Source: Candidatus Sysuiplasma jiujiangense (lineage in GTDB: Archaea > Thermoplasmatota > Thermoplasmata > Sysuiplasmatales > Sysuiplasmataceae). From it: DNA of 64,000 bases. The position numbers and the translations under genes were made by a program. The stretch spans positions 124,001-188,000 of the forward strand of contig JAHEAD010000001.1 in NCBI GenBank assembly GCA_019721075.1. Reading direction: 5' to 3'. The notes under the pieces were generated by a model. It searched no databases, was not told the origin of the DNA, and was given only the letters and a program-made list of their open reading frames with translations. Positions 1 through 64,000 of this stretch are shown here, in pieces. Numbering within the stretch: the first letter of the stretch is position 1; each line of letters starts with the position of its first letter.

Positions 1-1071
1 GACGCCCGCGTAAACAGCATGGGCGGATTCGAGCGCAGGTATTATTCCTTCGAGCTTCGAAAGGAGGCTGAAGCCTTCGAGCGCCTGGGCATCTGTGACG
101 GCAACATACCTTGCCCTGCCGGTCTGCTGAAGAAATGCATGTTCCGGTCCTACAGAAGGATAATCAAGTCCGGCGCTTATGCTTGAAGTTTCCATGATCT
201 GCCCGTCCTCATCCTGAAGGATTCTGCTTCTCGAACCGTGAAGGACTCCCGTGCTGCCGGCTATCAGGGGGGCGGAGTGCTTTCCTGTCCCGATGCCTTC
301 TCCGCCCGCCTGGGCGCCAAGCAGGGAAACACTGTTATCCTTCAGGAACGGGTAGAACGCACCGATAGCGTTGCTGCCACCGCCGACGCATGCGACAATC
401 ATGTCGGGAAGACGGCCTTCGGCAGAAAGCGACTGTTTCCTAATCTCTTTGCCTATTACGCTCTGAAAATCTCTTACTATCGTCGGATACGGATGAGGGC
501 CGACAGCGCTTCCAAGCAGATAGTGCGTATCCTCGATGTTTGTTACCCAGTCGCGAAGGGCTTCGTTTATTGCATCTTTGAGTGTCATCGAACCGGATTC
601 GACGGTATGCACCCTGGCACCGAGTATGTTCATGCGTATGAGATTCAGTCTCTGTCTTTCGGTGTCTTTTCTGCCCATGTATATTTCGGTTCTGATGCCG
701 AGAGCGGCACCGGCTATGGCAGCGGCAACGCCATGCTGCCCCGCCCCGGTTTCAGCAATTATTCTGGTCTTTCCCATCGCCTGGGTAAGCAGTGCCTGTC
801 CCATGACATTATTGAATTTATGGGCTCCCCCATGCAGCAGATCTTCCCTCTTGAGATATATCTTCGCGCCTCCGGCATAATCGGTCATCCTTTCCGCAAA
901 ATAGAGTGGTGTAGGTCTTCCGCCGAAATTGGCATAATAGTAGCTGAGTTTCGAGCGAAATTCGCTGTCATGCCTGAATTTGCGGTATGCTTTTTCCAGT
1001 TCATCGAGCGCAGTTACAAGCGTTTCAGGCACGTACCTTCCACCGAACTCACCAAACCAACCTTTAGGCAT
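1..1071 (-). CDS. trpB: Tryptophan synthase beta chain (3' end runs off the window)
   Basis: Read manually on the minus strand from ATG at 1071: [19 protein letters not shown]..., the TrpB1 N-terminus. Follows trpF. Absent from the ORF track because the stop lies outside the window. Confidence 0.93.
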
Positions 1072-1693
1072 TGTAATTCTCCCTTGCCCTTGCAATAAAC
1101 CGTCTGACCAGATCTCTAGATTTTGCACCCCGGCTTTCCACGCCGGACGAAACATCTACTGCAGCGGGTTTCACCATAGATACTGCATTAGCGACGTTTT
1201 TCTCATTCAGTCCGCCGGAAAGCATGAGCCTGGCAGGATGTATTCTTTCCCTTATCGCAGAAGTGACGTTCCAGTCATGAACTCTGCCCGTTCCGCCGCT
1301 TGTCCCGCCGGAAAAGGTATCCGCAATAACCATGTCCGATGCGGAAGCTATAACCGCTGCTTCATCAATCCGGTTGCTGTCCGGAGCAATTAGGCATATC
1401 AGGCCGGACGAAATCGTGTTCCTCAGATGAATTATTTCCTCACCGGACAGAAGCGTGTGCACCTGGATGTAATCCGGATGAAGGAGCCGGTCAATACGTT
1501 CCAGCAACTTCGCCTCAGGTGAACGGACAACCGCGACTGTCTTTGCAAAGTCTGATGCAAGTTTGAAGAGAGGCTTCGCTTCTTCAACGGTGACTGACCT
1601 GTGGGAATCGCTTACCTCGATTATGAAGCCGATGTAATCGGCAGTTCTGCATGCGCCGACATCGGCGCTTGATCGGTTTCCGCAAATCTTCAC
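1064..1693 (-). CDS. trpF: Phosphoribosylanthranilate isomerase
   Basis: KICG N-terminus, [27 protein letters not shown]. Start re-called at GTG 1693, overlapping the trpC stop (GTGA). Confidence 0.9.
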
Positions 1694-2463
1694 CTCCGTC
1701 GTTGCAGTAACACCTCCCTGATGCTTTTGAGCAACCCTGTGTCTCCGCCCATGACGGAAGTTCCGACAAGCACGGCGTCTGCGCCCGCAGCAAGAATGGA
1801 TTTCACCCTTTCCGCACTTCTTATTCCGCTCATGCCGATGACTGGCCTGTCCTTGCTGCATGACGAGAGTATTCTCTCACTCCTGCCTTCCTCAAGCTGA
1901 AGGGTACGCAGGTTCCTGTTATTGATTCCTATAATTTCAGCATCCGTTTCCTTGGCCTTCTCGAACTGTTCTGTAGAATTTACCTCGATGACCACTTCCA
2001 TACCGTAGGAATGCGCGCTTTCCATGAGAACGTCAATATTGAATCTCGTATGTTCGAATATTTCCATGATGAGCAGCACCGCATCCGCACCGGAAGCGTA
2101 CGCTGCATCAATCTGATCCGTGGCTATTACAAAGTCTTTCATCAGCACAGGCAGATCATATGATGATGCTTTCCTCAGATTATCAATAGAGCCGTCAAAC
2201 CGGTGCGGCTCTGTGAGGATCGAAAGACCGCAGACACCCGCGGAAACAAAATCGGCAAGCCTCTGATTCAGATCCACGTCGCTCGACAGTTCCCTGACGG
2301 AAGGTGTCTTTCTCTTGAATTCTGTGATAACGGGGATATTGCCCGGATCCTTCATGGAGGATTTCAGTGAATGCATTTTTCTTGTCCTCTCGCCGCGTAC
2401 CATGTAGTAGCCCGACATGACGAGCGAAAACGCGTTTTCAATGAAACCGTCAAGTTCATCCAT
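1690..2463 (-). CDS. trpC: Indole-3-glycerol phosphate synthase
   Basis: EFKRKTPS, SILTEP..F.GS, LMKDF, GADAVLLI, IGINNRNL, GADAVLVGTS motifs. Confidence 0.93.
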   Translation of the reverse strand: MDELDGFIENAFSLVMSGYYMVRGERTRKMHSLKSSMKDPGNIPVITEFKRKTPSVRELSSDVDLNQRLADFVSAGVCGLSILTEPHRFDGSIDNLRKASSYDLPVLMKDFVIATDQIDAAYASGADAVLLIMEIFEHTRFNIDVLMESAHSYGMEVVIEVNSTEQFEKAKETDAEIIGINNRNLRTLQLEEGRSERILSSCSKDRPVIGMSGIRSAERVKSILAAGADAVLVGTSVMGGDTGLLKSIREVLLQRRR

Positions 2464-3490
2464 TTCCGGCGCCCCCGGTTGCTTCTCTGCTGAGTGATAT
2501 GAATTCCCGGAGCTTTGCGAGTGCTCTTCCGCTCTCTATAGATTCGAGCGCCCTTTCCATACCCTGTTCAATCGAGCCGCATTTGCCGGAAACATAGAGT
2601 CCTGCAGCCGAGTTCAGCAGGACGATACTCCTTTCGCCTTCGCCTGCACGGTTGTCCAGTACCCTTGCTGCAAAATCCGCGCTCCCGGCGGAATCTGCTA
2701 CTGCAACGGGTTCCCATATGCCGGTACCGAACCGGCTGTAATCGCTTCCTTCGATTTCGTATTTTTCGATGACTCCATTCCTGACTTCCATTACTGCAGT
2801 TCTGCCGCGCGGAGAAATTTCATCCAGGCCGATGCCGCCATGTACGACCATTGCTCTCTCGCTGCCCAGCAGCATAAGGGCTGTGGCCAGCTTCTCCTGG
2901 TATTGATCGGAGAATACTCCCAGTACCTGTCTGCTCACACCGGCAGGGTTTGTAAGCGGGCCTATCAAGTTGAAAACCGTTCTGAAACTCAGCGCCCTGC
3001 GTACCGCAGCCACATTTTTTGTTGCAGGATGGTATTCAGGCGCAAAAAGGAACGTGATGCCGCACTGCGATAGCATCTTTTCAGCAGTTTTCGGCTCAAT
3101 GTTGATGTTGGCTCCAAGCTTTTCCAGAAGATCTGCGCTGCCGGACCTGCTTGTGAAAGATCTGTTTCCATGTTTTGCAACCGGGATACCCGCCGAGGCG
3201 ACAACAAATGAGCTGATGGTGGATACATTGAATGTTTTGACGGGCGCGCCACCGGTGCCGCAGAGATCTATTGTGCCCCGCGGCGCTCTGACTCTGCTGC
3301 ACTTCTCTCTCATTACCGAAGCGATTGATGCTATCTCCTCGGCTGTCTCGCCCTTCATCCTCAGGGCAGTAAGGAAGGAAGCCATTTCCGCCTCTGTGGC
3401 TCTCCCCTCCATTATCTCCGTTGCAGCGTCCCTGGCCTCACTGTCCGTCAGATTCCTGCCGTCAGCCAGCTTCCTGAGTATTTCCTTCAT
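2456..3490 (-). CDS. trpD: Anthranilate phosphoribosyltransferase
   Basis: DLCGTGG, NVST, AKHGNRS..SRSGSAD, RTVFNLIGPLTNP, GLDEIS. Confidence 0.95.
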   Translation of the reverse strand: MKEILRKLADGRNLTDSEARDAATEIMEGRATEAEMASFLTALRMKGETAEEIASIASVMREKCSRVRAPRGTIDLCGTGGAPVKTFNVSTISSFVVASAGIPVAKHGNRSFTSRSGSADLLEKLGANINIEPKTAEKMLSQCGITFLFAPEYHPATKNVAAVRRALSFRTVFNLIGPLTNPAGVSRQVLGVFSDQYQEKLATALMLLGSERAMVVHGGIGLDEISPRGRTAVMEVRNGVIEKYEIEGSDYSRFGTGIWEPVAVADSAGSADFAARVLDNRAGEGERSIVLLNSAAGLYVSGKCGSIEQGMERALESIESGRALAKLREFISLSREATGGAGNG

Positions 3491-4077
3491 AGGCTTCCTC
3501 TGACTATTTTCCTGAAATTTTTCAGTATCTGTCTCCCGCGTGGCGTCAGTATCGATTCCGGATGGAACTGTATGCCATACATTTCGTATTTGGAGTGTTT
3601 CAGAGCCATTATCTCACCGAACTCGCTCCTGGCAGTTACTTTGATGCATGCCGGCAATGTCTCCTCCTCAACAATCAGTGAGTGATAGCGTCCCCCCGTG
3701 GTTGGCGACGGCAGGCTTTCGAAGAGTCCTGAGCCTTCGTGATAAATGAGAGAGGTTTTACCGTGCATTACCCTGTTAGCATGCACGACCCGCCCACCAT
3801 ATGCGTACGCGATGCCCTGATGGCCAAGGCATACGCCAAGAACAGGTATCTCCTTTCCCATTTCCCGTATGACCTGGAGCCCTATGCCGAAATACTTTCT
3901 GCTGGACGGTATTCCAGGTCCGGGAGATATTACAATCGCATCGGGATCGATACGCCTGATACTCTTCAGCGTAAGATCGTCGTTCCTTTCCACGGAAACA
4001 TCCATTCCCATTTCGCCCAGCAATTGATACAGGTTGTATGAAAAGGAGTCATAGTTGTCTATCAGCAGCAGCATCAT
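3487..4077 (-). CDS. trpG: Anthranilate synthase component II (glutamine amidotransferase)
   Basis: IDNYDSF, SPGPG, GVCLGHQ, RYHSL, QFHPES. Confidence 0.95.
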   Translation of the reverse strand: MMLLLIDNYDSFSYNLYQLLGEMGMDVSVERNDDLTLKSIRRIDPDAIVISPGPGIPSSRKYFGIGLQVIREMGKEIPVLGVCLGHQGIAYAYGGRVVHANRVMHGKTSLIYHEGSGLFESLPSPTTGGRYHSLIVEEETLPACIKVTARSEFGEIMALKHSKYEMYGIQFHPESILTPRGRQILKNFRKIVRGSL

Positions 4078-5444
4078 TTTCCCCTCCCGTAAACGGACAT
4101 GAGGGCACCCATCTTGTTTTCAGTTTCCTGATATTCCATTTCAGGTACCGAGTCGTATACTATTCCGCCGCCCGCCTGTAGGAATGCTTTCCTGCCATTG
4201 CAGAAAAGCGTTCTTATCGATATTGCACTGTCGAGACAGCCTGTAAAGGAATAGTATCCGACTGCACCAGCATACGGACCGCGCCTGAATTTTTCCAGCT
4301 CTTCGATAATTTCCATTGCCCTGATCTTCGGTGCGCCGCTGACAGTCCCTGCCGGGAAAATTGAGAAAAGGGCGTCTACCGGTGTCCTTCCCTTGGTCAG
4401 AATACCCTCAACCCTTGAAACTATGTGCTGCACATGGCTGTATTTTTCAACTTTCATATACTCCGGGACTGAAACGGTGCCGAACCTGCAGACCCGGCCC
4501 ACATCATTCCTTGCAAGATCCACGAGCATATTGTGCTCCGCCTTTTCTTTCTCGCTTGCAAGCAGCTGCCTCCTGAGCTGCTCGTTCTCTTTCCTTGATG
4601 GGGAGGTGGGGCGTGTTCCTGCAATGGGATAAGTGGTAACCACTTTCCCCTTGACACGCACAAGCGTCTCCGGGCTTGAACCGATGACTATCCTGTCCCC
4701 GAATTTAACATAATACATGTAAGGGGAGGGATTGATGTTCCTGAGAGATTCGTAGAAATGGAGATATCCGCTCATCTTGTCGACGGACATTCTCCTCGAA
4801 AGGACGACCTGGAATATGTCGCCATCAATGATGTACTCCTTGGCTTTTTCAACAGACAGAAGATACTCCTCCTTTGAGGGTTGCGCGATTATTTTACCAA
4901 AATCCATTGCATCGTCGATTTCGTCCGCATTAGCAAGGTCCCTCTCTCTGTCATCCCCATGCGAAAAATAGAATAGGCGGTTTTTACGGTGATCATAAAT
5001 GAAACCGTCTTCAAAGAGGCCCAGCTCAGCATCCGGAAAGGCCGACTCGGCATGTATATCAGGGAGTTTTTCGAACGAGCGTATTGTGTCATAGGAGAAG
5101 TATCCCACGAACCCGCCCAGATAGGGATGAGCGAAATTACCGGGCACATGGCCGTTGCCAATATGTTCATTTAGAAAATGATCTATTCTCTGCTTTGCCG
5201 TCCTGCCGTCAAATGTGATGTGCCCGTTCCTGTATGTTGCCCTAGAAACGGGCGAAGCACCGAGAAGGCTGTATCGCGCGGAATGCGCAGGCCCTGTGGC
5301 ACTCTCAAGGAGGAAGCATTCGCTGTTTGAGGAGAGGAGCCGTGAAAAAAGTTCGAGCGGTTCCGTTCTTCTCTCACACTCTCTGAACAGCACCGTATCA
5401 CTCCCCGAAGAAAACATGATGGACGGCTTTTGCAGCCGCTGCAA
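4074..5444 (-). CDS. trpE: Anthranilate synthase component I (start uncertain)
   Basis: [55 protein letters not shown]. Confidence 0.93.
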
Positions 5445-6768
5445 GGTCGCTCATCGAGACAGTGAAATGGTAAGCCGCGGTGGAGGCTCCTGCTGACATC
5501 ATTCCGACATTGACGTCTGCTGTTGCAATTGCACCGAATACCTTTGCGGCAATTCCCCTGGTCTTTCCAAGCCCCTCTCCGACCGCACAGAGGAGGGCCA
5601 CATCGTATTCCGTCTCTATCTTATCCAGCCCCCTGGAAATGATGCCTGAGAGTGTTTCTGCCGACAGCTCCATATCCTCTGAGCGCAGCAGGAAGGCAAT
5701 ACAGGTCTGGGATGTTGTCGCGGATATTATGTTGATTCCGGCATTGCCAAGATGTCCTGAAATGCCTGAAATCGTCCCGGACGTATATCCTCCACCGGTT
5801 ACATATGCACGTATAATTCCAAGATCCTTGAGGCAGGAGACACTTTTCACAATGCCCGTCGTCTGCCTCTTGCTCGAGGTTATCAGTGTGCCTTCAGAAT
5901 CAGGATTGGCGATATTCCTGATCCTGATTGTTATGTTTCCCAGACGGACAGGGTCCACTGCCTTCGGATGAAGAACCTCGGCACCAAAATACGATAACTC
6001 CGCTGCTTCATCATAAGATATTTCATCAATAAGCTTCGCCTGGGGAACCAGTGTGGGATCGGCCGTGAGGAAGCCGTCGACATCCTTCCATATCACTAGC
6101 CTCCTCGAATCAAGCGCATAGGCTACAATCGCAGCACTGTAGTCGGTCCCATTTCTTCCGAGCAGTGTTATGTTACCCCTGGGATCCCTGCCAAAGAAAC
6201 CCGTTACCACCGGAAGATGGCCGGAGGATATGGAAGCGCGAAGCTTTCTTCCTGCGATCCTTTTTGACTGTTGCAGGTCTGCGGTTGCACTTACATAATC
6301 CGTGTTTGTTACGACACCGAGTGCGTCCGAGTCAAAGACGCGGGAGTCGCGGCCAGAATAGTTGAACGCTGAGGAGATGACGCGAGCGGAGAGTCGTTCC
6401 CCGAAACTGAGGATCAGAGCCTTTGTCCGGGGTGTCAGCTCCCTTGTATAGTATACACCATACAGAAGCCGTTCCATATTTTTGAGCAGCCGTTCTATCG
6501 CCTTCCTTCCATCCTCCATCACTGGTCCCGACGATATTTCGGACAGAAGACTGATGTGTCTTTCCCTCAGGAATGAAATAAGCGAGATGATGCTCTTTTC
6601 ACTCAGACGATTGGTGACTGTCTCCAGTATGCGGTCGGTGACGCCGGACAGAGCACTCACAACGACTGTCAATTTTTTTTCATCGTTGCTGAGATTGAGC
6701 ATTTTGTACAGCCCGTCTGCGTTTTTAAGACAGGAACCGCCGAACTTCATTACAGCTATCCCAGCCAT
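5398..6768 (-). CDS. lysC: Aspartate kinase
   Basis: MKFGGS, VVVSALSGVTD, GERLS, LGRNGTDYSA, KDVDG, EAAELSYFGAEVLHP and C-terminal ACT domains. Start re-called at ATG 6768. Confidence 0.92.
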   Translation of the reverse strand: MAGIAVMKFGGSCLKNADGLYKMLNLSNDEKKLTVVVSALSGVTDRILETVTNRLSEKSIISLISFLRERHISLLSEISSGPVMEDGRKAIERLLKNMERLLYGVYYTRELTPRTKALILSFGERLSARVISSAFNYSGRDSRVFDSDALGVVTNTDYVSATADLQQSKRIAGRKLRASISSGHLPVVTGFFGRDPRGNITLLGRNGTDYSAAIVAYALDSRRLVIWKDVDGFLTADPTLVPQAKLIDEISYDEAAELSYFGAEVLHPKAVDPVRLGNITIRIRNIANPDSEGTLITSSKRQTTGIVKSVSCLKDLGIIRAYVTGGGYTSGTISGISGHLGNAGINIISATTSQTCIAFLLRSEDMELSAETLSGIISRGLDKIETEYDVALLCAVGEGLGKTRGIAAKVFGAIATADVNVGMMSAGASTAAYHFTVSMSDLAAAAKAVHHVFFGE

Positions 6769-6769
6769 C

Positions 6770-7816
6770 TTACATGTCTCCCCTGGCGTGCATGATCTCG
6801 GCATTGAGGACAGATCCGCCTGCGGCTCCGCGAATCGTGTTGTGAGTGAGAATCACAAATCGCACAGTGTTGCCGTTCACCCGCACCCTTCCCACGGATG
6901 CAGCCATTCCCCTGGCTGATTCGGGTTCGCCAGCGTTTACATCAAAGAGCGGCTGAGGCCTGTTTGCTTCGCTTCGCACCACTATTGGAATAACAGGCGC
7001 TGAAGGCAGTGACAATTCCTGCGGGAGGGAGCGGAAGGATGTGAACGAGCCGACAACTTTCTCAAGAGTTACGCTTTGCCTGAGCAGAACCGTCACAGAT
7101 TCCACATGCCCTTCCCGCACCGGTACCCGGGTGCATGTTGCGTTTACTTCAATATCGGAGCTTATGACCGCACCGTTGGAAATGCTGCCAAACATCTTCG
7201 GTATTTCCTGTGATAACTTCTCCTCTTCGGATTCGATGTAGGGTATGACATTCGCTGTTGAGTCCAGGGATGGAATTCCGGGATAACCGGCGCCGCTGAG
7301 AGCCTGAAGAGTTGTCACTTCGACATTGCCAATGCCGTATTTTTCGAGTGGTTTCAATCCCAGCGCAAGGCCGATAGCACTGCAGTTTCCGTTTGCGACT
7401 ATGAATCCCTTCTTTCCGGCAACCAGTGAAAGATGTTCATGGTTTACTTCCGGAACGACAAGCGGCACATCGGACCTCATTCTGTTTGGGGATGCATTTG
7501 TAAACAGTCTGCTTCCAGATGCGGACAGCTCCGTCTCAAATTTCGCGGCCGCATTAGCCGGGAGGGCGCTGAATATTGCATCATACCTCTCCATGCAGAT
7601 ATGCCTGACGTCGATCGCCATGATCCTGCTGTCCAGCAATTCTCTCCCGATTCGGTGCTCCGGGATCTGCAGGACATCCGCCACCGTCTTTCCTTCACTC
7701 CTTTCTGTTGCATACAGATCGGGAACATCAAAAAACGGATGTCCTGAGAGCATCTCGCAAAAGCGCTGTCCCACGAGTCCGCTCGCGCCAAGGACCGCTG
7801 TCCGGAGCTTAGACAT
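6770..7816 (-). CDS. asd: Aspartate-semialdehyde dehydrogenase (archaeal/fungal type)
   Basis: LGASGLVGQRF, VPLVVPEVN, NGNCS, QALSGAGYPG, CTRVPVREGH, HNTIRGAAGG. Start re-called at ATG 7816. Confidence 0.93.
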   Translation of the reverse strand: MSKLRTAVLGASGLVGQRFCEMLSGHPFFDVPDLYATERSEGKTVADVLQIPEHRIGRELLDSRIMAIDVRHICMERYDAIFSALPANAAAKFETELSASGSRLFTNASPNRMRSDVPLVVPEVNHEHLSLVAGKKGFIVANGNCSAIGLALGLKPLEKYGIGNVEVTTLQALSGAGYPGIPSLDSTANVIPYIESEEEKLSQEIPKMFGSISNGAVISSDIEVNATCTRVPVREGHVESVTVLLRQSVTLEKVVGSFTSFRSLPQELSLPSAPVIPIVVRSEANRPQPLFDVNAGEPESARGMAASVGRVRVNGNTVRFVILTHNTIRGAAGGSVLNAEIMHARGDM

Positions 7817-8909
7817 CTGTCCTGCCTCCGAAATATTCCATTCCTCTTCGCATAATTTCAACAAAATCGTCTCCGCTGGAACTGAAAGATGCGCGCCGTA
7901 CTTTCTCCAGGGAAGAACGCAGAGAAGAGAATATCACTTCCCTGTGTTCGTTGAGATTCTGTATCTCGTAGTACAATATAGGATTCTCTGAAGCGACATC
8001 GATTGCAGTTGAAAGCTGCTTCCTGAGCGTAGTGCTGGCAAAGCGCTGTATCTCCGCTGCGGAAAGCCCGCTGCCTGCCAGCATATCGAAAAAAACGATG
8101 TTTACGGCATGGGCTGCGCCTAGTGCATATCCCATTATCTCGTCATGTTTAGAAACATCCAGGACGGTTATGTTGAGGCTTGTGTCCTTGAAAAGGGATA
8201 TCGCATCATCGACAGCCTCCTTGCTTCCGCAATTGCATACAATCAGATTCTGGTCTGCCAGCATCCTTGTCGACGGACCGAACATCGGATGAATGCTCGC
8301 TATCCGCATTTCTTTGCGGATACCCATTCCGATAGCATCGAGGAGCGGGGATTTCAGGCTGCAGCCGTCAAGAAGTGTTGCGTGACAGTTTTCATCAACG
8401 AGTTGCTGGAGTATCGGAGCTGTTACGGATATAGGGGTTGAGAGTATTACTATGTCAGCCTGCGAAGCGGCTTTCAGCATATCGGGCTCAAATTTATATG
8501 GTGACGGCTCAGCGTTGACATCGTTTATTACGACCTCGTGGCCCTGCGTACTGAAGAAGTTTGCGTACCACCGTCCCATCTTTCCGTTGCCGCCTACTAT
8601 CAGTATGCTCTTTGACTTGCCTTCGTAGACGACGACGTCGCTGGATGTCTGCACTGAGATCGATGCCATTATGAGCGATTTTGCAAGTTCTCTGCCTATG
8701 TGACGGTCGATGCCGTTTTTTTCAAATATCTTCTCAGCCCGTTCTATGACCTGGGCCTCTACCGTGAAATCTCTGACAGGGACCCTTCTGTTTCTCTTCA
8801 GCCTTCCTATTTTCTCTGCTTCCCTGATCCTTTCGCATACAAGGGACATGAGTTCTTCATCGATCTGGCTTATTCTGTTCCTGATTGTGTTCAGTTCTTC
8901 TTCCGGCAG
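7809..8909 (-). CDS. tyrA: Bifunctional chorismate mutase (AroQ) / prephenate dehydrogenase; probable CTG start
   Basis: CM helix ELNTIRNRISQIDEELMSLVCERI...KRN...PVRD, then GGNGKMG Rossmann motif, SLK, IHPMFGP, HDEIM. The CM N-terminal helix is encoded upstream of the first ATG (8849). Confidence 0.88.
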   Translation of the reverse strand: MPEEELNTIRNRISQIDEELMSLVCERIREAEKIGRLKRNRRVPVRDFTVEAQVIERAEKIFEKNGIDRHIGRELAKSLIMASISVQTSSDVVVYEGKSKSILIVGGNGKMGRWYANFFSTQGHEVVINDVNAEPSPYKFEPDMLKAASQADIVILSTPISVTAPILQQLVDENCHATLLDGCSLKSPLLDAIGMGIRKEMRIASIHPMFGPSTRMLADQNLIVCNCGSKEAVDDAISLFKDTSLNITVLDVSKHDEIMGYALGAAHAVNIVFFDMLAGSGLSAAEIQRFASTTLRKQLSTAIDVASENPILYYEIQNLNEHREVIFSSLRSSLEKVRRASFSSSGDDFVEIMRRGMEYFGGRTDV

Positions 8910-9985
8910 TTCAATCCACTCCTCAAATACAGATCAGCAATTGTCAGGCAGCAAACCGCTTCAACAACAATCACTGCTCGGGGCACGATACAGGGGTCAT
9001 GCCTTCCCTTCACCACAAGTTCCGTCTCCTCCATCCTCCTCAGATCAATGCTCTTCTGTTTTCTGGGGATGGAGGAGGTGGGCTTGAATGCGACCCTGAG
9101 GACAACTGGCATTCCGTTGGTTATTCCACCGTTGATGCCGCCGGAATTGTTGGTCTCCGTTACTACCTTCCTTTCACTGCCGGAGATGACAAACTGATCG
9201 TTGTTCAGGCTTCCTCTGAGTTTTGTACCGCGGAAACCAGAACCGAATTCTATACCCTTCACGGCGGGGATAGAGAAAATGAATTTCGAAAGTTCTCCCT
9301 CTACACTGTCGAAGAATGGCTCTCCGACGCCGGCAGGAATGCCCGTGCAGATGCATTCCACGATGCCTCCCACGCTGTCACCGTCCTTCCTCGCTTCGAG
9401 TATCTCAGTACGCATTTTTTCTGCAAGTGTGCTGTCTATGCATCTTATTTCATTTGAGAATCTGTTCCTCTCCACCTGTTCGAAATCATAGGCCGTGCTG
9501 TCCTCCGCATTTCCTATGCTCACAACATGACCGGCAACTCTTATTCCCGCTGTGCTTAGGAACTGCCTTGCTGCAGCCCCCGCGGCCACAATAGGAGCTG
9601 TCAGCCTGCCGCTGAACTGGCCGCCCCCTCTGAAATCAGAATACCCGGAATATTTAACATGGGCTGTGTAGTCAGCATGTCCCGGCCTGGGAACAAATGG
9701 CGTTTCTGCGTAGGATGCACTTCTGATGTCCCTGTTGTATATAAGGAAAACAAGTGGGGTTCCTGTCAGTACGCCGTCACGCAAACCTCCTGAAATCCTG
9801 ACATCGTCCGGTTCAGTTCTGGCTGTTCCTATCAGAGGGGCAGGCTTCCTCAGTTCCATCTCCGCCATTATCCGAGCGGTATCGATAACCGTGCCGGACG
9901 GGAGCCCATCCAGCACTGCACCGACCATTTCACCATGACTTTCGCCGAATATTGTCAGCATGAGCGATCTTCCGATAGTGTTCAA
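8891..9985 (-). CDS. aroC: Chorismate synthase
   Basis: FGESHG, PRPGHAD, RGGGQFSGR, DGDSVGG, SIPAVKGIEFG, TNNSGGINGGITNG, GRHDPC. TTG start overlaps the aroA stop. Confidence 0.95.
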   Translation of the reverse strand: MNTIGRSLMLTIFGESHGEMVGAVLDGLPSGTVIDTARIMAEMELRKPAPLIGTARTEPDDVRISGGLRDGVLTGTPLVFLIYNRDIRSASYAETPFVPRPGHADYTAHVKYSGYSDFRGGGQFSGRLTAPIVAAGAAARQFLSTAGIRVAGHVVSIGNAEDSTAYDFEQVERNRFSNEIRCIDSTLAEKMRTEILEARKDGDSVGGIVECICTGIPAGVGEPFFDSVEGELSKFIFSIPAVKGIEFGSGFRGTKLRGSLNNDQFVISGSERKVVTETNNSGGINGGITNGMPVVLRVAFKPTSSIPRKQKSIDLRRMEETELVVKGRHDPCIVPRAVIVVEAVCCLTIADLYLRSGLNCRKKN

Positions 9986-11244
9986 CGCCTGCTCACCTTC
10001 CCTCCAATCCTCTTTATATCCCTCAGGAAAGACGGATAAGAGACCCTGAAGCAACCTGCGTCCTTCACCAGGACGCCTTTCGCGGATGCCAGACCCGCAA
10101 CAGCCGCTGACATCGCTATCCTGTGATCGCCGCAGGAATCAACCACTCCGCCCCTTATTTTTCCGCCATTGATTTGGATGCTGTTTCCCTTTGCCATGAA
10201 CTTGACGCCGATATTTTTCAACATCGAGCATGTGGTTTTAATGCGGTCAGTCTCCTTCATCCTGAGATTCTCAGATCCGCTGATTGTGCTTCTGCCACGG
10301 GCAGCAGATGCAATCACGCATGTTATGGGGAAAATATCTGGCGTCTCAGCGCAATCTATATCAGTTCCGGTGAGTCCCGTTGCCGAAACCGCAACCCTGT
10401 CGCCGCTTCTTTCAACATTGCAACCGAATTTTTCCGCCACACGCAGAATCACCGAATCCGCCTGAACGAAATCATCGCTCAGGGAGGAGACGGATACACT
10501 GCCCCCGGTAATGGCCGATGCTGCGATGATAAAGGATGCGGAGGAATAGTCACCCGGTATCACTATGTCCCTTGGCCCGTAGCTTCCACCTCCTTCAAAA
10601 TACATCGTGTTTCCTTCAAATCCGGCCCTTCCGCCAAAATAATCAACCATCTGGAGTGTGAGCTCCAGGTACCGCCTGGACTGCATTCCTCCCACAATCG
10701 CAACCTCTGTCTCACCGTCCTTAATCGGACATGACATGGCAAGTGAGGAGGCGAACTGTGAGCTTATGTCTCCGCGCAGGCTTGCAGATGAATTTCTCAT
10801 TGGTCCGCCGAAGACAGCAGGAAGCCTGCCATTATTCAGAGTGGAGAATGCTTCACCGCCAAGCTGCCTTATCGCATCGATCACGGGTTCCATAGGCCTG
10901 GAGCGAAGCGAACTGTCGCCTGTAATTACGGAATGGCCGGCCATCAGGGAACAAATAGAGCTCAGAAGGCGGGCCGTTGTTCCGGAATTGTTTGCATTGA
11001 TCACATCTTCAGGCTGATGCATTCCTCCTTCCATCGTAAGCGTGCTGCCGCCTGAAATATCCGAACCCATTAGCCTCGCGGCACAAATTGTGCTCACTGT
11101 ATCATCGCTCACAAGCGCATTCATGATCCGCATGGCTCCGCCCGACATGAGGCCGAAGAGTATCGCCCTGTGCGTCATGCTCTTGGAAGGTGGGGCGGCA
11201 ACTGTCCCGTGAACAGCTCCGGATTTCTCAGAAAACAACTCCAT
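9982..11244 (-). CDS. aroA: EPSP synthase
   Basis: PPSKSMTHRA, NSGTTAR, GD.SLRSRPM, ISSQF, PGDYSSA, LRMKETDRI, GDHRIAM, SYPSF. Confidence 0.95.
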   Translation of the reverse strand: MELFSEKSGAVHGTVAAPPSKSMTHRAILFGLMSGGAMRIMNALVSDDTVSTICAARLMGSDISGGSTLTMEGGMHQPEDVINANNSGTTARLLSSICSLMAGHSVITGDSSLRSRPMEPVIDAIRQLGGEAFSTLNNGRLPAVFGGPMRNSSASLRGDISSQFASSLAMSCPIKDGETEVAIVGGMQSRRYLELTLQMVDYFGGRAGFEGNTMYFEGGGSYGPRDIVIPGDYSSASFIIAASAITGGSVSVSSLSDDFVQADSVILRVAEKFGCNVERSGDRVAVSATGLTGTDIDCAETPDIFPITCVIASAARGRSTISGSENLRMKETDRIKTTCSMLKNIGVKFMAKGNSIQINGGKIRGGVVDSCGDHRIAMSAAVAGLASAKGVLVKDAGCFRVSYPSFLRDIKRIGGKVSRR

Positions 11245-12091
11245 CCGCGGATACACCCCTGTTTCTGCATATGACAGTTTTACCGTAATCCTTCAAAGCG
11301 TTTACAACCGCCGGCAACTCATCCCTGTCGGAAAGTGCAAAGATCGCCGGACCCGTTCCGGTTATGCCGGCGATTACCGCACCCCCGGCAAGCGAGGAGA
11401 ATATCGGTGCTGGATCGATGTTAAGCACGCGGCAGAGCAGGAGGGAATTCGCAAGGGCCGCCTCCCTGTAGAGCGAAAGTTTTGCAATTCCGTAGAAACT
11501 TTCCATCGCAGCCGTATTCTTCTTCAATTCGGCAAATGGCAGTGCTTTCTTCTCGGTGCTCCGTTCAGGTATTGAGTAAACGACGCTGTACTCCTTCCCC
11601 ATTTTCATTTCCCTCTCTACCGTCATCTTTTTGTTATCGGCGAAGATGATGCCGCCATAGTGGCAGGCTGCGGCATCGTCATATGCGCCGGTCAGCGAAA
11701 CACCCGCATTCAGCGAGGCGACAGCCGACAGCTGCAGCAGCCTTGATTCCGGAATTTCGGCGCCGTATGCGCGAAGAAGCGCGGAAATTACAGCCAGTGA
11801 AACGCTGCTGCTGCTCTTCATTCCCTTGGAAGGGGGAATTTCGGATTCCACTTCGATGTACAGACCGCCTTTACCTGTTTTATTGAAAGGCTCAACAGCT
11901 CTGACACACTCATTCACCAGTCTTCCGTCCACCGGAACGCTGTTTTTGAGCTCGAAGCTGCTCTCCCTGCCACCCTCGACCCTGACCTTCGCCTTGCTGC
12001 TGAGGCTTGTGCCCAGCGTTACGCCGCTGAAGGAAACTATACCGCTCACTATTGTAGCAGCACAATATTCTGTGGCTTCCGCATCAAACAT
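11228..12091 (-). CDS. aroK: Archaeal GHMP-family shikimate kinase
   Basis: SEIPPSKGMKSSS, GVSLTGAYDDAAAC, GITGTGPA; operon position. Confidence 0.9.
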   Translation of the reverse strand: MFDAEATEYCAATIVSGIVSFSGVTLGTSLSSKAKVRVEGGRESSFELKNSVPVDGRLVNECVRAVEPFNKTGKGGLYIEVESEIPPSKGMKSSSSVSLAVISALLRAYGAEIPESRLLQLSAVASLNAGVSLTGAYDDAAACHYGGIIFADNKKMTVEREMKMGKEYSVVYSIPERSTEKKALPFAELKKNTAAMESFYGIAKLSLYREAALANSLLLCRVLNIDPAPIFSSLAGGAVIAGITGTGPAIFALSDRDELPAVVNALKDYGKTVICRNRGVSADGVVF

Positions 12092-13491
12092 CAGGCATCC
12101 TTCCCCCGTTCGACCAGCTCAATCATTTCTTCGACAGGCGGCTCGACTCCTGTCCACAGCCGGAAAGACTCTGCTGCCTGCAGGGCAAGAAGCTTTTCTC
12201 CGCCAACGTAGCCTATGCCTCTGCTGCGTGCCAGCTGTTCGAACAATCTGCACCCGCCCGAATAAACAAAGTCTATTATCAAATCAAAAGCACAGCCTGT
12301 TACTTTATCCGGAATTTGGTCTGATACACCATCCATTCCCAGAGGCGTACAGTTGACAAGCAGATCATACTTGGATCCCGGACTGAAGTTTCTTCTGTCT
12401 ACATTGAGACTCTTCTGCAGCATCTCGACTTTCTCGCTGCTCCGGGAATAAACCGTTATGTCCCAGCCGTCAAGCGCGGCGGCTGCTGCCCGCGCGGCGC
12501 CTCCTGCACCGAATATCAGCGCGCTTCCCTCTTCCATTCCGCTGATCACACTTCTGAATGCGTCAAAATCGGTATTATGGCCTTCCAGTTTTCCCTGCCT
12601 GTTTACAATTGTGTTGACAGCCTGTATTCGCTCAGCCTCGCCGGAAAGCGAATGAAGAAAAGGAAGGACATCCTGCTTGTACGGCATCGTAACATTGATT
12701 CCCCTTGCGCCTGAGGCAACTGCAAGTTCAAAGAAAGACTCGAGTTCCGTGCTTTCCTTCACGCTTACAGCAACATATCTTCCGGGAATCCCGCATCTCT
12801 TCATCGCATGGTTCTGTATGAGCGGGGAAAGACTGTGTTCCACCGATCGGCCGATTAAAAGAAGAAGCATGCCTTTTTCTATATCCCTCAAGTCTTCGAA
12901 TACCAGCTGGCCCTCTGCCGTCTGCTCTGCCCGGGAGAGTGAAGCATAAGCCCATGGGCTTCCGCCCTTCATCGACACGATTCTCGTCAGCACCCCTTCT
13001 CTGCCCATTGAGAAGGCAATTACCCTGTCCCTTTCCTCTGCCGGAACAGATCTGGCAATTATCGATGCCTCCCTCATCGAACCGACGATCGAGATGCACT
13101 TTGCAATTGCGTACCGCCGTAATTCCCTTTGCAGAATCGAAAGAGCTTCCTTTTCGTCCCTTATTTTCCCATGGAATGAAGCGATGATTTTCCTGCGCAG
13201 GTTTTCCGGCAGATCCATCGACTCAGCGTCACTCACATCGACGTCAATGAAATCGAAATCGGAAAATAACAGCTCCGCGTCCGGGCGGGAAAGCAGCCTG
13301 ATGGAGTCACCCTTCAGCGTCGCTATCTTCATTATCTTTACCGATGAGGAAATTTCCCTCACCGTCCGCTCTGACAGCACACCTATTGAATCCAGCCTGA
13401 ACTCGACAATGTCCGCACCGGATGATTCGGCCACCCTGGCCTTCTCCATAATTTCAGCGGCATTCTTTCCGGCTACAGAAACACATATCAT
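12091..13491 (-). CDS. aroDE: Fused type I 3-dehydroquinate dehydratase / shikimate dehydrogenase
   Basis: N-terminal half ADIVEFRLD, ASFH, FSMG..G..TR, AEGQ. C-terminal half HSLSP, NVTMPYK, AVNT, GHNTD, GAGGAARA, NCTPLGM. Confidence 0.9.
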   Translation of the reverse strand: MICVSVAGKNAAEIMEKARVAESSGADIVEFRLDSIGVLSERTVREISSSVKIMKIATLKGDSIRLLSRPDAELLFSDFDFIDVDVSDAESMDLPENLRRKIIASFHGKIRDEKEALSILQRELRRYAIAKCISIVGSMREASIIARSVPAEERDRVIAFSMGREGVLTRIVSMKGGSPWAYASLSRAEQTAEGQLVFEDLRDIEKGMLLLLIGRSVEHSLSPLIQNHAMKRCGIPGRYVAVSVKESTELESFFELAVASGARGINVTMPYKQDVLPFLHSLSGEAERIQAVNTIVNRQGKLEGHNTDFDAFRSVISGMEEGSALIFGAGGAARAAAAALDGWDITVYSRSSEKVEMLQKSLNVDRRNFSPGSKYDLLVNCTPLGMDGVSDQIPDKVTGCAFDLIIDFVYSGGCRLFEQLARSRGIGYVGGEKLLALQAAESFRLWTGVEPPVEEMIELVERGKDA

Positions 13492-13499
13492 GGAAGGCG

Positions 13500-14531
13500 T
13501 TACCTCTCAAAAACAGTCTCATTCACTCTCATTCCGAAATGCCTGGCGCCTTCCTGTCTGCAAATGACTACGCTGTCACCTTTCTTAATGCCTGTAACAG
13601 GTATATGACCGGACAGAGTGCACAGATTAACCGTCTCTGCATTCTGAAGAATTATGCTGCATTCCTCTCCGTCCACTGCCGCACGAATCAGCAACAGAGG
13701 TCTTCTCTCAATCTTCACCCTTCCCACAGTCACATTTCTTGAAGTTCCGTCGGTTTTCACCGCCGGCAGCTGCATGCCTGACTTCAGCTCTGAAAGATAG
13801 CTGGTCCGTCCCCCGGGGGAAAGAATGTACGAGTGGACGGGGCCCGCGTTGACACGAAAAGGTCTCGCATTGACAAATTTGCTTTCAAGCGACTCGGAAT
13901 GTATCAGGAAGAGACACGAAGACTGTGAACCGACAAGCATTCCTTCCCCCTCAGAGAGGATGGAGCATGTGTCTATACAAACCCTGTCTCCCATGCCCGC
14001 GTGGTTCACGGAAGTTACCTCAGCCTCCTCCAGCTTGTAAACCGGATTTCCGGATCTGAGCAATCTGCCAAATTCACCTATTTCATGATGGTTTGATACG
14101 ACTGCAAGTATGCCGTCCACGCCTTTTTCCAGTGTGCTCAGAAAAAGCTCCGCTTCCCTGGCACTTTTTGCAGTTACGACAAGTTTCGCACTGTTCTTCG
14201 AGCACATTGCTATCAGATTTTCCACAGGAATGACCTTCCAGTCTGTCACTTCCACGACAAGAAAATCCAGTCTGAATCTGGAGAGGTCAGGCATGTCCCC
14301 TTCTTCGGCTATTCTGACGTAACTGCCAATTTTTTCCTCGCCATCATACAGGAATCCGTCCTTCAACTGGAGTGGCCTGAAGTAGGCACCCTGGAGGAGT
14401 TCCCTGTCCTCATCTGAAATCACAATATCTGTGAAACCACTTTCAATTGCGTCCAGAATAAGTCTCTGCCGCGCCTTCTTTTCCTTCCCTTGCGCAAGTA
14501 TCCAGAAGAACTTATCTTCAGTCAAAGTCAT
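13500..14531 (-). CDS. aroB': 3-dehydroquinate synthase II (archaeal)
   Basis: DWKVIPVENLIA, LEKGVDG, GDRVCIDTCS, GEGMLVGS, RPFRVNAGPVHSY, ILQNAETV, ARHFG. Confidence 0.93.
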   Translation of the reverse strand: MTLTEDKFFWILAQGKEKKARQRLILDAIESGFTDIVISDEDRELLQGAYFRPLQLKDGFLYDGEEKIGSYVRIAEEGDMPDLSRFRLDFLVVEVTDWKVIPVENLIAMCSKNSAKLVVTAKSAREAELFLSTLEKGVDGILAVVSNHHEIGEFGRLLRSGNPVYKLEEAEVTSVNHAGMGDRVCIDTCSILSEGEGMLVGSQSSCLFLIHSESLESKFVNARPFRVNAGPVHSYILSPGGRTSYLSELKSGMQLPAVKTDGTSRNVTVGRVKIERRPLLLIRAAVDGEECSIILQNAETVNLCTLSGHIPVTGIKKGDSVVICRQEGARHFGMRVNETVFER

Positions 14532-15337
14532 CCCAGCAGCTTGGCGGCTTCCTCTGCTTCCGCCCCGTCAAAGAGTATTCTTGAGATAGCCTGTGTCATT
14601 GCGGTAGGATCCTTGTGTTGCCATATATTCCGTCCGATGGATATGCCTCTTGCACCGCTGTTCATTGCGCCTTTCACCATTCGCAGCACCTCCATATCCG
14701 AGTTTAATTTCGGACCTCCTGCTATTAGTATTGGCACAGGACATCCCTTTACAACTTCCCTGAACGTCTCCTCAGATCCAGTGTAATAGACCTTAACAAC
14801 GTCAGCCCCAAGTTCGGCACCGACACGTGCAACATGCTTCAGCAAATCCACACTGTATGGATCGCGGATAGCGCTTCCCCTCGGATACATCATTGCGAGA
14901 AGCGGCATTCCCCAGTTTCTGCAGTCTCTAACAATCCTTCCTGCATCCTCAAGCATCCGGGCATCATCTTCCGCGCCCACATTGATATGAATGGAAATGC
15001 CGTCTGCGCCGAGCTGTATCCCTTCCTCAACGCTTCCGACCAGCACCTTCGTGTTGGGTGTCGGCGAAAGTTTCGTGCTCGCCGACAAATGCACTATCAG
15101 TCCTATGTCACGGCCGTATCCTCTGTGACCGGATTCCACCAGTCCTTTGTGAATGACTATCGCGGTCGCCCCACCTTGCGAAACTTTATCAATGGCATCC
15201 CTTATATCCACTATCCCCGGCAGGGGCCCTTCAGACAATCCATGGTCCATCGGAACAACAAGTGCTGCGGATGACTTTCTGTCGAATATTCGTTCCAGCC
15301 TGATGCTTTTGCCTATCATGGAGATACCGTAAGACAC
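14528..15337 (-). CDS. aroA': 2-amino-3,7-dideoxy-D-threo-hept-6-ulosonate (ADH) synthase, class I aldolase family
   Basis: GKSIRLERI, VPMDHG, HKG, HLSAST, WGMPLLAMMYPRG, ELGADVVK, IAGGPK, GRNIWQ. Adjacent to DHQ synthase II. Confidence 0.9.
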   Translation of the reverse strand: MSYGISMIGKSIRLERIFDRKSSAALVVPMDHGLSEGPLPGIVDIRDAIDKVSQGGATAIVIHKGLVESGHRGYGRDIGLIVHLSASTKLSPTPNTKVLVGSVEEGIQLGADGISIHINVGAEDDARMLEDAGRIVRDCRNWGMPLLAMMYPRGSAIRDPYSVDLLKHVARVGAELGADVVKVYYTGSEETFREVVKGCPVPILIAGGPKLNSDMEVLRMVKGAMNSGARGISIGRNIWQHKDPTAMTQAISRILFDGAEAEEAAKLLG

Positions 15338-15355
15338 TTTTAATCAGACAACATA

Positions 15356-15375
15356 TTTATACATTATTGTATAAA
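15356..15375. promoter_or_regulatory. Perfect 8-bp inverted repeat TTTATACA-N4-TGTATAAA forming symmetric divergent TATA boxes or an operator
   Basis: Seen in the 55-bp gap between the aromatic operon and the ACT regulator. Each TTTATA ends about 32-33 nt before the start codon on its strand. Confidence 0.6.
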
Positions 15376-15392
15376 GACATACACTGAAGAGC

Positions 15393-15893
15393 ATGTGGGA
15401 AGAGATAGTGAGAGAATTTGGAATTTACCCCAGCCAGTCAAAGGTGGCAAGGGCTATGCTGCAACTAGGACTTAGTGTCAGGGAAGGGAGTATCTACTGT
15501 GGTGAAATCAGGCTCAGCGACGCGGCGATAGCCCGTGCGCTTGGCGTTGACAGGAGAGTGGTTCATGCGACAGCAAAGACAATCTCGGAGAGCAGCGAAC
15601 TTTCAAAATTCTTCGGTTTCCTGAAGCCCGTCGCCAACCTCAAGGATGCAGGACCCCAGATCGGATGGAGCACCATAGAGATCACGCCGGATGACGCAGA
15701 TAAACCAGGCATACTTGCCGATGTATCAAGGATAATAGCCGATGCGGGAATAAGCATAAGACAGGCAATTGTGGAAGATCCGGAACTCACAGAGAATCCC
15801 AGGCTGTACGTCGTCACTTCCTCCGAAGTTCCGCTTGAGCTGATTCCGCTCCTGCGCAGGGCAAGGGGAGTCAGCGAACTCACACTGAAGTGA
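15393..15893 (+). CDS. Predicted regulator of amino-acid metabolism, HTH plus ACT domain (COG2150-like)
   Basis: YPSQSKVA...GLSVREG.IYCG.I, IARALGVDRRVV (HTH), KPGILADVSRIIADAGISIRQA (ACT). Divergent from the aromatic operon. Confidence 0.85.
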   Translation: MWEEIVREFGIYPSQSKVARAMLQLGLSVREGSIYCGEIRLSDAAIARALGVDRRVVHATAKTISESSELSKFFGFLKPVANLKDAGPQIGWSTIEITPDDADKPGILADVSRIIADAGISIRQAIVEDPELTENPRLYVVTSSEVPLELIPLLRRARGVSELTLK

Positions 15894-15897
15894 TTGT

Positions 15898-16986
15898 TCA
15901 GAGATTCCGGGTTGACATCGAATGCATCAACCTTTCAGATGCATCGGACGCGTAAGTCCTGTTGAGTTCAAAGCCTATGCCATTCCGGCCCAGACTGGCT
16001 GAGGCTACAAGTGTTGTTCCCGAACCGAGAAAGGGGTCGAGGACAGTTTCGCCGTAGTAGCTGAACGCCCTGACGATACGCATCGGAAGTTCAACCGAGA
16101 AGGGAGAGATGTGTTTTCTTCCCCTGCCGCTCCTTTCAGGTTTCATAAGCCAGACATCGCTTTTCTTAACATTTATCCAGAAATCCTTTTCCAATATCGA
16201 CCGCTCTCTGGAATCCCTGTCGACATGAGCATATTTTCTGTATCTGCCGGGCGACGGCTTCTCAAATTCAAGTATAAACTCATGGGCATGGTTTATCAGT
16301 ATACCGCCGGGATACGGATATGTTCCGAAGTGCGCCCTGGAGGAATTTGTTTTATGCCAGACAATGTCCCGCCGGAAAACGAAACCGATACTCTCGCATA
16401 GATCTATTGTCTTTCCCGTCAGGTTCAGCGTCCTGAAGCTGCCCTTCTCCCTCAACGGCAGGTTCATTATGTTCAAAAAAAACTTCCTTCCCGGTTGAAG
16501 AACACGGTACACTTCAGACCAGACCTTTCCTATTTCGCTCAGCCATAAGCCAAGATCATGGATATTTCCAAGATCGCCCTCGTATTCTCCGTCAATCGAA
16601 TACATTTTTGTGTCAAAATACGGCGGGGATGTTATCACCAGATTTACACTGTCGCTTGGGACATAATCCATATTTTGTGAATTCCCCACTACTATTTCCT
16701 GAACAGTGCCGTTTACAGCATGGCAAAAGTGTTTGCATTCTGAGACAGATGGACCGGTGTCAATCCTTTCCGGCACAACCAGTTTCCGGAATTTTTCAAT
16801 TTCACTCATGTCGAACCTGTGCTGTCCGCTCGCAGATCTGTAGCTGCGGAGCGTGCCATTCCTGACAGAGTCGTAGATCGTATCTAGACCGATTCCAAGA
16901 ACCTTCGAAACCTCCGACGCAGACAGATAGGCCCTTTTCCTGTAATCGTCCAATTTTCTCCCTCTTGAGATCCGGCCGCAGTACAA
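15898..16986 (-). CDS. Beta-class N4-C/N6-A DNA methyltransferase with N-terminal excisionase/MerR-like HTH
   Basis: YLSASEVSKVLGI...TIY...G.L...SGQHRF (HTH_17-like). Motif IV TSPPY precedes motif I VLDPFLGSGTT. Confidence 0.85.
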   Translation of the reverse strand: MYCGRISRGRKLDDYRKRAYLSASEVSKVLGIGLDTIYDSVRNGTLRSYRSASGQHRFDMSEIEKFRKLVVPERIDTGPSVSECKHFCHAVNGTVQEIVVGNSQNMDYVPSDSVNLVITSPPYFDTKMYSIDGEYEGDLGNIHDLGLWLSEIGKVWSEVYRVLQPGRKFFLNIMNLPLREKGSFRTLNLTGKTIDLCESIGFVFRRDIVWHKTNSSRAHFGTYPYPGGILINHAHEFILEFEKPSPGRYRKYAHVDRDSRERSILEKDFWINVKKSDVWLMKPERSGRGRKHISPFSVELPMRIVRAFSYYGETVLDPFLGSGTTLVASASLGRNGIGFELNRTYASDASERLMHSMSTRNL

Positions 16987-17058
16987 ACGATCACTGATTG
17001 CCGTTCTTCTATAGATTATTGTCCGTTAAAGCGCATCCTGATGGCGATTTTTTCTTCT

Positions 17059-17800
17059 CTACTGACCTTTTTTGTCCTTATCCTGTCGTTCGATCGTCTC
17101 CGGCTTCGTGGAGATGGATGTCAGGTACAGACTGATGTACGGGTAAAGCGCATAAACTATTTTGGATTCCGCCTTGCTGATGTGTTCCTGCAGGACGGAT
17201 TCGCCCAATGCAGCTGATCTCGCAAGGCGTTCAATTGAGCTTTTCTTCGGAACATCGAAATATCCTGAAGCCACGGCACGCGAGAAATGTTCCAGCTGTT
17301 TCCTGGTAAGACCCTGGAAGAGAGTGGATAATGACAGTGTGTAGGAATCGCGGAGTGCGTCGGTCGCGACAGTAGTTCTGCTCAGGATGTCCACCTCGGC
17401 AATCTTCTCAAGCTTTGCGTACAGTCTCCTGAAACTGTTTCCCTCCAGGGCAACAACAATGATTGATTCCATTCCTCCTGCATATGTGACTGGTGCTTTC
17501 CAGAGACAGTCGGACTCCTCAGCCATCCTGGCGGTTGAATTCAGCGGGCTGCACCGGCATTTGACCATTACACTCAGTCTGCCAGTGGAAAGAGATTCAT
17601 TATATCAGCTCGCTATGCAGTTCGGATACAACAGCCGGAAGTCCCTCACGGATATCGTTGAGCACTGCCCCGTCAGGAGAGCCAATCTCCAGATAATCCA
17701 CCATCGAATTGCACCATCTGCTGATCGAGGCATCGGGATAAGCGATGGAGAGATTGTTGAACGGCAAAGTGTGTTTCATCCTGAGAATAATTTCTTCCAT
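17059..17800 (-). pseudogene. Bacterio-opsin-activator-like (HTH_10) regulator split by a frameshift near 17600
   Basis: N-terminal ORF 17600-17800 (MEEIILRMKHTLPFNNLS..YP...ISRWCN) and C-terminal ORF ending LTRKQ...AVASGYFDVPKKSSIERLA are one base out of frame at ...CTG ATA TAAT GAA TCT. Confidence 0.7.
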
Positions 17801-17871
17801 AAGACCTACCGGTCCCCAACGGTAGTAAGTATATGCTGCACGATGCTATTTCAATCCATGGTGATACAAAA

Positions 17872-18132
17872 ATGTCGGATTTCCTAATCCAGCATGTCTG
17901 GAAGAGCGAGAATACTGAAAATGCGGTAAAAACCGTAAAGGCCATAGCGGGAATGGCAAAGGATGGCAAGCTGCCACAGGGTTTCAAACTGAAATCCATA
18001 AACGCGGTTAGCGGCGAGAACAGGGCATTCTGTACCTGGGAAGCGCCAAGCAGAAAAGCGCTCGCCGATCTCGTGGCACAGGTAAGACCACCCACTGAAG
18101 TTACGATCTTTGAACTTCAGAAAATGTACTGA
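17872..18132 (+). CDS. Small hypothetical protein, probable ferredoxin-like alpha/beta fold
   Basis: GGTGAT SD before ATG 17872; FCTWEAPS motif; co-oriented with the next gene. Confidence 0.7.
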   Translation: MSDFLIQHVWKSENTENAVKTVKAIAGMAKDGKLPQGFKLKSINAVSGENRAFCTWEAPSRKALADLVAQVRPPTEVTIFELQKMY

Positions 18133-18143
18133 GGCGAAACAAA

Positions 18144-18347
18144 ATGCAAAAGAATGTTGGTCCTGCTGACAGGGGGGTCAGGATCGTGGCAGGACTGCTT
18201 TTACTCGCGGCCATTTTCTACACTGGTGGCCTGTTGCAGATACTTGTGGCAGTCATAGGTCTGATTGCTCTTGTTACAGGTCTAAGCGGCTACTGCGTGC
18301 TTTATTCAATAGCCGGTATAAACAGGGTCGGAAAAAACACCCAGTGA
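18144..18347 (+). CDS. YgaP-like (DUF2892) two-TM membrane protein
   Basis: KNVG.ADR..RI..G, two hydrophobic helices, TG..GYC.LYS..GI. Confidence 0.85.
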   Translation: MQKNVGPADRGVRIVAGLLLLAAIFYTGGLLQILVAVIGLIALVTGLSGYCVLYSIAGINRVGKNTQ

Positions 18348-18433
18348 GCGATCGCCTGAGGTAAACATCAGTAAACTGTTTAATCTGACAGGCAGAAATC
18401 AGCTGCCTGTTAATATTTGCAGCAGTGTCTGCG

Positions 18434-21400
18434 TCAGAGTCGTTCTATACCCGGTTTTCCGCTGATGCTGAATTCGATGGCGTCGGTTATTGCCATTGCT
18501 CCGCTTATAGTTGTTACAAGCGGTATATTCGTCTCGACTGCGAGTCGCCTCATCATTGCACCGTCCCGGAGGCTTCCGGAACTTACCCTGGGGGTATTGA
18601 TGACAAGAGATACCTTGCCGGAGCGCATCAGTCCCAGAGCGTCAGGCTTGAGATTCTCTGATATCCTGTACGCCCTGGTGGCTCCGACGCCGTTGGCTTC
18701 AAGAAATTCCTGGGTTCCCCTGGTGGCAAAGATGCCGAAGCCCATTTCTGCCAGCTTCCTTGCCACCGGGAGGAGTTTTCTCTTGTCTTCATCTCTCACG
18801 GTCAGGTAAACCGATCCTGCGGCAGGCAATTTCATTCCGGCGGATGTGAATGCCTTCCAGTATGCTTCGGCGTATGTCCTCCCGATGCCCATTACTTCGC
18901 CGGTACTCTTCATTTCAGGACCTAGGACGCTGTCAACGCCTCTGAGTTTCAGAAACGGGAAAACGGAGACCTTCACTGCAATTCTGCCAACCCGTTTCGC
19001 GTTCAGATCGAATTCATCGAGTGAGTGGCCAAGGATTACCTTCGTGGCAATTTTGGAAAGAGGTATTCCGGTTGCCTTGGACACGAAGGGGATGGTGCGG
19101 CTTCCTCTCGGATTTGCCTCAAGGACTGAAACCTTGCCATCCCTCACGGCAAACTGGTAATTTGCCAGTCCCCTCACATTTAATGCAGAGGTTAGTATTT
19201 CAGTCTGCCTTTCGATTTCTCTCAGCTCCTGCTCATGCAAAGTGTGCGGAGGCAGGACCATCGTGGCATCTCCGGAGTGAACACCGGCCTGCTCCACATG
19301 CTCCATTATACCTGCTATAAAGCACCTGCTGCCGTCGGAAATAACGTCCACGTCTACCTCCACAGCATCTGAAAGATATCTTTCAAGCAGAAGGCTGTTG
19401 CCGCCTCCCATCTTAATTCCATCGAGATACCACTCAAGCTGTTCGTCGTCGTTTACGATTTCCATTCCCCTGCCGCCTATTATATGCGATGGGCGCAGAA
19501 TGATGGGATATCCGAGTTTTCCGGCGGCCCTGATTGCGTCTGTTCTTGAAGTGACTGAAAGGGAATCCGGCTGCTCCAGACCGAGTTTTCTGACAAAATC
19601 AGAGAAATTCTTTCTGTCGCCTGCCAGAGAAAGAGATTCCGGCGGCGTTCCGAGTATTCTGACACGGCTGTCGCCGCTGAGCGACATGGCTGCGTTTAGC
19701 GCAGTCTGTCCTCCGAACTGTGTCATTATGCCAAACGGCTTTTCTCTCTCAACCACTGCCAGTATATCCTCGGAGGTAAGCGGCTCGAAATAAAGCCTGC
19801 TGCTCAGATCGAAGTCCGTTGAGACGGTCTCCGGATTGTTATTTATTATAACAGCATCGTAATTTTCTTCCCTTGTCGATATGGCAGCGTGTACGCAGCA
19901 GTAATCAAACTCTATGCCCTGCCCTATCCTGATCGGACCTCCGCCGATTATCAGAACTGTCCTGCGCTCTCCCTTGCTTACCTCATCCTCGCCGAAAGCG
20001 GTGCTGTAATAGTACGGTGTTTCAGCCTCGAATTCAGCACCGCAGGTATCCACCATTCTGAATACCCTGTTCGGCTTGATTGCCTTCTCTGATATACGGC
20101 TTATGTATGTTGAGGTAAAACCAGTCCTGGCTGCCTCGAGGACAGCTTGTTCATCGCCGGCAAGTATGCGTTTTTCAATGTCAACAAGTCCCTTCAGTTT
20201 GTTGAGGAAGAACAAATTCCAGTGGCATTTTTCATGCATATCGGCTGCTGAAAAGCCGCGACGGAATGCTTCGATCAGGCAAAAGAGCCTCCTGTCGGTG
20301 GGAATCTCTATTTCCTCCATGAGCCGGCTGTCGGTCCATTCAGATATTTCACCGCAATCCAGGTCAATGAGACCAAGTTCAAGTGAACGTAGAGCCTTGA
20401 GGATTGTTTCCTCAAATGTCCTTCCGATTGCCATTGTTTCGCCGGTGCTTTTCATCTGGGTTCCGATCTTCCTGTCCGCTAGACGGAACTTGTCGAAGGG
20501 CCAACGCGGGATCTTCACAACAACATAATCGAGTGAAGGCTCAAATGCTGCCTTTGTTTTCTTCGTTATCATGTTTTCAATCTCGTCGAGATGGAGGCCA
20601 AGAGCAATCTTTGCTGCAACCCTGGCGATAGGGTAACCGGTAGCCTTCGAAGCCAGTGCAGAACTTCTGGACACCCTGGGGTTAACCTCGACCACCCTGA
20701 ACTCTCTCGTCTTTGGGTGGACTGCGAACTGCACGTTGCATGCACCGTCTATTCCAAGAATTTCCACGATCCTGAGAGCGGCAGAGCGCAGCATCTGGTG
20801 TTCCCTGTCGCTAAGCGTCTGCGCAGGAGCTATCACAATACTTTCTCCCGTGTGGACGCCCATTGGATCCAGGTTTTCCATGCTGCACACTATGATGCTG
20901 TTCCCTGCAGCATCCCTTATGACCTCGTACTCGAACTCTTCCCAGTTGAGTATACTCTCTTCAACTATAACCTGACCTATCCTGGAACTTGCCAGTCCCG
21001 TCCCGACAATATATTCCAGCTCCTCATCATTTCTGGCTATTCCGCTGCCAGTACCGCCCAGTGTGTAGGCGGAACGGATCATTACAGGAAAACCGCCGAG
21101 TTTTTTCACATATTCCCTGGAACTCGGAATTGAGGTGCATGTGAAGCTCCTGGCAACAGGAAGGCCGCCACCGGTCATCGCCTCCCTGAACAGCTCCCGG
21201 TCCTCTGATGAAGCGATAGCCTTCGCGTTTGAACCGAGCAGTTTCACATTGTGCTTCGCGAGTATGCCTTTTTCTGAGAGTTCAGAACAGAGGTTCAGTG
21301 CCGTCTGACCTCCCATCCCGCTGAATATGCCATCTATCTTCTCCTTCTCAATGATCCTCTCAACAGTCTCAGATGTCATTGGTTCTATGTATACAATGTC

Positions 21401-21584
21401 CGCGATCTCGCGATCGCTCTGTATCGTGGCAGGATTTGAATTGAGCAGCACTACCTCGAAACCCTCTTCCCTTGCGGCTTTACATGCCTGGCTGCCGGAG
21501 AAGTCGAAATTCGGCGGCCTGTCCGATAACAATCGGACCAGAACCGATGACCAGCACTTTTTTCAACTTTGTGTTTGCTGGCAA
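18434..21584 (-). CDS. carB: Carbamoyl-phosphate synthase large subunit, with a +1 frameshift at about 21507-21509
   Basis: TTG 21584 gives [26 protein letters not shown]. The rest ([10 protein letters not shown]...[47 protein letters not shown]) is in the next frame. Confidence 0.93.
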
Positions 21585-21588
21585 AAAC

Positions 21589-22668
21589 TCACCTCCTCCC
21601 GCCCGAAACGAGTTTTCTGAAATAATCGTACACAAAGATTGTGTCCTGGGGACCCGGACCTCCCTCAGGATGATACTGTGTAGTTAAGACTGTGCCTCCC
21701 GGCAATTCCAGTCCTTCCACCGTGCCGTCATTGAGGCTGAACTGGGTGGGTTTCAAATCTGTTTCCGAAAGAGATTGTTCGTCGACTGCGAAACCATGAT
21801 TCTGGGAGGTGATGTAGACTTTCTCGCCAAGCCTTACTGGATGATTTATACCCCTGTGACCGAACTTGAGCTTGTAGGTTTTACCGCCGTATGCGAGGGA
21901 GAGTATCTGGTGTCCGAGACATACCCCGAGGACAGGCAACTCCGAAGACAGGCGCTTGACAACAGGAAGAACATTTTTCCTTATATCGGCATGGTCCGGA
22001 TCCCCGGGTCCGCTTGAAAGAACAACCCCTTCAGGCTCGAAATTCATCACTTCGTCGTACGACGATGAATATGGAAGGAGGTAAACAGAAAAATGCCTGG
22101 AAAGATCCCGTATAAGATTTCTCTTGACGCCGAAATCGAGAATGACAATTTTCTTACCCGTGCCAAACGGGCCAACCGAAGCAGAAGTGCTAACTTCGGA
22201 AACAAGATTTGTTTCCCAGATATTTTTCTCTTTTGCCAGTAACCCGAGTTTCTCCTCCAGCAACGAATTTGTCATCAGGCCAGGTATGATGAGCCCTTTC
22301 ATTGTTCCCTTTTCCCTGACGCGCCTGACAATACTTCTTGTCTCCGGGATCTCGATGCCCGGGACAGCTGAAGCGCTGAGCAACTCCTGCAGGTCCGCTG
22401 ACGGGTAGGATGTATTTTCAGATACAACGATGCCCTTGACCTGGGCACGGACGGACTGAAGCTGTTGTGCCGTAAAGCGATAATTTCCGATGAGGGGGTA
22501 GGTGAACACAAGTATCTGGCCCCGGTAGGAAGGATCGGTTATCGACTCTTCATATCCTGTCATGGAGGTACTGAAAACGACTTCGCCATATGATTCGGTA
22601 GCAGAGCCGAAAATCCTGCCCTCAAAACTTGTTCCGTCCTCGAGCAGCAGAATTCCATCGGTTTTCAA
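21589..22668 (-). CDS. carA: Carbamoyl-phosphate synthase small subunit
   Basis: [60 protein letters not shown]. Confidence 0.95.
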
Positions 22669-22830
22669 AGGGAATACCTCTGAAACATTGAGCTCTCATA
22701 CTTAATATTTTTCAGTCTGTCCGCTATTTTACCGGCTAGAAGCATCGGTTAAAATCTCTCCTTGCATTTCAGGGAAATACGGTTTATTCGATTTTTGTAA
22801 AGTAAGACAGTTATATATGGCCGGGGCTGA

Positions 22831-23358
22831 ATGAAACTGATAGATATGAAGAGCAGAGCGATAATCGCAGTTGCGATAGCAGTCATTGTTGTAGGCGCTG
22901 GAGCATACTACCTGCTGAACAGCGGCGGGAGCCTGAACATACAGATCAGGGATCCTTTACCGGCCGGCTGGAGTTCGGTTTACATAAACATAACAGAAGT
23001 ATCCGTACATAACTCGACTACGGGCGGCAGTGGCGGTTATTCGAAGCCATTCAGCACTCCGGTTGAAATAAATCTGGCAAACACGACAAACAAATCGGTA
23101 TTCCTGACAAGTCTCAAGCTGCCTAACGGACACTATCAGATGATCAGGCTTGTGGTCAGCGGTTCATTTGGCGTATATGATGGAAAGACATACAGGATAT
23201 CACTCACGAGCCCGGACATTGACATAGCAGGCCAGTTCAAGATATCATCTGCTTCAACAACCACTGTTACGCTTGATTTCAACAGTGCTCAGGCAATCCA
23301 CGGTTCAACTTTCACAGGATTCACAATGACTCCTGTGGTGGCGGAAACCGTAAGCTGA
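22831..23358 (+). CDS. Membrane-anchored exported protein, DUF4382-like
   Basis: N-terminal TM helix, then beta-rich domain with I.DP, V.INITEVSVH, LP.GHYQMIRL, VTLDFN. Confidence 0.7.
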   Translation: MKLIDMKSRAIIAVAIAVIVVGAGAYYLLNSGGSLNIQIRDPLPAGWSSVYINITEVSVHNSTTGGSGGYSKPFSTPVEINLANTTNKSVFLTSLKLPNGHYQMIRLVVSGSFGVYDGKTYRISLTSPDIDIAGQFKISSASTTTVTLDFNSAQAIHGSTFTGFTMTPVVAETVS

Positions 23359-23499
23359 ATTAGCCTCTTCTGTTGTAGAAAATGCAGGCATCGCCTTTTC
23401 CAGCAGAAACCAGCGTTTGCCCCAAAAAAACATTTTCTAAAAATTTCACGTTTTTCCTCTTTTTCTTCTTTCAGTAAATGCAGATAACCGACATATTTG

Positions 23500-24681
23500 T
23501 CAATACTCCTCGGAAACAGCATGACGCTGGCTCTTTCTTCTCTTTCTCGACTTGATCTTGATAGACTTCATCTCTTTTACCATGCCTTCAAGCTTGGAAA
23601 GAAGATCCTGCGTGGTGCGAACCGGTTCCCAGTCGAACGATTTGGCTACAAAGAGCCTCTCGACAGTCTGAAGTTTCCCGCTGAGCGAATACTTGATGCG
23701 GCCAAACTCACTGTTGTACGAGTGAACATGAATATACAGCGATATGGGTCTTGATATATTCTCAATCTTCTTCATTGTCTTCTGTACCTCATTGTATATC
23801 ATATCAAGAACATCCGGATCTGAAATGCCTGTAATCTGCACGTAAACAGACTCCCTGACAAGCATCGACATTACAAGCTGGGCAACATCGAATTTTGAAA
23901 GTATTCCGACAGGTACCCCGTTATCAAGGACGGGGAGGGATGTCACCTCCTCTGAGGACATCAATGCCAGCGCTCTGTTCATTCTGTCCTCCTGTTTTAG
24001 ATAACTGAACTCCCGGCGAGCAATGCTGCTTACTGTTATTTCTACAGGATTTGCCCTTCCCACAAGTTCACCGGCTGTTTCACTTGATTTTCCGCGCATT
24101 ACAACTGAGACAAGATCCGATATTTTCAGGAGCGAGTTCATCTTTCCATCATTGTCTACGACGGGGACGGCTCTCACGCCAGTGGACCTGAAAGTTTCGA
24201 ACGCACTGTCGAGAAAGTCGTTCTGATTAAGCGTTATAACGGAAGGGGTCATCACATCTCTGACGCTGATTCCACCGATCTCCTTAATGCCTGAAATCAG
24301 TTTTACAAGAAAAGTTCTATCAGCGATGCCTGCAAGTTTTCCGTCATCGACTACTGGAATCTGCCTGTAACCGGTATTGATTATTGCCTCCGCCAGATCA
24401 AAAACATTGCTCCATGGGTGAAGTTCCGGAGTGCTCAGCATAATGCTTTTCACCTTTGTCGCAGGTTGTATGCTTCCCTTGAGTATCGATTTCAGCGAAA
24501 CAACTCCCACCACAGTCTTCCTGTCCATAACAGGTATTTCATCAAGATCAAATTCAATCATTTTTGAAGCAACGGCGGTCAACTCATCCTGAGGGGACGC
24601 GAACAGTATGGGCCACTTTGCCTGTGGCTTCCCTATGGAAATCTTGCCCAGCTTCCCCGAGATCACACTCACATTTCCCAT
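23500..24681 (-). CDS. Four-CBS-domain protein with C-terminal HPF/RaiA-like domain (candidate archaeal ribosome hibernation factor)
   Basis: Four CBS repeats (IPVMD, IPVVDD, VPVVDN, LPVLDN) followed by VYVQITG...helix...beta3...helix, then a basic tail. Confidence 0.75.
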   Translation of the reverse strand: MGNVSVISGKLGKISIGKPQAKWPILFASPQDELTAVASKMIEFDLDEIPVMDRKTVVGVVSLKSILKGSIQPATKVKSIMLSTPELHPWSNVFDLAEAIINTGYRQIPVVDDGKLAGIADRTFLVKLISGIKEIGGISVRDVMTPSVITLNQNDFLDSAFETFRSTGVRAVPVVDNDGKMNSLLKISDLVSVVMRGKSSETAGELVGRANPVEITVSSIARREFSYLKQEDRMNRALALMSSEEVTSLPVLDNGVPVGILSKFDVAQLVMSMLVRESVYVQITGISDPDVLDMIYNEVQKTMKKIENISRPISLYIHVHSYNSEFGRIKYSLSGKLQTVERLFVAKSFDWEPVRTTQDLLSKLEGMVKEMKSIKIKSRKRRKSQRHAVSEEY

Positions 24682-24697
24682 AGCGGCAAACAGATTT

Positions 24698-26455
24698 TCA
24701 TTCGTAGTCCTCGCCTCCCGCAGCTTCATCAGCAATTCCAGTTCCGATTAATGTACCTGTTTCTTCCAGCTTTCTACCAGAAATCAAATGTCTCACCTTC
24801 CCTACGATATTCCTTCGCCCAACTCGTATTTGTTTCTTTGTATCGCGATCCCTTACCGTCACAGTAGAGACGCTACCCTCAAAAGTATCGACCGTTATGC
24901 AGTAAGGAGTTCCTATCTCATCCATCCTTGCATATCTCCGGCCGATGGAGCCGGCATCATCATAATACGCCTCAATCCCCGCATTTACAAATTCCTGATA
25001 AATTTTCCTCGAGACGTCAGTCATCTTCCGTTCATTGAGCAACGGAAAAACTGCAACTTTTATGGGCGCGATTGCGGGATTCAGCCTTAGAGCATTTTTC
25101 TTTCCATCAGTTTCAAAGCTGTGCTCAAGGACAGAATAGAATACCCTGTCAAGACCCGTGGCGGGTTCAATAACATGTGGAAAGAAATGTTCTCCAGCTG
25201 GAATGCTTTCGCCTTCGACAATTCTGAAATAGTCGGTTGAAATCGTAATGCTGTCTCCATCCAGACCGATTTCAAAACTACCGTCGCGCGGTATGTCATC
25301 CGGCCTGAGCGCTTCTATTGCCCTGGCAACCGATTCACTCCTGTTCTTGAAAACGGGTCCCAGGCGGGAGCGTTCAGCCCTGACACGAAGCGTTTTTTCA
25401 ACATGTTCATCGCCCACTTTCCTGAAACAAGTCAGATCAGAACCTGAGACAGTTTGATGCGATCTCAGATCGTAATCGGATCTGTCCGCGATACCGGTTA
25501 TTTCTGTCCAGCCGCTGCTCAACAAAGCCTCCAGATCCCAGCAATCCAGTGCATAATGTGCCAGTTCATCCTTCCTGTGCTGCCTGAAACGAAGACGCTC
25601 AGGGTCTAGCCCTATGCGGAGGGCAAACTCAAACGTCAGGCCGATGAAATAGGCATGTGCCTTGCTTAGGAGAAACTTTCTTCTCAATGCATCATCCAAT
25701 GTTGTGACGACTTCCGTTCCTTCTCTGGGAACGAAAAGGTATTCCTGCCCGCGAAACGAGTTGAGGGATCCCCACTCTTTTTTCCTCGGATCAAGAAATA
25801 CTTCAGCTTCCATCAGATTGAACTCCCTGAGGCGAAGCATACCCTGCCGCGGCGAAATTTCATTTCTGAAGGCCCTCCCTGACTGAAAAACACCGAACGG
25901 AAGTTTCTCCCGGTAAAATCTTTTGAGATTCTGAAAATTGATGAATATGCCCTGAGGAGTTTCGGGTCGCAGATATCCTGGTTTACCCTGCTTCGGACCT
26001 ATCTGCGTTCTGAACATCAGGTTGAAAGGAACAGGTGTTGAAAAATCGTGCGAGCCGCATTTCGGGCACTTCAGCTTCATTTCAGCAGCCAGCTTCTCCA
26101 CATATTCTGCAGATATTGCGGATTCACCGGCATCTATCAGGTGATCGGCCCTGAAGTTCTCATGGCATGAATTGCATTCCACAACAAGGTCCGTGAATGA
26201 CTTGATGTGGCCCGATGCCTGAAAAATCTTTTCAGGGTTGATGCATGGTGTGTCTATTTCAAAAAAACCCTCTCTGAAATAAATCGAGCGCCACATATCC
26301 CGTATATTCTCCCTCAGAAGCAATCCGAGCGGACCGTAGTCATAGAAACCGGCAGATCCGCCGTAAATTTCAAACGATGGCCATATGAAACCTCTTCGCT
26401 TCATCATCGGCAGCAGTGATTTTTCCGGCTGGACTGGCTGTTTTATTGCATCCAT
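24698..26455 (-). CDS. glyS: Glycine--tRNA ligase (homodimeric archaeal/eukaryotic type)
   Basis: KRRGF..SFEIYGG..GFYDYGPLG, FNLMF, YLRPETPQGIF, FRNEISPRQG.LR.REF, GIADR.DYDL, PHVIEP, SIGRRYARMDEIGTP. Confidence 0.96.
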   Translation of the reverse strand: MDAIKQPVQPEKSLLPMMKRRGFIWPSFEIYGGSAGFYDYGPLGLLLRENIRDMWRSIYFREGFFEIDTPCINPEKIFQASGHIKSFTDLVVECNSCHENFRADHLIDAGESAISAEYVEKLAAEMKLKCPKCGSHDFSTPVPFNLMFRTQIGPKQGKPGYLRPETPQGIFINFQNLKRFYREKLPFGVFQSGRAFRNEISPRQGMLRLREFNLMEAEVFLDPRKKEWGSLNSFRGQEYLFVPREGTEVVTTLDDALRRKFLLSKAHAYFIGLTFEFALRIGLDPERLRFRQHRKDELAHYALDCWDLEALLSSGWTEITGIADRSDYDLRSHQTVSGSDLTCFRKVGDEHVEKTLRVRAERSRLGPVFKNRSESVARAIEALRPDDIPRDGSFEIGLDGDSITISTDYFRIVEGESIPAGEHFFPHVIEPATGLDRVFYSVLEHSFETDGKKNALRLNPAIAPIKVAVFPLLNERKMTDVSRKIYQEFVNAGIEAYYDDAGSIGRRYARMDEIGTPYCITVDTFEGSVSTVTVRDRDTKKQIRVGRRNIVGKVRHLISGRKLEETGTLIGTGIADEAAGGEDYE

Positions 26456-26596
26456 GCAGTTTCAAATTTTCAATAGACAGCTTATTGTTATCAATGTTTC
26501 CATGGCAAGAAATGCATGTATCCGCATCGAAACGCATTGGAAGAAAGATTATTCAGCAATGCCCTGATAATCCCTATCCGGCGAAAGTGGAACAAA

Positions 26597-27283
26597 ATGA
26601 CGCTAAAGAGATTGGAAATCGAGGTGGATTTCAAGTCGATAGAGCCGTTGAACAGCCTGCTTGGCAGGTTTTTCATCAACAATGAAAGCATCACAGTCCT
26701 TCAGACACTTTTTGCGTCGGAAAAGATAATGGTGGAGCTCCTGGAGATAAGGAGGTCCGGAAGGATGCGATCTGCCGAGGACATAGAAAACAGAAGGCTG
26801 GAAATTTCTGAAAAGTACGGACTGATAGATTTTGAAATCATAAGCATGGACAGCACTGCAGCGAAATATACTGTCATCGTAAAACACAGAACTCCGGACA
26901 AGATTTCACCAATACTCAGGGAACTCGCTGAGGCGACCTTTCTTGCATCCCCGCTGAAAATAGTTGGTGACAGGGCGCTGATGACGGTTTTCGTGGAAGA
27001 GAGCAGGGTAAAGGAAATGACTGAAAAACTCAGCCAGCAGGGAATTTATTATAAAATCCATTCAATAGGGAAACCTGGCCAACTTAAATTCGAGGGAATA
27101 AGTTCTGTCCAGCTGTATATTGTAAAACTGGCGAAGGCAATGGGGTACTTCGACGTGCCGCGGAGAGCTTCTACTGCGGACGTGGCCAGAATGGCGGGCG
27201 TCACAGCACCAGCGGTCAGCAAGGCAATCAGGCGTGCTGAACGCACGCTGGTAGAGAGACTGCTTGAAGAAAAGGATTCATGA
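26597..27283 (+). CDS. HTH_10 (bacterio-opsin activator-like) transcriptional regulator
   Basis: C-terminal LAKAMGYFDVPRRASTADVARMAGVTAPAVSKAIRRAE. Start re-called at ATG 26597. Confidence 0.82.
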   Translation: MTLKRLEIEVDFKSIEPLNSLLGRFFINNESITVLQTLFASEKIMVELLEIRRSGRMRSAEDIENRRLEISEKYGLIDFEIISMDSTAAKYTVIVKHRTPDKISPILRELAEATFLASPLKIVGDRALMTVFVEESRVKEMTEKLSQQGIYYKIHSIGKPGQLKFEGISSVQLYIVKLAKAMGYFDVPRRASTADVARMAGVTAPAVSKAIRRAERTLVERLLEEKDS

Positions 27284-27892
27284 TGTAATGAATTTCAGAA
27301 ATTCGTCCTTTGTCCGCTTCTCCATTGTATAGTTATTTTTCTTTTCATCGCCTATTGTTGAGAAAGGTGTGACGCCATAATCGTGGCCAGGATAGACAAC
27401 TGTTCTGTCGTCAAGGGCGCGCAGTTTAACGATTAGGCTTTCAAACATGCTTTCAGGACTGCTGTCTTCAAGATCCACACGGCCGCACTCTCCGACGAAC
27501 AGCGTGTCACCGGTAAAGAGTTTTCCATCAACCAGATAACAGCAGCTGTCTACAGTATGTCCCGGAGTGTGTATCACCTGAATTGTACTGTTTCCAAGGC
27601 TGAGATGGCTTCCATCATCGACAGCAATGTCCTTTCTGTGTGGGGAACTGGAGTGTGCGACTATTTTCGCGCCTTTTCGGAGTGCAAGTTTCTCTGCATC
27701 CTGTACATGGTCGAAATGATGATGTGTTAGCAATATGTACTTCAGTTTTACTCCACGACGCGATGCCTCGGAAACAGCCATGCTCGAGTCGAAGGAAGGA
27801 TCGACAATCGCGCCTTCCAGTTCGACTGCGTCGAAGACGAGATATGAAAAGTTCTGCATGCTGCCCACCTTGATCTGCTTCACTTCTATCAT
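27278..27892 (-). CDS. MBL-fold metallo-hydrolase (glyoxalase II / persulfide dioxygenase-like)
   Basis: THHHFDH, HTPGHT, LFTGDTLF..ECGRVDL, VYPGHDY, STIGDEK. Confidence 0.85.
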   Translation of the reverse strand: MIEVKQIKVGSMQNFSYLVFDAVELEGAIVDPSFDSSMAVSEASRRGVKLKYILLTHHHFDHVQDAEKLALRKGAKIVAHSSSPHRKDIAVDDGSHLSLGNSTIQVIHTPGHTVDSCCYLVDGKLFTGDTLFVGECGRVDLEDSSPESMFESLIVKLRALDDRTVVYPGHDYGVTPFSTIGDEKKNNYTMEKRTKDEFLKFITS

Positions 27893-27982
27893 ACACTTAC
27901 CGTGTTCCAGTATTTCATTACAATACTTGGATATTTCCAGCTTTGAACTTCCGGTTGAATATCATATGCAGTGACACAGGCT

Positions 27983-29170
27983 TTACAGATTTTTCAGCTT
28001 TTTTCCGATTGTTTCAGCCAGACGCAGGACGGCAAAATCGTCGTTTCTGCTGCCGCTGATCATCAGTCCGGCCGGGAGTCCATCCATCTCGCACGCATTG
28101 ATAGAAACCGAAGGTGCAAAAACGGCATTGAACAGTTCCGTATTTCCAAGAAGAGAGTCACGGAAATGAAGTTCTCTTCCAATGACATCGGATATTTTTG
28201 GAGCTACTGTTTTCGTCGTAGGTGAAAGTATTGCGCCGATTCTTGAAAAGACGGCATCATATTCCTTGATTATACCCTTCAATAAATTCCATGCTTCGAT
28301 ATAATCGGAAGTTCCCGTTTTAAGTCCTGCCAAAAGAACTTCTCTGACGTCAGGAAAATAAAGGTCCCTTTTTGTCTCAAGCCATTTTCTGTGATAGGAG
28401 GCTCCCTCCGCCGAAGTTATCTTTCTGCGCAACGAGCCTCCTCTTTCTTCCAGTGAAGGAATTGAAATTTCGCTGATCTCATATTCACCTGCCAGGCATT
28501 CCACCTTTTTAAGAAGTTTTTTTGAAACGGGACCGTCGTCAAACAGCATTAGCCCGAGACTCTTAATATCCTTCTCGGGACGGACAATGGCTCTTGAATT
28601 TTGGGGAAGAACAGACTCAAAGACAGTTCTGATAGAGGCAACATCCTTTGCAATAATGCCGATAGCATCCATTGTTCGGCTCAGAGGTATGACACCCTCA
28701 GTCGGTATCAGACCCGTCGAAGGTTTGAAGCCCGCGACACCGCAGAGAGCTGAGGGAATCCGCACAGAACCGCCGGTATCTGTCCCGATTCCGATGTCGA
28801 CTGCACCGGAGGCTACAGCAGCGGCAGAACCGCCGCTGGAACCTCCGCTGATGCAGTCGCTGGAACATGGATTGCGCACTGCACCGAAGATAGATGAGGT
28901 GTTGGTTGTGCCGACTGCGAATTCATGGTTGTTTGTCTTACCTATTATTTCACCGCCGCTGAGTCTGATTTGCTTTACTATGAACGCATCATAATCTGGG
29001 ATAAAATCCTGGAGGATTCTCGAGCAGGCAGTCGTCCTGACGCCTCCGGTAAAAATATTATCTTTAACGGCAAAACTGAGTCCGGAAAGATTGCCGCTCT
29101 TAAACGGAGGAAGTTTAGTCGTATTCACGAATGCATTGCAGCAGTCCCTTACAAGTGTGTTTTCGCCCAT
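27983..29170 (-). CDS. Amidase signature family enzyme
   Basis: AVKDNI, GKTNNHEFA, GGSSGGSAAAVA, GTDTGGSVRIPSALCG..GFKPS. Confidence 0.9.
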   Translation of the reverse strand: MGENTLVRDCCNAFVNTTKLPPFKSGNLSGLSFAVKDNIFTGGVRTTACSRILQDFIPDYDAFIVKQIRLSGGEIIGKTNNHEFAVGTTNTSSIFGAVRNPCSSDCISGGSSGGSAAAVASGAVDIGIGTDTGGSVRIPSALCGVAGFKPSTGLIPTEGVIPLSRTMDAIGIIAKDVASIRTVFESVLPQNSRAIVRPEKDIKSLGLMLFDDGPVSKKLLKKVECLAGEYEISEISIPSLEERGGSLRRKITSAEGASYHRKWLETKRDLYFPDVREVLLAGLKTGTSDYIEAWNLLKGIIKEYDAVFSRIGAILSPTTKTVAPKISDVIGRELHFRDSLLGNTELFNAVFAPSVSINACEMDGLPAGLMISGSRNDDFAVLRLAETIGKKLKNL

Positions 29171-29279
29171 GACTGTGACACAAACCCAATGTCCATTACA
29201 TTATTACAGTTATTGCAGTCGCATAACCCGCTTCACATCAAACAGTTTAAGTTGCCGGCAAGCAATTGACCTGGTCATC

Positions 29280-29777
29280 ATGAGAACAGTGGCAGAAGAC
29301 GATGCCAAAAGCACCTGTGATGTCTGTCAGGATACAGACATTAACGTCAGAATGGCCAGCATAGGCGATCTTCAGGGACTTGAGAACATCGAACGGTCAT
29401 GTTTTGAATATGGAAGATACAGTTCTTCTGTTTTGAGGGGTTTTTTGCTTCATCCATTCTCCATAACTTATGTGGCAGAAATGGAAAAGCGGATTGTTGC
29501 ATCGGAAATAATTTTTTTGCATAGAAAATCAGTGGAAGTTGCATCGCTGGCAGTCATGCCTGAAGTGCGTGGCAGGGGATTTGGCACAGTACTGCTCAGG
29601 AAGGCAGAAGATATGGCCAGGCGACACGCAATCAAACTGCTCACGCTGCATGTAGACGTGAATAACCTGTCGGCAATCGGTCTGTACAAGAAGGAAGGAT
29701 ATCTCATATGCGAGCGTATAACCGAATACTATGGCAAGGGAAAGGATGCTTTTTATCTGACGAAAAACATTGAATGA
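29280..29777 (+). CDS. RimI-like GNAT N-acetyltransferase
   Basis: IERSCF, SLAV.PEVRGRGFG, LHVDVNN.SAI.LYKKEGY, YYG.GKDA. Confidence 0.85.
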   Translation: MRTVAEDDAKSTCDVCQDTDINVRMASIGDLQGLENIERSCFEYGRYSSSVLRGFLLHPFSITYVAEMEKRIVASEIIFLHRKSVEVASLAVMPEVRGRGFGTVLLRKAEDMARRHAIKLLTLHVDVNNLSAIGLYKKEGYLICERITEYYGKGKDAFYLTKNIE

Positions 29778-29887
29778 CAGATATAGTGAAGACCGTCGGA
29801 CCAGGTTAAGCGAATTTCGAATTAACATTATAATAAGCTTAAATATCCTTTGTTTTATGAGCAGTTTTAGCCAAGGAATGTGTAGAG

Positions 29888-30049
29888 ATGGAAGAATCGC
29901 TTTGCAACGTTGAATTTCTAAAGACCGATTCCAGCTACCTGGCAAGGGTCCAGAGCCAGCTCGGAGGTATTCGGGAATACAAGAGCGGCACCTTCGAAGA
30001 AGTGCTGGAACAGGTCATAATTGATCTGCAGGAAGAATTCGAAGAATGA
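29888..30049 (+). CDS. 53-aa acidic small protein (below the ORF-track length cutoff)
   Basis: Manual translation MEESLCNVEFLKTDSSYLARVQSQLGGIREYKSGTFEEVLEQVIIDLQEEFEE*. AT-rich promoter-like region upstream; fills an otherwise empty gap. Confidence 0.65.
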   Translation: MEESLCNVEFLKTDSSYLARVQSQLGGIREYKSGTFEEVLEQVIIDLQEEFEE

Positions 30050-30134
30050 ATTCAAAGCGGGCAGCCGTCTTATGAAAATAGCATGCATTCATTCTCGGCC
30101 ACGACAGGGCGGATGTTTACATCAATCTAGAGCA

Positions 30135-30908
30135 TCAACTTCGCTTCCACTTTGAAATCCACCAGTCGGCATGTGGCATCCCGCTCTTTTCCACAACGTC
30201 TGCAAGTTCACCGAAGTCATAGCCTACACATCTGAAGTCGATCGAAACGTTTTTCCCCTTAAGCTCGACTATTGCATATTCTGCAATGACTGGTCTATAA
30301 TGTTTTCCGTCTGCCTCCAACCTGTAAGGAAGGCCCACACTTCCCGGATTCACGATGTAAGACGAACCATGCCTCCTGAGCATCTGTACATGCGTGTGCC
30401 CTCCTGCAAGTAAATCCGCCGAATGATCCCTGAAAATTCCTTCCAGTTTATCACTGCCTGTATGCGCATCTATAACCTCTGTATTTGATGCGGGAGAGCC
30501 ATGGAAACAGAGCATCCGCTGTTCTTTGAATTTAACGTGCAGGAGCGGCAGGAATGACAAAATATAGGCTATATCCTGCTTGCCAAGCATACGTGCGCAC
30601 CAGGCATCTATTTCAGGAATTTCAGACCCTCTCTCCGGATTGAATTTGGTTGAATCAGGGTTTATCATTCTGTCATCCGTGTTTCCCATGACAGATGGGA
30701 TATTCAGTTTCCTGAGGATTGCGAGTGTGCTGATGGGAGCAGGACCGGTGGCTGCCACATCCCCGAGGCTGATTATGACATCAACACCCATTGTGCTGAT
30801 TTCCTCGACAACAGCATTGAGCGCAACCGAGTTTCCATGTATGTCTGAGAGTATCGCGACTCTCCTTGCATCGAAATGAAGGCCCTTTACACCTTTTTTC
30901 TTAGCCAG
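30135..30908 (-). CDS. Calcineurin-like metallophosphoesterase; start upstream of the track ORF, possibly CTG 30908
   Basis: In-frame upstream RVAILSDIHGN..AL.AV, then LGD, GNTD, FHGSP, GGHTH, NPGSVG. Confidence 0.85.
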   Translation of the reverse strand: MAKKKGVKGLHFDARRVAILSDIHGNSVALNAVVEEISTMGVDVIISLGDVAATGPAPISTLAILRKLNIPSVMGNTDDRMINPDSTKFNPERGSEIPEIDAWCARMLGKQDIAYILSFLPLLHVKFKEQRMLCFHGSPASNTEVIDAHTGSDKLEGIFRDHSADLLAGGHTHVQMLRRHGSSYIVNPGSVGLPYRLEADGKHYRPVIAEYAIVELKGKNVSIDFRCVGYDFGELADVVEKSGMPHADWWISKWKRS

Positions 30909-30986
30909 TTTGAACCACCGCCGGATTACTCATGATCTTACTGGTGTATGCGATGTGAGCAATAGCGCAGGGGACAAATTCCGGTA

Positions 30987-32144
30987 TCAGATGTTAATGA
31001 CATCGCCCTTCCTCAGCACTTCAGCAACTTCCGGTCTGAGAATTTCAGACGGAAGCGGTTTCCCCTCTGAAAGTAGTTTTCTTATCCTTGTTTGACTCGT
31101 GTTCTCGTGAAATTCATCTCCATGAGGGCATACTTTTCTTGAAGCCATTCCATTGCAGACTTTGCAGTAGAATGTTTCCTCATACTTGAGCGGCACAATA
31201 CCAACGTCGAAATTGTCGAATATTCTATGCCCGGCGTAAGGGTCATAATAGCTGCCCACACCGGCCTGATCCCTGCCTACAATATAATGGGAACACCCAA
31301 AATTTCTTCTCACGATAGCATAGAAAAGAACCGCTTTTGGTCCTGCATACCGCATTGATATCGAAAGTGAAGCGAGCAGCACCCTGTCGCTCCGATAATA
31401 GTGAGAGACGAATACTTCATATGCCTCCATTATGACTTCTGGCCTGTAATCACCCTTCTTGAGCTTTCCTATTACCGGCTGTATGAAAAGTGCATCTATA
31501 TCATCCCTTTCAAGTGTTGCCCTCTGAATATATTCATGAGCGGTATGCGGCGGGTTCCTTGCCTGGTAACCAGCCACATTCCTCCAGCCATTCTTCTGAA
31601 AGAGCTCCCGGGTCTCAAGCGGCGTGTATTCAAATTTAGTATGCCGAGTCATTCTGATAAGCTGAACTTTTCCTGAGATGGCGATTTCACCCATCTGTGA
31701 CAGATCAGAAACGTTCGGATGAGCTTTGTCGGTCGTTCCATATATCTTCTTTGCAATCTCCTCCCGCGATATTGTGAATTTCTCCCCAACCCTGATAATA
31801 GCAAATGGAATTCCGGACGTATCCAGGATGGACAGCATATCCGATTCGCCCGCTTCTTTCAGGACAGCTTCATTGTCCTTTCCTGCGGGCGCCAGAAATA
31901 TGGGCATTGTCCAGGGCATTCCGTTCGAAAGCATGCTTCTGTCCAAGACGTTTTTGAAATCTTCCCTCCCCATAAAGCCTTCCAGGGGACTATAGGCTCC
32001 TGTACATATTTTTTCAGCATCATATATCTGGTCTATCAACGGTTTTATCGCCGGGATCTCGGATGCTTCCTCTCTCCGCCTAAGTAATTCGTTTTCGCCG
32101 GGAATGCCGTTGACAAGTTTTCCACCATAAGGGGACGGTATCAT
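30987..32144 (-). CDS. sat: Sulfate adenylyltransferase (ATP sulfurylase)
   Basis: PYGGKLV, GAYSPLEGFM, WTMPI, QARNPPHTAHEY, MRYAGP, RRNFGCSHYIVGRDQAGVG.YY, RPEVAEVL. Confidence 0.95.
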   Translation of the reverse strand: MIPSPYGGKLVNGIPGENELLRRREEASEIPAIKPLIDQIYDAEKICTGAYSPLEGFMGREDFKNVLDRSMLSNGMPWTMPIFLAPAGKDNEAVLKEAGESDMLSILDTSGIPFAIIRVGEKFTISREEIAKKIYGTTDKAHPNVSDLSQMGEIAISGKVQLIRMTRHTKFEYTPLETRELFQKNGWRNVAGYQARNPPHTAHEYIQRATLERDDIDALFIQPVIGKLKKGDYRPEVIMEAYEVFVSHYYRSDRVLLASLSISMRYAGPKAVLFYAIVRRNFGCSHYIVGRDQAGVGSYYDPYAGHRIFDNFDVGIVPLKYEETFYCKVCNGMASRKVCPHGDEFHENTSQTRIRKLLSEGKPLPSEILRPEVAEVLRKGDVINI

Positions 32145-32158
32145 TCAGCATCATCCCG

Positions 32159-34015
32159 TCAGGGCACAATGTGATGCACCGGTTTTGCAGACATCTCCCA
32201 CTGACGTGTCAATGGGTCATAGTGTGAATCAACGAAGACATGCCAGTTCTCATCGTCCACGTGCGGATAGTCTGCCCGGTAGTAATAGCCCGGCCATCTC
32301 GTTTCCTTTCTGTGAAGTGTGTGTCTTATCACCGCCTCAGCAACCCAGATTCTGTGGCTCAGCTCCCACGTTCTCTGCAGCTGGTGAAGATCCTCCGCTC
32401 CAATGCTCTTCATGTCCTCCTTAAGCATGAGAAGCAGGTTTAATCCCTTGTTAAGGAGTTTCTCATTTGTCGAGTAGTATGATCCAACACCCCCGCAGTA
32501 TTCGTCCATTATCTTCTCGAGTCGTTGAAGACCCTGCTTGGGTGTGATGAAGAAGGGGGAAACGCTTCCCTTCACAATTACATGCTTCCCCACTTCATAA
32601 TTTTCCAGTGGCTTGTACAACTCCTCCCTCAAAGCTTCTATCTGAGATAAATCGATTTGCGGCTTGTAATCAGCATGATCTCTCAGAAACCTTACTGCGG
32701 CCTTCGCTGCAAGACGACCTTCGGTGAAAGAGCCAGATGAGAACTTGTGGGCGCTGCCGCCGACAGTATCACCTGCTCCGAAGAGGCCCTCAACGGTCGT
32801 CATCCTGTTGTATCCCCAGTTATAATCCGATGGAGCCATGTCCTCCGGCCCGCTCACCCAGGCGCCTGCACAGACAGCATGCGATCCCATTACATACGGT
32901 TCAGACATGGTGAGTTCTGACGGATCCACCTTCGGGTCTATATTCTGAGAAGCCCACATTACAGCCTGGCCTATTGTCATGTCCAGAAAATCCTCCCAGC
33001 CAAGCTCTTCCTTTTCGCGCGTGTCGAGAGAGCGTTCAGTGTGTATGTAGATTGGACCCTTTCCTGCCTTTATCTCTTCAAGCATCAGGTGATTCCTCAG
33101 GCACGTCGGCATTGGTTTTGCATCTGCATACTTGGTTCCAACATATGTCCTCAGATTATCGATGTGCGCCTTCTCATACTCCTCACCATATGCATTTGTC
33201 GCGACTGATTTGAGCATGAGAAACCATGCCCCGACCGGACCATAACCGTCCTTGAAACGTGTGACCACAATTCTGTTTTCCATCTGTATCATGTCGGCCC
33301 CGACCTGCATCAGTAGGGCATATGCAGATCCATTGTTCCAGGGTGGATACCAAGTTCTTCCCGCTCCCTCTCCCACAGATCGCGGTCTGTATATGTGTGA
33401 GGCGCCTGCAGCACAGACTATGACAGCTTTCGCCCTGAATACGTAGAATGTGCCTTCCCTGACATCCAGACCCACCGCGCCGGCTATACGCCTGGGATTC
33501 CGCATATCTGTAAGCAGATGTGTGATCATTACCCTGTTGTACACTTCATCTACCGATTTTTGAGCTGCTTCTGCAATTATTGGCTTATATGATTCGCCAT
33601 GAATCATGATTTGCCACCTTCCTTCCCTCTGGTAGTGACCATTCTCCCTGTTGTACATCATGGGAAGGCCCCACTCCTCAAACATATGGACAGTAGCATC
33701 GACGTGCCTCGCTATATCGTACAGCAGATCCTCCCTCACGAGTCCCATCAGATCGCCTCTTGCATACCTGACAAAATCTTCAGGCATGTTTTCATTCCAT
33801 CTCATTCCCATATAGCAGTTAATAGCCGATAATCCGTGTGCCACTGCTCCACTTCTCTCAATATTTGCCTTTTCGACGATAACAATGCGAAGATCCCTAC
33901 CCCAGTATCCGGCCTCGTAGGCTGCCCCGCATCCTGCAAATCCTCCTCCCACTATCAATACGTCACAGTCAACGCGCTTTACAGATTTTGTCTTTCCAAT
34001 TGACAGAGATATCAT
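32159..34015 (-). CDS. aprA: Adenylylsulfate (APS) reductase alpha subunit
   Basis: GGGFAGCGAAYEA, ERSGAVA.GLSAINCY, WQIMIHGESYKP, RFKDGYGPVGAWF, PTCLRNH, GYNRMTTV.GLF, HKFSSGS. Confidence 0.97.
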   Translation of the reverse strand: MISLSIGKTKSVKRVDCDVLIVGGGFAGCGAAYEAGYWGRDLRIVIVEKANIERSGAVAHGLSAINCYMGMRWNENMPEDFVRYARGDLMGLVREDLLYDIARHVDATVHMFEEWGLPMMYNRENGHYQREGRWQIMIHGESYKPIIAEAAQKSVDEVYNRVMITHLLTDMRNPRRIAGAVGLDVREGTFYVFRAKAVIVCAAGASHIYRPRSVGEGAGRTWYPPWNNGSAYALLMQVGADMIQMENRIVVTRFKDGYGPVGAWFLMLKSVATNAYGEEYEKAHIDNLRTYVGTKYADAKPMPTCLRNHLMLEEIKAGKGPIYIHTERSLDTREKEELGWEDFLDMTIGQAVMWASQNIDPKVDPSELTMSEPYVMGSHAVCAGAWVSGPEDMAPSDYNWGYNRMTTVEGLFGAGDTVGGSAHKFSSGSFTEGRLAAKAAVRFLRDHADYKPQIDLSQIEALREELYKPLENYEVGKHVIVKGSVSPFFITPKQGLQRLEKIMDEYCGGVGSYYSTNEKLLNKGLNLLLMLKEDMKSIGAEDLHQLQRTWELSHRIWVAEAVIRHTLHRKETRWPGYYYRADYPHVDDENWHVFVDSHYDPLTRQWEMSAKPVHHIVP

Positions 34016-34024
34016 CTCCCGTTT

Positions 34025-34492
34025 TCAGTTCTTACTTTTACTGCCGTCGTTCACAAATGCATGAAGTTTCGGAAGGCTTTCCACTTTTAGATAATCAGGC
34101 TCATGCGAGAGCAGCGGCGTGTGAATAGAATCTTTCTCGGGAGCAGGGTAGCTCCTTGCAGATTTGATTGATCCCCACTTAGTGGTACGGATAGGAAAAG
34201 TGAATTCCTTTATGCGGCCGTCCCTGTATTTGATCTTCCATGATACCGCTCCCTTTTCAGGTTCGCGAAGTACGGTGACACCGTGCCCGAGCGGGGCAAA
34301 GTCCGCGTATCCCCTGACATCGATGGCATGTTCCGGGCAGTATTTCACACAGGTATAGCATTCCCAACACATGTCGGGTTCCACATTGAAAGCGCGCCTG
34401 TTGATTGGGTCGATGTGCATTATGTCGCTAGGACAGAGCTCGACGCATTTACCGCATCCGTCACACATCGTCATGTAAACAAATGTTGGCAT
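34025..34492 (-). CDS. aprB: APS reductase beta subunit
   Basis: MPTFVYMT.CDGCGKCVELCPSDIMHID...CWECYTCVKYCP..AIDVRGYADFAP, F.FPIRTT.WGSI. Confidence 0.96.
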   Translation of the reverse strand: MPTFVYMTMCDGCGKCVELCPSDIMHIDPINRRAFNVEPDMCWECYTCVKYCPEHAIDVRGYADFAPLGHGVTVLREPEKGAVSWKIKYRDGRIKEFTFPIRTTKWGSIKSARSYPAPEKDSIHTPLLSHEPDYLKVESLPKLHAFVNDGSKSKN

Positions 34493-34508
34493 TCTGATTC
34501 ACGACTCC

Positions 34509-35294
34509 TCAATCTTCTTTTATGAAACTCACTTTAGAAGGCGATGGCAAATGAGAATATCCATCGGCAGAATCAATTTCCCTGTGTATTGCATAAACCG
34601 GTTTGTAGATGATATGAAGGAACTTTGACCATCCCATTGAGAGGAAGGGAAAAGCAGTGACAGGCAGATAAAATATAAGCGCTATTTCTGTCGCCACAAG
34701 CGAACCGCTAAGATCGGCAAATTCCAGTATGAATTGGAAAACCACGGCAAGCATGATTGAAAAAAGGAACATGTCAGCACGAATAGAGCGGAAAATGGAG
34801 TCCTTCTCTGATCTGACATTCACGCGCATAAAAAGCATCAGAATTCCGCCAAGGAGCAGCATAGTGTTACCTGTGTTTGTAGCAATTTCAAGCGGATTCG
34901 AGATTGGAGACGCATTGAGTGTCGGGTAAACGAACGCCTTGGAAAGCATCGATAGAGCCGATACAATGAATCCCCAGAACAGAAGCAGATGAGCGATACG
35001 TCTCGGTATGTCAACTCCTTTTTCATTGCATGAAGCAATTTCACCGGAAAAGGCGATATTTCTGAGAAGGACCCGCATTATTACCGAGGAGTGGGATACA
35101 TGCTTACCTCCAGAAACCCTTCCAAAACTCCTTTTCCAGGCCCTCTCCTGTTCATATGCCCTGATTTTTTTCCGCACGAGGGCGTCATACATAACACCGA
35201 GGATGGCTCCTAAAACCAGAATCAGTACAAACAACCGAAAGTAGTCCGATGGGAAAAACACATCTATGTTTACAGCGGCCATTCTATGAACCAT
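34509..35294 (-). CDS. aprM: AprM-like membrane anchor of APS reductase
   Basis: About five TM helices, GE...C...RRIAHLL.FWGF, R.NVRSE, WSKFLH..YKP. Directly upstream of aprBA. Confidence 0.82.
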   Translation of the reverse strand: MVHRMAAVNIDVFFPSDYFRLFVLILVLGAILGVMYDALVRKKIRAYEQERAWKRSFGRVSGGKHVSHSSVIMRVLLRNIAFSGEIASCNEKGVDIPRRIAHLLLFWGFIVSALSMLSKAFVYPTLNASPISNPLEIATNTGNTMLLLGGILMLFMRVNVRSEKDSIFRSIRADMFLFSIMLAVVFQFILEFADLSGSLVATEIALIFYLPVTAFPFLSMGWSKFLHIIYKPVYAIHREIDSADGYSHLPSPSKVSFIKED

Positions 35295-35347
35295 TCAGGG
35301 CAATGAATTTTCTTTACTTATACTTATTCGATAACGACTGATTTCGA

Positions 35348-35360
35348 CTGACATTGTCAG
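35348..35360. promoter_or_regulatory. Palindromic motif CTGACATTGTCAG (candidate operator, site 1)
   Basis: Perfect 6-1-6 palindrome between aprM and the Lrp gene. Confidence 0.6.
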
Positions 35361-35524
35361 GCACATATATTTTCGTTGCTGACCGGGTAAATAATGAACC
35401 GCTTCCGTATTGAAAACACTGCATCGGGAAGCGGCTTTACTGAAAGAATATTTATGAATCTGCGGGAAGGGAGAAAGATTAATACGCATGTAAACGTAAA
35501 GCGAGAATTGAAGGTCTGCCCGGA

Positions 35525-36031
35525 ATGAACAGCAGGAAAAAAGACGAGAAAGATGCGAACGGTGGCCTAGGACTTGATTTGCTGGATGTCGGAATTATCA
35601 AGGAATTGCAGAAGAATTCCCGAACATCCTACAGGCAGATTGCCAGAAATTTCGGCGTCAGTGTGACGACAGTGAGCGAAAGAGTAAACAGGATGGTTAA
35701 GGAGGGCCTGATAAGAAGCTTTACCGTCATTGTTAACCCTGAGAAATCTGGACCAATTTTCTGCGCAGCACTTTACATCAAAGCAAGTAACGGATGTGAC
35801 CCGAGAGAGGTTGGCAGGAATGTTTCAAAGATAAAGGGGATTTGTTACACTTATCAGGCGCTCGGATTGTACGACATAATAGCTCTTGGCAGCGCCATCA
35901 GCAAGAAGGATTTTTCCACAATGATTAGGGATGTCACATCAGTTGATGGAATAAAAGAAGTCATACCGTCGATGGTCATAGACACAATAAAGGAAGAGCC
36001 CCGTCACCCGATAAGCATACCCGGAAAATAG
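35525..36031 (+). CDS. Lrp/AsnC family transcriptional regulator
   Basis: LDLLDVGIIKELQKNSRTSYRQIA...GVSVTTVSERVNRM..EGLI, GLYDII. Confidence 0.9.
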   Translation: MNSRKKDEKDANGGLGLDLLDVGIIKELQKNSRTSYRQIARNFGVSVTTVSERVNRMVKEGLIRSFTVIVNPEKSGPIFCAALYIKASNGCDPREVGRNVSKIKGICYTYQALGLYDIIALGSAISKKDFSTMIRDVTSVDGIKEVIPSMVIDTIKEEPRHPISIPGK

Positions 36032-36060
36032 TAGCGACGTTGAATTCTTGCATGTACTTT

Positions 36061-36558
36061 TCAGAATGTCGTGTTCTTTGAAGCTCTCGCAATTATCCTT
36101 TTTGACATTTCGGCCATCTCTTCACACATGCGTCTGTACGCCTGATCGTCTACCGTTGTCATCTCACCCATGTCACTGCCGATCAACGCATACTCGGAAA
36201 AGGTGTAAATGGTCGAGTCCGGATAAAGGAACAAAAGGAAACCTTTTACTGCCATGCTCGTTGCAAGAAGCAACTCGAATTGCCGCACGATGCTGTCTGA
36301 AAGTTTTCGGCTCCTGAACTCATGAATTTCTTCCTTGTTGAAGGCTCTATCCGCAAGAAAAGAGGAAGCCCGCAAGCTCATGGGTTGTCCCTCGACTGCG
36401 GAGAGACCTGCTGATGACACGATCATATCCCTTTCACCTGCTTCCTTCTTAAGCAAATATTCCATGATCGGGCTCGCATCAGCATTTGCACTGCCTACAA
36501 CCAGAATTCGTTTAACAGGTTTGCCAAAAACAAGCCTTCTGATTATGTTTTCAGACAA
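36061..36558 (-). CDS. LMW protein-tyrosine-phosphatase/ArsC-fold protein lacking the catalytic CX5R motif
   Basis: RILVVGSANADASPIMEYLL, VSSAG, FRSRKLS, FELLLA. The P-loop Cys and Arg are absent. Confidence 0.75.
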   Translation of the reverse strand: MSENIIRRLVFGKPVKRILVVGSANADASPIMEYLLKKEAGERDMIVSSAGLSAVEGQPMSLRASSFLADRAFNKEEIHEFRSRKLSDSIVRQFELLLATSMAVKGFLLFLYPDSTIYTFSEYALIGSDMGEMTTVDDQAYRRMCEEMAEMSKRIIARASKNTTF

Positions 36559-36560
36559 GT

Positions 36561-36845
36561 TTATTCCTTGACTGGTATTTCGAAATCGATTCTTTCAATT
36601 ATGTCTTCCTTTCGGATTGGCAAAATGTTCCTATAGGCAGGAAACATGTCTGAGCTGAAGCGTTCCGCTATAGCACCGTTATCTTCCTTGGCCGCCTGTT
36701 CACCTATGAGTAGAACATCATCATCTTCCCTGACGACTACTCCACCTGCCCTGAAAACAGCACGGTAAACCGTTGCATCCGCTCCTCTTCCGCCATGAGG
36801 AGAAAAAGGTTTAGGATCCGAATACTTCACGTAAACGATTTTCAC
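36561..36845 (-). CDS. Hypothetical protein
   Basis: 94-aa ORF packed between dsrE and the PTP-like gene (2-bp gap downstream). Confidence 0.65.
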   Translation of the reverse strand: MKIVYVKYSDPKPFSPHGGRGADATVYRAVFRAGGVVVREDDDVLLIGEQAAKEDNGAIAERFSSDMFPAYRNILPIRKEDIIERIDFEIPVKE

Positions 36846-36875
36846 CGGAAATGCACCGAGATCAATACCTGCATT

Positions 36876-37316
36876 TCAGATGAAGAGAGTTATTGCAGAA
36901 GGATCGGAAGCCCATTGAAGAAATGTGGCCGCTCCGACAACGTCTGCACCAGGCAGTGTGAGATTCTCCTTCGTTGTTCCAAAAAGCTTCATGGTTGGCG
37001 AACATGCATTTATGTGAACACCTGATTCGGCCGCCATCTGAAGCATCTGTTGCACGGATGGCATTCCGCCTTTCGATATCAGTCCCTTCAGCTGTTCAGC
37101 ATTTAGTCCGAGGTCCTTTGAAGGTTCAAGTGCATCCGCCTGACCCTTGGTCAGAAGTTTCATTCCTCCAAAGGTGAAGTACATGTATACTTCCATTCCC
37201 TGGGCCGCCGCAGTCGTGGCCAGTATCAAGGCCGGATATGCGGCATCCATGGTGCCTTTGCTCACAACTAGTACTAGCTTGTTCTTTGATTCAGATTTCT
37301 CTACCGCGTTTTGCAT
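36876..37316 (-). CDS. dsrE: DsrE-family sulfurtransferase (DsrE2/peroxiredoxin-like)
   Basis: SKGTMDAAYPALILATTAAA.G.EV.MYFTFGG, GVHINACSPTM, VVGAATFL..A. Confidence 0.85.
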   Translation of the reverse strand: MQNAVEKSESKNKLVLVVSKGTMDAAYPALILATTAAAQGMEVYMYFTFGGMKLLTKGQADALEPSKDLGLNAEQLKGLISKGGMPSVQQMLQMAAESGVHINACSPTMKLFGTTKENLTLPGADVVGAATFLQWASDPSAITLFI

Positions 37317-37375
37317 TTACTGTTGTCCCCGATACCTTATTCCTTACACGTTATAAGTAAATTACCAGCCACTTA

Positions 37376-37388
37376 CAGACATTGTCAA
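37376..37388. promoter_or_regulatory. CAGACATTGTCAA (candidate operator, site 2)
   Basis: Near-identical copy of site 1 in the divergent dsrE/tusA gap. Confidence 0.55.
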
Positions 37389-37449
37389 GAAGATCCGCTA
37401 AATTAGGGGTAGAACTAAATATATATCAATACGACATGATTACACCATT

Positions 37450-37683
37450 ATGTCATCTGAAGCGAAAGTTTTTGATTTCAGGGGACTGCAGTGCCCCCTC
37501 CCCGTGTTTGAGACAAGCAAGGCTATCAAACAGATAAATGTCGGAGAAACGATTCTTGTTATGGCAAACGACCCGGCCGCAAAACCTGATCTGCAGGCAT
37601 GGTCGAAGAGAACGGGACATGAGATCGTGAATCTTGAGGAAAAAGAGGATTTTGTGAGCTTTACAATTAAGAGATCGCACTGA
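37450..37683 (+). CDS. tusA: TusA sulfur carrier
   Basis: DFRGLQCPLP, GE...VMANDPAA..DL.AW...TGHE. Confidence 0.93.
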   Translation: MSSEAKVFDFRGLQCPLPVFETSKAIKQINVGETILVMANDPAAKPDLQAWSKRTGHEIVNLEEKEDFVSFTIKRSH

Positions 37684-37874
37684 CATTTGAACAGTTTCTC
37701 TATCAGAAAACAAACTGGATGGATCTGAATGGAGGGGGAGAGGTATCGATATCTAGTACATTTACCCCTCCTCGTTGTGTAATGACAGACATTTTTTGCA
37801 TCGGCTCAGTTCGTTGTACTATTGTCCTACCAAAAGTATAATTAATAAAGTGTCCATTAGAATGTCTTAAATGA

Positions 37875-37887
37875 TTAACATTGTCAG
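37875..37887. promoter_or_regulatory. TTAACATTGTCAG (candidate operator, site 3)
   Basis: Third copy, just upstream of a TTTTAAA box and hdrC1. Confidence 0.5.
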
Positions 37888-37924
37888 GCTGATGATTTTA
37901 AACGAACATAAAGGAGAATGACTG

Positions 37925-38704
37925 ATGTCAATCCTCAAAAATTTGCCAAAGAGAGAGGATTCGCAATCGCCATCTATGATTATTTCAGGAGCAAGGGGAC
38001 ATGGCAAACAGTCTGATGAAACAGCCAAAAGGATTTTCGCTGAAATGCGCAGTGATTTTAGATACAAAGATTTTGTTTTAGGCTGCCTTAACTGCGGTGA
38101 ATGCACTACAGGCTGTCCGGCAGCCAGATTTTACGATTTCAGCCCAAGAGAAATGCTTCAGGTGGCGATGTCTGAAGATCCCGACGTTCTGCTTGACGCC
38201 ATGCAGGAAAAAATATGGGCCTGCTGCCAGTGTTATACATGCAACATGAGATGCAGATTCGGAAATGATATAGCGGGAATAATAAGCGTAATGAGAGAAC
38301 TTGCAGTGAAAAATGGCCTTGAAAGCGCAAAGGAAGTCCTGAAACCCGCAAGCAGGAGTCTCCTCAAAGTTATGACACATGGAACCCAAGTGTCGCCGGA
38401 CATGATACAACCAGATTTCTTTATTGACTGGGATCCAAAGGCTGTATCGAAATCTGGTGATCTTCAACTGCTCCGAAAAGCGATACCGATAGATGTTCTT
38501 CAGGTAACTGACTCGTCGTGGGAGGTTTCCATGCAAACTGCACTCGAGCTTGCCCAGATTTATGAAGAGTCTGGAGTGCTCGATATGCTCAGGTCCCTTG
38601 ATCCCGACCTTGTGGAAATGATTGTTGATATAATTTCAGACTGGAAAGATGAATTCGAAGATATGAAAGAAAAATTCGGCATGAAGAGCGATGATGGAAA
38701 ATGA
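37925..38704 (+). CDS. hdrC1: Sulfur-oxidizing heterodisulfide reductase-like subunit C1
   Basis: CLNCGECTTGCP, FYDFSPRE, IWACCQCYTCNMRC; cluster order. Confidence 0.9.
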   Translation: MSILKNLPKREDSQSPSMIISGARGHGKQSDETAKRIFAEMRSDFRYKDFVLGCLNCGECTTGCPAARFYDFSPREMLQVAMSEDPDVLLDAMQEKIWACCQCYTCNMRCRFGNDIAGIISVMRELAVKNGLESAKEVLKPASRSLLKVMTHGTQVSPDMIQPDFFIDWDPKAVSKSGDLQLLRKAIPIDVLQVTDSSWEVSMQTALELAQIYEESGVLDMLRSLDPDLVEMIVDIISDWKDEFEDMKEKFGMKSDDGK

Positions 38705-39990
38705 AGATGCTAAGTGCGGATCAGATAAGAGAAGTGGTTAAGGCCAGAACTGAAAACAGAGCTGTTTCTGATAAGAAGGTAGCCGACGTAAGGGAAGAAA
38801 TGTGGAACCTGCACGATAAAGGGGAGCTTATTGTAATACCAATCGAAAGTAAAAATAAGCCTATCCCGGTTCAGACATTATTTGGCTGGGAGAAAAAGAT
38901 TCCGACTGATTACCTCTGGCACCATAAATCATGCGGGCAATGCGGCAACATACCTGGTTATCCCGCATCCCTCCTTTGGTTCATGAATGAATTTGGAACA
39001 CACTATCTGAATGAACCGCATCAGACATCTTGTACTGCATGGAACTATCACGGCACAGGTACATCGAACCCGGTAGCTCTGGCAGCTGTCGCTGTGAGAA
39101 ACTGGTACAGGGCATATGAAACTGGTACATTCCCTCTCATACACTGCGGTACAAGCTACGGTGATTACAAGGAAATGAGGAAACTCCTCGTTGAGAACAA
39201 GGAAACAAGGGAAAAGGTAAGAGACATAATGCATCACATGGGAAAGGAACTCGTGATACCCGAAGAAATAGTGCATTACAGTGAGTGGGTGCATGTTATG
39301 CGGGACAGGATGGCATCCATGAAAAAGTATAATCTGTCAGACATAATTGCAACCGTCCATGAACCCTGCCATTATTACAAAATGGTTCCAGAGGATGCCA
39401 TTTACGATTTCGGTGTCAACGGGGGACAGCGGCCTGCACCTCCAACGGCGCTCATGCTTGCACTCGGCGCAAAAGTTGCGGATTACAGCACATGGTATGA
39501 CTGCTGCGGTTTCGGATTCCGGCATATTCTGACAGAGAGGGAGTTTACAAGATCATTTGCCACGCTGCGGAAAATTAAACCGATGGTGGAAGAGGCTCAT
39601 TCTGATGTTGCAATCACCACCGATACCGGCTGCGTGACAACACTGGACAAGAGCCAGTGGATAGGCAAGGTTCATGGAATGGATTTCATGGTGCCGGTAC
39701 TCGCCGACGTCCAGATTGCTGCGCTGGCAGCCGGAGCCCACCCATATAAGATCGTTCAGGTACACTGGCATGCGTCCCCAACCGAGAAGCTGATGGAGAA
39801 AATGGGAATAGACTACACCTCGTACAAAAACGATTTCATGGCTTACCTGGAGCAGATTAAGGGCGGAGGGAAGATCGAGTATCTTTACGAACCTCACAGA
39901 GAAATGGAAAAATATTTCGCAGTCAACAAAGGCCAGGTTCTTCCCGAAGATGTTCCCCGGCCCGAAGAGGCAAAAATCAGACAGGGTTAG
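38701..39990 (+). CDS. hdrB1: sHdr subunit B1
   Basis: HHKSCGQCGNIPGY, QTSCTAWNYHG, HCGTS, CHYYK, DYSTWYDCCGFGFRHI, DTGCVTTLDK. Confidence 0.92.
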   Translation: MKMLSADQIREVVKARTENRAVSDKKVADVREEMWNLHDKGELIVIPIESKNKPIPVQTLFGWEKKIPTDYLWHHKSCGQCGNIPGYPASLLWFMNEFGTHYLNEPHQTSCTAWNYHGTGTSNPVALAAVAVRNWYRAYETGTFPLIHCGTSYGDYKEMRKLLVENKETREKVRDIMHHMGKELVIPEEIVHYSEWVHVMRDRMASMKKYNLSDIIATVHEPCHYYKMVPEDAIYDFGVNGGQRPAPPTALMLALGAKVADYSTWYDCCGFGFRHILTEREFTRSFATLRKIKPMVEEAHSDVAITTDTGCVTTLDKSQWIGKVHGMDFMVPVLADVQIAALAAGAHPYKIVQVHWHASPTEKLMEKMGIDYTSYKNDFMAYLEQIKGGGKIEYLYEPHREMEKYFAVNKGQVLPEDVPRPEEAKIRQG

Positions 39991-39998
39991 GTGATATT

Positions 39999-41081
39999 CT
40001 GACCGCAGCACGCATACTTGTCATAGGAGGAGGACCAGCGGGACTGAGTGCGTCGATGGATCTTTTCGGTGCGGGAGCTGAGGTGGTTCTGGTGGAAAAG
40101 GAATCTTTTCTTGGCGGGACCCCAAAGCGCCTTCACTACAGCCTGATAGCACCGGATCTCAAACCTGTGGAGGAAGTACTCGACCCTTTGATAAAAGAGG
40201 TAAAGTCCTCAGGGATAAGGACGAAACTCGGCACAATTGTTTCATCCATCAGGAATCATGATAAGAGTGTACAGGCAACATTCAAATCAATCTCTGACGG
40301 AAAGGAGGAAAAAGACGCTTTTGACGCGGTCGTGCTGGCCACCGGATTCTCGCACTGGGATCCGCATAAGAAGTACGAATACGGCTACGGCCTCTATCCA
40401 GATGTCATTGACTTCAAGGATTTTGAACAGATGCTTTCGGAGGACCGCCTCATCAGACCATCCAATGGTCAGATGCCTAAACGGATAGGGTGGCTTCTCT
40501 GCGTAGGTTCGCGGGACAGGCAGGTTGGAAAATTCTACTGCTGCAGGCTTGGCTGCGCAGTATCGATAAAACAGGCAATGGAGGTGAAGAAGAAGCATCC
40601 GGAAATTGACACTTACATCTATTACATGGACATTAGGACATATGGCTTTTGGGAAGACCAGCTGTACTGGAAATCCATGGAGGAAATGAATGTCAAATAC
40701 ATACGCGGACGTATAGGGGCCATCAGCAAGGGAGAAGACGGCAGTCTTATTGCAATGGCCGAAGATACAATTCTACAGAGACCCAGTGAAGTTCCGTTCG
40801 ACATGCTTGTGCTTGCCACAGGAATGGAGGCAAGCGAGGGAACTGTCGAAATGGCCAAAATGCTTGGACTGGAAATGGAAGAGCATGGCTTTGTTAGGCC
40901 GCTTCAGGCAGACAGCCTTCCCGTGCATACTACAGTTGAAAACGTGTTTGTAGCCGGCACAGCTACGGGCCCAAAAGCGATACCCGATGCCATAACAGAG
41001 GGCTCGGCAGCCGCGATAAAGGTACTCAATTACGTGAGGAAGAGGTCGATAAAAACAAATGCCAGAGCTTATGCTGAATAG
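39999..41081 (+). CDS. hdrA: sHdr subunit A (FAD-binding); probable CTG start
   Basis: In-frame upstream ILVIGGGPAGLSAS, LGGTP, ATGF.H, YGYG, CVGSRDRQ.G...CC..GC.VSIKQA, YMDIRTYG.WE, GPKAIPDAI.EG. Confidence 0.92.
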   Translation: MTAARILVIGGGPAGLSASMDLFGAGAEVVLVEKESFLGGTPKRLHYSLIAPDLKPVEEVLDPLIKEVKSSGIRTKLGTIVSSIRNHDKSVQATFKSISDGKEEKDAFDAVVLATGFSHWDPHKKYEYGYGLYPDVIDFKDFEQMLSEDRLIRPSNGQMPKRIGWLLCVGSRDRQVGKFYCCRLGCAVSIKQAMEVKKKHPEIDTYIYYMDIRTYGFWEDQLYWKSMEEMNVKYIRGRIGAISKGEDGSLIAMAEDTILQRPSEVPFDMLVLATGMEASEGTVEMAKMLGLEMEEHGFVRPLQADSLPVHTTVENVFVAGTATGPKAIPDAITEGSAAAIKVLNYVRKRSIKTNARAYAE

Positions 41082-41769
41082 TTACCGCATGCGTGAAATT
41101 GCGGATGCGACAATAGGACATGAATGGGAGGCGGAGCTCAGAGCTTACGTTGAACTTCTCAGGCGTAAATCCGAAATTGTCACTTCAATGACACGGGAAA
41201 GAGACAGGAGTGAAGAATTCAGGAAAGACTTCATAAGAATGTGTTTCACATCGAGGAGGTATGCTGACTCCATTCTCTCACACAACACGCCTGGTGGGAT
41301 TGATATGGCCATTGAGTCCCTCGCGTCGGCAGACGATGAACCGGAGGCATGCATTGCCATATTTGCCGGCCTGCATGGTGCACCTGCTGAAGTGATAAGA
41401 GATCTTGCCTTTGAAATGATTCACTTTTCATTTCCGGAAAAATACGGACTGGCGACAAGATGGGTCTGGAATCCTGCACGAGGCACTGGTGCTCTTAGGG
41501 AGGCAATAATGGCCGATAGGATGGAAATGAATTTCACCCAGATACAGAAAGTAATGAGAAACATATACTCGTCTCTCATTGTTCATGGATACAGATTTCA
41601 TGATTTTTTTCCACTTGACCTCATAAGCGCTCTCCATTATTCACAGGATGTCATAGGAGCAAAGGACAACTCAATGAACGCTGGTGGAATGGAGGCTCTT
41701 TTCCCGAACCATGGAGTGATTTCGATAATGATACTCGGACTGAAGGAGATACGTTATGCCAATCCATGA
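41059..41769 (+). CDS. Conserved sHdr-cluster protein (Hyp/sHdrH)
   Basis: Position between hdrA and hdrC2; E.IHF..PEKY.L.TRWVWNP..GTGAL. Confidence 0.82.
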   Translation: MPELMLNSYRMREIADATIGHEWEAELRAYVELLRRKSEIVTSMTRERDRSEEFRKDFIRMCFTSRRYADSILSHNTPGGIDMAIESLASADDEPEACIAIFAGLHGAPAEVIRDLAFEMIHFSFPEKYGLATRWVWNPARGTGALREAIMADRMEMNFTQIQKVMRNIYSSLIVHGYRFHDFFPLDLISALHYSQDVIGAKDNSMNAGGMEALFPNHGVISIMILGLKEIRYANP

Positions 41770-42463
41770 GAAGCACTTGATTGCAAAAGAAAAAATACTG
41801 CAGAAGGACAGGGCAGAACTTGAAGGGAGGGATGTTTCAGGACAGTGGAACATTTTCATACAGCAGAGAATCCTGTCACAATATGAGCCGTCCATTGCAG
41901 AGGATATTGCATCGACGCATGAAGGGAGAACCATCAACAGATGCTGGCAATGCGGTACTTGCACATCCGGTTGCTGTATGCATACTGATTTCGGCCTTCG
42001 GGAGTTCAATCCCCGATACTTCATTTATCTTGCAAGGATTGGGGATGAGGAAGAACTGAAGAAACAGAAGGATGTTATCTGGCGCTGCCTATCATGCAAC
42101 AAGTGCGTTGAAAGATGCCCGAAGGATGTGAGGGTTGAAGAGGTCATACATGCCATTGACGGGTACATGAGGAAGAAGGGATGGATGACTGATACTCCCG
42201 CAAGCAGGTGGGACAGGGAGTATGTCAACAATGTCCTGGAGACTGGAATACTTGATGAAATAATGCTCCTCAGGAACTATATCAAGAAGGAGGAACTGAA
42301 GGAATTTGACTCCGGCTACATGATGAGGATGGGGATGCGCCTTGCCAGAACTGGTAGACTGAGAACCGGTCCCGTCAGGCACAGGACAAAAGGCTGGAAG
42401 AAGATCAAAAAAGTCGCTGAAGAAATACTGGAAAAGGATGGATATGAACTACCAAAAAGGTGA
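41756..42463 (+). CDS. hdrC2: sHdr subunit C2
   Basis: MPIHEK, DVSG.WN, RCWQCGTCTSGC, FNPRY, IWRCLSCNKCVERCPKDV. Confidence 0.92.
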   Translation: MPIHEKHLIAKEKILQKDRAELEGRDVSGQWNIFIQQRILSQYEPSIAEDIASTHEGRTINRCWQCGTCTSGCCMHTDFGLREFNPRYFIYLARIGDEEELKKQKDVIWRCLSCNKCVERCPKDVRVEEVIHAIDGYMRKKGWMTDTPASRWDREYVNNVLETGILDEIMLLRNYIKKEELKEFDSGYMMRMGMRLARTGRLRTGPVRHRTKGWKKIKKVAEEILEKDGYELPKR

Positions 42464-43355
42464 TATTGCTTTTTACCCTGGCTGTTCGCTAGACGGACTC
42501 GGAAAAGCTTACAGGAAGAGCTCGGAGCTTGTAACAAAGGATCTGGGCATTCAGATGGAAGAGATTGTGAACTATAACTGCTGTGGAGCGGCGGAAGTCA
42601 AGACCGTGAGCTACGATCTGTCCGTTTTTCTCCCCGGAAGAAATCTCGCACTTGCAAAAGAAATGGGTTCAAAGACAGTCGTTGCGCCTTGCAATGGATG
42701 TGTCTTTTCTCTGGGAAGAGCAAATAAAGCGATAGCTGAAGACACCGCGACCAAAGAAAGGGTTAACGAATATCTTGAAAGGGCCGGTGCACCATCATAT
42801 AATGGTGAAGTGGAGGTAAAGCACATAATAGAAGTCATATACCAGCAGGCCGGACTCGATACAATCCGCAACATGGTCAGGAGACCACTGAAAGGCATAA
42901 AAGTTGCCTGTTACTACGGTTGCCTGTACACCAGGCCAAAGATTTACACAGGAGCTGGTTCCTGGGATAAAGACAACCCGGAACACCCCCACTTCATGGA
43001 CGACATCATGGAAGCAATAGGGGCAGAAGTGGTCGACTACCCTCTGAAAACGGTATGCTGCGGTGGCGGCCATGCAATAGCCGATCGTGAGGTATCTGTT
43101 GGCTTCAGCGCTTCAATACTTAATGAAGCGGCAAGAGCAGGGGCTGATTTTGTAGTAACAATGTGTCCTCTGGGGCAGATGAATATCGAGGCAAACATAC
43201 CAATGATTGTAAAGCAATATGGTCAGCAGATAGTGAGGCCGGTCGTTTATTTCACTCAGCTAATGGCGCTTGCATTCGGCCACAGCCGGAGAGATGTGCG
43301 ACTTGGAGACAATTTTTCCGATGGTGGAAAGATTTTACGCCAGAAGGGATTCTAG
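42438..43355 (+). CDS. hdrB2: sHdr subunit B2
   Basis: AFYPGCSL, YNCCGA, RNLA, APCNGC, YYGCLYTRP, CCGG.H, MCPLG; CCG domains. Confidence 0.92.
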   Translation: MDMNYQKGDIAFYPGCSLDGLGKAYRKSSELVTKDLGIQMEEIVNYNCCGAAEVKTVSYDLSVFLPGRNLALAKEMGSKTVVAPCNGCVFSLGRANKAIAEDTATKERVNEYLERAGAPSYNGEVEVKHIIEVIYQQAGLDTIRNMVRRPLKGIKVACYYGCLYTRPKIYTGAGSWDKDNPEHPHFMDDIMEAIGAEVVDYPLKTVCCGGGHAIADREVSVGFSASILNEAARAGADFVVTMCPLGQMNIEANIPMIVKQYGQQIVRPVVYFTQLMALAFGHSRRDVRLGDNFSDGGKILRQKGF

Positions 43356-43370
43356 TCAAGGGAGGTAGGA

Positions 43371-43823
43371 ATGATGACGTTCATAAATGGATGTGAACTG
43401 CCCGACAACCTGCTCTACTTTGTGGAAGGAAACCAGATGTCGTGGATAAGACTGGAAGAAGATGAGGCTGTCATAGGACTGACGGATCCCGCCCAGACAA
43501 GGGCCGGAAAGATAGTTGTTATCAGGGTGAAGGGGGAGGGCACAAGCAGACCAAAGGGAAAGCCACTGGCAACAATTGAAAGCGGAAAGTGGGCAGGTGC
43601 TGTTCTGTCACCGTTAACAGGCGTAGTCGTGAAACCCAATGAGGAACTCACCGCCCATCCTGAACTGATTAACAACGATCCTTACGGTAAAGGATGGATT
43701 GTCAGGGTGAAAATGATCAATCGGGAGGAAAGCAGTTCTCTCCTCCGGGGTGAACAGGCCATGGAAAAATACAGAGAACTGATAGGCAGGGACAACATAC
43801 GCTGCATCAGATGCCAGCAGTGA
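43371..43823 (+). CDS. lbpA: Lipoate-binding protein (GcvH-like)
   Basis: N-terminal GCELP..L.Y, lipoyl motif IESGKWAG, N.DPYG.GWI, C-terminal RCIRC. Follows hdrB2. Confidence 0.88.
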   Translation: MMTFINGCELPDNLLYFVEGNQMSWIRLEEDEAVIGLTDPAQTRAGKIVVIRVKGEGTSRPKGKPLATIESGKWAGAVLSPLTGVVVKPNEELTAHPELINNDPYGKGWIVRVKMINREESSSLLRGEQAMEKYRELIGRDNIRCIRCQQ

Positions 43824-43824
43824 G

Positions 43825-44211
43825 GTGGCAAATATGGTTGAAGTTGAAGGAAAGAAGTTGCTTATTGTGATGACAACAGGCCCGGAAGATCCTGAGAAGA
43901 CATATGCCCCATTCTATACAGCAGCACTCTCTGCTGCGATGGAGGTGGATACATCAATGTACTTCCTCATGCACGCGCCAAAGCTTCTGAAAAATGGCTC
44001 CGCGGAACAGGTCAGACTGAAGAAAGGCGGAACACTGAAGCAGTTCATTAACATGGCGCTGGAGGGAGGAGTGAAATTCTATGCCTGCGAGGAAAGCTTG
44101 CGCGATCTTTGCGACATAGATCCGAAGGATGTAATAGAAGGGGTTAAAGTTGTCGGCTCCTCCACACTGGCTGATCTTGCACTTGACTCAGATTCGGTTC
44201 TAAGTTTTTGA
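43825..44211 (+). CDS. dsrE: DsrE-family protein
   Basis: TTGPEDPEK.YAPF..A, GVKFYACEESL, VVG. Confidence 0.85.
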   Translation: MANMVEVEGKKLLIVMTTGPEDPEKTYAPFYTAALSAAMEVDTSMYFLMHAPKLLKNGSAEQVRLKKGGTLKQFINMALEGGVKFYACEESLRDLCDIDPKDVIEGVKVVGSSTLADLALDSDSVLSF

Positions 44212-44212
44212 G

Positions 44213-45340
44213 GTGAAGATGACGGACCTTGAGATAATAAATCTCGGTCCCGTAGACGGTTATGTAATGACAAACGTGTTTGTTGCTCTTTCGTACGCAG
44301 TCAGCGAGGAAAGGCGCAATGATGTGCTTGTCTTATGCCACCCTGAAAAGCCATTTGCGAACGTAGGGTTCCATCAGGAGACGCTCAGGGAGATTGACAT
44401 TGACTATTGCACAAGACATTCCATACCCGTTGTCAGAAGGGTTATCGGAGGGGGGGCGATAGCAGACGGACCATGGGAGGAAGATTACTTCCTAATAAGC
44501 AGGATCGGTTCTAAGTCGACACGGGGAACGTTAAAGGAATATTACGGCAGGATGCTTGAACCAGTTTCATCCGCATTGCACAGACTGGGGCTGAACGCAA
44601 CCAGACAGGGGCTGAACGACCTTGCAGTGGATGGCAGAAAGATTAGCGCAAACGGGGCTGTGGACATAGAAGGGGCAAGGGTTCTTACAGGCGATATTCT
44701 TCTAGACCTGAACATCGACATCATGGCAGGCATACTGAAGGTCCCGGAAGAAAAATTCAGGGATAAAATAGCAAAAACGATGATGGAGCATCTAACGGGA
44801 ATCAGACAGACTCTTGGACGGGAAATCGAACGGGGAGAAATTGACAAACTGCTTGCAGAGGAGTTTGGAAGACTCTACGACGGCGTGAAAAGTTCTGATA
44901 TAACAGAACATGAGAAAAAGCGTCTTGACCTGTTGGTAGAGGAAAGGAAAAGACAGGAGTGGATTTTCTCTCGGGACAGTGATAGGAGCGAGCTATTTGC
45001 AGATCGCAGGATAGTCAAGATCAATGAGGGTACTTTTCTTTGCAAGGCAGACTACAAAGCACAGAAGCTGATACGAGTTACAATGCTTGTTGAGTCAGGG
45101 AGGATTAAAAATATAGCCATTTCGGGGGACTTTTTTACCGTGCCCGTAAGCTGGAAGCTGGAAAGACTTGAAAGACGCCTTGAGGGAACTCCTCTGAATC
45201 ATGAAGATATCAAATCCATTGTTGACACTTTGATTTCTCAGGATGGCGTAACAGTGCTCGGCGCGGAGCCAGAAGATTTCGCATCTGCAATAATGGATGC
45301 CGCCAGGCATCCGGAAATTTCGAATGAAAACAGAGGCTGA
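44213..45340 (+). CDS. lplA: Lipoate--protein ligase, catalytic and C-terminal domains fused
   Basis: VGFHQ...EID...C, VVRRVIGGGA, ND..V.GRKIS.NG, KVPEEKFRDK, C-terminal ISGDFF. Confidence 0.85.
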   Translation: MKMTDLEIINLGPVDGYVMTNVFVALSYAVSEERRNDVLVLCHPEKPFANVGFHQETLREIDIDYCTRHSIPVVRRVIGGGAIADGPWEEDYFLISRIGSKSTRGTLKEYYGRMLEPVSSALHRLGLNATRQGLNDLAVDGRKISANGAVDIEGARVLTGDILLDLNIDIMAGILKVPEEKFRDKIAKTMMEHLTGIRQTLGREIERGEIDKLLAEEFGRLYDGVKSSDITEHEKKRLDLLVEERKRQEWIFSRDSDRSELFADRRIVKINEGTFLCKADYKAQKLIRVTMLVESGRIKNIAISGDFFTVPVSWKLERLERRLEGTPLNHEDIKSIVDTLISQDGVTVLGAEPEDFASAIMDAARHPEISNENRG

Positions 45341-46427
45341 AAGTTTGAAAAGCGAACTGAGGGAAATTCTGTCGACAGTTCCGCATCCTGAAAGGCGTTC
45401 CTCCCTGATAGAGCTGGGTATGATATCTTCGATTAATGCAGAAGGAAAAAGAGTCAGGGTCGTTGCCTCCATACCTGAAGGATACCAACTGGCAGACATC
45501 ATAAAATCAGACATAGAAACGGTGTTGAAGGATGCTGGATACGACTGCGCAGTTGAATTCACAATCAAAGGGAAGACCGTGCCGGATGAAAGGAAGTCAA
45601 GGAAACTTCCCATAATTGTCACAGGAACCAGAGAAAGAACAGGCATAGACGCACTTCCACGGAACGACATAGGAAATATCATCGCCGTGGCATCCGGCAA
45701 GGGAGGAGTGGGAAAGAGCTTTATTACGACCGCGATAGCGACGCATCTTACCTCACTGGGATACAGGACAGGCATACTGGACGCAGACATCACTGGTCCG
45801 TGTATTTCTCGAATGCTTGGACTGAGGGACCTTCCTGAACTCGGGGAAAATAACAGAATGAAGCCGCTGGTGTCAAGAATGGGCATCAGGGTGATGTCCA
45901 TTGACCTGATAATGGACAAATTCAAAACACCACTGGTGTGGAGAGGACCTCTGATAAACAGCGCGATCAGAGGGTTGTTTTCGGAAACTGAATGGGGTGA
46001 TTTACACTACCTGCTGGTAGATCTGCCTCCCGGCACATCAGATGCACCGCTGACTGTATTCCAGTCGTTGACTCCGGATGGCGTGCTTTTCGTCACCAGT
46101 CCGATGGAAGTTGCGAGATCCGTAGTTGCCCGTTCAATAGCCATGGCGAGTGAGATGCATGTACCTGTTATAGGAGTGGTTGAGAATATGGCATTTCTCA
46201 GGCTTCCAGACGGTTCGCGCATAAATGTATTTGGAAGAGAGGAAGGCAAAAAAGTTGCTGAGGAGTTTGGTGTTCCATACATTGGATCTGTTCAGCTCGA
46301 TCCTGCCGTTAGCGCGCTGTCAGATCGTGGGGAGATTGAACTTTACAGCAACAGTCAATTCTTCAGGATAATCAGGAATTTGAGATTCAGCCTTCTGCGC
46401 ATTTCACCGGACACAAGAAGGGGATGA
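45324..46427 (+). CDS. Mrp/ApbC/NBP35-family ATPase with N-terminal DUF59-like domain
   Basis: HPE..SSLIELGMI, VASGKGGVGKS, LDADITGP, VWRGP, WG.L.YL.VDLPPGTSD, GVVENM. Confidence 0.88.
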   Translation: MKTEAESLKSELREILSTVPHPERRSSLIELGMISSINAEGKRVRVVASIPEGYQLADIIKSDIETVLKDAGYDCAVEFTIKGKTVPDERKSRKLPIIVTGTRERTGIDALPRNDIGNIIAVASGKGGVGKSFITTAIATHLTSLGYRTGILDADITGPCISRMLGLRDLPELGENNRMKPLVSRMGIRVMSIDLIMDKFKTPLVWRGPLINSAIRGLFSETEWGDLHYLLVDLPPGTSDAPLTVFQSLTPDGVLFVTSPMEVARSVVARSIAMASEMHVPVIGVVENMAFLRLPDGSRINVFGREEGKKVAEEFGVPYIGSVQLDPAVSALSDRGEIELYSNSQFFRIIRNLRFSLLRISPDTRRG

Positions 46428-46430
46428 CTA

Positions 46431-46634
46431 ATGCCCAGAATACGCGTTATATCCAGAATCGGGAATCCATTCTTTTCCGGGGTAACAGGAAAGACCGCAA
46501 AGACTGTGCCGCCGGAACATCTTGAGATTCTAAACAGTCTCTTCTTTGAAGGTGAAGTGGATAAAGGAGGCACTGTGGAAATCGACGGGCGGAGATATGT
46601 GTGCACCTCGTACGGATGGGCATGTGAGGAATAA
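46431..46634 (+). CDS. Hypothetical 67-aa protein with two C-terminal cysteines
   Basis: Tightly packed (3-bp and 1-bp gaps); ends YVCTSYGWACEE. Confidence 0.65.
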   Translation: MPRIRVISRIGNPFFSGVTGKTAKTVPPEHLEILNSLFFEGEVDKGGTVEIDGRRYVCTSYGWACEE

Positions 46635-46635
46635 T

Positions 46636-46986
46636 ATGGAGTCACAGTTCCTTATAATTCTTTTTTCATCTCCAGTGCAGCACAGGGAAGCTGAATCGGC
46701 AAGGGACAGGGCACAGTCACTCATGGCGGCAGGCAAAAAGGTGTCAATATTCCTTCTGGGAGATGGTGTTTACAATGCTTCTGAAGAGCTAATTCAGCCT
46801 GGCAATCCGGGTGTTGTTTCATCTTTTGCTCAGATGGAAGAGGCAGACATTGTTTGCTGTTCGACATGTTTGGCTATGAGGGGAGTGAACAGGCTCATTG
46901 GAACGGCGAGGAAAGGGAGCCTGGAAGATCTTGTGGATAAAATGGAAAAGGCGGATATCATACTGAATTACACGGCGGAGGAATGA
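46636..46986 (+). CDS. DsrE/TusD-like protein
   Basis: SSP, G.KVSIFLLGDGVY, CCSTCLAMRG, GSLEDL. Start re-called at ATG 46636. Confidence 0.8.
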   Translation: MESQFLIILFSSPVQHREAESARDRAQSLMAAGKKVSIFLLGDGVYNASEELIQPGNPGVVSSFAQMEEADIVCCSTCLAMRGVNRLIGTARKGSLEDLVDKMEKADIILNYTAEE

Positions 46987-47318
46987 TGAGAGTTACTGTT
47001 TTGCTGACACGACCTCCCCTATCCACCGCACACGTGACGGAGGCATTGCGCGTCTCCTTAATGCTCGCTGCTCTAGGGCACGACGTATCTCTGGTTCTAA
47101 TTGACGATGGAGTATTCATGCTTCTGGAAAATATGGGAGCCTCATTCGGGCTCGAAACACTGAAAAGGGCGGATGGTGCTGACGGCCTTCATCTGTGTGT
47201 TCACGGTGATTCCGTCAGAAAATTACTGCCTGATATGAAAATACCAGCAACTTACAGCATGCTTGAGACCAGAGACATTGCATCAATGATTCTCTCAGAG
47301 AAAGTGCTGGTGTTCTGA
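46983..47318 (+). CDS. DsrF/TusC-like protein
   Basis: LTRPP.......EALR, VSLVLIDDGVF, V..DS, ends KVLVF. Confidence 0.75.
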   Translation: MMRVTVLLTRPPLSTAHVTEALRVSLMLAALGHDVSLVLIDDGVFMLLENMGASFGLETLKRADGADGLHLCVHGDSVRKLLPDMKIPATYSMLETRDIASMILSEKVLVF

Positions 47319-47602
47319 TGCAGGTGCTAATCCACATGCACAGAAGAATTCAAATGAAATCCGGAATTATAGAGGTGGTATCCGAAATCTGCAGGAGAAC
47401 GGAAACAACAATTGTCCTCGGGGGCGCTGCAGTATTTTCCGCCGGTAATTTGCAGCATACGCTCAATTCCTGTCGGGCACAGTATAGATTGTGTGTGGAG
47501 AATGTGGCCGAAAGCCATCCGCTCCCAGCTGATGTTGAGCGTTTGAGCACTGATGAAGTGACAAAGCTTATTGCTGTGACAGAGCGGGTAATACTGTTCT
47601 GA
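47318..47602 (+). CDS. DsrH/TusB-like protein (divergent)
   Basis: Size and position after E and F; IVLGGAAVF, ends EVTKLIA.TERVILF. Confidence 0.55.
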   Translation: MQVLIHMHRRIQMKSGIIEVVSEICRRTETTIVLGGAAVFSAGNLQHTLNSCRAQYRLCVENVAESHPLPADVERLSTDEVTKLIAVTERVILF

Positions 47603-47645
47603 GAAGGTGGCGGCATCAGATCATGCATAGCTGCCACCCGGGCAA

Positions 47646-50390
47646 ATGATAAAAAGTAGCAAACTCTTTAGCATCCTCCAAAAATCAGGGAGAATGCAAT
47701 TGAAAGGGTGTAAACCCGTGTCCGGCAGAACGGAGCTGAGAAGAAACGTCAGCCTTCTGGCCGAAATCCTCGGTGACACAATAAGGCACTTGGAAGGAAA
47801 AGATTCATTCGAAATAGTAGAAAGGGTCAGAAGACTTTCGGTAGACGCAAGACACGGAAATTCATTCGCAGCAGCGGAACTTCAGAGACTCATAGAAGGA
47901 TTCGACGAAAGAAAACTTCTACTGCTTGTAAGGGCGTTCACCGCCTATTTTCATATTACCAATGTTGCTGAGGATGTATACAGGATACGTTCAGTCCGAG
48001 CCGATTCGGGTACGGAAAGAAACAGAGGTTCGGTTGTTGAAATACTGTCAAAACTGAAAGAAGAAGGTCTTAAACCGCTTGAAGTCCAAAACTTTTTCAA
48101 CTCATTGAGCCTTGAATTTGTAGTCACACCTCATCCCACCGAGGTCAGAAGAAAAACAGTAGTTGAGAAGATAAAGAGAGTTGAGGAAGCGCTACTGATA
48201 TCGCATGAATCGGAAACCGCACGACAAAGGAGCAGAGCGCTTGAGGATATCAGGGAGGAAATTACGGGTCTCTGGCTCACTGACGAGCTCAGGGAACGCA
48301 AGCCGGGAATTGAAGATGAGCTGAAGTACGGGCTTTATTTTTTCGATATAAACATAATCGAAATGATTCCGCTTTTTTACAGGCGTCTTGCTTTTGCCTT
48401 TGAGAGCGTGTTTCGGGGAACACAATACCGTTTTCCCACATTTCTGCGCTATACATCATGGATCGGTTCTGATGCCGACGGTAATCCATACACCAGCGGA
48501 AACACACTTCTGACAGCGCTGAAAATGCAGCAGAGGCTCCTCTTTTCAAAATACAAGAGGAAGGTAACAGATCTGATTTCAAGGCTTTCGATATCGACAA
48601 TATATTCGAAAGTTGATCCGGTTATGCTTGATCTCGCTGAAAGATACAGGAAACAGTTCCCTCAAGCGTGGAGCGAAATATCGTCTGTTAACGAGAATGA
48701 ACCTTACAGGGCGTTGTGCAGTTTCATAATAGCTCGGATGGAAGAAACTGAGCTGGGTTCGCGGAATGGCTATCATTCTGGAGAAGAAATGCTTTCTGAT
48801 CTTTTGATTATGCAAAAGAGCTTATCTGACAGCGGTGCCAAGGCAATTGCTGCGGGCGCGCTCGAAGATTTGATAAGAATGGTTGAGACGTTTTCGATTC
48901 ATCTTGCATCACTTGATCTTCGTTTTCATTCAACTGAACAGAAAGAAGCTGTTTGTGATGTTATCAGAGGAATTGGAATTGATATTGAATACAGCAAACT
49001 TGAAGAGATGGAAAGGAAAGAACTGCTCGAAAGTGTTCTTTCTTCAGGAGTCGCCAGTGCAACCAGAACGAAAGCCATGATGCGGCCAAACAGAATTTCC
49101 TCCATGCTCTTGGCGGCGAAGGAGGCACAGCTCAGATTTGGACCAGAGGCAATTGGAAGCTACATTGTAAGCAACACTGATTCAGTAATACAGATTCTTG
49201 AAGCGCTGATTCTGCAGAACTTCGCAGGTCTTGGAGAAAACGGAACGGAAGCACTCCCAATTGTGCCGCTGTTCGAAACATACGAGGACCTGAAGCGATG
49301 TAATGTGATAATGTCTGAGGCGTTCGAAAATTCTCACTACAGGAAGTTTCTGATGCGTAAAGGGAAAATACAGGAAATAATGCTTGGTTATTCAGATAGC
49401 AACAAAGATGCCGGCTACATGACATCCAGATGGCTGATATTCCGCTCCCAGATGGAACTTCTCAAAACAGCCGCAAAGCATGGGATAGGCTTGAAGTTTT
49501 TCCATGGACGTGGTGGTTCCATAAGCAGAGGAGGTGGCCCGGCACGTCTTGCTATCCTGTCCCAGCCAATAGAATCTGCGGAGTGCAGACTCAAGTTTAC
49601 CGAACAGGGAGAGGTGCTCTGGAGCAGATACTTCGACAGCAGCATAACATTCAGAGAATACGAGCAGACAGTAAGCGCTTTGCTAGAGTTGAGTAAGAAA
49701 GGTATTCGGCCACGCGATGACTGGTTCAGAGAAATGGAACGAATTTCTGAAAGTTCACATGAGGCATATCGCAGCCTCCTAAATGACAGGAGACTGCCAG
49801 GATACTTGGAAGAGACGACCCCACTGAGCTACCTGCCACTTTTGAATATGGGAACGCGTCCGGCTTCGAGAGGAAGCATGACTCTTTCAAACCTGAGAGC
49901 AATACCCTGGGTTTTTGCCTGGACACAGAACAGGCACATAATTTCAGGATGGTACGGAGCCGGCGAGGGTCTCTGTACCCGATCTACGTCCAGGAAAAAT
50001 ACGCAGCAGGGAATGCTATCAGAGTGGTATTTCTTCCGTTCAATAATCGACATGCTTGAAATGACGCTTGCCAAAACAGATATGAGAGTCGCTTCCACTT
50101 ATGCAGAATTTGCCTCAAAGGAGAACTCGGGCATCTATAGCAATGTAAAGAAGGAATACCTAAAGACAACAGGGTTAGTAACGTGTCTCAGAAGGGAGAA
50201 GAAACTACTCCAACACAACAGTATGCTGAGCGAGAGCATTTTTCTGAGAAACCCCTATGTTGATATAATAAACCTAGTTCAGGCGGAAACAATGAAAAGA
50301 ATAAAGGAAGGACGCAAAAGCAAGGACCTTGAAAGGATATTGCTGCTGAGCATTAAAGGAATTGCATCCGGTATGAGGAATACAGGTTGA
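47646..50390 (+). CDS. ppc: Phosphoenolpyruvate carboxylase, bacterial/plant type (start uncertain)
   Basis: About 900 aa; HPTE, DGNP, NEPYR, IVPLFET..DL, QEIMLGYSDSNKDAG, FHGRGGSISRGGGP, LRAIPWVFAWTQNR, RNPY, C-terminal GMRNTG. Confidence 0.95.
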   Translation: MIKSSKLFSILQKSGRMQLKGCKPVSGRTELRRNVSLLAEILGDTIRHLEGKDSFEIVERVRRLSVDARHGNSFAAAELQRLIEGFDERKLLLLVRAFTAYFHITNVAEDVYRIRSVRADSGTERNRGSVVEILSKLKEEGLKPLEVQNFFNSLSLEFVVTPHPTEVRRKTVVEKIKRVEEALLISHESETARQRSRALEDIREEITGLWLTDELRERKPGIEDELKYGLYFFDINIIEMIPLFYRRLAFAFESVFRGTQYRFPTFLRYTSWIGSDADGNPYTSGNTLLTALKMQQRLLFSKYKRKVTDLISRLSISTIYSKVDPVMLDLAERYRKQFPQAWSEISSVNENEPYRALCSFIIARMEETELGSRNGYHSGEEMLSDLLIMQKSLSDSGAKAIAAGALEDLIRMVETFSIHLASLDLRFHSTEQKEAVCDVIRGIGIDIEYSKLEEMERKELLESVLSSGVASATRTKAMMRPNRISSMLLAAKEAQLRFGPEAIGSYIVSNTDSVIQILEALILQNFAGLGENGTEALPIVPLFETYEDLKRCNVIMSEAFENSHYRKFLMRKGKIQEIMLGYSDSNKDAGYMTSRWLIFRSQMELLKTAAKHGIGLKFFHGRGGSISRGGGPARLAILSQPIESAECRLKFTEQGEVLWSRYFDSSITFREYEQTVSALLELSKKGIRPRDDWFREMERISESSHEAYRSLLNDRRLPGYLEETTPLSYLPLLNMGTRPASRGSMTLSNLRAIPWVFAWTQNRHIISGWYGAGEGLCTRSTSRKNTQQGMLSEWYFFRSIIDMLEMTLAKTDMRVASTYAEFASKENSGIYSNVKKEYLKTTGLVTCLRREKKLLQHNSMLSESIFLRNPYVDIINLVQAETMKRIKEGRKSKDLERILLLSIKGIASGMRNTG

Positions 50391-51134
50391 ATGACTCTTC
50401 AGAAAAATTCGTAACAAGTCCTGCAATCTGAGCGAACATCACCTTGAATTGGCAATTTCGGATTACAGAATGGCTTAAGAAACACGAAGATTCATTCGAA
50501 TTAAACCGGTAAGTCCGAAAAGATTTGAGAAATTTGCTCGTCAAGGTACACAGTAGGCTGTGGAAAATATGACTATCTGCAAATTAGTACGGGCGGATCC
50601 TTTCACTTCTCATACTCATCATAATCATTCGTAAGTCCACAATAGATGCGTATTTCTCGTCGGAAAAGGTCGTCAGGATATACTTCCAGCATGACGAAGC
50701 TGAGAAGGCGTTCATGGAAGTAAAGGAGAGGAATGCGATGAGAAGGATACTTCACAGGTTCCGGAATAGAGTCAGCACATATCTGAAGGCTGTTAACCAT
50801 CCCTCATATCTGCAGCATGACGTCGCGAAATGGGGGCTGTAGCCGGGAGGCAGGAGAGAGAAGACAACGGAGATAGAGAAACTGAGGGGGCATCTATCTG
50901 GTAAGCGTCATCGGCAGCGGATCTGCAGTCACGCAGAGGGGACGTACTGACGAAGTAGAACATGAATCTCGTGAAGGATATCGATCCGGAAAAACAAGTC
51001 CACGTCCGCTAATTTGTCTATATTCAGGATGGATATTTACACTTGAAGTAACTATTGAGCCTGTCTGCGAAAGCTGTAACCTGTTGAGGTAATGCAGGAA
51101 ATCTAAAAAGATAGGGAATCTGGAGTGGCAAAAT

Positions 51135-51575
51135 TCAATTTGAAGGCGGCTGAACCACTACCTGCGACGGCTGCCATCTATTCCTCGTAGAGTCTCGTAT
51201 CTTCACGTATGCGATAATAAGTAATATCCCAGTTATGAAACCTCCAAACAGCAATTGCAGTATACCCAGCACAAGTGATGGTGTTTCAGCTTCTTCCACC
51301 TTTTCCTCGGCAAGATTCTTATACACAAGAAAATAATCAAGAAGTATCCATAAAAGGCCTATAAGAAAAATTATTCCAAATACGAGGCCGAAAAGGCCAA
51401 TTCCAAATCCAGAAGGACCCACAGTAGTGGTACCGCCCGGAGAGGTGGTTGTAACGGTACTGCTAAAAATCATAAGGCCCGCAATTAAAAATAGCCCTAC
51501 AACAAAGAAAACCGCCTGAAGAATCAAAGCAATTAATGTAAGCGTTTTTGCAGTGCTAGCATCACTGTCTAACAT
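51135..51575 (-). CDS. Hypothetical membrane protein (3-4 TM helices)
   Basis: Hydrophobic helices, P.LVLGILQL.FGG.I.GILLIIAYVKI. Start re-called at ATG 51575. Confidence 0.75.
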   Translation of the reverse strand: MLDSDASTAKTLTLIALILQAVFFVVGLFLIAGLMIFSSTVTTTSPGGTTTVGPSGFGIGLFGLVFGIIFLIGLLWILLDYFLVYKNLAEEKVEEAETPSLVLGILQLLFGGFITGILLIIAYVKIRDSTRNRWQPSQVVVQPPSN

Positions 51576-52510
51576 AAGAATGCATAGTTTAGAGGGAGTA
51601 TAAAAACTTCGGGTTCCGCGCCACTTTGGGACAAAATTCAAACACAAGTTATGCCGATCAGTTCCGCTTCAGAGTATGTGAGCTACTAGCACTCTCTGAT
51701 ATTGTGGACATTTGGCTTAAGAAATTCTTCGATCCCCTTTCTTCCTGGCAGCTTCTTCAATATCTTTGCAGGATGGTTGTCTTCAGTAGGTACATTGCAG
51801 ATTACAGGTTCGAACAAATTTGGCAGATGTTTGGTCACTGCTGCGAGTCGAGTACGGGCGCCTGCCTGCTTGATGTGCGCCCGTGATGGAATCCCCTTGA
51901 CTCCTGAATGTGGAGTTTGATTTCGAAAGCATGACGTCACGCTATACTGTTGGGTGACCACACAGGTCGTCCTGGCTGCATATAGGACGTTGCCGGGCGT
52001 GTCGTCCATCGGCGTGAAGTTAATTATCACCATGCCCTTGAGTGTTAGCAAAACGTGAAAATTCCACCGTGCTGTGATCGTCTGTTGATGTGAACATACG
52101 TCAATTCACACGCATACCGCATTCGCGAGCTACCTGGTGGAGTTGAGCGGGTCGGCAATATCATTGAGCTGTGCAATATCGCATGATGCTGATTCTATAA
52201 ACTTGTCCGGGATTTCACCGTATGCACATATATGCCACGTCCCGACAGATGGTGCTATATACCTTGGTTCATTCAAACAGGATGCTCAGCTTTACTTTTA
52301 TCACTGCCCTTTTTCGATCGAATGAGAAATGCGCAACTCCCTTTTTCTGCTCAATGAATGATTCATTCACAGACGTTACTTTTCGAGAACATTCGTATGC
52401 TCATATCCACCATGGCATCCCAGTGGTTTAGCAGATACATGGGAATTTCTGTCCAAAGGCAGCGTATGTAGTTAAATTTATATAGAAGTGCTAACATAAG
52501 ATATCATTCG

Positions 52511-53023
52511 GTGATAAATTTGGTTGACAACAGCACAGTAATTAAGGCGTATCCGAGAAAGAGCGGGTTGAGAACTAGAAACTTCGACGATTTCTTTGAG
52601 GACATGCCGAGAACATTCGCAGAATGGATGAGACCGTTCTTCAGGGACTTTCCGTCGCTTGGTTTCTTTGAGCCCTGGACTTCGGAGAATAGTATGGTGC
52701 CCTACATGGATATTCAGGAAGCCGACAAGGAATACAATGTTACGGTAGATCTTCCGGGTGTGATGAAGGAGGACATTGAAGTAAAGGTAACAGAGGACAA
52801 CACCATAGAGATAACAGGGAAAAGAAACGAGAAGAAAGAAGAAAGAAACGCAAACTACCTCAGACAGGAGCGAAGCAGTTATAACTTCCACAGAAGTTTC
52901 TCACTGCCTGAAGAGATTGACGGTGAAAAGGTTGAGGCAAAAGTCGAAAATGGTGTTCTGTTTCTAAGGTTGCCTAAAAAGGAAGAGGCTGCGAGAAAAG
53001 TGAAGAAAGTGGAAATCAAATAA
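52511..53023 (+). CDS. hsp20: Small heat-shock protein Hsp20
   Basis: PYMDI.E, VDLPGV.KEDI.V, ER....F.RSF.LPE, A..ENGVL...LPK. Confidence 0.93.
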   Translation: MINLVDNSTVIKAYPRKSGLRTRNFDDFFEDMPRTFAEWMRPFFRDFPSLGFFEPWTSENSMVPYMDIQEADKEYNVTVDLPGVMKEDIEVKVTEDNTIEITGKRNEKKEERNANYLRQERSSYNFHRSFSLPEEIDGEKVEAKVENGVLFLRLPKKEEAARKVKKVEIK

Positions 53024-53061
53024 ACTAAAAACCTTTTCTACTATTTATTCCAATAATTATT

Positions 53062-55263
53062 CTGGAGATTGATGGAACGTCAGGAAAGGGAGACAGATTT
53101 TTAAAGGTTGTCGAATCTAAACCAAAAGACGTTGGCAGAGGAATCGCCCGCATAGATCCTGCAGTAATAGAAATTCTTGGAATTCAGGTAGGAGACGTCG
53201 TTCAGATTGAGGGCAAGAAGAGCACTGTTGCAATCGTATGGCCCGGTTACCCTGAAGATACCAACAGGGGAATAGTCAGAATTGACGGAAGCACCAGGAG
53301 AAATGCGGGAGCAACAATAGACGATAAGGTTTCAGTCCAGAAAGTTTCTGCCAAGAGAGCGTCAAGGCTGACTCTTGCACCAACTGAGCCCTTAAGGATA
53401 ATGGGAGGCGATGAATATCTCTCCCAGATACTGGAAGAACGAGCTGTTACAAAAGGAGATATCATTGAGATAAACATAATGGGGAGAAAGGTAGATCTAG
53501 TCATCCTGTCGTTCCAGCCTCCTGCAGAGGCTGTAATTGTCGACAGGGAAAGCGAAATAAAACTCAGTGAAAAACCGGTAAAGGAGGAGCTGGCAAAGCT
53601 TCCCAGAGTAACATATGAAGATATAGGCGGCCTCAAGGATGAGGTCAAGAAGGTCAGGGAGATGATAGAACTCCCGCTGAAACATCCTGAGCTGTTCGAG
53701 AGACTTGGAGTTGAGGCACCGAAGGGCGTTCTACTGCACGGTCCCCCAGGAACGGGAAAAACACTGCTGGCGAAGGCCGTAGTGAGTGAGACTAACGCGA
53801 ACTTTCTCAGCATTACCGGCCCGGAGATAATGAGCAAATTCTATGGCGAGAGTGAGGAACGGCTGCGTGAGATATTCAAGCAGGCTGAGGAGAATGCCCC
53901 GAGCATCATATTCATCGATGAGATAGACAGCATTGCACCCAAGAGAGACGAAGTTACAGGCGAGACGGAGAGGAGAGTGGTTGCCCAGCTGCTCGCACTC
54001 ATGGACGGGCTGGAGAGCAGAGGCAAGGTCGTCGTAATAGGGGCAACGAACAGGCCCAACGCAATCGACGCAGCACTGAGGAGACCGGGCCGTTTTGACA
54101 GGGAGATAGAAATAAACATACCAGACAGAACAGGCAGGGCAGAGATACTCAGCATTCATACCAGAGGTATGCCGCTTGACAAGGATGTCGATCTCGAGCA
54201 GATAGCCGATCTGACGCATGGTTACGCTGGAGCAGATGTGTCTGCACTTACAAAGGAGGCAGCAATGAGGGCGCTGAGGAGGATTATGCCACACCTTGAC
54301 TTGGAGCTGGACGCGATACCGGCAGAAATACTCAACACCATGAATGTTACGCAGAGCGATTTTTTTGCTGCACTGAAAGATCTGCAGCCGTCCTCAATGA
54401 GAGAGGTTCTCATTGAAAAGCCCAACGTACACTGGAGTGACATTGGCGGACTGCAATCCGCTAAACAGGAATTGAAAGAGGCCGTCGAATGGCCACTGAA
54501 ATATGCTTCACTGTTCTATCAGGTGAAGGCACGGACTCCGAGAGGCGTACTAATGTATGGTCCTCCGGGTACCGGGAAGACAATGCTGGCAAAGGCGGTT
54601 GCGACAGAAAGTCAGGCTAACTTCATCAATGTGAAGGGACCGGAATTCCTCAGCAAGTGGGTGGGTGAAAGCGAGAAGGCAGTCAGGGAAATTTTCAGAA
54701 AGGCAAGACAGGCCTCACCCTGTATTATTTTTATTGATGAAATAGACAGCATAGTTCCAAAGAGAGGGGGAGATGGAGATAACAGGGTGACTGAAAGGAT
54801 AATAAGCCAGATGCTCACAGAGATGGACGGACTGGAATCGCTTCACAATGTTGTTGTGATAGCGGCGACAAACAGGCCCGATCTTATAGATGACGCAGTT
54901 CTGCGGCCCGGGCGTTTCGACAGGGTGGTGTCGATACCGCTTCCCGACGAAGAAGCCAGAAAAGAGATAATAAGAATACAGACAAGAGAGATGCCGCTTG
55001 AGAAGGATGTGGATTTAGATGAGCTTGCGGCAAAGACAGACGGCTTTACAGGAGCAGACGTTTCAGGACTGTGCAATGAGGCAGCATTATTGAGAATAAG
55101 GAGATATGTAGAATCTGGAGGAAAACTTACAGAATCGTCTATAAAGGAACTCAAGATTGCCATGAATGACTTCAAAGCTGCAACAGAAAAGATAAGACCG
55201 ACGTCCAGAATAGAGCTCGACAAGTACGTTAAGATTGCCAGGGAGTTCCAGTATGTGGGGTAA
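53062..55263 (+). CDS. cdc48: Cdc48/VAT AAA+ ATPase; start uncertain (CTG 53062, or ATG 53072 plus a frameshift)
   Basis: In-frame upstream [21 protein letters not shown]-domain. Two AAA modules ([24 protein letters not shown]). Confidence 0.93.
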
Positions 55264-55265
55264 TT

Positions 55266-56252
55266 ATGCCTAGGTCACAGGGAGTTCCAAAGAGAGATGA
55301 AATCATAGCACTCACAGCAGAAGTGCTTGCAAAAGCCGGATTCTACCTGGCAGAGTGCACTGGCCTCAGGAGCATAACCTTTGATATTGTTGCCAGGAGG
55401 GACAGGGACCTGCTGCTTATCAAAATACTCAGGAACGTAGACGGTTTCAGCAGGGAAAATGCAGTGGAGATGAAAAGAGTAGCCAATGCACTTGATGGAA
55501 AACCAATAATTATCGGCCTGCATTCAGGAGGAGGATTGCTCGAAGACGGTATAGTCTATACTCGATTTGACATACCGATAATAACTCCTTCCACTCTTGA
55601 AGATGAATTTCTTGAAGGCATACCACCCTTCATAATGGCCGAACCAGGGGGACTCTATGTCAGGATTGACGGGGACATGCTCAGGACAATGAGGGAGGAG
55701 ATGAATATTTCACTGGGCGCTCTCTCCGAGATTGCAGGTGTTTCGAGGAGAGCCATTCAGATGTATGAAAGCGGAATGAAAGCCATGATTGACGTTGCCC
55801 AGCGGCTGGAAGATTTCTTTGACAGACCGTTCGTGTTGCCTTTTGAAGACTGGAGAATTAACGAGGAGGGGCAGAGGGACGAATGGGACAGGGAATTTGA
55901 CAAATTCACAGGATTCGACGGAACAGTATACAAGATGCTTTCAGAAATTGGCTATTCAGTCCTTCCAACCAGACACTCAGTATTCGACGCACTGACAAGG
56001 GACAGCAGAAGCGTCTTTATTGCATGGCTCGGAAGCGGAATAGAAGAATTCAGGGACAAACTCAGCGTCCTTGACAACATTATGAGAATCACAGAGAAGG
56101 ATGCGCTGATATTTGTCGAACATAACACTGAAAAGGTTGAATTGAAAGGTATTCCTGTTGTTGACAGGGAGTATCTTATGACACTCCAGTTTCCTGAAGA
56201 GCTTGCAGCCTATGCACAGGATAAGAGAAATACAAAAATGAGTTCTCCATAG
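55266..56252 (+). CDS. Archaeal HTH-type regulator with nuclease-like N-domain (COG1395-like)
   Basis: FDIVARR...LLLIKIL.NVDG, LEDGIVY.R, AEPGGLYVRIDG, SLGAL....GVSRRAIQMYE.G. Confidence 0.82.
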   Translation: MPRSQGVPKRDEIIALTAEVLAKAGFYLAECTGLRSITFDIVARRDRDLLLIKILRNVDGFSRENAVEMKRVANALDGKPIIIGLHSGGGLLEDGIVYTRFDIPIITPSTLEDEFLEGIPPFIMAEPGGLYVRIDGDMLRTMREEMNISLGALSEIAGVSRRAIQMYESGMKAMIDVAQRLEDFFDRPFVLPFEDWRINEEGQRDEWDREFDKFTGFDGTVYKMLSEIGYSVLPTRHSVFDALTRDSRSVFIAWLGSGIEEFRDKLSVLDNIMRITEKDALIFVEHNTEKVELKGIPVVDREYLMTLQFPEELAAYAQDKRNTKMSSP

Positions 56253-56257
56253 CTACA

Positions 56258-56908
56258 ATGCAGATGGCACAGCGGGAGCTCGTACTGGACAGATCGCAGG
56301 TCAGACTGATACTAGTAGGTGTAATCAGCGGTCTGACTTCTGAAGTGGAGATAGTCAGGAGTGCGGTAGAGCGGTACAGGCCCTCTGCCATAGGTCTTTC
56401 AATTACCGGAGAAGAAATTGAAGGAATTAGAAAATGGAATGGCAATGAAAATGCGGAATTGCCTCCTTATTCAGATTTCGACAGATTCTACATAAGGGAG
56501 ATGTCTAGATTTGGCGAAGTACGGTTACCTTCACCACCGCTGGCGTTCTTAATCGAATTCGCAGGTAAAGCACGATTGCCTGTCTTTCCACTCGACATGG
56601 ACGAGGAAGAATACTCAGCTACCTATCTGAAATATGTTTCACCTGCATCGCTCTTCTTCAGTTCTCTCTTCAGGTCCAGGAGGAGGAGAAGGAACTTAAG
56701 AGGAACCGCAGAGGAAGTCGCATGTGAAATCGATAGGATAAGCATGCATCCGAAAGGAGTGGAAATCGTTGAACTCGAGAGAGACAGATACATATCACGA
56801 AAAATCCTATCCCTTGCAATGGAGAACACTCCATTTATGGCGATAATCAATTATGAAAGACTGTCACGAATACTCAGCTTCCTGAAAGAGTCCGGGGAGC
56901 ATTTCTGA
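56258..56908 (+). CDS. Hypothetical protein (possibly TraB-like fold)
   Basis: 216-aa ORF 5 bp after the previous gene; no family motif I can name with certainty. Confidence 0.7.
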   Translation: MQMAQRELVLDRSQVRLILVGVISGLTSEVEIVRSAVERYRPSAIGLSITGEEIEGIRKWNGNENAELPPYSDFDRFYIREMSRFGEVRLPSPPLAFLIEFAGKARLPVFPLDMDEEEYSATYLKYVSPASLFFSSLFRSRRRRRNLRGTAEEVACEIDRISMHPKGVEIVELERDRYISRKILSLAMENTPFMAIINYERLSRILSFLKESGEHF

Positions 56909-57633
56909 TAGCAGTCGTATTGATTTTATGCAATGTATGCAATGGGATGGTTATAATCCAATAATACCGGCTTGATGTTGAGTTTCCTGAATCTTACGCC
57001 TCACGGCAGGGCCTCGATCCCCGAACTTCGGCACATTTGTCTATTGAGAAGGCAGACGACACCTGCACTATTCAATCCTGCAGATATGAACCTTATTCGT
57101 CAAGCATGTCCCTTTCCCTTTGACCCTCTTTACACTTACAGATGCATGCTTCCCTTTTAAAGACACGCCAGCGTATCTGAGACACCAGCTGAAGCTCCCA
57201 TTATATCCGAAATATGTGGCCAATTTTTGAACAAGTCAGCCTCAATTCACCCTCTTGCTGTTGTTTTTTGTTCGCCGTTTTTTTTTGCAGCGTGATTACG
57301 ATCGCTGGTAATTATATAGGTATCCTCAACCGGATAGTTATGAAAAATCCATCATCATTTCAATTTTCAATGCCCAAACTGCAGTATTCTGACCTGATTT
57401 CTCTAATGCTGGCGACATACATACGATAAATTCCGCAAAAAACCATTTCTTTTCAATCGAAAAGGAAAAGGATGGTCGATAGACAAATACTGGTTAATTT
57501 ACAATGGCAGGTGAAATAATGTCATCATCTACTAATAGGATGAGATTTACTAACTATCAAATAGACCGTAAAGTTGAATAGAACCAACCAGATGTTATTC
57601 AAACAGGCTGGAATCGAGGCAGTGGATTGAAAA

Positions 57634-59253
57634 ATGGTCGATGAGCAGAATACAAAGAATCCAAAAAAGGAATGCTACAATTGCTGGAGACTCATTCCTG
57701 AAGATGCAAAATTCTGCCCTTTCTGCGGTTTTGATCAGATTGAGAAGGCAGGCTTCAAACTCATATCCGAGCAGAAAGGTGTTGCAAATGCAGTTAATTC
57801 AAATGATGCGGCTCACCAGGTGCCCCAGGCAGGTGTTTCAGGTTCATTTACATCCAACAACTATTACCCCCCCGCTCAATACAATCGATACACGCAGATT
57901 AGAACAGATGCTGGATGGGGGCAGATGCCGAGGTACCATCCGGCTGCACTGAATAAACACACTTCCTGGGTAGATATCGCAAGAGTCATAGGAGCGTTTG
58001 GCGCGCTTATTTATGTTGTAGCTCTCGTGATAGAGATCGCGGCGGTCTACCTTTACACTGAATACATACCATCTATGGCTGCATATCCGCAGCCCTTTCC
58101 CTTCTATTTCGTAATACCTCCTTTTCCGACTCTCCTGATTAATGGAGTTTATTCCACGGGTTACTACATAGTGTATCCGGTAATCGCCATAATCGCTACA
58201 CTTTGCGTCATCTATTTACTCAGAGTATCAGGTCATTTCAAAAAGGAGATATCGCTTGGCTTCAGGGGATATGCAAAGAGCACGCTTTTCCTGATAGCCG
58301 GTCTGTTCATGGCCTATTTTTTTATGAGTTACGTCCTCGCAATAGCCGCCGAAGCACTTGGCCAAACCCTGCCTACTCCTGATTTTGGCGCCCTGCCGAA
58401 CTATATGCTGATATTTGATTTTGTTTTTGCACCAATATGGGAGGAAACAGTCTACAGGATGATGCTCATAGGAATACCTCTTCTCATCTACTCTTTAGCA
58501 ACTGGTAAAAGAAACAACAGGAAATTCTGGAGGTTTCTGGCTGGGGGTAACATACAGATTACGAAACCTGTGATAGTGCTCATGCTTCTATCCTCCACAA
58601 TATTCGGAGTTGCACACTGGAGTTCCGGTTCAGGATGGGGGCTCTGGAAGATCTTCCCTGCCTTTGTGGCAGGGCTGATGCTGTCATATTTGTTTGTCAA
58701 GAAGGGACTTTGGGCAAGTATGCTTTTTCATTTCAGTGTGGATGCAACAGGCATAGTAACATCTCCTGCAAACAATAATGTCTTGCTGAACTCTGCATTC
58801 GACGGTTTCTTCTTGATATGGGTTGCGATCGGGCTCATCTTTTTTATTTACTGGATTTTAATTGTCTATGGGTTCGCAAGGGGGAAGAGCGCGTTGCCCA
58901 TGTCTGTGTCGCTGAGGTACACTTCAACGACAGTTTCATCTGAAACCGAAAATTCTTCACCTGCGATGAGAAATGCGACCGTATCCGATCAGAGAATTTC
59001 CGGCATTACGGGAGAAGAAAGAGTTTCACCTTACCCGGGCGGCAATCAATACAGCAGACAATTCTTGGAAGGAGGACAGAGACCGCACGGAACACAGGAT
59101 GTACACAATGTAGAGCAGTTCGGGGGAAGAATTCCGGGTGTTCCCGGCGAGCCTGCATTCGGATATAGCTGCTCCAGTTGCGGCGGACTCGAGGCAAAAT
59201 ATGAAAATGGAAAATTCGTCTGCGTCTACTGCGGGCACGAATCTGACAGGTAA
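57634..59253 (+). CDS. CPBP (CAAX/Abi) family intramembrane protease with N- and C-terminal zinc ribbons
   Basis: APIWEETVYR, FGVAH, HFSVD; CYNC...CPFCG at the N-terminus; CSSCG...CVYCG at the C-terminus. Confidence 0.82.
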   Translation: MVDEQNTKNPKKECYNCWRLIPEDAKFCPFCGFDQIEKAGFKLISEQKGVANAVNSNDAAHQVPQAGVSGSFTSNNYYPPAQYNRYTQIRTDAGWGQMPRYHPAALNKHTSWVDIARVIGAFGALIYVVALVIEIAAVYLYTEYIPSMAAYPQPFPFYFVIPPFPTLLINGVYSTGYYIVYPVIAIIATLCVIYLLRVSGHFKKEISLGFRGYAKSTLFLIAGLFMAYFFMSYVLAIAAEALGQTLPTPDFGALPNYMLIFDFVFAPIWEETVYRMMLIGIPLLIYSLATGKRNNRKFWRFLAGGNIQITKPVIVLMLLSSTIFGVAHWSSGSGWGLWKIFPAFVAGLMLSYLFVKKGLWASMLFHFSVDATGIVTSPANNNVLLNSAFDGFFLIWVAIGLIFFIYWILIVYGFARGKSALPMSVSLRYTSTTVSSETENSSPAMRNATVSDQRISGITGEERVSPYPGGNQYSRQFLEGGQRPHGTQDVHNVEQFGGRIPGVPGEPAFGYSCSSCGGLEAKYENGKFVCVYCGHESDR

Positions 59254-59256
59254 TCG

Positions 59257-60015
59257 TCAAGGTTTTGACAGGTATTCCTTACCGCTGATAGCTTCTTTGA
59301 TGTTTTTCGCCTCTATTACTACAGGGACTTCAAGCTGGAGCGCAACCTTCATCATCTCCCCCACTGGAAGAACGCCCTTTCCGATTTGAAGGTGAGAATC
59401 AGTTTTCCCGTCATTATCACTGATGTCGACCATTTTGATGACGTTCCTGAACCTAAGAAAGGAGGTATAATCTCCATCCATAGCCGCGTGGGAAATGTCG
59501 TAACAGAACTCCGCCTGAGTTCCAGAAATAAGCTTCGCCAAGTCGGATGGTGAAGAACATGCAGCGGCACTGGTTGAAGGCATGTTCTCTACCATAAGTA
59601 CGGAATTAAGATTTCTAGCTAAAGTCGACAGCGCTGTGATTGCTTCTCTTGAGAGCAACATAGCTCTCTCCTTATCATGCATCGAAAGCACTGAAAAAAT
59701 TCCCGGATGTATCACAAATTCCTTAACTCCAAGGTCGGAGAATCTTCGAATATTTTCAGCACAATCGTTTATTGAAGCCATCCTGATACTTCTGTTCAGA
59801 CTCGCGACATTGACGTCGTTGAAAGGCAGATGTACCGAATACTTCAATTCATACGAATTTGAAATATCGGAAAATTCGCCTGCTATGTTTGAAGCAGAAT
59901 GCTTGCCTTCTGCAATTATCTGCCATCCGTCAAAGTGATCAGATAATTCATCCATGAATTCACCGAGGTGCAGAAAGCAGAGGGAGGGAGAAGATAAGTG
60001 AAAGCTGGTGCTCAA
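59257..60015 (-). CDS. Xylose isomerase/AP endonuclease 2-like TIM-barrel protein
   Basis: SVHLPFNDVN.AS, VIHPG, VENMP, YDISHA, SDNDG..D.HL.IG.G, VIEA. Confidence 0.82.
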   Translation of the reverse strand: MSTSFHLSSPSLCFLHLGEFMDELSDHFDGWQIIAEGKHSASNIAGEFSDISNSYELKYSVHLPFNDVNVASLNRSIRMASINDCAENIRRFSDLGVKEFVIHPGIFSVLSMHDKERAMLLSREAITALSTLARNLNSVLMVENMPSTSAAACSSPSDLAKLISGTQAEFCYDISHAAMDGDYTSFLRFRNVIKMVDISDNDGKTDSHLQIGKGVLPVGEMMKVALQLEVPVVIEAKNIKEAISGKEYLSKP

Positions 60016-60488
60016 AGCATTCCTCCCCGATCTTTTGAATTCACTGGATCAGCCTCCTTCCCCCTTCCTGATAAATTTCCCTGTATACCAAGCAGTTTTT
60101 CAAAGTAGAGAAGAGGATAATCAATATTGCCGCTAAACAGTATTTCTCCCAGGGGCTTAGGCTCATCCACTGTGTTAACTTTCCCGGCAAAGGCTGCCTG
60201 TTTATTGAGAAGTATTGAAAAACCTGAGTTAGTACAGTTCCTTTTGATTTCTTCGACGAATGAATACCGGATCTTCTGCTCGGTAACAAGCTGGATCAAA
60301 TTCTGTACGTCGGTTACTTCCCCTCTGATAATATTGCCGTCGGTAATCAGCTCGACACTGGGAAAAATAGAGAGAATTGCTGTTTTTATCTTTTCCACAT
60401 CTTCGGTTGGATAGGCTTCAGCACTAACAGCGAATTTCACCAATTTGACACCACATGCCATGTCAACGAACTTGTTTGCAATAAACAT
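60012..60488 (-). CDS. UPF0201 (COG1931) predicted RNA-binding protein
   Basis: YPTED.EK...AI..IFP, EQKI, LNKQAAFAGKVN, PLG.I. The true start is probably GTG 60440. Confidence 0.8.
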   Translation of the reverse strand: MFIANKFVDMACGVKLVKFAVSAEAYPTEDVEKIKTAILSIFPSVELITDGNIIRGEVTDVQNLIQLVTEQKIRYSFVEEIKRNCTNSGFSILLNKQAAFAGKVNTVDEPKPLGEILFSGNIDYPLLYFEKLLGIQGNLSGRGKEADPVNSKDRGGML

Positions 60489-61292
60489 TACCAGTCACTG
60501 TCATGAAAATTTGTGATAATAGTGCCAACACTTCTAAAGGGTTATAGGGACTGACGGCCCGTAATCCATATTCCAGCATGTGTGCAGGCTCTTACCTGGA
60601 TGTCTGTGAGGGGCAGTTTTCAGGACATGTGGATGACGGCCCATTACAACATGAATCTGCCTGCATCGTAACCGGCATAACCCTTCTACGGAAAAAAGGT
60701 GCCGTAAAGAGTGTTTGCCGTTGATTGGTTCTCCACTATTTGCAACATGCATAGCGAGGAGAAAGATAAGCATGTTGCCGGTTCGCGCATCCATACCCCA
60801 GCGTAAAGTGCCAAGTACAGAGACGCTCCGGCATTTCCAAGGTGTACACATCAACCGACGGTAAAACAGGCTGTTTGAAATAATCACGGACGAGGCAATC
60901 GAAGAAGTAAAATCAGCGTAACCAAGAACAGGTTAACGGTGTGCCTGTGACAGAACACCCGTCCATACCCGTCAACGCCTTGAAAGACGACACCGGTGCG
61001 AAATATAACCGAGCGTTACAAGGATCAGAGGATAGAAACTGGATAACGTAAACGACATTGAACACGGTCTTCAGATGGCGGAGAAGACCGTTCCTACATA
61101 AAATAGGCAGGAATTAAGGACACCTATACGGATGGCTGCTTCGAAACACACAGGAAACACATGGCATCTGAATATCGGCGGCATAACGCCGCAGTATTTG
61201 TATAGCTTCTTGGTACAATTCATTTATAATCATGTTTATATTCAATTGCAGTTACAAAAATTATATAGCTAGGCAGATAATTCCGTTCAGCG

Positions 61293-62706
61293 ATGGCTGC
61301 TGAAGGGAAGAAAGAACTGAGATCGCACGTCTCGCAGCTTGAGAAAACAACAATACATCTCACTGCAGAGCGTGATGAAGCGCTGAAGAGGGCCGATGTT
61401 CTCAGGTCGGAGAATGGAAAACTGAGATCTGAGATGGAACAGCTGCTGCACAGGCTGCTGCTTCATGAAAACCACATACCCCTTCCATCCCTGCAGAAGA
61501 ATGAGAAGAAGCAGGAAGAAAAGGCGAAGAAGAAACGTGGCGCACCCTAAGAACACATGGGCGCCACCAGGAAGATTCCCGAACACGATGGGACTGTCAC
61601 AGTCACTGCAGAGAAGTGTAACGAATGCGGCAACACCGATCTCGGAGAGCCTGTGAGAACAGAGAATAAGACAACAATAGACATTCTGCCGCCGCAGAAG
61701 GTGAAGATCACCGAGTTCATACCCGATGTGTACAGATGCAGCTGCTGCGGCAAGGAGTTCACAGCAAGACACACGGACTGCCCGCAGAAGGGTACGCTTG
61801 GCATCCACATGCTCGCCTGCATAACGATGCTCAAGTACCATCTCAGCGGGCCGATAAGGAAGATACAGGAGTTCCTCGCAGTCAACAACAACTTCAGCAT
61901 AAGCACCATGGGCATCAATAACGCACTCCTCCGTGTCGGCGACGCATGCCGCTCCGAATATGATGCGGCAATGGAGCGCATCCGCAATGCGAAATGAGTG
62001 CACATTGACGGGATCGGCATGGCAGTCAGCGGCGACAAAATGGTGTCTCTGGATATTCCGTTCGAATGAGAACGATGTGCTCGCCGTCATAACGGATTCG
62101 AGGGGAAGGAAAGCCGTCAGGGAAGACATGTGGGATGGTTTTCATGGTCCTGCAGTTGTTGACGAATGGAGCACATACGGTAATCAGACTGCAATACAGA
62201 GATGCTGGGCGCATCTGCTGAGGGAGGTCGCGCATTCAAAGAGGCATCTGAGCATGGCAGTGCGCTTTCAGAACGCATGCACACCATGTTCACCGAACTC
62301 AACCGAACTCAAGAAATTGCAGGAGAGCAATCCTCCAATGAATGCCGGGGAAGATGCGAAGCAGAAGCCCGACGGCGTCATAGAGAAACTGGTCGAGGAA
62401 TACAGTGAATACACGGAACTGTCAAAACCCGTCACTTACATACGCAACGGCCTCGGACACTGGTACACATGCCTCCTCTATCCGCGCATGGAGCCGACGA
62501 ACAATCTGGGCGAGCAGGCAATAAGGGAGCATGTCCTCATACGCAAGATCACAGGAACATTCCGTTCAGAGAACGGATCACAGAACTACCAGTACATAGC
62601 ATCGCTCCTCTCAACATGGAAACTCAAGGACATGAACATGTTCGAGGAGCTTGAGAAACTGATGAGGCAGCGGCTCTGTCTCTCGACAGGTACAGACCAT
62701 GGATGA
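61293..62706 (+). mobile_element. Decayed IS66-family (single-ORF, ISBst12-like) transposase pseudogene
   Basis: Coiled coil, KKKRGAP, zinc finger CNECG...CSCCG, QRCWAHLLRE, EPTNNLGEQAIR..V..RKI.GTFRS. In-frame stops at 61548-50 and 61995-97 plus frameshifts. Confidence 0.88.
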
Positions 62707-62935
62707 GATTATTGAGAAATATCGCGGCATATTTGATAAGGAGCTATGCAAATATATGCCGCATTTCCACATACATGATAGACTGACACAACCCGACACA
62801 TTCCGTCATGCACCCGTATGCCCTCTACAGCTCTCACTGGAGGGATAAAGTACGCAATCGCAGTCCATTAAAAAATGACATTCGACGTAAAGACCTTGCG
62901 GCAGCATAACGGTGTAATACTATATATCCATAAGA

Positions 62936-63883
62936 TTGATCCCAAGGTCGGACAACATGGTTCGCGTTTTCACTTTGGGGATTTGCTCCGTTGACGAGTC
63001 TTCGGGGCTGGAACGACTCATTTCACTCATCAACGAGGAAACTCTTCCAGACAGCACTATAATCAGTGACATCGTGATTGTGGTTAGCGGTGATTCTGCC
63101 GATACTATCTCAGTCGCAATGAATGCCAAATCCAGATTCCAGAAAACGGTTATTGTTGAACATGAGAGGAAGGGAAAAGCAGATGCAATTAATCGGATAA
63201 TTGATGCCATGAAGGGGAAAAACCTTCTTCTGATTAATGCAGATGCTCTGCCGATGAAGGGTTCCATCGGATCAATAATGAAGGAATTTGCAGCTTCCAA
63301 TGTTGGGATGATGTGCGCAATGCCGGTGCCGGCTGATTCTGAATGCAGTTCTTTTGTCCGGGCATTATCAAGATTCACCTGGTCCCTTCACAATTCAACT
63401 ATGGAAACACTCCAGGACAGAGGCGGCATTATGCATCTCACCGACGAAATGATCGCAATAGCGGACAAGACCATAACTATGCTACCTGAAGGTACTGTGA
63501 ATGATGGAGCCTATCTCAGCACTTTGTGCCAGATTGGGGGAGAAAAGGTGTCGTATTCAAAAAGTGCCGTCGTTATGATTTCAATCCCCCGCACTGTTCA
63601 GGATTTCATTAAACAGCGAATCAGGATAATTTATGGTCACCTTCAAGTAAACAAATTGATTGGAGAATTTCCAGGAACCGCTGAGTTCGCAAGTTTGAAA
63701 AATCCCATGACTGGGGCCAGAATTCTTGTTGATTTTGCCAAGAGAAAACCACTTGAATCACTTCTTCTTCCGTCAGCCCTGTTTTTTGAATTTATTGCAA
63801 TAAAACACGCATTGAAAGAGATGAAGAGAAAGGAAAATCCACACAAAGTCTGGAAAAGGGTTTCAAGCGCCACTTGGAAGTGA
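62936..63883 (+). CDS. Family 2 glycosyltransferase
   Basis: VVVSG.S.DT, RKGKADAIN, INAD, VNDG, KQRIRI (QxxRW-like). Confidence 0.82.
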   Translation: MIPRSDNMVRVFTLGICSVDESSGLERLISLINEETLPDSTIISDIVIVVSGDSADTISVAMNAKSRFQKTVIVEHERKGKADAINRIIDAMKGKNLLLINADALPMKGSIGSIMKEFAASNVGMMCAMPVPADSECSSFVRALSRFTWSLHNSTMETLQDRGGIMHLTDEMIAIADKTITMLPEGTVNDGAYLSTLCQIGGEKVSYSKSAVVMISIPRTVQDFIKQRIRIIYGHLQVNKLIGEFPGTAEFASLKNPMTGARILVDFAKRKPLESLLLPSALFFEFIAIKHALKEMKRKENPHKVWKRVSSATWK

Positions 63884-63887
63884 TAAA

Positions 63888-64000
63888 ATGACATCCGAGG
63901 CAACATTCAACCTTGAGCGGGCGAAGAATGAGGTTATGCAGGAACTGAAAAACTCGGCTTTTTGTGGATTCAGCTCAACAGTAGATTTTTTGCAGGAAAA
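63888..64000 (+). CDS. Start of a hypothetical protein, truncated by the window edge
   Basis: ATG 4 nt after the GT2 stop, open to the window end (MTSEATFNLERAKNEVMQ...). Confidence 0.45.
   Translation, partial: MTSEATFNLERAKNEVMQELKNSAFCGFSSTVDFLQE

What the first reader, a model, noticed from the sequence alone, without database searches (positions are those of the whole stretch)
30987..47602. Contiguous archaeal sulfur-oxidation island joining sHdr-LbpA to oxidative-type AprMBA-Sat
Seen: about 17 kb carrying aprM-aprB-aprA-sat, Lrp, dsrE, tusA, hdrC1B1A-hyp-C2B2, lbpA, dsrE, lipoate ligase, Mrp and a dsrEFH-like trio. Established: sHdr with LbpA, TusA and DsrE oxidises protein-bound sulfane sulfur to sulfite, and AprM-anchored (lineage I) Apr plus Sat oxidise sulfite to sulfate with ATP formation. 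The AprB N-terminus (MPTFVYMT.CDGC...DIMHID) resembles the oxidiser type. Inference: a complete cytoplasmic S0-to-sulfate pathway in one locus of a probable Thermoplasmatota archaeon, a group mostly regarded as heterotrophs. The parts are known; the single-locus combination in this host may not be.
Basis: partly seen in the sequence, partly recalled or inferred. Interest (0 to 1): 0.85.

Follow-up and report, generated by a model that had tools for sequence, protein, structure and literature searches.

The report
Archaeal sulfur-to-sulfate gene island, shared operator
An acid-mine archaeon keeps the genes for two known sulfur-processing machines side by side in one 17-kb block with a short DNA palindrome in front of each part, so it likely burns sulfur all the way to sulfate inside the cell, something so far shown in archaea only for one unrelated family.

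Summary
Confirmed. All named genes are present and intact: aprM-aprB-aprA-sat, lrp, two DsrE, tusA, type I shdrC1B1A-H-C2B2, lbpA, lipoate ligase, mrp, a DsrEFH-like trio. Host: Thermoplasmata, genus Ca. Sysuiplasma. Not chimeric: the block recurs in relatives, in a second Thermoplasmata family, and, rearranged, in Marsarchaeales and Nitrososphaeria. AprA groups with bacterial lineage I (99-100/98); the genome has no dsrAB, qmo or molybdopterin reductase but has SQR and two oxygen reductases. New here: a palindrome TGACAWTGTCA sits in three gaps of the block, before aprM, dsrE/tusA and hdrC1, and in 15 of 17 equivalent gaps of relatives: likely one Lrp regulon. Caveats: AprM-like anchors also flank reductive archaeal Apr; one relative (G007) has both sHdr and DsrAB; detoxification is a real rival; the paper describing this order was not available and, as I recall, already predicts sulfur oxidation. 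Parts are known; the single archaeal locus, operator and cross-phylum spread were not found in ten searches. This scan earlier noted only bacterial sHdr clusters.

The parts
30135..30791 (-). Calcineurin-like metallophosphoesterase, co-directional after sat; travels with the block in relatives
   Evidence: Pfam PF12850; beside sat or aprM in G001, G002, G004, G005, G006, G008; a different phosphoesterase follows sat in G1183
30987..32144 (-). sat, ATP sulfurylase
   Evidence: PRK04149 424 bits, TIGR00339 326 bits, both over cut-off; single copy in genome
32159..34015 (-). aprA, APS reductase alpha, in the clade with bacterial lineage I
   Evidence: TIGR02061 961 bits; trees; AU tests
34025..34492 (-). 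aprB, loop-less type, Trp43 kept
   Evidence: TIGR02060 178 bits; alignment
34509..35294 (-). aprM-type membrane anchor (QmoC-like membrane domain only, no Fe-S part; invariant His102, His227)
   Evidence: 28-33% identical to AprM beside bacterial lineage I aprBA
35349..35359 (.). Palindrome TGACATTGTCA, 54 bases before aprM; candidate operator
35525..36031 (+). Lrp/AsnC-family regulator, candidate binder of the palindrome (inferred)
   Evidence: present in the block of G001, G002, G004, G1177, G1183, G1188
36061..36558 (-). LMW-phosphatase homologue without the catalytic cysteine motif
   Evidence: PF01451 weak; alignment
36561..36845 (-). Conserved 94-aa beta-rich protein of unknown family
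   Evidence: no Pfam/NCBIfam hit; 13 homologues in related loci; model pLDDT 78, no significant fold match
36876..37316 (-). DsrE-family sulfur carrier, closest solved structure 2QS7 (DsrE2B-like), Cys105
   Evidence: 2QS7 named DsrE2B in the passage read
37377..37387 (.). Second palindrome copy (1 mismatch) between the divergent dsrE and tusA
37450..37683 (+). tusA sulfur carrier, CPxP Cys15
   Evidence: PF01206 76 bits
37876..37886 (.). Third palindrome copy (1 mismatch), 38 bases before hdrC1
37925..38704 (+). shdrC1, 2x[4Fe-4S] motifs
38701..39990 (+). shdrB1
   Evidence: 56-60% to Sulfolobales and proteobacterial sHdrB1, E 2.6e-15 only to methanogen HdrB; tree
39999..41081 (+). shdrA, short (360 aa) FAD/Fe-S protein, probable CTG start
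   Evidence: best PDB match 6TJR 264 bits over whole length vs 200 bits for methanogen HdrA
41059..41769 (+). sHdrH-position hypothetical protein
   Evidence: position; homologues at same place in relatives; no family hit
41756..42463 (+). shdrC2
42438..43355 (+). shdrB2
   Evidence: TIGR03288 184 bits, two CCG domains
43371..43823 (+). lbpA: lipoyl lysine in ESGKW, cysteines at 8 and 145/148, pI 6.6 (genome's GcvH 4.9)
   Evidence: defining marks from passages
43825..44211 (+). DsrE-family sulfur carrier, closest solved structure 3MC3 (DsrE3A-like), Cys88/96
   Evidence: 121 bits
44213..45340 (+). Fused lipoate:protein ligase (sLpl(AB) position)
   Evidence: PF21948 + PF10437
45297..46427 (+). 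Mrp/ApbC Fe-S cluster carrier
46546..47602 (+). DsrEFH/TusDCB-like trio; first subunit keeps a cysteine at the DsrE Cys78 position; third subunit unassigned

Best explanation
This 17-kb block holds a complete type I sHdr-LbpA gene set next to aprMBA-sat with one palindrome in front of each part, and it likely works as a single regulated pathway that oxidises protein-bound sulfur to sulfate in an oxygen-respiring, organic-matter-eating archaeon. Proposed steps (all inferred from homology): sulfide is oxidised to polysulfide by the SQR encoded elsewhere (contig C34, with tusA, dsrE and DUF1641); DsrE and TusA carry the sulfur as persulfide; sHdr oxidises it to sulfite, passing electrons to lipoylated LbpA (loaded by the adjacent ligase, probably finished by LipA or from free lipoate) and on to NAD+ through a dihydrolipoamide dehydrogenase; AprAB joins sulfite to AMP and hands electrons through the membrane protein AprM to quinone and the heme-copper oxidases; Sat turns APS and pyrophosphate into sulfate and ATP. 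The Lrp protein in the middle would bind TGACAWTGTCA and switch both halves together. Shown: genes, motifs, tree positions, absence of dsrA/qmoC/molybdopterin hits, conserved palindrome. Not shown: direction of flux, growth benefit, who binds the palindrome.
For: Gene identities. AprA with bacterial lineage I in a starred clade (100/98 of 44 rows; 99/98 of 27 rows); joining it to Thermoproteota AprM-type or Qmo-type AprA rejected (p 0.014, 0.0009). No dsrA over E 1e-30 (only a NirA-like ORF), no full qmoC, no PF00384 molybdopterin enzyme while 11 of 14 controls rang: no sink for reductively made sulfite or sulfur was found and no SoeA-type alternative. Two COX1 genes, one beside Rieske and cytochrome b genes; type III-like SQR (354 bits, under its cut-off). 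Among genomes I chose from the tree, dsrA was found in 1 of 18 inside the clade and 14 of 16 outside; sHdr in 16 of 18 inside and 0 of 16 outside. A matrix trained on 12 sites of relatives only ranks the three window sites 2nd, 4th and 5th in 2.29 Mb and first among intergenic hits; 15 of 17 equivalent gaps in six relatives have the site, 0.14 expected; core identity 0.88-0.95 against flank 0.27-0.36. A mine-drainage RNA library holds 13 contigs at 99%+ on the block, over aprA, dsrE, hdrB1, hdrA, hdrH and lbpA among others.
Against: No organism of this group was tested here. AprM-like anchors and loop-less AprB also occur in DsrAB-bearing Thermoproteota, and Meyer and Kuever found no structural mark of direction (PMC2211403, passages). 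G007, same family, has this Apr type plus sHdr plus dsrAB, DsrK and a Qmo-like set. Willard et al. (PMC11323534, passages) found Hdr in all Sulfolobaceae including weak oxidisers and read it as detoxification. No LipS1/LipS2 was recognised among the 10 radical-SAM ORFs scanned of 15 found, no SOR (search had no positive control), no sulfur transporter identified. The palindrome count in the window alone is not above chance (3 seen, 1.5 expected); gap limits were drawn by me after seeing sites; the site is absent from loci of genus g3 and family f10. RNA contigs may be DNA carry-over: no control stretch was obtained. Kin are not independent in the tallies.
Confidence: 0.68

Rival explanations
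1. Same chemistry, but the purpose is detoxification: the block clears reactive sulfur and the sulfite that sHdr makes, with little or no gain in growth.
For: Hdr is conserved in Sulfolobaceae that oxidise sulfur weakly and is read as detoxification (PMC11323534 passages); sulfite from sHdr retards growth of Hyphomicrobium (supplement legend). No SOR, RuBisCO, SoxB or NiFe-hydrogenase found by profile or recalled motifs (weak tests). The host has peptide/2-oxoacid metabolism genes.
Against: AprM links to the quinone pool and Sat yields ATP in the oxidative direction (established for lineage I); a 17-kb Fe-S-rich block kept in most family members and moved across phyla is costly for detoxification alone; SQR cassette adjoins the block in G005/G006 and lies inside it in G004.
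Confidence: 0.2
2. The block runs backwards under anoxia: Sat and Apr reduce sulfate to sulfite and sHdr reduces sulfite to sulfane sulfur (or the two halves split in a disproportionation), replacing DsrAB.
For: aprM-aprB-aprA-sat has the same order in DsrAB-bearing archaea; Apr and Sat are reversible; G007 has DsrAB beside this Apr type; a geothermal survey read archaeal aprAB as sulfate reduction (PMC11094006 passages).
Against: All tested sHdr systems oxidise (passages); AprA groups with oxidisers' lineage I; no Qmo-type bifurcating partner, hydrogenase or polysulfide reductase found in G000; two oxygen reductases present.
Confidence: 0.08
3. Sat-AprAB serve sulfate assimilation together with the NirA-like sulfite reductase, and their closeness to shdr is incidental.
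For: Only one sat in the genome; a NirA-family sulfite/nitrite reductase on C4; Neukirchen et al. discuss assimilatory use of Sat-AprAB in Dsr-less organisms (PMC10504309 passages).
Against: The linkage survives rearrangement in three archaeal classes, and the same palindrome precedes aprM and hdrC1 even where the two are on different contigs (G436: 1 mismatch before aprM, weaker site before hdrC1); a membrane anchor is not needed for assimilation.
Confidence: 0.04

Closest known systems
Type I sHdr-LbpA system (Hyphomicrobium denitrificans, Acidithiobacillus, Aquifex; Tanabe et al. 2024, PMC11094781)
   Same: Gene order shdrC1B1A-H-C2B2, LbpA with lipoyl lysine and two terminal cysteines, adjacent ligase, TusA and DsrE; sHdrA best matches PDB 6TJR (that this is the H. 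denitrificans sHdrA is recalled).
   Different: No lipS1/lipS2/lipT in the block; carriers are of the Sulfolobales kind (3MC3- and 2QS7-like); Lrp instead of ArsR-type sHdrR; fused to aprMBA-sat. Table S1 of that paper lists type I in Thermoplasmatota for one UBA184 genome only among 35 archaeal rows, none Sysuiplasma, Marsarchaeales or Nitrososphaeria.
Sulfolobaceae hdr-lbpA-dsrE3A-tusA cluster (Metallosphaera, Acidianus)
   Same: sHdrB1 of the window's clade is sister to Sulfolobales sHdrB1 (SH-aLRT 93); same carrier types.
   Different: In Sulfolobaceae the gene for sulfite oxidation is unassigned (PMC11323534 passage); here AprMBA-Sat sits next door.
Apr lineage I, aprMBA of sulfur-oxidising Proteobacteria (Meyer and Kuever 2008, PMC2211403)
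   Same: aprM before aprBA, loop-less AprB, Trp43, no qmo; AprA 69-73% identical to Thiobacillus, Sulfuricella, Chromatiaceae copies.
   Different: Described there and in PMC5099947 as proteobacterial; the window's AprA branches beside or just below the bacterial clade with other archaea; none of the bacterial loci among the 80 fetched had shdr core genes next to aprA (several loci are short).
Thioalkalivibrio-type combination of sHdr and lineage I Apr in one genome
   Same: Both modules in one organism (type I rows; lineage I statement in PMC5099947).
   Different: Bacterial, autotrophic; I did not check whether the genes are adjacent there.
Thermoproteales / Thermoplasmata aprM-like-aprBA-sat with archaeal DsrAB
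   Same: Same operon order and a membrane-only QmoC-like gene with the same two histidines.
   Different: AprA only 50-60% identical and in separate clades; those genomes mostly have dsrA and none had sHdrB1.
Ca. Sysuiplasmatales description (Yuan et al. 2021, doi 10.1128/AEM.01065-21)
   Same: [quoted passage not shown]
   Different: Not held by the library; only its reference entry was seen. Whether it names sHdr, AprM or this gene block is unknown.

Membership tests
Type I sHdr-LbpA | Gene order shdrC1B1A-H-C2B2 without hdrB3/etfAB/emo | tested here: met
   definition from passage
Type I sHdr-LbpA | Short sHdrA (FAD plus one cluster) closer to sHdrA than to methanogen HdrA | tested here: met
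   360 aa, 4 Cys, 6TJR 264 bits full length vs 200 bits partial
Type I sHdr-LbpA | sHdrB1 in the sHdr group | tested here: met
   56-60% to Acidianus, Acidithiobacillus and proteobacterial copies; tree
Type I sHdr-LbpA | LbpA with lipoyl lysine, N- and C-terminal cysteines, less acidic than GcvH | tested here: met
   criteria
Type I sHdr-LbpA | TusA and DsrE carriers with active cysteines in the cluster | tested here: met
Type I sHdr-LbpA | Dedicated sLpl(AB) plus LipS1/LipS2 lipoylation | tested here: inconclusive
   ligase present; LipA present (387 bits); no LipS1/S2 recognised in 10 of 15 radical-SAM ORFs scanned, and no LipS-specific model was used
Type I sHdr-LbpA | Oxidises sulfane sulfur to sulfite | not testable with these tools
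   needs physiology or enzyme assay
Apr lineage I | aprM directly upstream of aprBA, no qmoABC | tested here: met
   but not exclusive to oxidisers
Apr lineage I | AprB lacks the Cys13-Gly19 loop, keeps Trp43 | tested here: met
   criteria; loop also absent in crenarchaeal reducers
Apr lineage I | AprA falls in the lineage I clade | tested here: inconclusive
   inside the starred clade that contains lineage I, but outside the 100/100 bacterial subclade
Dissimilatory sulfate reduction (Sat-Apr-Qmo-Dsr) | dsrAB and qmoABC in the genome | tested here: not met
   genome 97% complete
DsrEFH / TusDCB | Three subunits, active cysteine in the first | tested here: inconclusive
   first two hit TusD and TusC models below cut-off, Cys aligns with 2HY5 Cys78; third hits nothing; DsrEFH type II models not available

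The most novel reading that the evidence does not exclude
The block is a mobile, self-regulating sulfur-to-sulfate island shared by acid-loving archaea of three classes, making them sulfur oxidisers outside the Sulfolobaceae; and it is where APS reductase was first turned to oxidation: an archaeal aprM-aprBA-sat cassette left DsrAB, joined sHdr, and then passed to Proteobacteria as lineage I. Support: bacterial lineage I nests among archaeal AprM-type AprA when rooted on Qmo-type (archaeal monophyly rejected, p 0.003 without genus g3, 6e-12 with it), and the Dsr-to-sHdr switch maps to the node below lineage I. Limits: sHdr-linked archaea as one sister clade is not rejected (p 0.13), groups were named after seeing a tree, one gene, LG+G4, assumed root.
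Probability: 0.3. Interest if true: 0.82.

Novelty: new variant of a known kind. Interest (0 to 1): 0.62.

Why it matters
A 2024 paper calls Sulfolobaceae the only archaea known to oxidise elemental sulfur and says the fate of their sulfite is unknown (PMC11323534). This block gives named target genes for a full cytoplasmic route to sulfate in other acidophilic archaea, which would make them acid producers in mine drainage and hot springs, and means archaeal aprAB counted as sulfate reduction in surveys can be misread. It also supplies a testable regulator-operator pair for archaeal sulfur oxidation and a concrete hypothesis for the origin of lineage I APS reductase.

Tried and rejected
Chimera or mis-binned bacterial contig: rejected. 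Reductive Apr with dsrAB/qmo in this genome: rejected. My own first reading that an SQR lies between hdrC1 and aprM in genus g3 was wrong: that ORF is TnpB/Cas12f-like; notebook entry 1 is corrected in entry 6. My first reading that G007 lacks sHdr was wrong: the operon is cut at a contig edge. First labels DsrE3/DsrE3C were changed. SOR search rang nowhere, including controls, so shows nothing. Motif scans for RuBisCO, SoxB, hydrogenase, CydA used recalled motifs without controls: weak. Atlas and fold search left the 94-aa protein unnamed (best Foldseek E 0.16, scattered Sm/Hfq-like rows). RNA runs X2 and X3 hold next to none of the block; uncovered genes in X1 mean nothing; no control stretch is available. 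Sigma-70 scan is not suited to archaea and was at chance level. A 129-row mixture-model tree did not finish and a 41-row one returned no answer, so all trees cited are LG+G4 or FastTree. Rows dropped: duplicates of the same contig and AprA under 450 aa; subsets of 69, 38 and 41 rows were hand-picked from 173. Literature: ten searches found no description of this block; the order description and subscription papers were not searchable. No complex prediction was run.

Full report
Observation. aprA, aprB and sat exceed curated cut-offs. The gene before aprB matches only the membrane half of QmoC, has about four hydrophobic segments and two histidines invariant across 17 AprM/QmoC-like sequences. 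hdrA begins upstream of its first ATG, probably at CTG 39999. Two extra genes lie between lrp and dsrE: a phosphatase homologue without the catalytic cysteine and a 94-aa protein conserved in related blocks but unnamed by Pfam, the atlas and a fold search.

Host and reality. The window is G000:C1:124001-188000 of a 2.29-Mb, 97% complete genome. The closest AprA locus is titled Ca. Sysuiplasma superficiale (87%) and corresponds to G001, which the tool places in the same genus. The gene order is the same in G001 and G002 and nearly so in G004; G005, G006 and G008 have both modules side by side in another order. A near-identical sHdrB1 (80% or more) was found in 7 of 9 other family genomes; G007 has the rest of the operon at a contig edge. 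In a sample of 400 other Thermoplasmatota, aprA was found in 10 and sHdrB1 in 4; three genomes of family f10 have both on one contig and the fourth sHdr is type II-like. Outside the phylum, 5 of 16 genomes of the Marsarchaeota-containing order and 4 of 151 of the Nitrososphaeria-containing class have sHdrB1; G1177 and G1183 carry the whole block rearranged, and G434, G435, G1063 and G1188 carry a variant near aprMBA-sat. The block is therefore real, patchy and apparently mobile.

The sHdr half. Order is type I by the definition in Tanabe et al. (preprint passages). sHdrA matches PDB 6TJR over its full length far better than methanogen HdrA; sHdrB1 is 56-60% identical to Sulfolobales and proteobacterial copies and its clade is sister to Sulfolobales in a quick tree (SH-aLRT 93). 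LbpA has the lysine and both terminal cysteines and is less acidic than the genome's GcvH (criteria from passages of bioRxiv 10.64898/2026.10.01.755906). The two DsrE proteins are closest to 3MC3 and 2QS7. LipA is present beside a 2-oxoacid dehydrogenase cluster with an E3; LipS1/S2 were not recognised in 10 of 15 radical-SAM ORFs scanned.

The Apr half. With 69 hand-picked AprA rows rooted on Qmo-type sequences, the window falls in a 44-row clade (100/98) with bacterial lineage I, Nitrososphaeria/Marsarchaeota and f10; it is outside the 100/100 subclade of bacteria, which also contains genus g3 of its own family. A 41-row tree keeps the big clade (99/98) but leaves its inner order open. AU tests on 38 rows reject grouping the Sysuiplasma trio with Thermoproteota AprM-type (p 0.014) or Qmo-type AprA (p 0.0009), and reject monophyly of all archaeal AprM-type rows (p 6e-12; 0.003 without g3), but do not reject the sHdr-linked archaea as one clade (p 0.13). 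AprB lacks the loop that marks Qmo-linked enzymes and keeps Trp43 (criteria from PMC2211403 passages). Against over-reading: that loop is also missing in crenarchaeal reducers, and an AprM-like gene precedes or faces aprBA in them.

Direction. G000 has no dsrA above E 1e-30 (its weak hit is a NirA-like ORF), no full qmoC, and no PF00384 enzyme while 11 of 14 controls rang. It has two COX1 genes, Rieske and cytochrome b genes and a type III-like SQR cassette. A small PF00174 protein exists and could be a minor sulfite oxidase. Among 34 genomes I picked from the tree, dsrA occurred in 1 of 18 inside the clade and 14 of 16 outside (G003 and G009, also negative, are left out because I did not see their AprA under those handles); sHdr occurred in 16 of 18 inside (not in G358, G822) and 0 of 16 outside. 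The exception G007 shows the modules can coexist with DsrAB.

A shared operator. TGACAWTGTCA with at most one mismatch occurs three times in the window, in the gaps before aprM, between dsrE and tusA, and before hdrC1. The count alone is unremarkable (1.5 expected), the positions are not: a matrix built from 12 sites of relatives ranks the window sites 2, 4 and 5 genome-wide and top among intergenic hits; 15 of 17 equivalent gaps in G001-G004, G1177 and G1183 have it, all 17 at two mismatches, against 0.14 expected, with conserved cores and diverged flanks (gap limits drawn by me). In G004 it also precedes the SQR inside the block. It was not seen at such places in genus g3, whose blocks show no lrp, nor in f10 or G1188, which have a (more distant, or 53% identical) lrp. 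Binding by the Lrp is inferred only.

Expression. One mine-drainage RNA run gave 13 contigs at 99%+ identity on the block, the eight listed covering parts of aprA, dsrE, hdrB1, hdrA, hdrH and hdrB2-lbpA. These are contigs from one study and lack a control stretch, so they show presence, not transcription level.

What is known. sHdr-LbpA oxidising sulfane sulfur to sulfite and lineage I AprMBA-Sat oxidising sulfite to sulfate are established (passages); the NAD+ link through lipoamide is recalled. Table S1 of PMC11094781 (part 1 read, all 35 archaeal rows seen) lists type I sHdr for Sulfolobaceae and one UBA184 Thermoplasmata genome; its text assigns archaeal type I to Thermoproteota. PMC9287336 (passages) proposes sulfite oxidation in Lutacidiplasmatales by a different enzyme and has no mention of aprA or hdr. 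PMC11094006 (passages) reads archaeal aprAB in acid springs as reduction. PMC11323534 (passages) names Sulfolobaceae as the only archaeal S0 oxidisers. PMC10332631, PMC8477390, PMC12806544, PMC12220078, PMC13293266 and PMC5099947 were seen as passages only; their supplements were not read and the presence tables of PMC10332631 and PMC10504309 could contain these genomes. The description of Ca. Sysuiplasmatales could not be read; I recall that it predicts oxidation of reduced sulfur. Earlier notes of this scan concern bacterial sHdr clusters only and did not change my reading.

Verdict. A real, conserved, apparently co-regulated archaeal sHdr-AprMBA-Sat island: known parts in an arrangement and host range I could not find described. 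Best reading: oxidation of sulfane sulfur to sulfate as supplementary energy (0.68), detoxification (0.2), reversal (0.08), assimilation (0.04). Interest 0.62; up to 0.82 if the archaeal origin of lineage I Apr and sulfur oxidation by these lineages hold.

Noticed in passing
L202:8406-12688, L203, L274, L275, L277 (G435, G434, G821, G1063, G1188): Nitrososphaeria and some Marsarchaeales carry a different sHdr layout: hdrC1-B1-A, a short hdrC2 and a QmoC-like membrane protein, with no hdrH or hdrB2; in G435, G1063 and G1188 it lies within a few kb of aprMBA-sat. It fits neither type I nor type II as defined and may be a third, membrane-anchored type.
   Followed up: partly
L265-L268 (G1183:C41, G1177:C5): Two genomes of the same order as a Marsarchaeota record carry the whole Sysuiplasma-type block, rearranged, with sHdrB1 85% identical: likely transfer between Thermoplasmata and Thermoproteota. 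Host assignment of these contigs not checked.
   Followed up: partly
L132, L269, L270, L272 (G007): One family member has sHdr-LbpA, aprMBA-sat, archaeal-type dsrAB with DsrK, and a Qmo-like hdrA-hdrA-qmoC set: a candidate for switching between sulfur oxidation and reduction, or for disproportionation. G005 also has the Qmo-like set.
   Followed up: partly
L131:15273-15929 (G000 C1, about 43 kb upstream of the window): A GcvH/LbpA-like domain without the lipoyl lysine fused to a TusA-like domain, convergent with a rhodanese gene.
   Followed up: partly
L192:6235-8706 (G000 C34): tusA-sqr(type III-like)-dsrE-DUF1641 cassette; the same cassette directly adjoins the block in G005, G006 and the shdr operon in G007.
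   Followed up: partly
window:47646-50390: A 914-aa bacterial-type PEP carboxylase (811 bits, cut-off 815) follows the block 43 bases on, also in G001-G003.
   Followed up: no
L123-L128 (G367, G430, G418): Family f10 keeps aprBA beside shdr but no aprM was detected next to it, and it has a second ligase-like gene and extra LbpA/DsrE copies.
   Followed up: no
L099:16713-17945, L101, L103: A TnpB/Cas12f-like ORF sits at the same place between hdrC1 and aprM in several genus g3 genomes, whose AprA groups with the bacterial clade: possibly the scar of an apr replacement.
   Followed up: no
window:27278-27892: A metallo-beta-lactamase-fold protein (glyoxalase II / persulfide-dioxygenase-like) 2 kb from the block; similar genes lie near aprA in many bacterial loci.
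   Followed up: no
window:1-15337: Compact trp / aro / chorismate biosynthesis cluster with higher GC (0.50-0.53), read from translations only.
   Followed up: no
L004: A 2.8-kb contig in a Nitrospirae bin has aprMBA almost identical to G002: probably mis-binned.
   Followed up: no

Follow-up and report, generated by a model that had tools for sequence, protein, structure and literature searches.

A conserved palindromic element, predicted to be the operator of a cysteine-bearing Lrp/AsnC protein, in a dissimilatory sulfur island of uncultured Thermoplasmata

The archaeal Lrp/AsnC-type regulators (FFRPs), including FL11, Ss-LrpB, FL10, TvFL3, Ptr1/Ptr2 and LysM, are among the closest described counterparts of the system reported here (PMC2715240, PMC2995911 and PMC3597687; all papers are cited from excerpts, here and below). 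Their operators are imperfect inverted repeats of 13–17 bp (PMC2995911), and the dimers recognize 13-bp sites of the form abcde-WWW-edcba with an AAT/ATT centre (PMC2715240). These sites lie either upstream of the BRE or downstream of the TATA box and, for both Lrp proteins and SurR, upstream placement goes with activation and downstream placement with repression (PMC2995911, PMC12162507 and PMC3597687). SurR, from the Thermococcales, is likewise archaeal, sulfur-linked and provided with a cysteine pair; it has an ArsR-like fold with a CxxC motif in its DNA-binding domain, and controls sulfur reduction versus hydrogen production (PMC12162507). In Hyphomicrobium denitrificans, sHdrR and SoxR, encoded beside shdr genes, each carry two conserved cysteines and repress sulfur-oxidation operons; bacterial ArsR-type repressors of this kind are the only regulators of the sHdr pathway that we found in the excerpted literature (PMC12423496). 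In the openly licensed literature, we found neither a regulator described for the sHdr or Apr-Sat genes of archaea nor an Lrp protein that senses sulfane sulfur.

We analysed a stretch of 64,000 nucleotides from Candidatus Sysuiplasma jiujiangense (hereafter, the window), in which three palindromic sites of consensus YTGAC-AWT-GTCAR accompany an island of dissimilatory sulfur genes that also encodes an Lrp/AsnC protein (Table 1). All three sites have the character of a 13–17 bp imperfect inverted repeat, and the abcde-WWW-edcba form with its AAT/ATT centre is seen in 16 of 16 sites of the window's family (f1). By form, this is an Lrp operator; the island system resembles SurR in its position rule and cysteine pair, and sHdrR in its shdr neighbourhood, and is a member of neither group. 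The fold, the 13-bp 5-WWW-5 site and its placement are shared with the archaeal Lrps, whereas the half-site YTGAC is not one of the nine given in Table 4 of PMC2715240 (excerpt). The known targets of those proteins are amino-acid genes, in contrast to the dissimilatory sulfur genes of the island, and the island Lrp further differs by two invariant cysteines in its effector domain. These lie in the RAM domain, unlike the CxxC of SurR (PMC12162507, excerpt) and, as the preliminary description pointed out, the sites do not match the SurR motif GTT-N3-AAC. Nor is the island Lrp of ArsR fold, and its cysteine positions are non-homologous to the ArsR pair. A search ahead of 65 bacterial sHdrC1 genes found neither the island palindrome nor that of a second family (f10, see below). 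No description of the YTGAC-AWT-GTCAR motif, or of an Lrp acting over archaeal sulfur oxidation, was found in openly licensed main texts, although supplementary regulon tables could list such sites. What the locus offers for uncultured Thermoplasmata is a protein that can be named, a pair of cysteines as candidate sensors, a position rule open to testing and a set of 16 operator sequences; regulation of archaeal sulfur oxidation becomes accessible to experiment by means of short DNA probes and a single recombinant protein.

Table 1. Features of the sulfur island in window coordinates; promoter elements are predictions.
Feature	Position	Strand	Remark
sat, aprA, aprB, membrane gene in aprM position	30987..35282	-	aprM start likely 35282
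BRE/TATA-like element GAATAAG TATAAG, aprM-aprB-aprA-sat unit	35317..35329	-	conserved; putative promoter
Site 1, CTGACATTGTCAG	35348-35360	.	perfect palindrome CTGAC-ATT-GTCAG
Lrp/AsnC gene	35525..36031	+	candidate binder; between aprM and dsrE
dsrE, 94-aa conserved ORF, LMW-phosphatase-like gene	36061..37316	-	
TATA-like box TTATAA of dsrE	37351..37356	-	conserved, putative; 20 nt from site 2 core
Site 2, CAGACATTGTCAA (CAGAC-ATT-GTCAA)	37376-37388	.	between divergent dsrE and tusA TATA boxes
BRE/TATA-like element of tusA	37412..37427	+	putative; first T 30 nt ahead of ATG
tusA sulfur carrier	37450..37683	+	
BRE/TATA-like element CCAAAAG TATAATTA, sHdr operon	37830..37844	+	conserved, putative; upstream of site 3
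Half-site-like TGTCCA	37851..37856	+	31 bp from matching half of site 3; 4/5 genomes
Site 3, TTAACATTGTCAG (TTAAC-ATT-GTCAG)	37875-37887	.	39 nt downstream of TATA first T
sHdrC1-B1-A-H-C2-B2, lbpA, dsrE, lipoate ligase, Mrp/NBP35 ATPase, dsrEF(H)-like	37925..47602	+	

The membrane gene, to which no Pfam family is assigned, is presumably aprM, a name that we take from gene position; those of the sHdr subunits and SQR are similarly our assumption, from domains and gene order. The lbpA product of the sHdr-type operon is a GcvH-like lipoate-binding protein, and an sHdrC1 ortholog is present in eight of the nine other genomes of the window's family. An assimilatory reading of Apr-Sat was examined through the sulfite/nitrite reductase domain, which occurs in only one of five genomes, and was dropped. 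One of these Thermoplasmata appears in a mine-drainage RNA run (X1), whose contigs match at ≥99% over aprA, dsrE and sHdr genes and carry no information on strand, start or level.

The sequences and coordinates of the three sites given in the preliminary description proved exact on re-checking, and the 9-mer ACATTGTCA falls, as stated there, within some 600 bp of intergenic DNA: all three copies in the window lie within three gaps totalling 604 nt. The three copies compare with 0.50 expected, and 2 of 100 shuffles reach this number, an excess that is modest on its own because the word was picked after the fact; the related cores reported in coding DNA, at 13405 and 16360, are present. The palindrome itself stands, with a 5-3-5 spelling (YTGAC-AWT-GTCAR) preferable to the 6-1-6 spelling first used. 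No genome-wide enrichment emerged for the loose consensus TGACANTGTCA: when up to one mismatch is allowed, 26 of 177 matches are intergenic, against an intergenic share of 15.5% of bases according to our own simple gene caller.

Conservation in relatives takes the sites beyond chance. Four further genomes carry the motif at each of the three orthologous positions (12 of 12); three of them (G001–G003) belong to the genus of the window genome (G000) and one (G004) to a second genus; the latter has a fourth copy, 15 nt ahead of an inserted SQR-like/DUF1641 pair. For the three sites in turn, the mean pairwise identities of the 11-bp cores are 0.91, 0.81 and 0.96, against 0.22–0.57 in the 10-nt flanks. 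When scored with a matrix built from the 13 sites of the relatives only, the sites of the window genome reach 21.0, 17.9 and 16.2 bits and rank 1–3 of 355,148 intergenic positions, the next-best position scoring 15.4 bits; when the full matrix is used, five positions in coding DNA of the same genome also reach at least 16 bits. Its further intergenic matches (≤15.4 bits) stand beside unrelated genes and occur at the background rate, on which ground a genome-wide regulon was rejected. No conserved member beyond the island was found within the window's family, and a second sulfur cluster, with SQR-like, DsrE and DUF1641 genes, is without a site in G000–G003. The bare pattern DACAWTGTCAR is unselective, with 16–29 strand matches per genome, and 23 also in the regulator-less genome G005. 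Judged on sequence conservation, YTGAC-AWT-GTCAR is a real, selected and island-restricted element, local and not genome-wide. That the three palindromes serve as a protein operator is predicted with great confidence, and the original proposal of one dimeric factor acting at a shared operator is well supported at the sequence level.

The island Lrp combines an N-terminal AsnC-type HTH with a C-terminal RAM domain, and its best structural match is the FL11–DNA complex (PDB code: 2e1c; 28% identity). Its helix residues, Tyr36, Ser46-Val-Thr-Thr49 and Ser51, correspond in the alignment to contact positions Tyr24, Ser34, Val35, Thr36, Thr37 and Ser39 (FL11 numbering). When applied to these residues, the recognition code of PMC2715240 (excerpt) predicts T or C at a; Thr36 calls for T at b, and a hydrophobic residue at position 35 calls for A at d, the last being our own extension of the code from Ile to Val. 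Among 32 half-sites, a is a pyrimidine in 28, b is T in 26 and d is A in all 32; for c, the code provides no rule for Ser39, and C at e is, among the proteins of that excerpted study, seen only for Ptr1. Motif and protein are lost together: the sister genus g3 keeps the island in rearranged form, none of its five genomes has an ortholog of the Lrp, and the best motif score in 16 promoter regions is 4.1 bits, against at least 15.3 bits in the 16 sites of the window's family. Across an even sample of the class (401 genomes), the ortholog (E ≤ 1e-36) occurs in 16, all inside the 19 that have sHdrB1 (E ≤ 1e-80), and the other three belong to g3; the 16 carriers represent two clades rather than 16 independent cases. 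The embedded Lrp/AsnC protein, tentatively named as the factor in the preliminary description, is the best candidate on the Lrp-type form of the motif, its joint loss with the motif and its co-occurrence with sHdr, and we predict that it probably binds all three sites. As independent gains and losses are few (one loss in g3 and one in G445), any other factor restricted to genera g1 and g2 would fit equally.

Two cysteines, Cys80 and Cys107, set the island proteins apart. They lie 27 residues from one another in the RAM domain, and are present in 22 of 22 island proteins and in none of 27 paralogs. When 1.84 billion representatives were searched with a profile, six clusters scored above 175 bits; as judged by eye without an alignment, five of these (including P0016) have the full cysteine pair, and in the sixth the first cysteine is missing; the more distant matches P0018–P0023 are one-cysteine relatives that clearly keep the second. 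As to possible binding of an amino-acid effector by the RAM domain, its G-x-Y-D/N loop is kept in the proteins of the window's family and replaced in those of the second family. Lrp loci were also sought in metagenomes, where a single partial and unrelated match turned up.

The placement of the sites suggests what the protein might do. Start sites were placed from conserved TATA-like boxes: genome-wide, the fitted BRE/TATA 16-mer lies mostly 37–41 nt ahead of the ATG, which sets the first T of the TATA box ∼30 nt before a leaderless start. The EM-derived BRE/TATA matrix is weak, with matches of ∼3–10 bits; its best plus-strand match falls upstream of site 3 in all five genomes, and the conserved aprM and dsrE boxes are not among its top two in the window genome. 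On the upstream side of the aprM TATA box, the 11-bp core of site 1 stops 26 nt short of it, and this spacing is identical in the five genomes, with a diverged spacer. Site 2 is upstream of both the dsrE and tusA boxes, with the nearer one 18–20 nt away in all five genomes and the spacing to either ranging over 18–34 nt. Site 3, in contrast, is downstream: in 5/5 genomes a conserved AAAA[G/C]TATA box precedes it, with the first T 39 nt (37 in G004) away, which puts the site at ∼+8 to +21 relative to the predicted sHdr start. The left arm of site 3 is broken in every one of them, and the A/T run beyond it is unconserved. The fourth site of G004 sits between the TATA box and the ATG of the SQR-like gene. 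Thus, the statement that each site precedes TATA-like boxes holds for sites 1 and 2 (apr, dsrE and tusA) and fails for site 3; likewise, the suggestion of an activator fits apr, dsrE and tusA only, as the sHdrC1 and G004 SQR-like sites occupy a repressor position. Archaeal Lrp operators can form clusters with a spacing of two or three helical turns; here, the half-site-like TGTCCA near site 3 (31 bp, 4/5 genomes) is the only such neighbour, and no second half-site or clustered site was seen near sites 1 and 2. Autoregulation of lrp via site 1 was rejected, since the distance between them varies among relatives; no autoregulatory site at a fixed distance from lrp was found.

We favour position-dependent dual control by the island Lrp, combined with cysteine sensing, and put the probability of this explanation as a whole at roughly 60%. 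An Lrp dimer would bind all three sites. At site 3, it would block the sHdr operon just downstream of the predicted start, by obstructing RNA polymerase in the manner of LrpA; if the protein is bound there, repression is likely. At sites 1 and 2, it may aid TBP or TFB at aprM (apr-sat), dsrE and tusA, as Ptr2 and LysM do, and for activation at these upstream sites we see an even chance. Site 1 is ∼18 bp from the BRE, beyond the 11 bp of LysM (PMC3597687, excerpt), an observation at odds with the island Lrp model. Cys80 and Cys107 might sense reactive sulfur species, as the cysteines of SoxR and sHdrR do (PMC12423496, excerpt), a proposal by analogy that we rate somewhat below even odds. If these two and SurR are a guide, it is as a thiol that the protein would bind DNA, and its modification by sulfur would release the sHdr promoter. 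Simple release of Lrp would then turn sHdr on and apr down; alternatively, the modified protein could change its oligomeric state and still activate, the system could act as a governor, holding back the formation of sulfite and promoting its removal, or all sites could repress (see below). Were sHdr and apr simply co-induced, opposite control of the two would not be expected, a point against the favoured explanation. In g3, an unrelated, non-palindromic element adjoins the sHdrC1 BRE on its upstream side (4/4); at aprM, it lies downstream of TATA and spans the predicted start (5/5). This layout is the mirror image, and it points to opposite control of sHdr and apr. A wider scenario is doubtful: an Lrp subfamily switched by its cysteines, with a glnA regulator that senses amino acids as its ancestor, would have become the governor of a dissimilatory sulfur-oxidation regulon in archaea. 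Through one type of operator, it would curb sulfite formation (sHdr, SQR-like) and boost sulfite removal (Apr-Sat), and this opposite control would matter so much that g3, after losing the Lrp, rebuilt it mirror-wise with a different element.

It is unlikely that the Lrp is a pure repressor at all sites, with an upstream-anchored oligomer that would occlude the promoters of apr, dsrE and tusA, or wrap them, until a sulfur signal frees all units together. Co-induction of sHdr and apr-sat would presumably be the simpler physiology, and SoxR and sHdrR are repressors freed by a sulfur bridge (PMC12423496, excerpt); the variable spacing of site 2 also agrees with occlusion, as does the overlap of the second-family aprB site with the first bases of a putative BRE. 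The spacing of site 1, kept at exactly 26 nt in five of five genomes as for TBP/TFB contact (PMC2995911, excerpt), speaks against it, as does the g3 mirror layout with its different element.

The second family provides a partial parallel for dual control by the island Lrp. In its loci (67–71% G+C), an Lrp with 27–34% identity to that of the window is encoded within or near the island, and the two share the S-V-T-T-x-S helix, both cysteines and a C-terminal KExPxH; in the tree, support for joining the two island groups reaches no more than 80/58 and comes with a caution over long branches. A sister palindrome, TGGAC-N4-GTCCA, is found in 13 of 14 sHdrC1 promoters of this family, 18–20 nt (in one case 27 nt) downstream of TATA. 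At the nine aprB promoters viewed, most of them chosen by the pattern itself, a variant adjoins the putative BRE or runs into its first bases; the aprB promoters of L088 and L092, in a different gene order, have no site. G445, the sole genome of the family without the sHdr site, is also without the Lrp ortholog, and G442 has one perfect copy of the palindrome ahead of a tusA-mvhD-hdrA unit. Two genomes marked as unpublished underlie none of the statements made here. This layout supports, on sequence grounds, an Lrp-type reading of the GAC...GTC sites. The sister palindrome does not have the WWW form, and the Lrp code misfits it because of its 4-bp centre and the G at b, despite the same helix. 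A 4-residue linker insertion was considered as the cause of the 4-bp spacer, and dropped, as a paralog with the same spacer is without the insertion.

That paralog raises the question of another factor, encoded elsewhere, which would bind the sites and leave the island Lrp with a different role. In the second family, the 14-bp palindrome also lies ∼85 nt upstream of a paralogous Lrp gene divergent from glnA (in 4/5 loci not picked by the pattern and 13/14 in all) and, in genus g221, upstream of ilvE, which weakens its attribution to the island Lrp there; moreover, the helix is the same and the spacer different between the two families. In the window's family, however, the helix of the paralog differs (S-L-N-T), and no such site is nearby in nine of nine loci. 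The paralog is present in g3, which is without the motif; in G004, an 80% complete genome with four sites, a search for the paralog found none; and G445 keeps the paralog with its glnA site, yet has no sHdr site. We hold a different binder, the glnA-type paralog included, to be quite improbable.

Chance matches, RNA hairpins or relics of mobile elements are most improbable: the high-scoring coding positions and the lack of intergenic enrichment noted above would suit them, but position is kept in 12 of 12 cases with diverged flanks, the arm of site 3 is broken throughout, there is no Rfam match, and sites 1 and 2, being upstream of the predicted starts, would be outside the transcripts.

Two further resemblances are of a minor kind. 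The inner 11 bp of matS, the MatP site of enterobacteria (consensus GTGACATTGTCAC), are those of site 1 (PMC8669397, excerpt), but the outer bases differ, and the island sites are three promoter elements and not terminus markers; the MatP family PF06303 has no match in the window genome (97% complete), with a control match in Escherichia coli, and we regard the identity as coincidence. The half-site of the sister palindrome resembles that of Tar (TK0271), an upstream activator of aromatic amino-acid operons, which is a non-Lrp protein with a much longer spacer in its site, TGGACA-N8-TGTCCA (PMC6737238, excerpt).

Members of g3, the sister genus that keeps the sulfur island in the absence of both the island Lrp ortholog and its motif, carry a non-palindromic element, TTATTATTTCCAAA, that differs from the Lrp-site palindrome (loci L035, L036, L037, L038 and L279). 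The element abuts the BRE of sHdrC1 on its upstream side in 4/4 cases, once with a single change, and an inverted copy covers the aprM start in all five; a third copy, at dsrE, is confined to genome G005. As read from sequence, this putative promoter arrangement is the mirror image of the Lrp-site layout, in which the predicted operator lies upstream of the aprM TATA and downstream of the sHdrC1 TATA.

Divergent from the apr unit in g3 is a TnpB/Cas12f-like gene, in a fixed place that is occupied by Lrp in other genera, with orthologs in G005, G006, G007 and G009 (66–94% identity). The third aspartate of the RuvC motif appears to be missing; the gene may have been domesticated. G007, which has no downstream copy of the g3 element, does not support a guide-RNA link between the gene and that element.

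Further features and their coordinates
Feature	Location	Remarks
Sulfite/nitrite reductase-domain gene	L273 (G000:C4, about 42700-43900)	
SQR-like flavoprotein and DUF1641 gene	L034:7317-9516 (G004)	insertion within island
Second dsrE2, tusA, mvhD, hdrA locus	L174:755-3013 (G442)	
94-aa ORF	window 36561-36845	minus strand; no Pfam family
TnpB/Cas12f-like gene, 400 aa	L036:9368-10591	Pfam TNB domain

The G004 insertion has its own copy of the predicted operator, between TATA and ATG, and the G442 locus a perfect copy of the palindrome of family f10. The reductase-domain gene, found in G000 alone among five genomes tested, has a weak motif match (13 bits) ~1 kb away.

The 94-aa ORF adjoins dsrE/tusA in every island-bearing genome mapped, across both families (41–68% identity), and is a candidate for an unknown sulfur-relay protein. 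Directly before the f10 island lrp, 12/12 loci shown have a small, zinc-ribbon-like gene that encodes two CxxC motifs (L087-L097, G379, G430, G442) and whose product may be a redox partner.

Also in f10, a conserved TGGAC-N4-GTCCA stands ~85 nt before an Lrp gene that diverges from glnA and, in genus g221, 155–170 nt upstream of ilvE (glnA-linked or ilvE loci: L079, L081, L165, L168, L235, L255-L269); these palindromes likely mark an Lrp regulon of nitrogen or amino-acid metabolism whose site has an even-numbered spacer.
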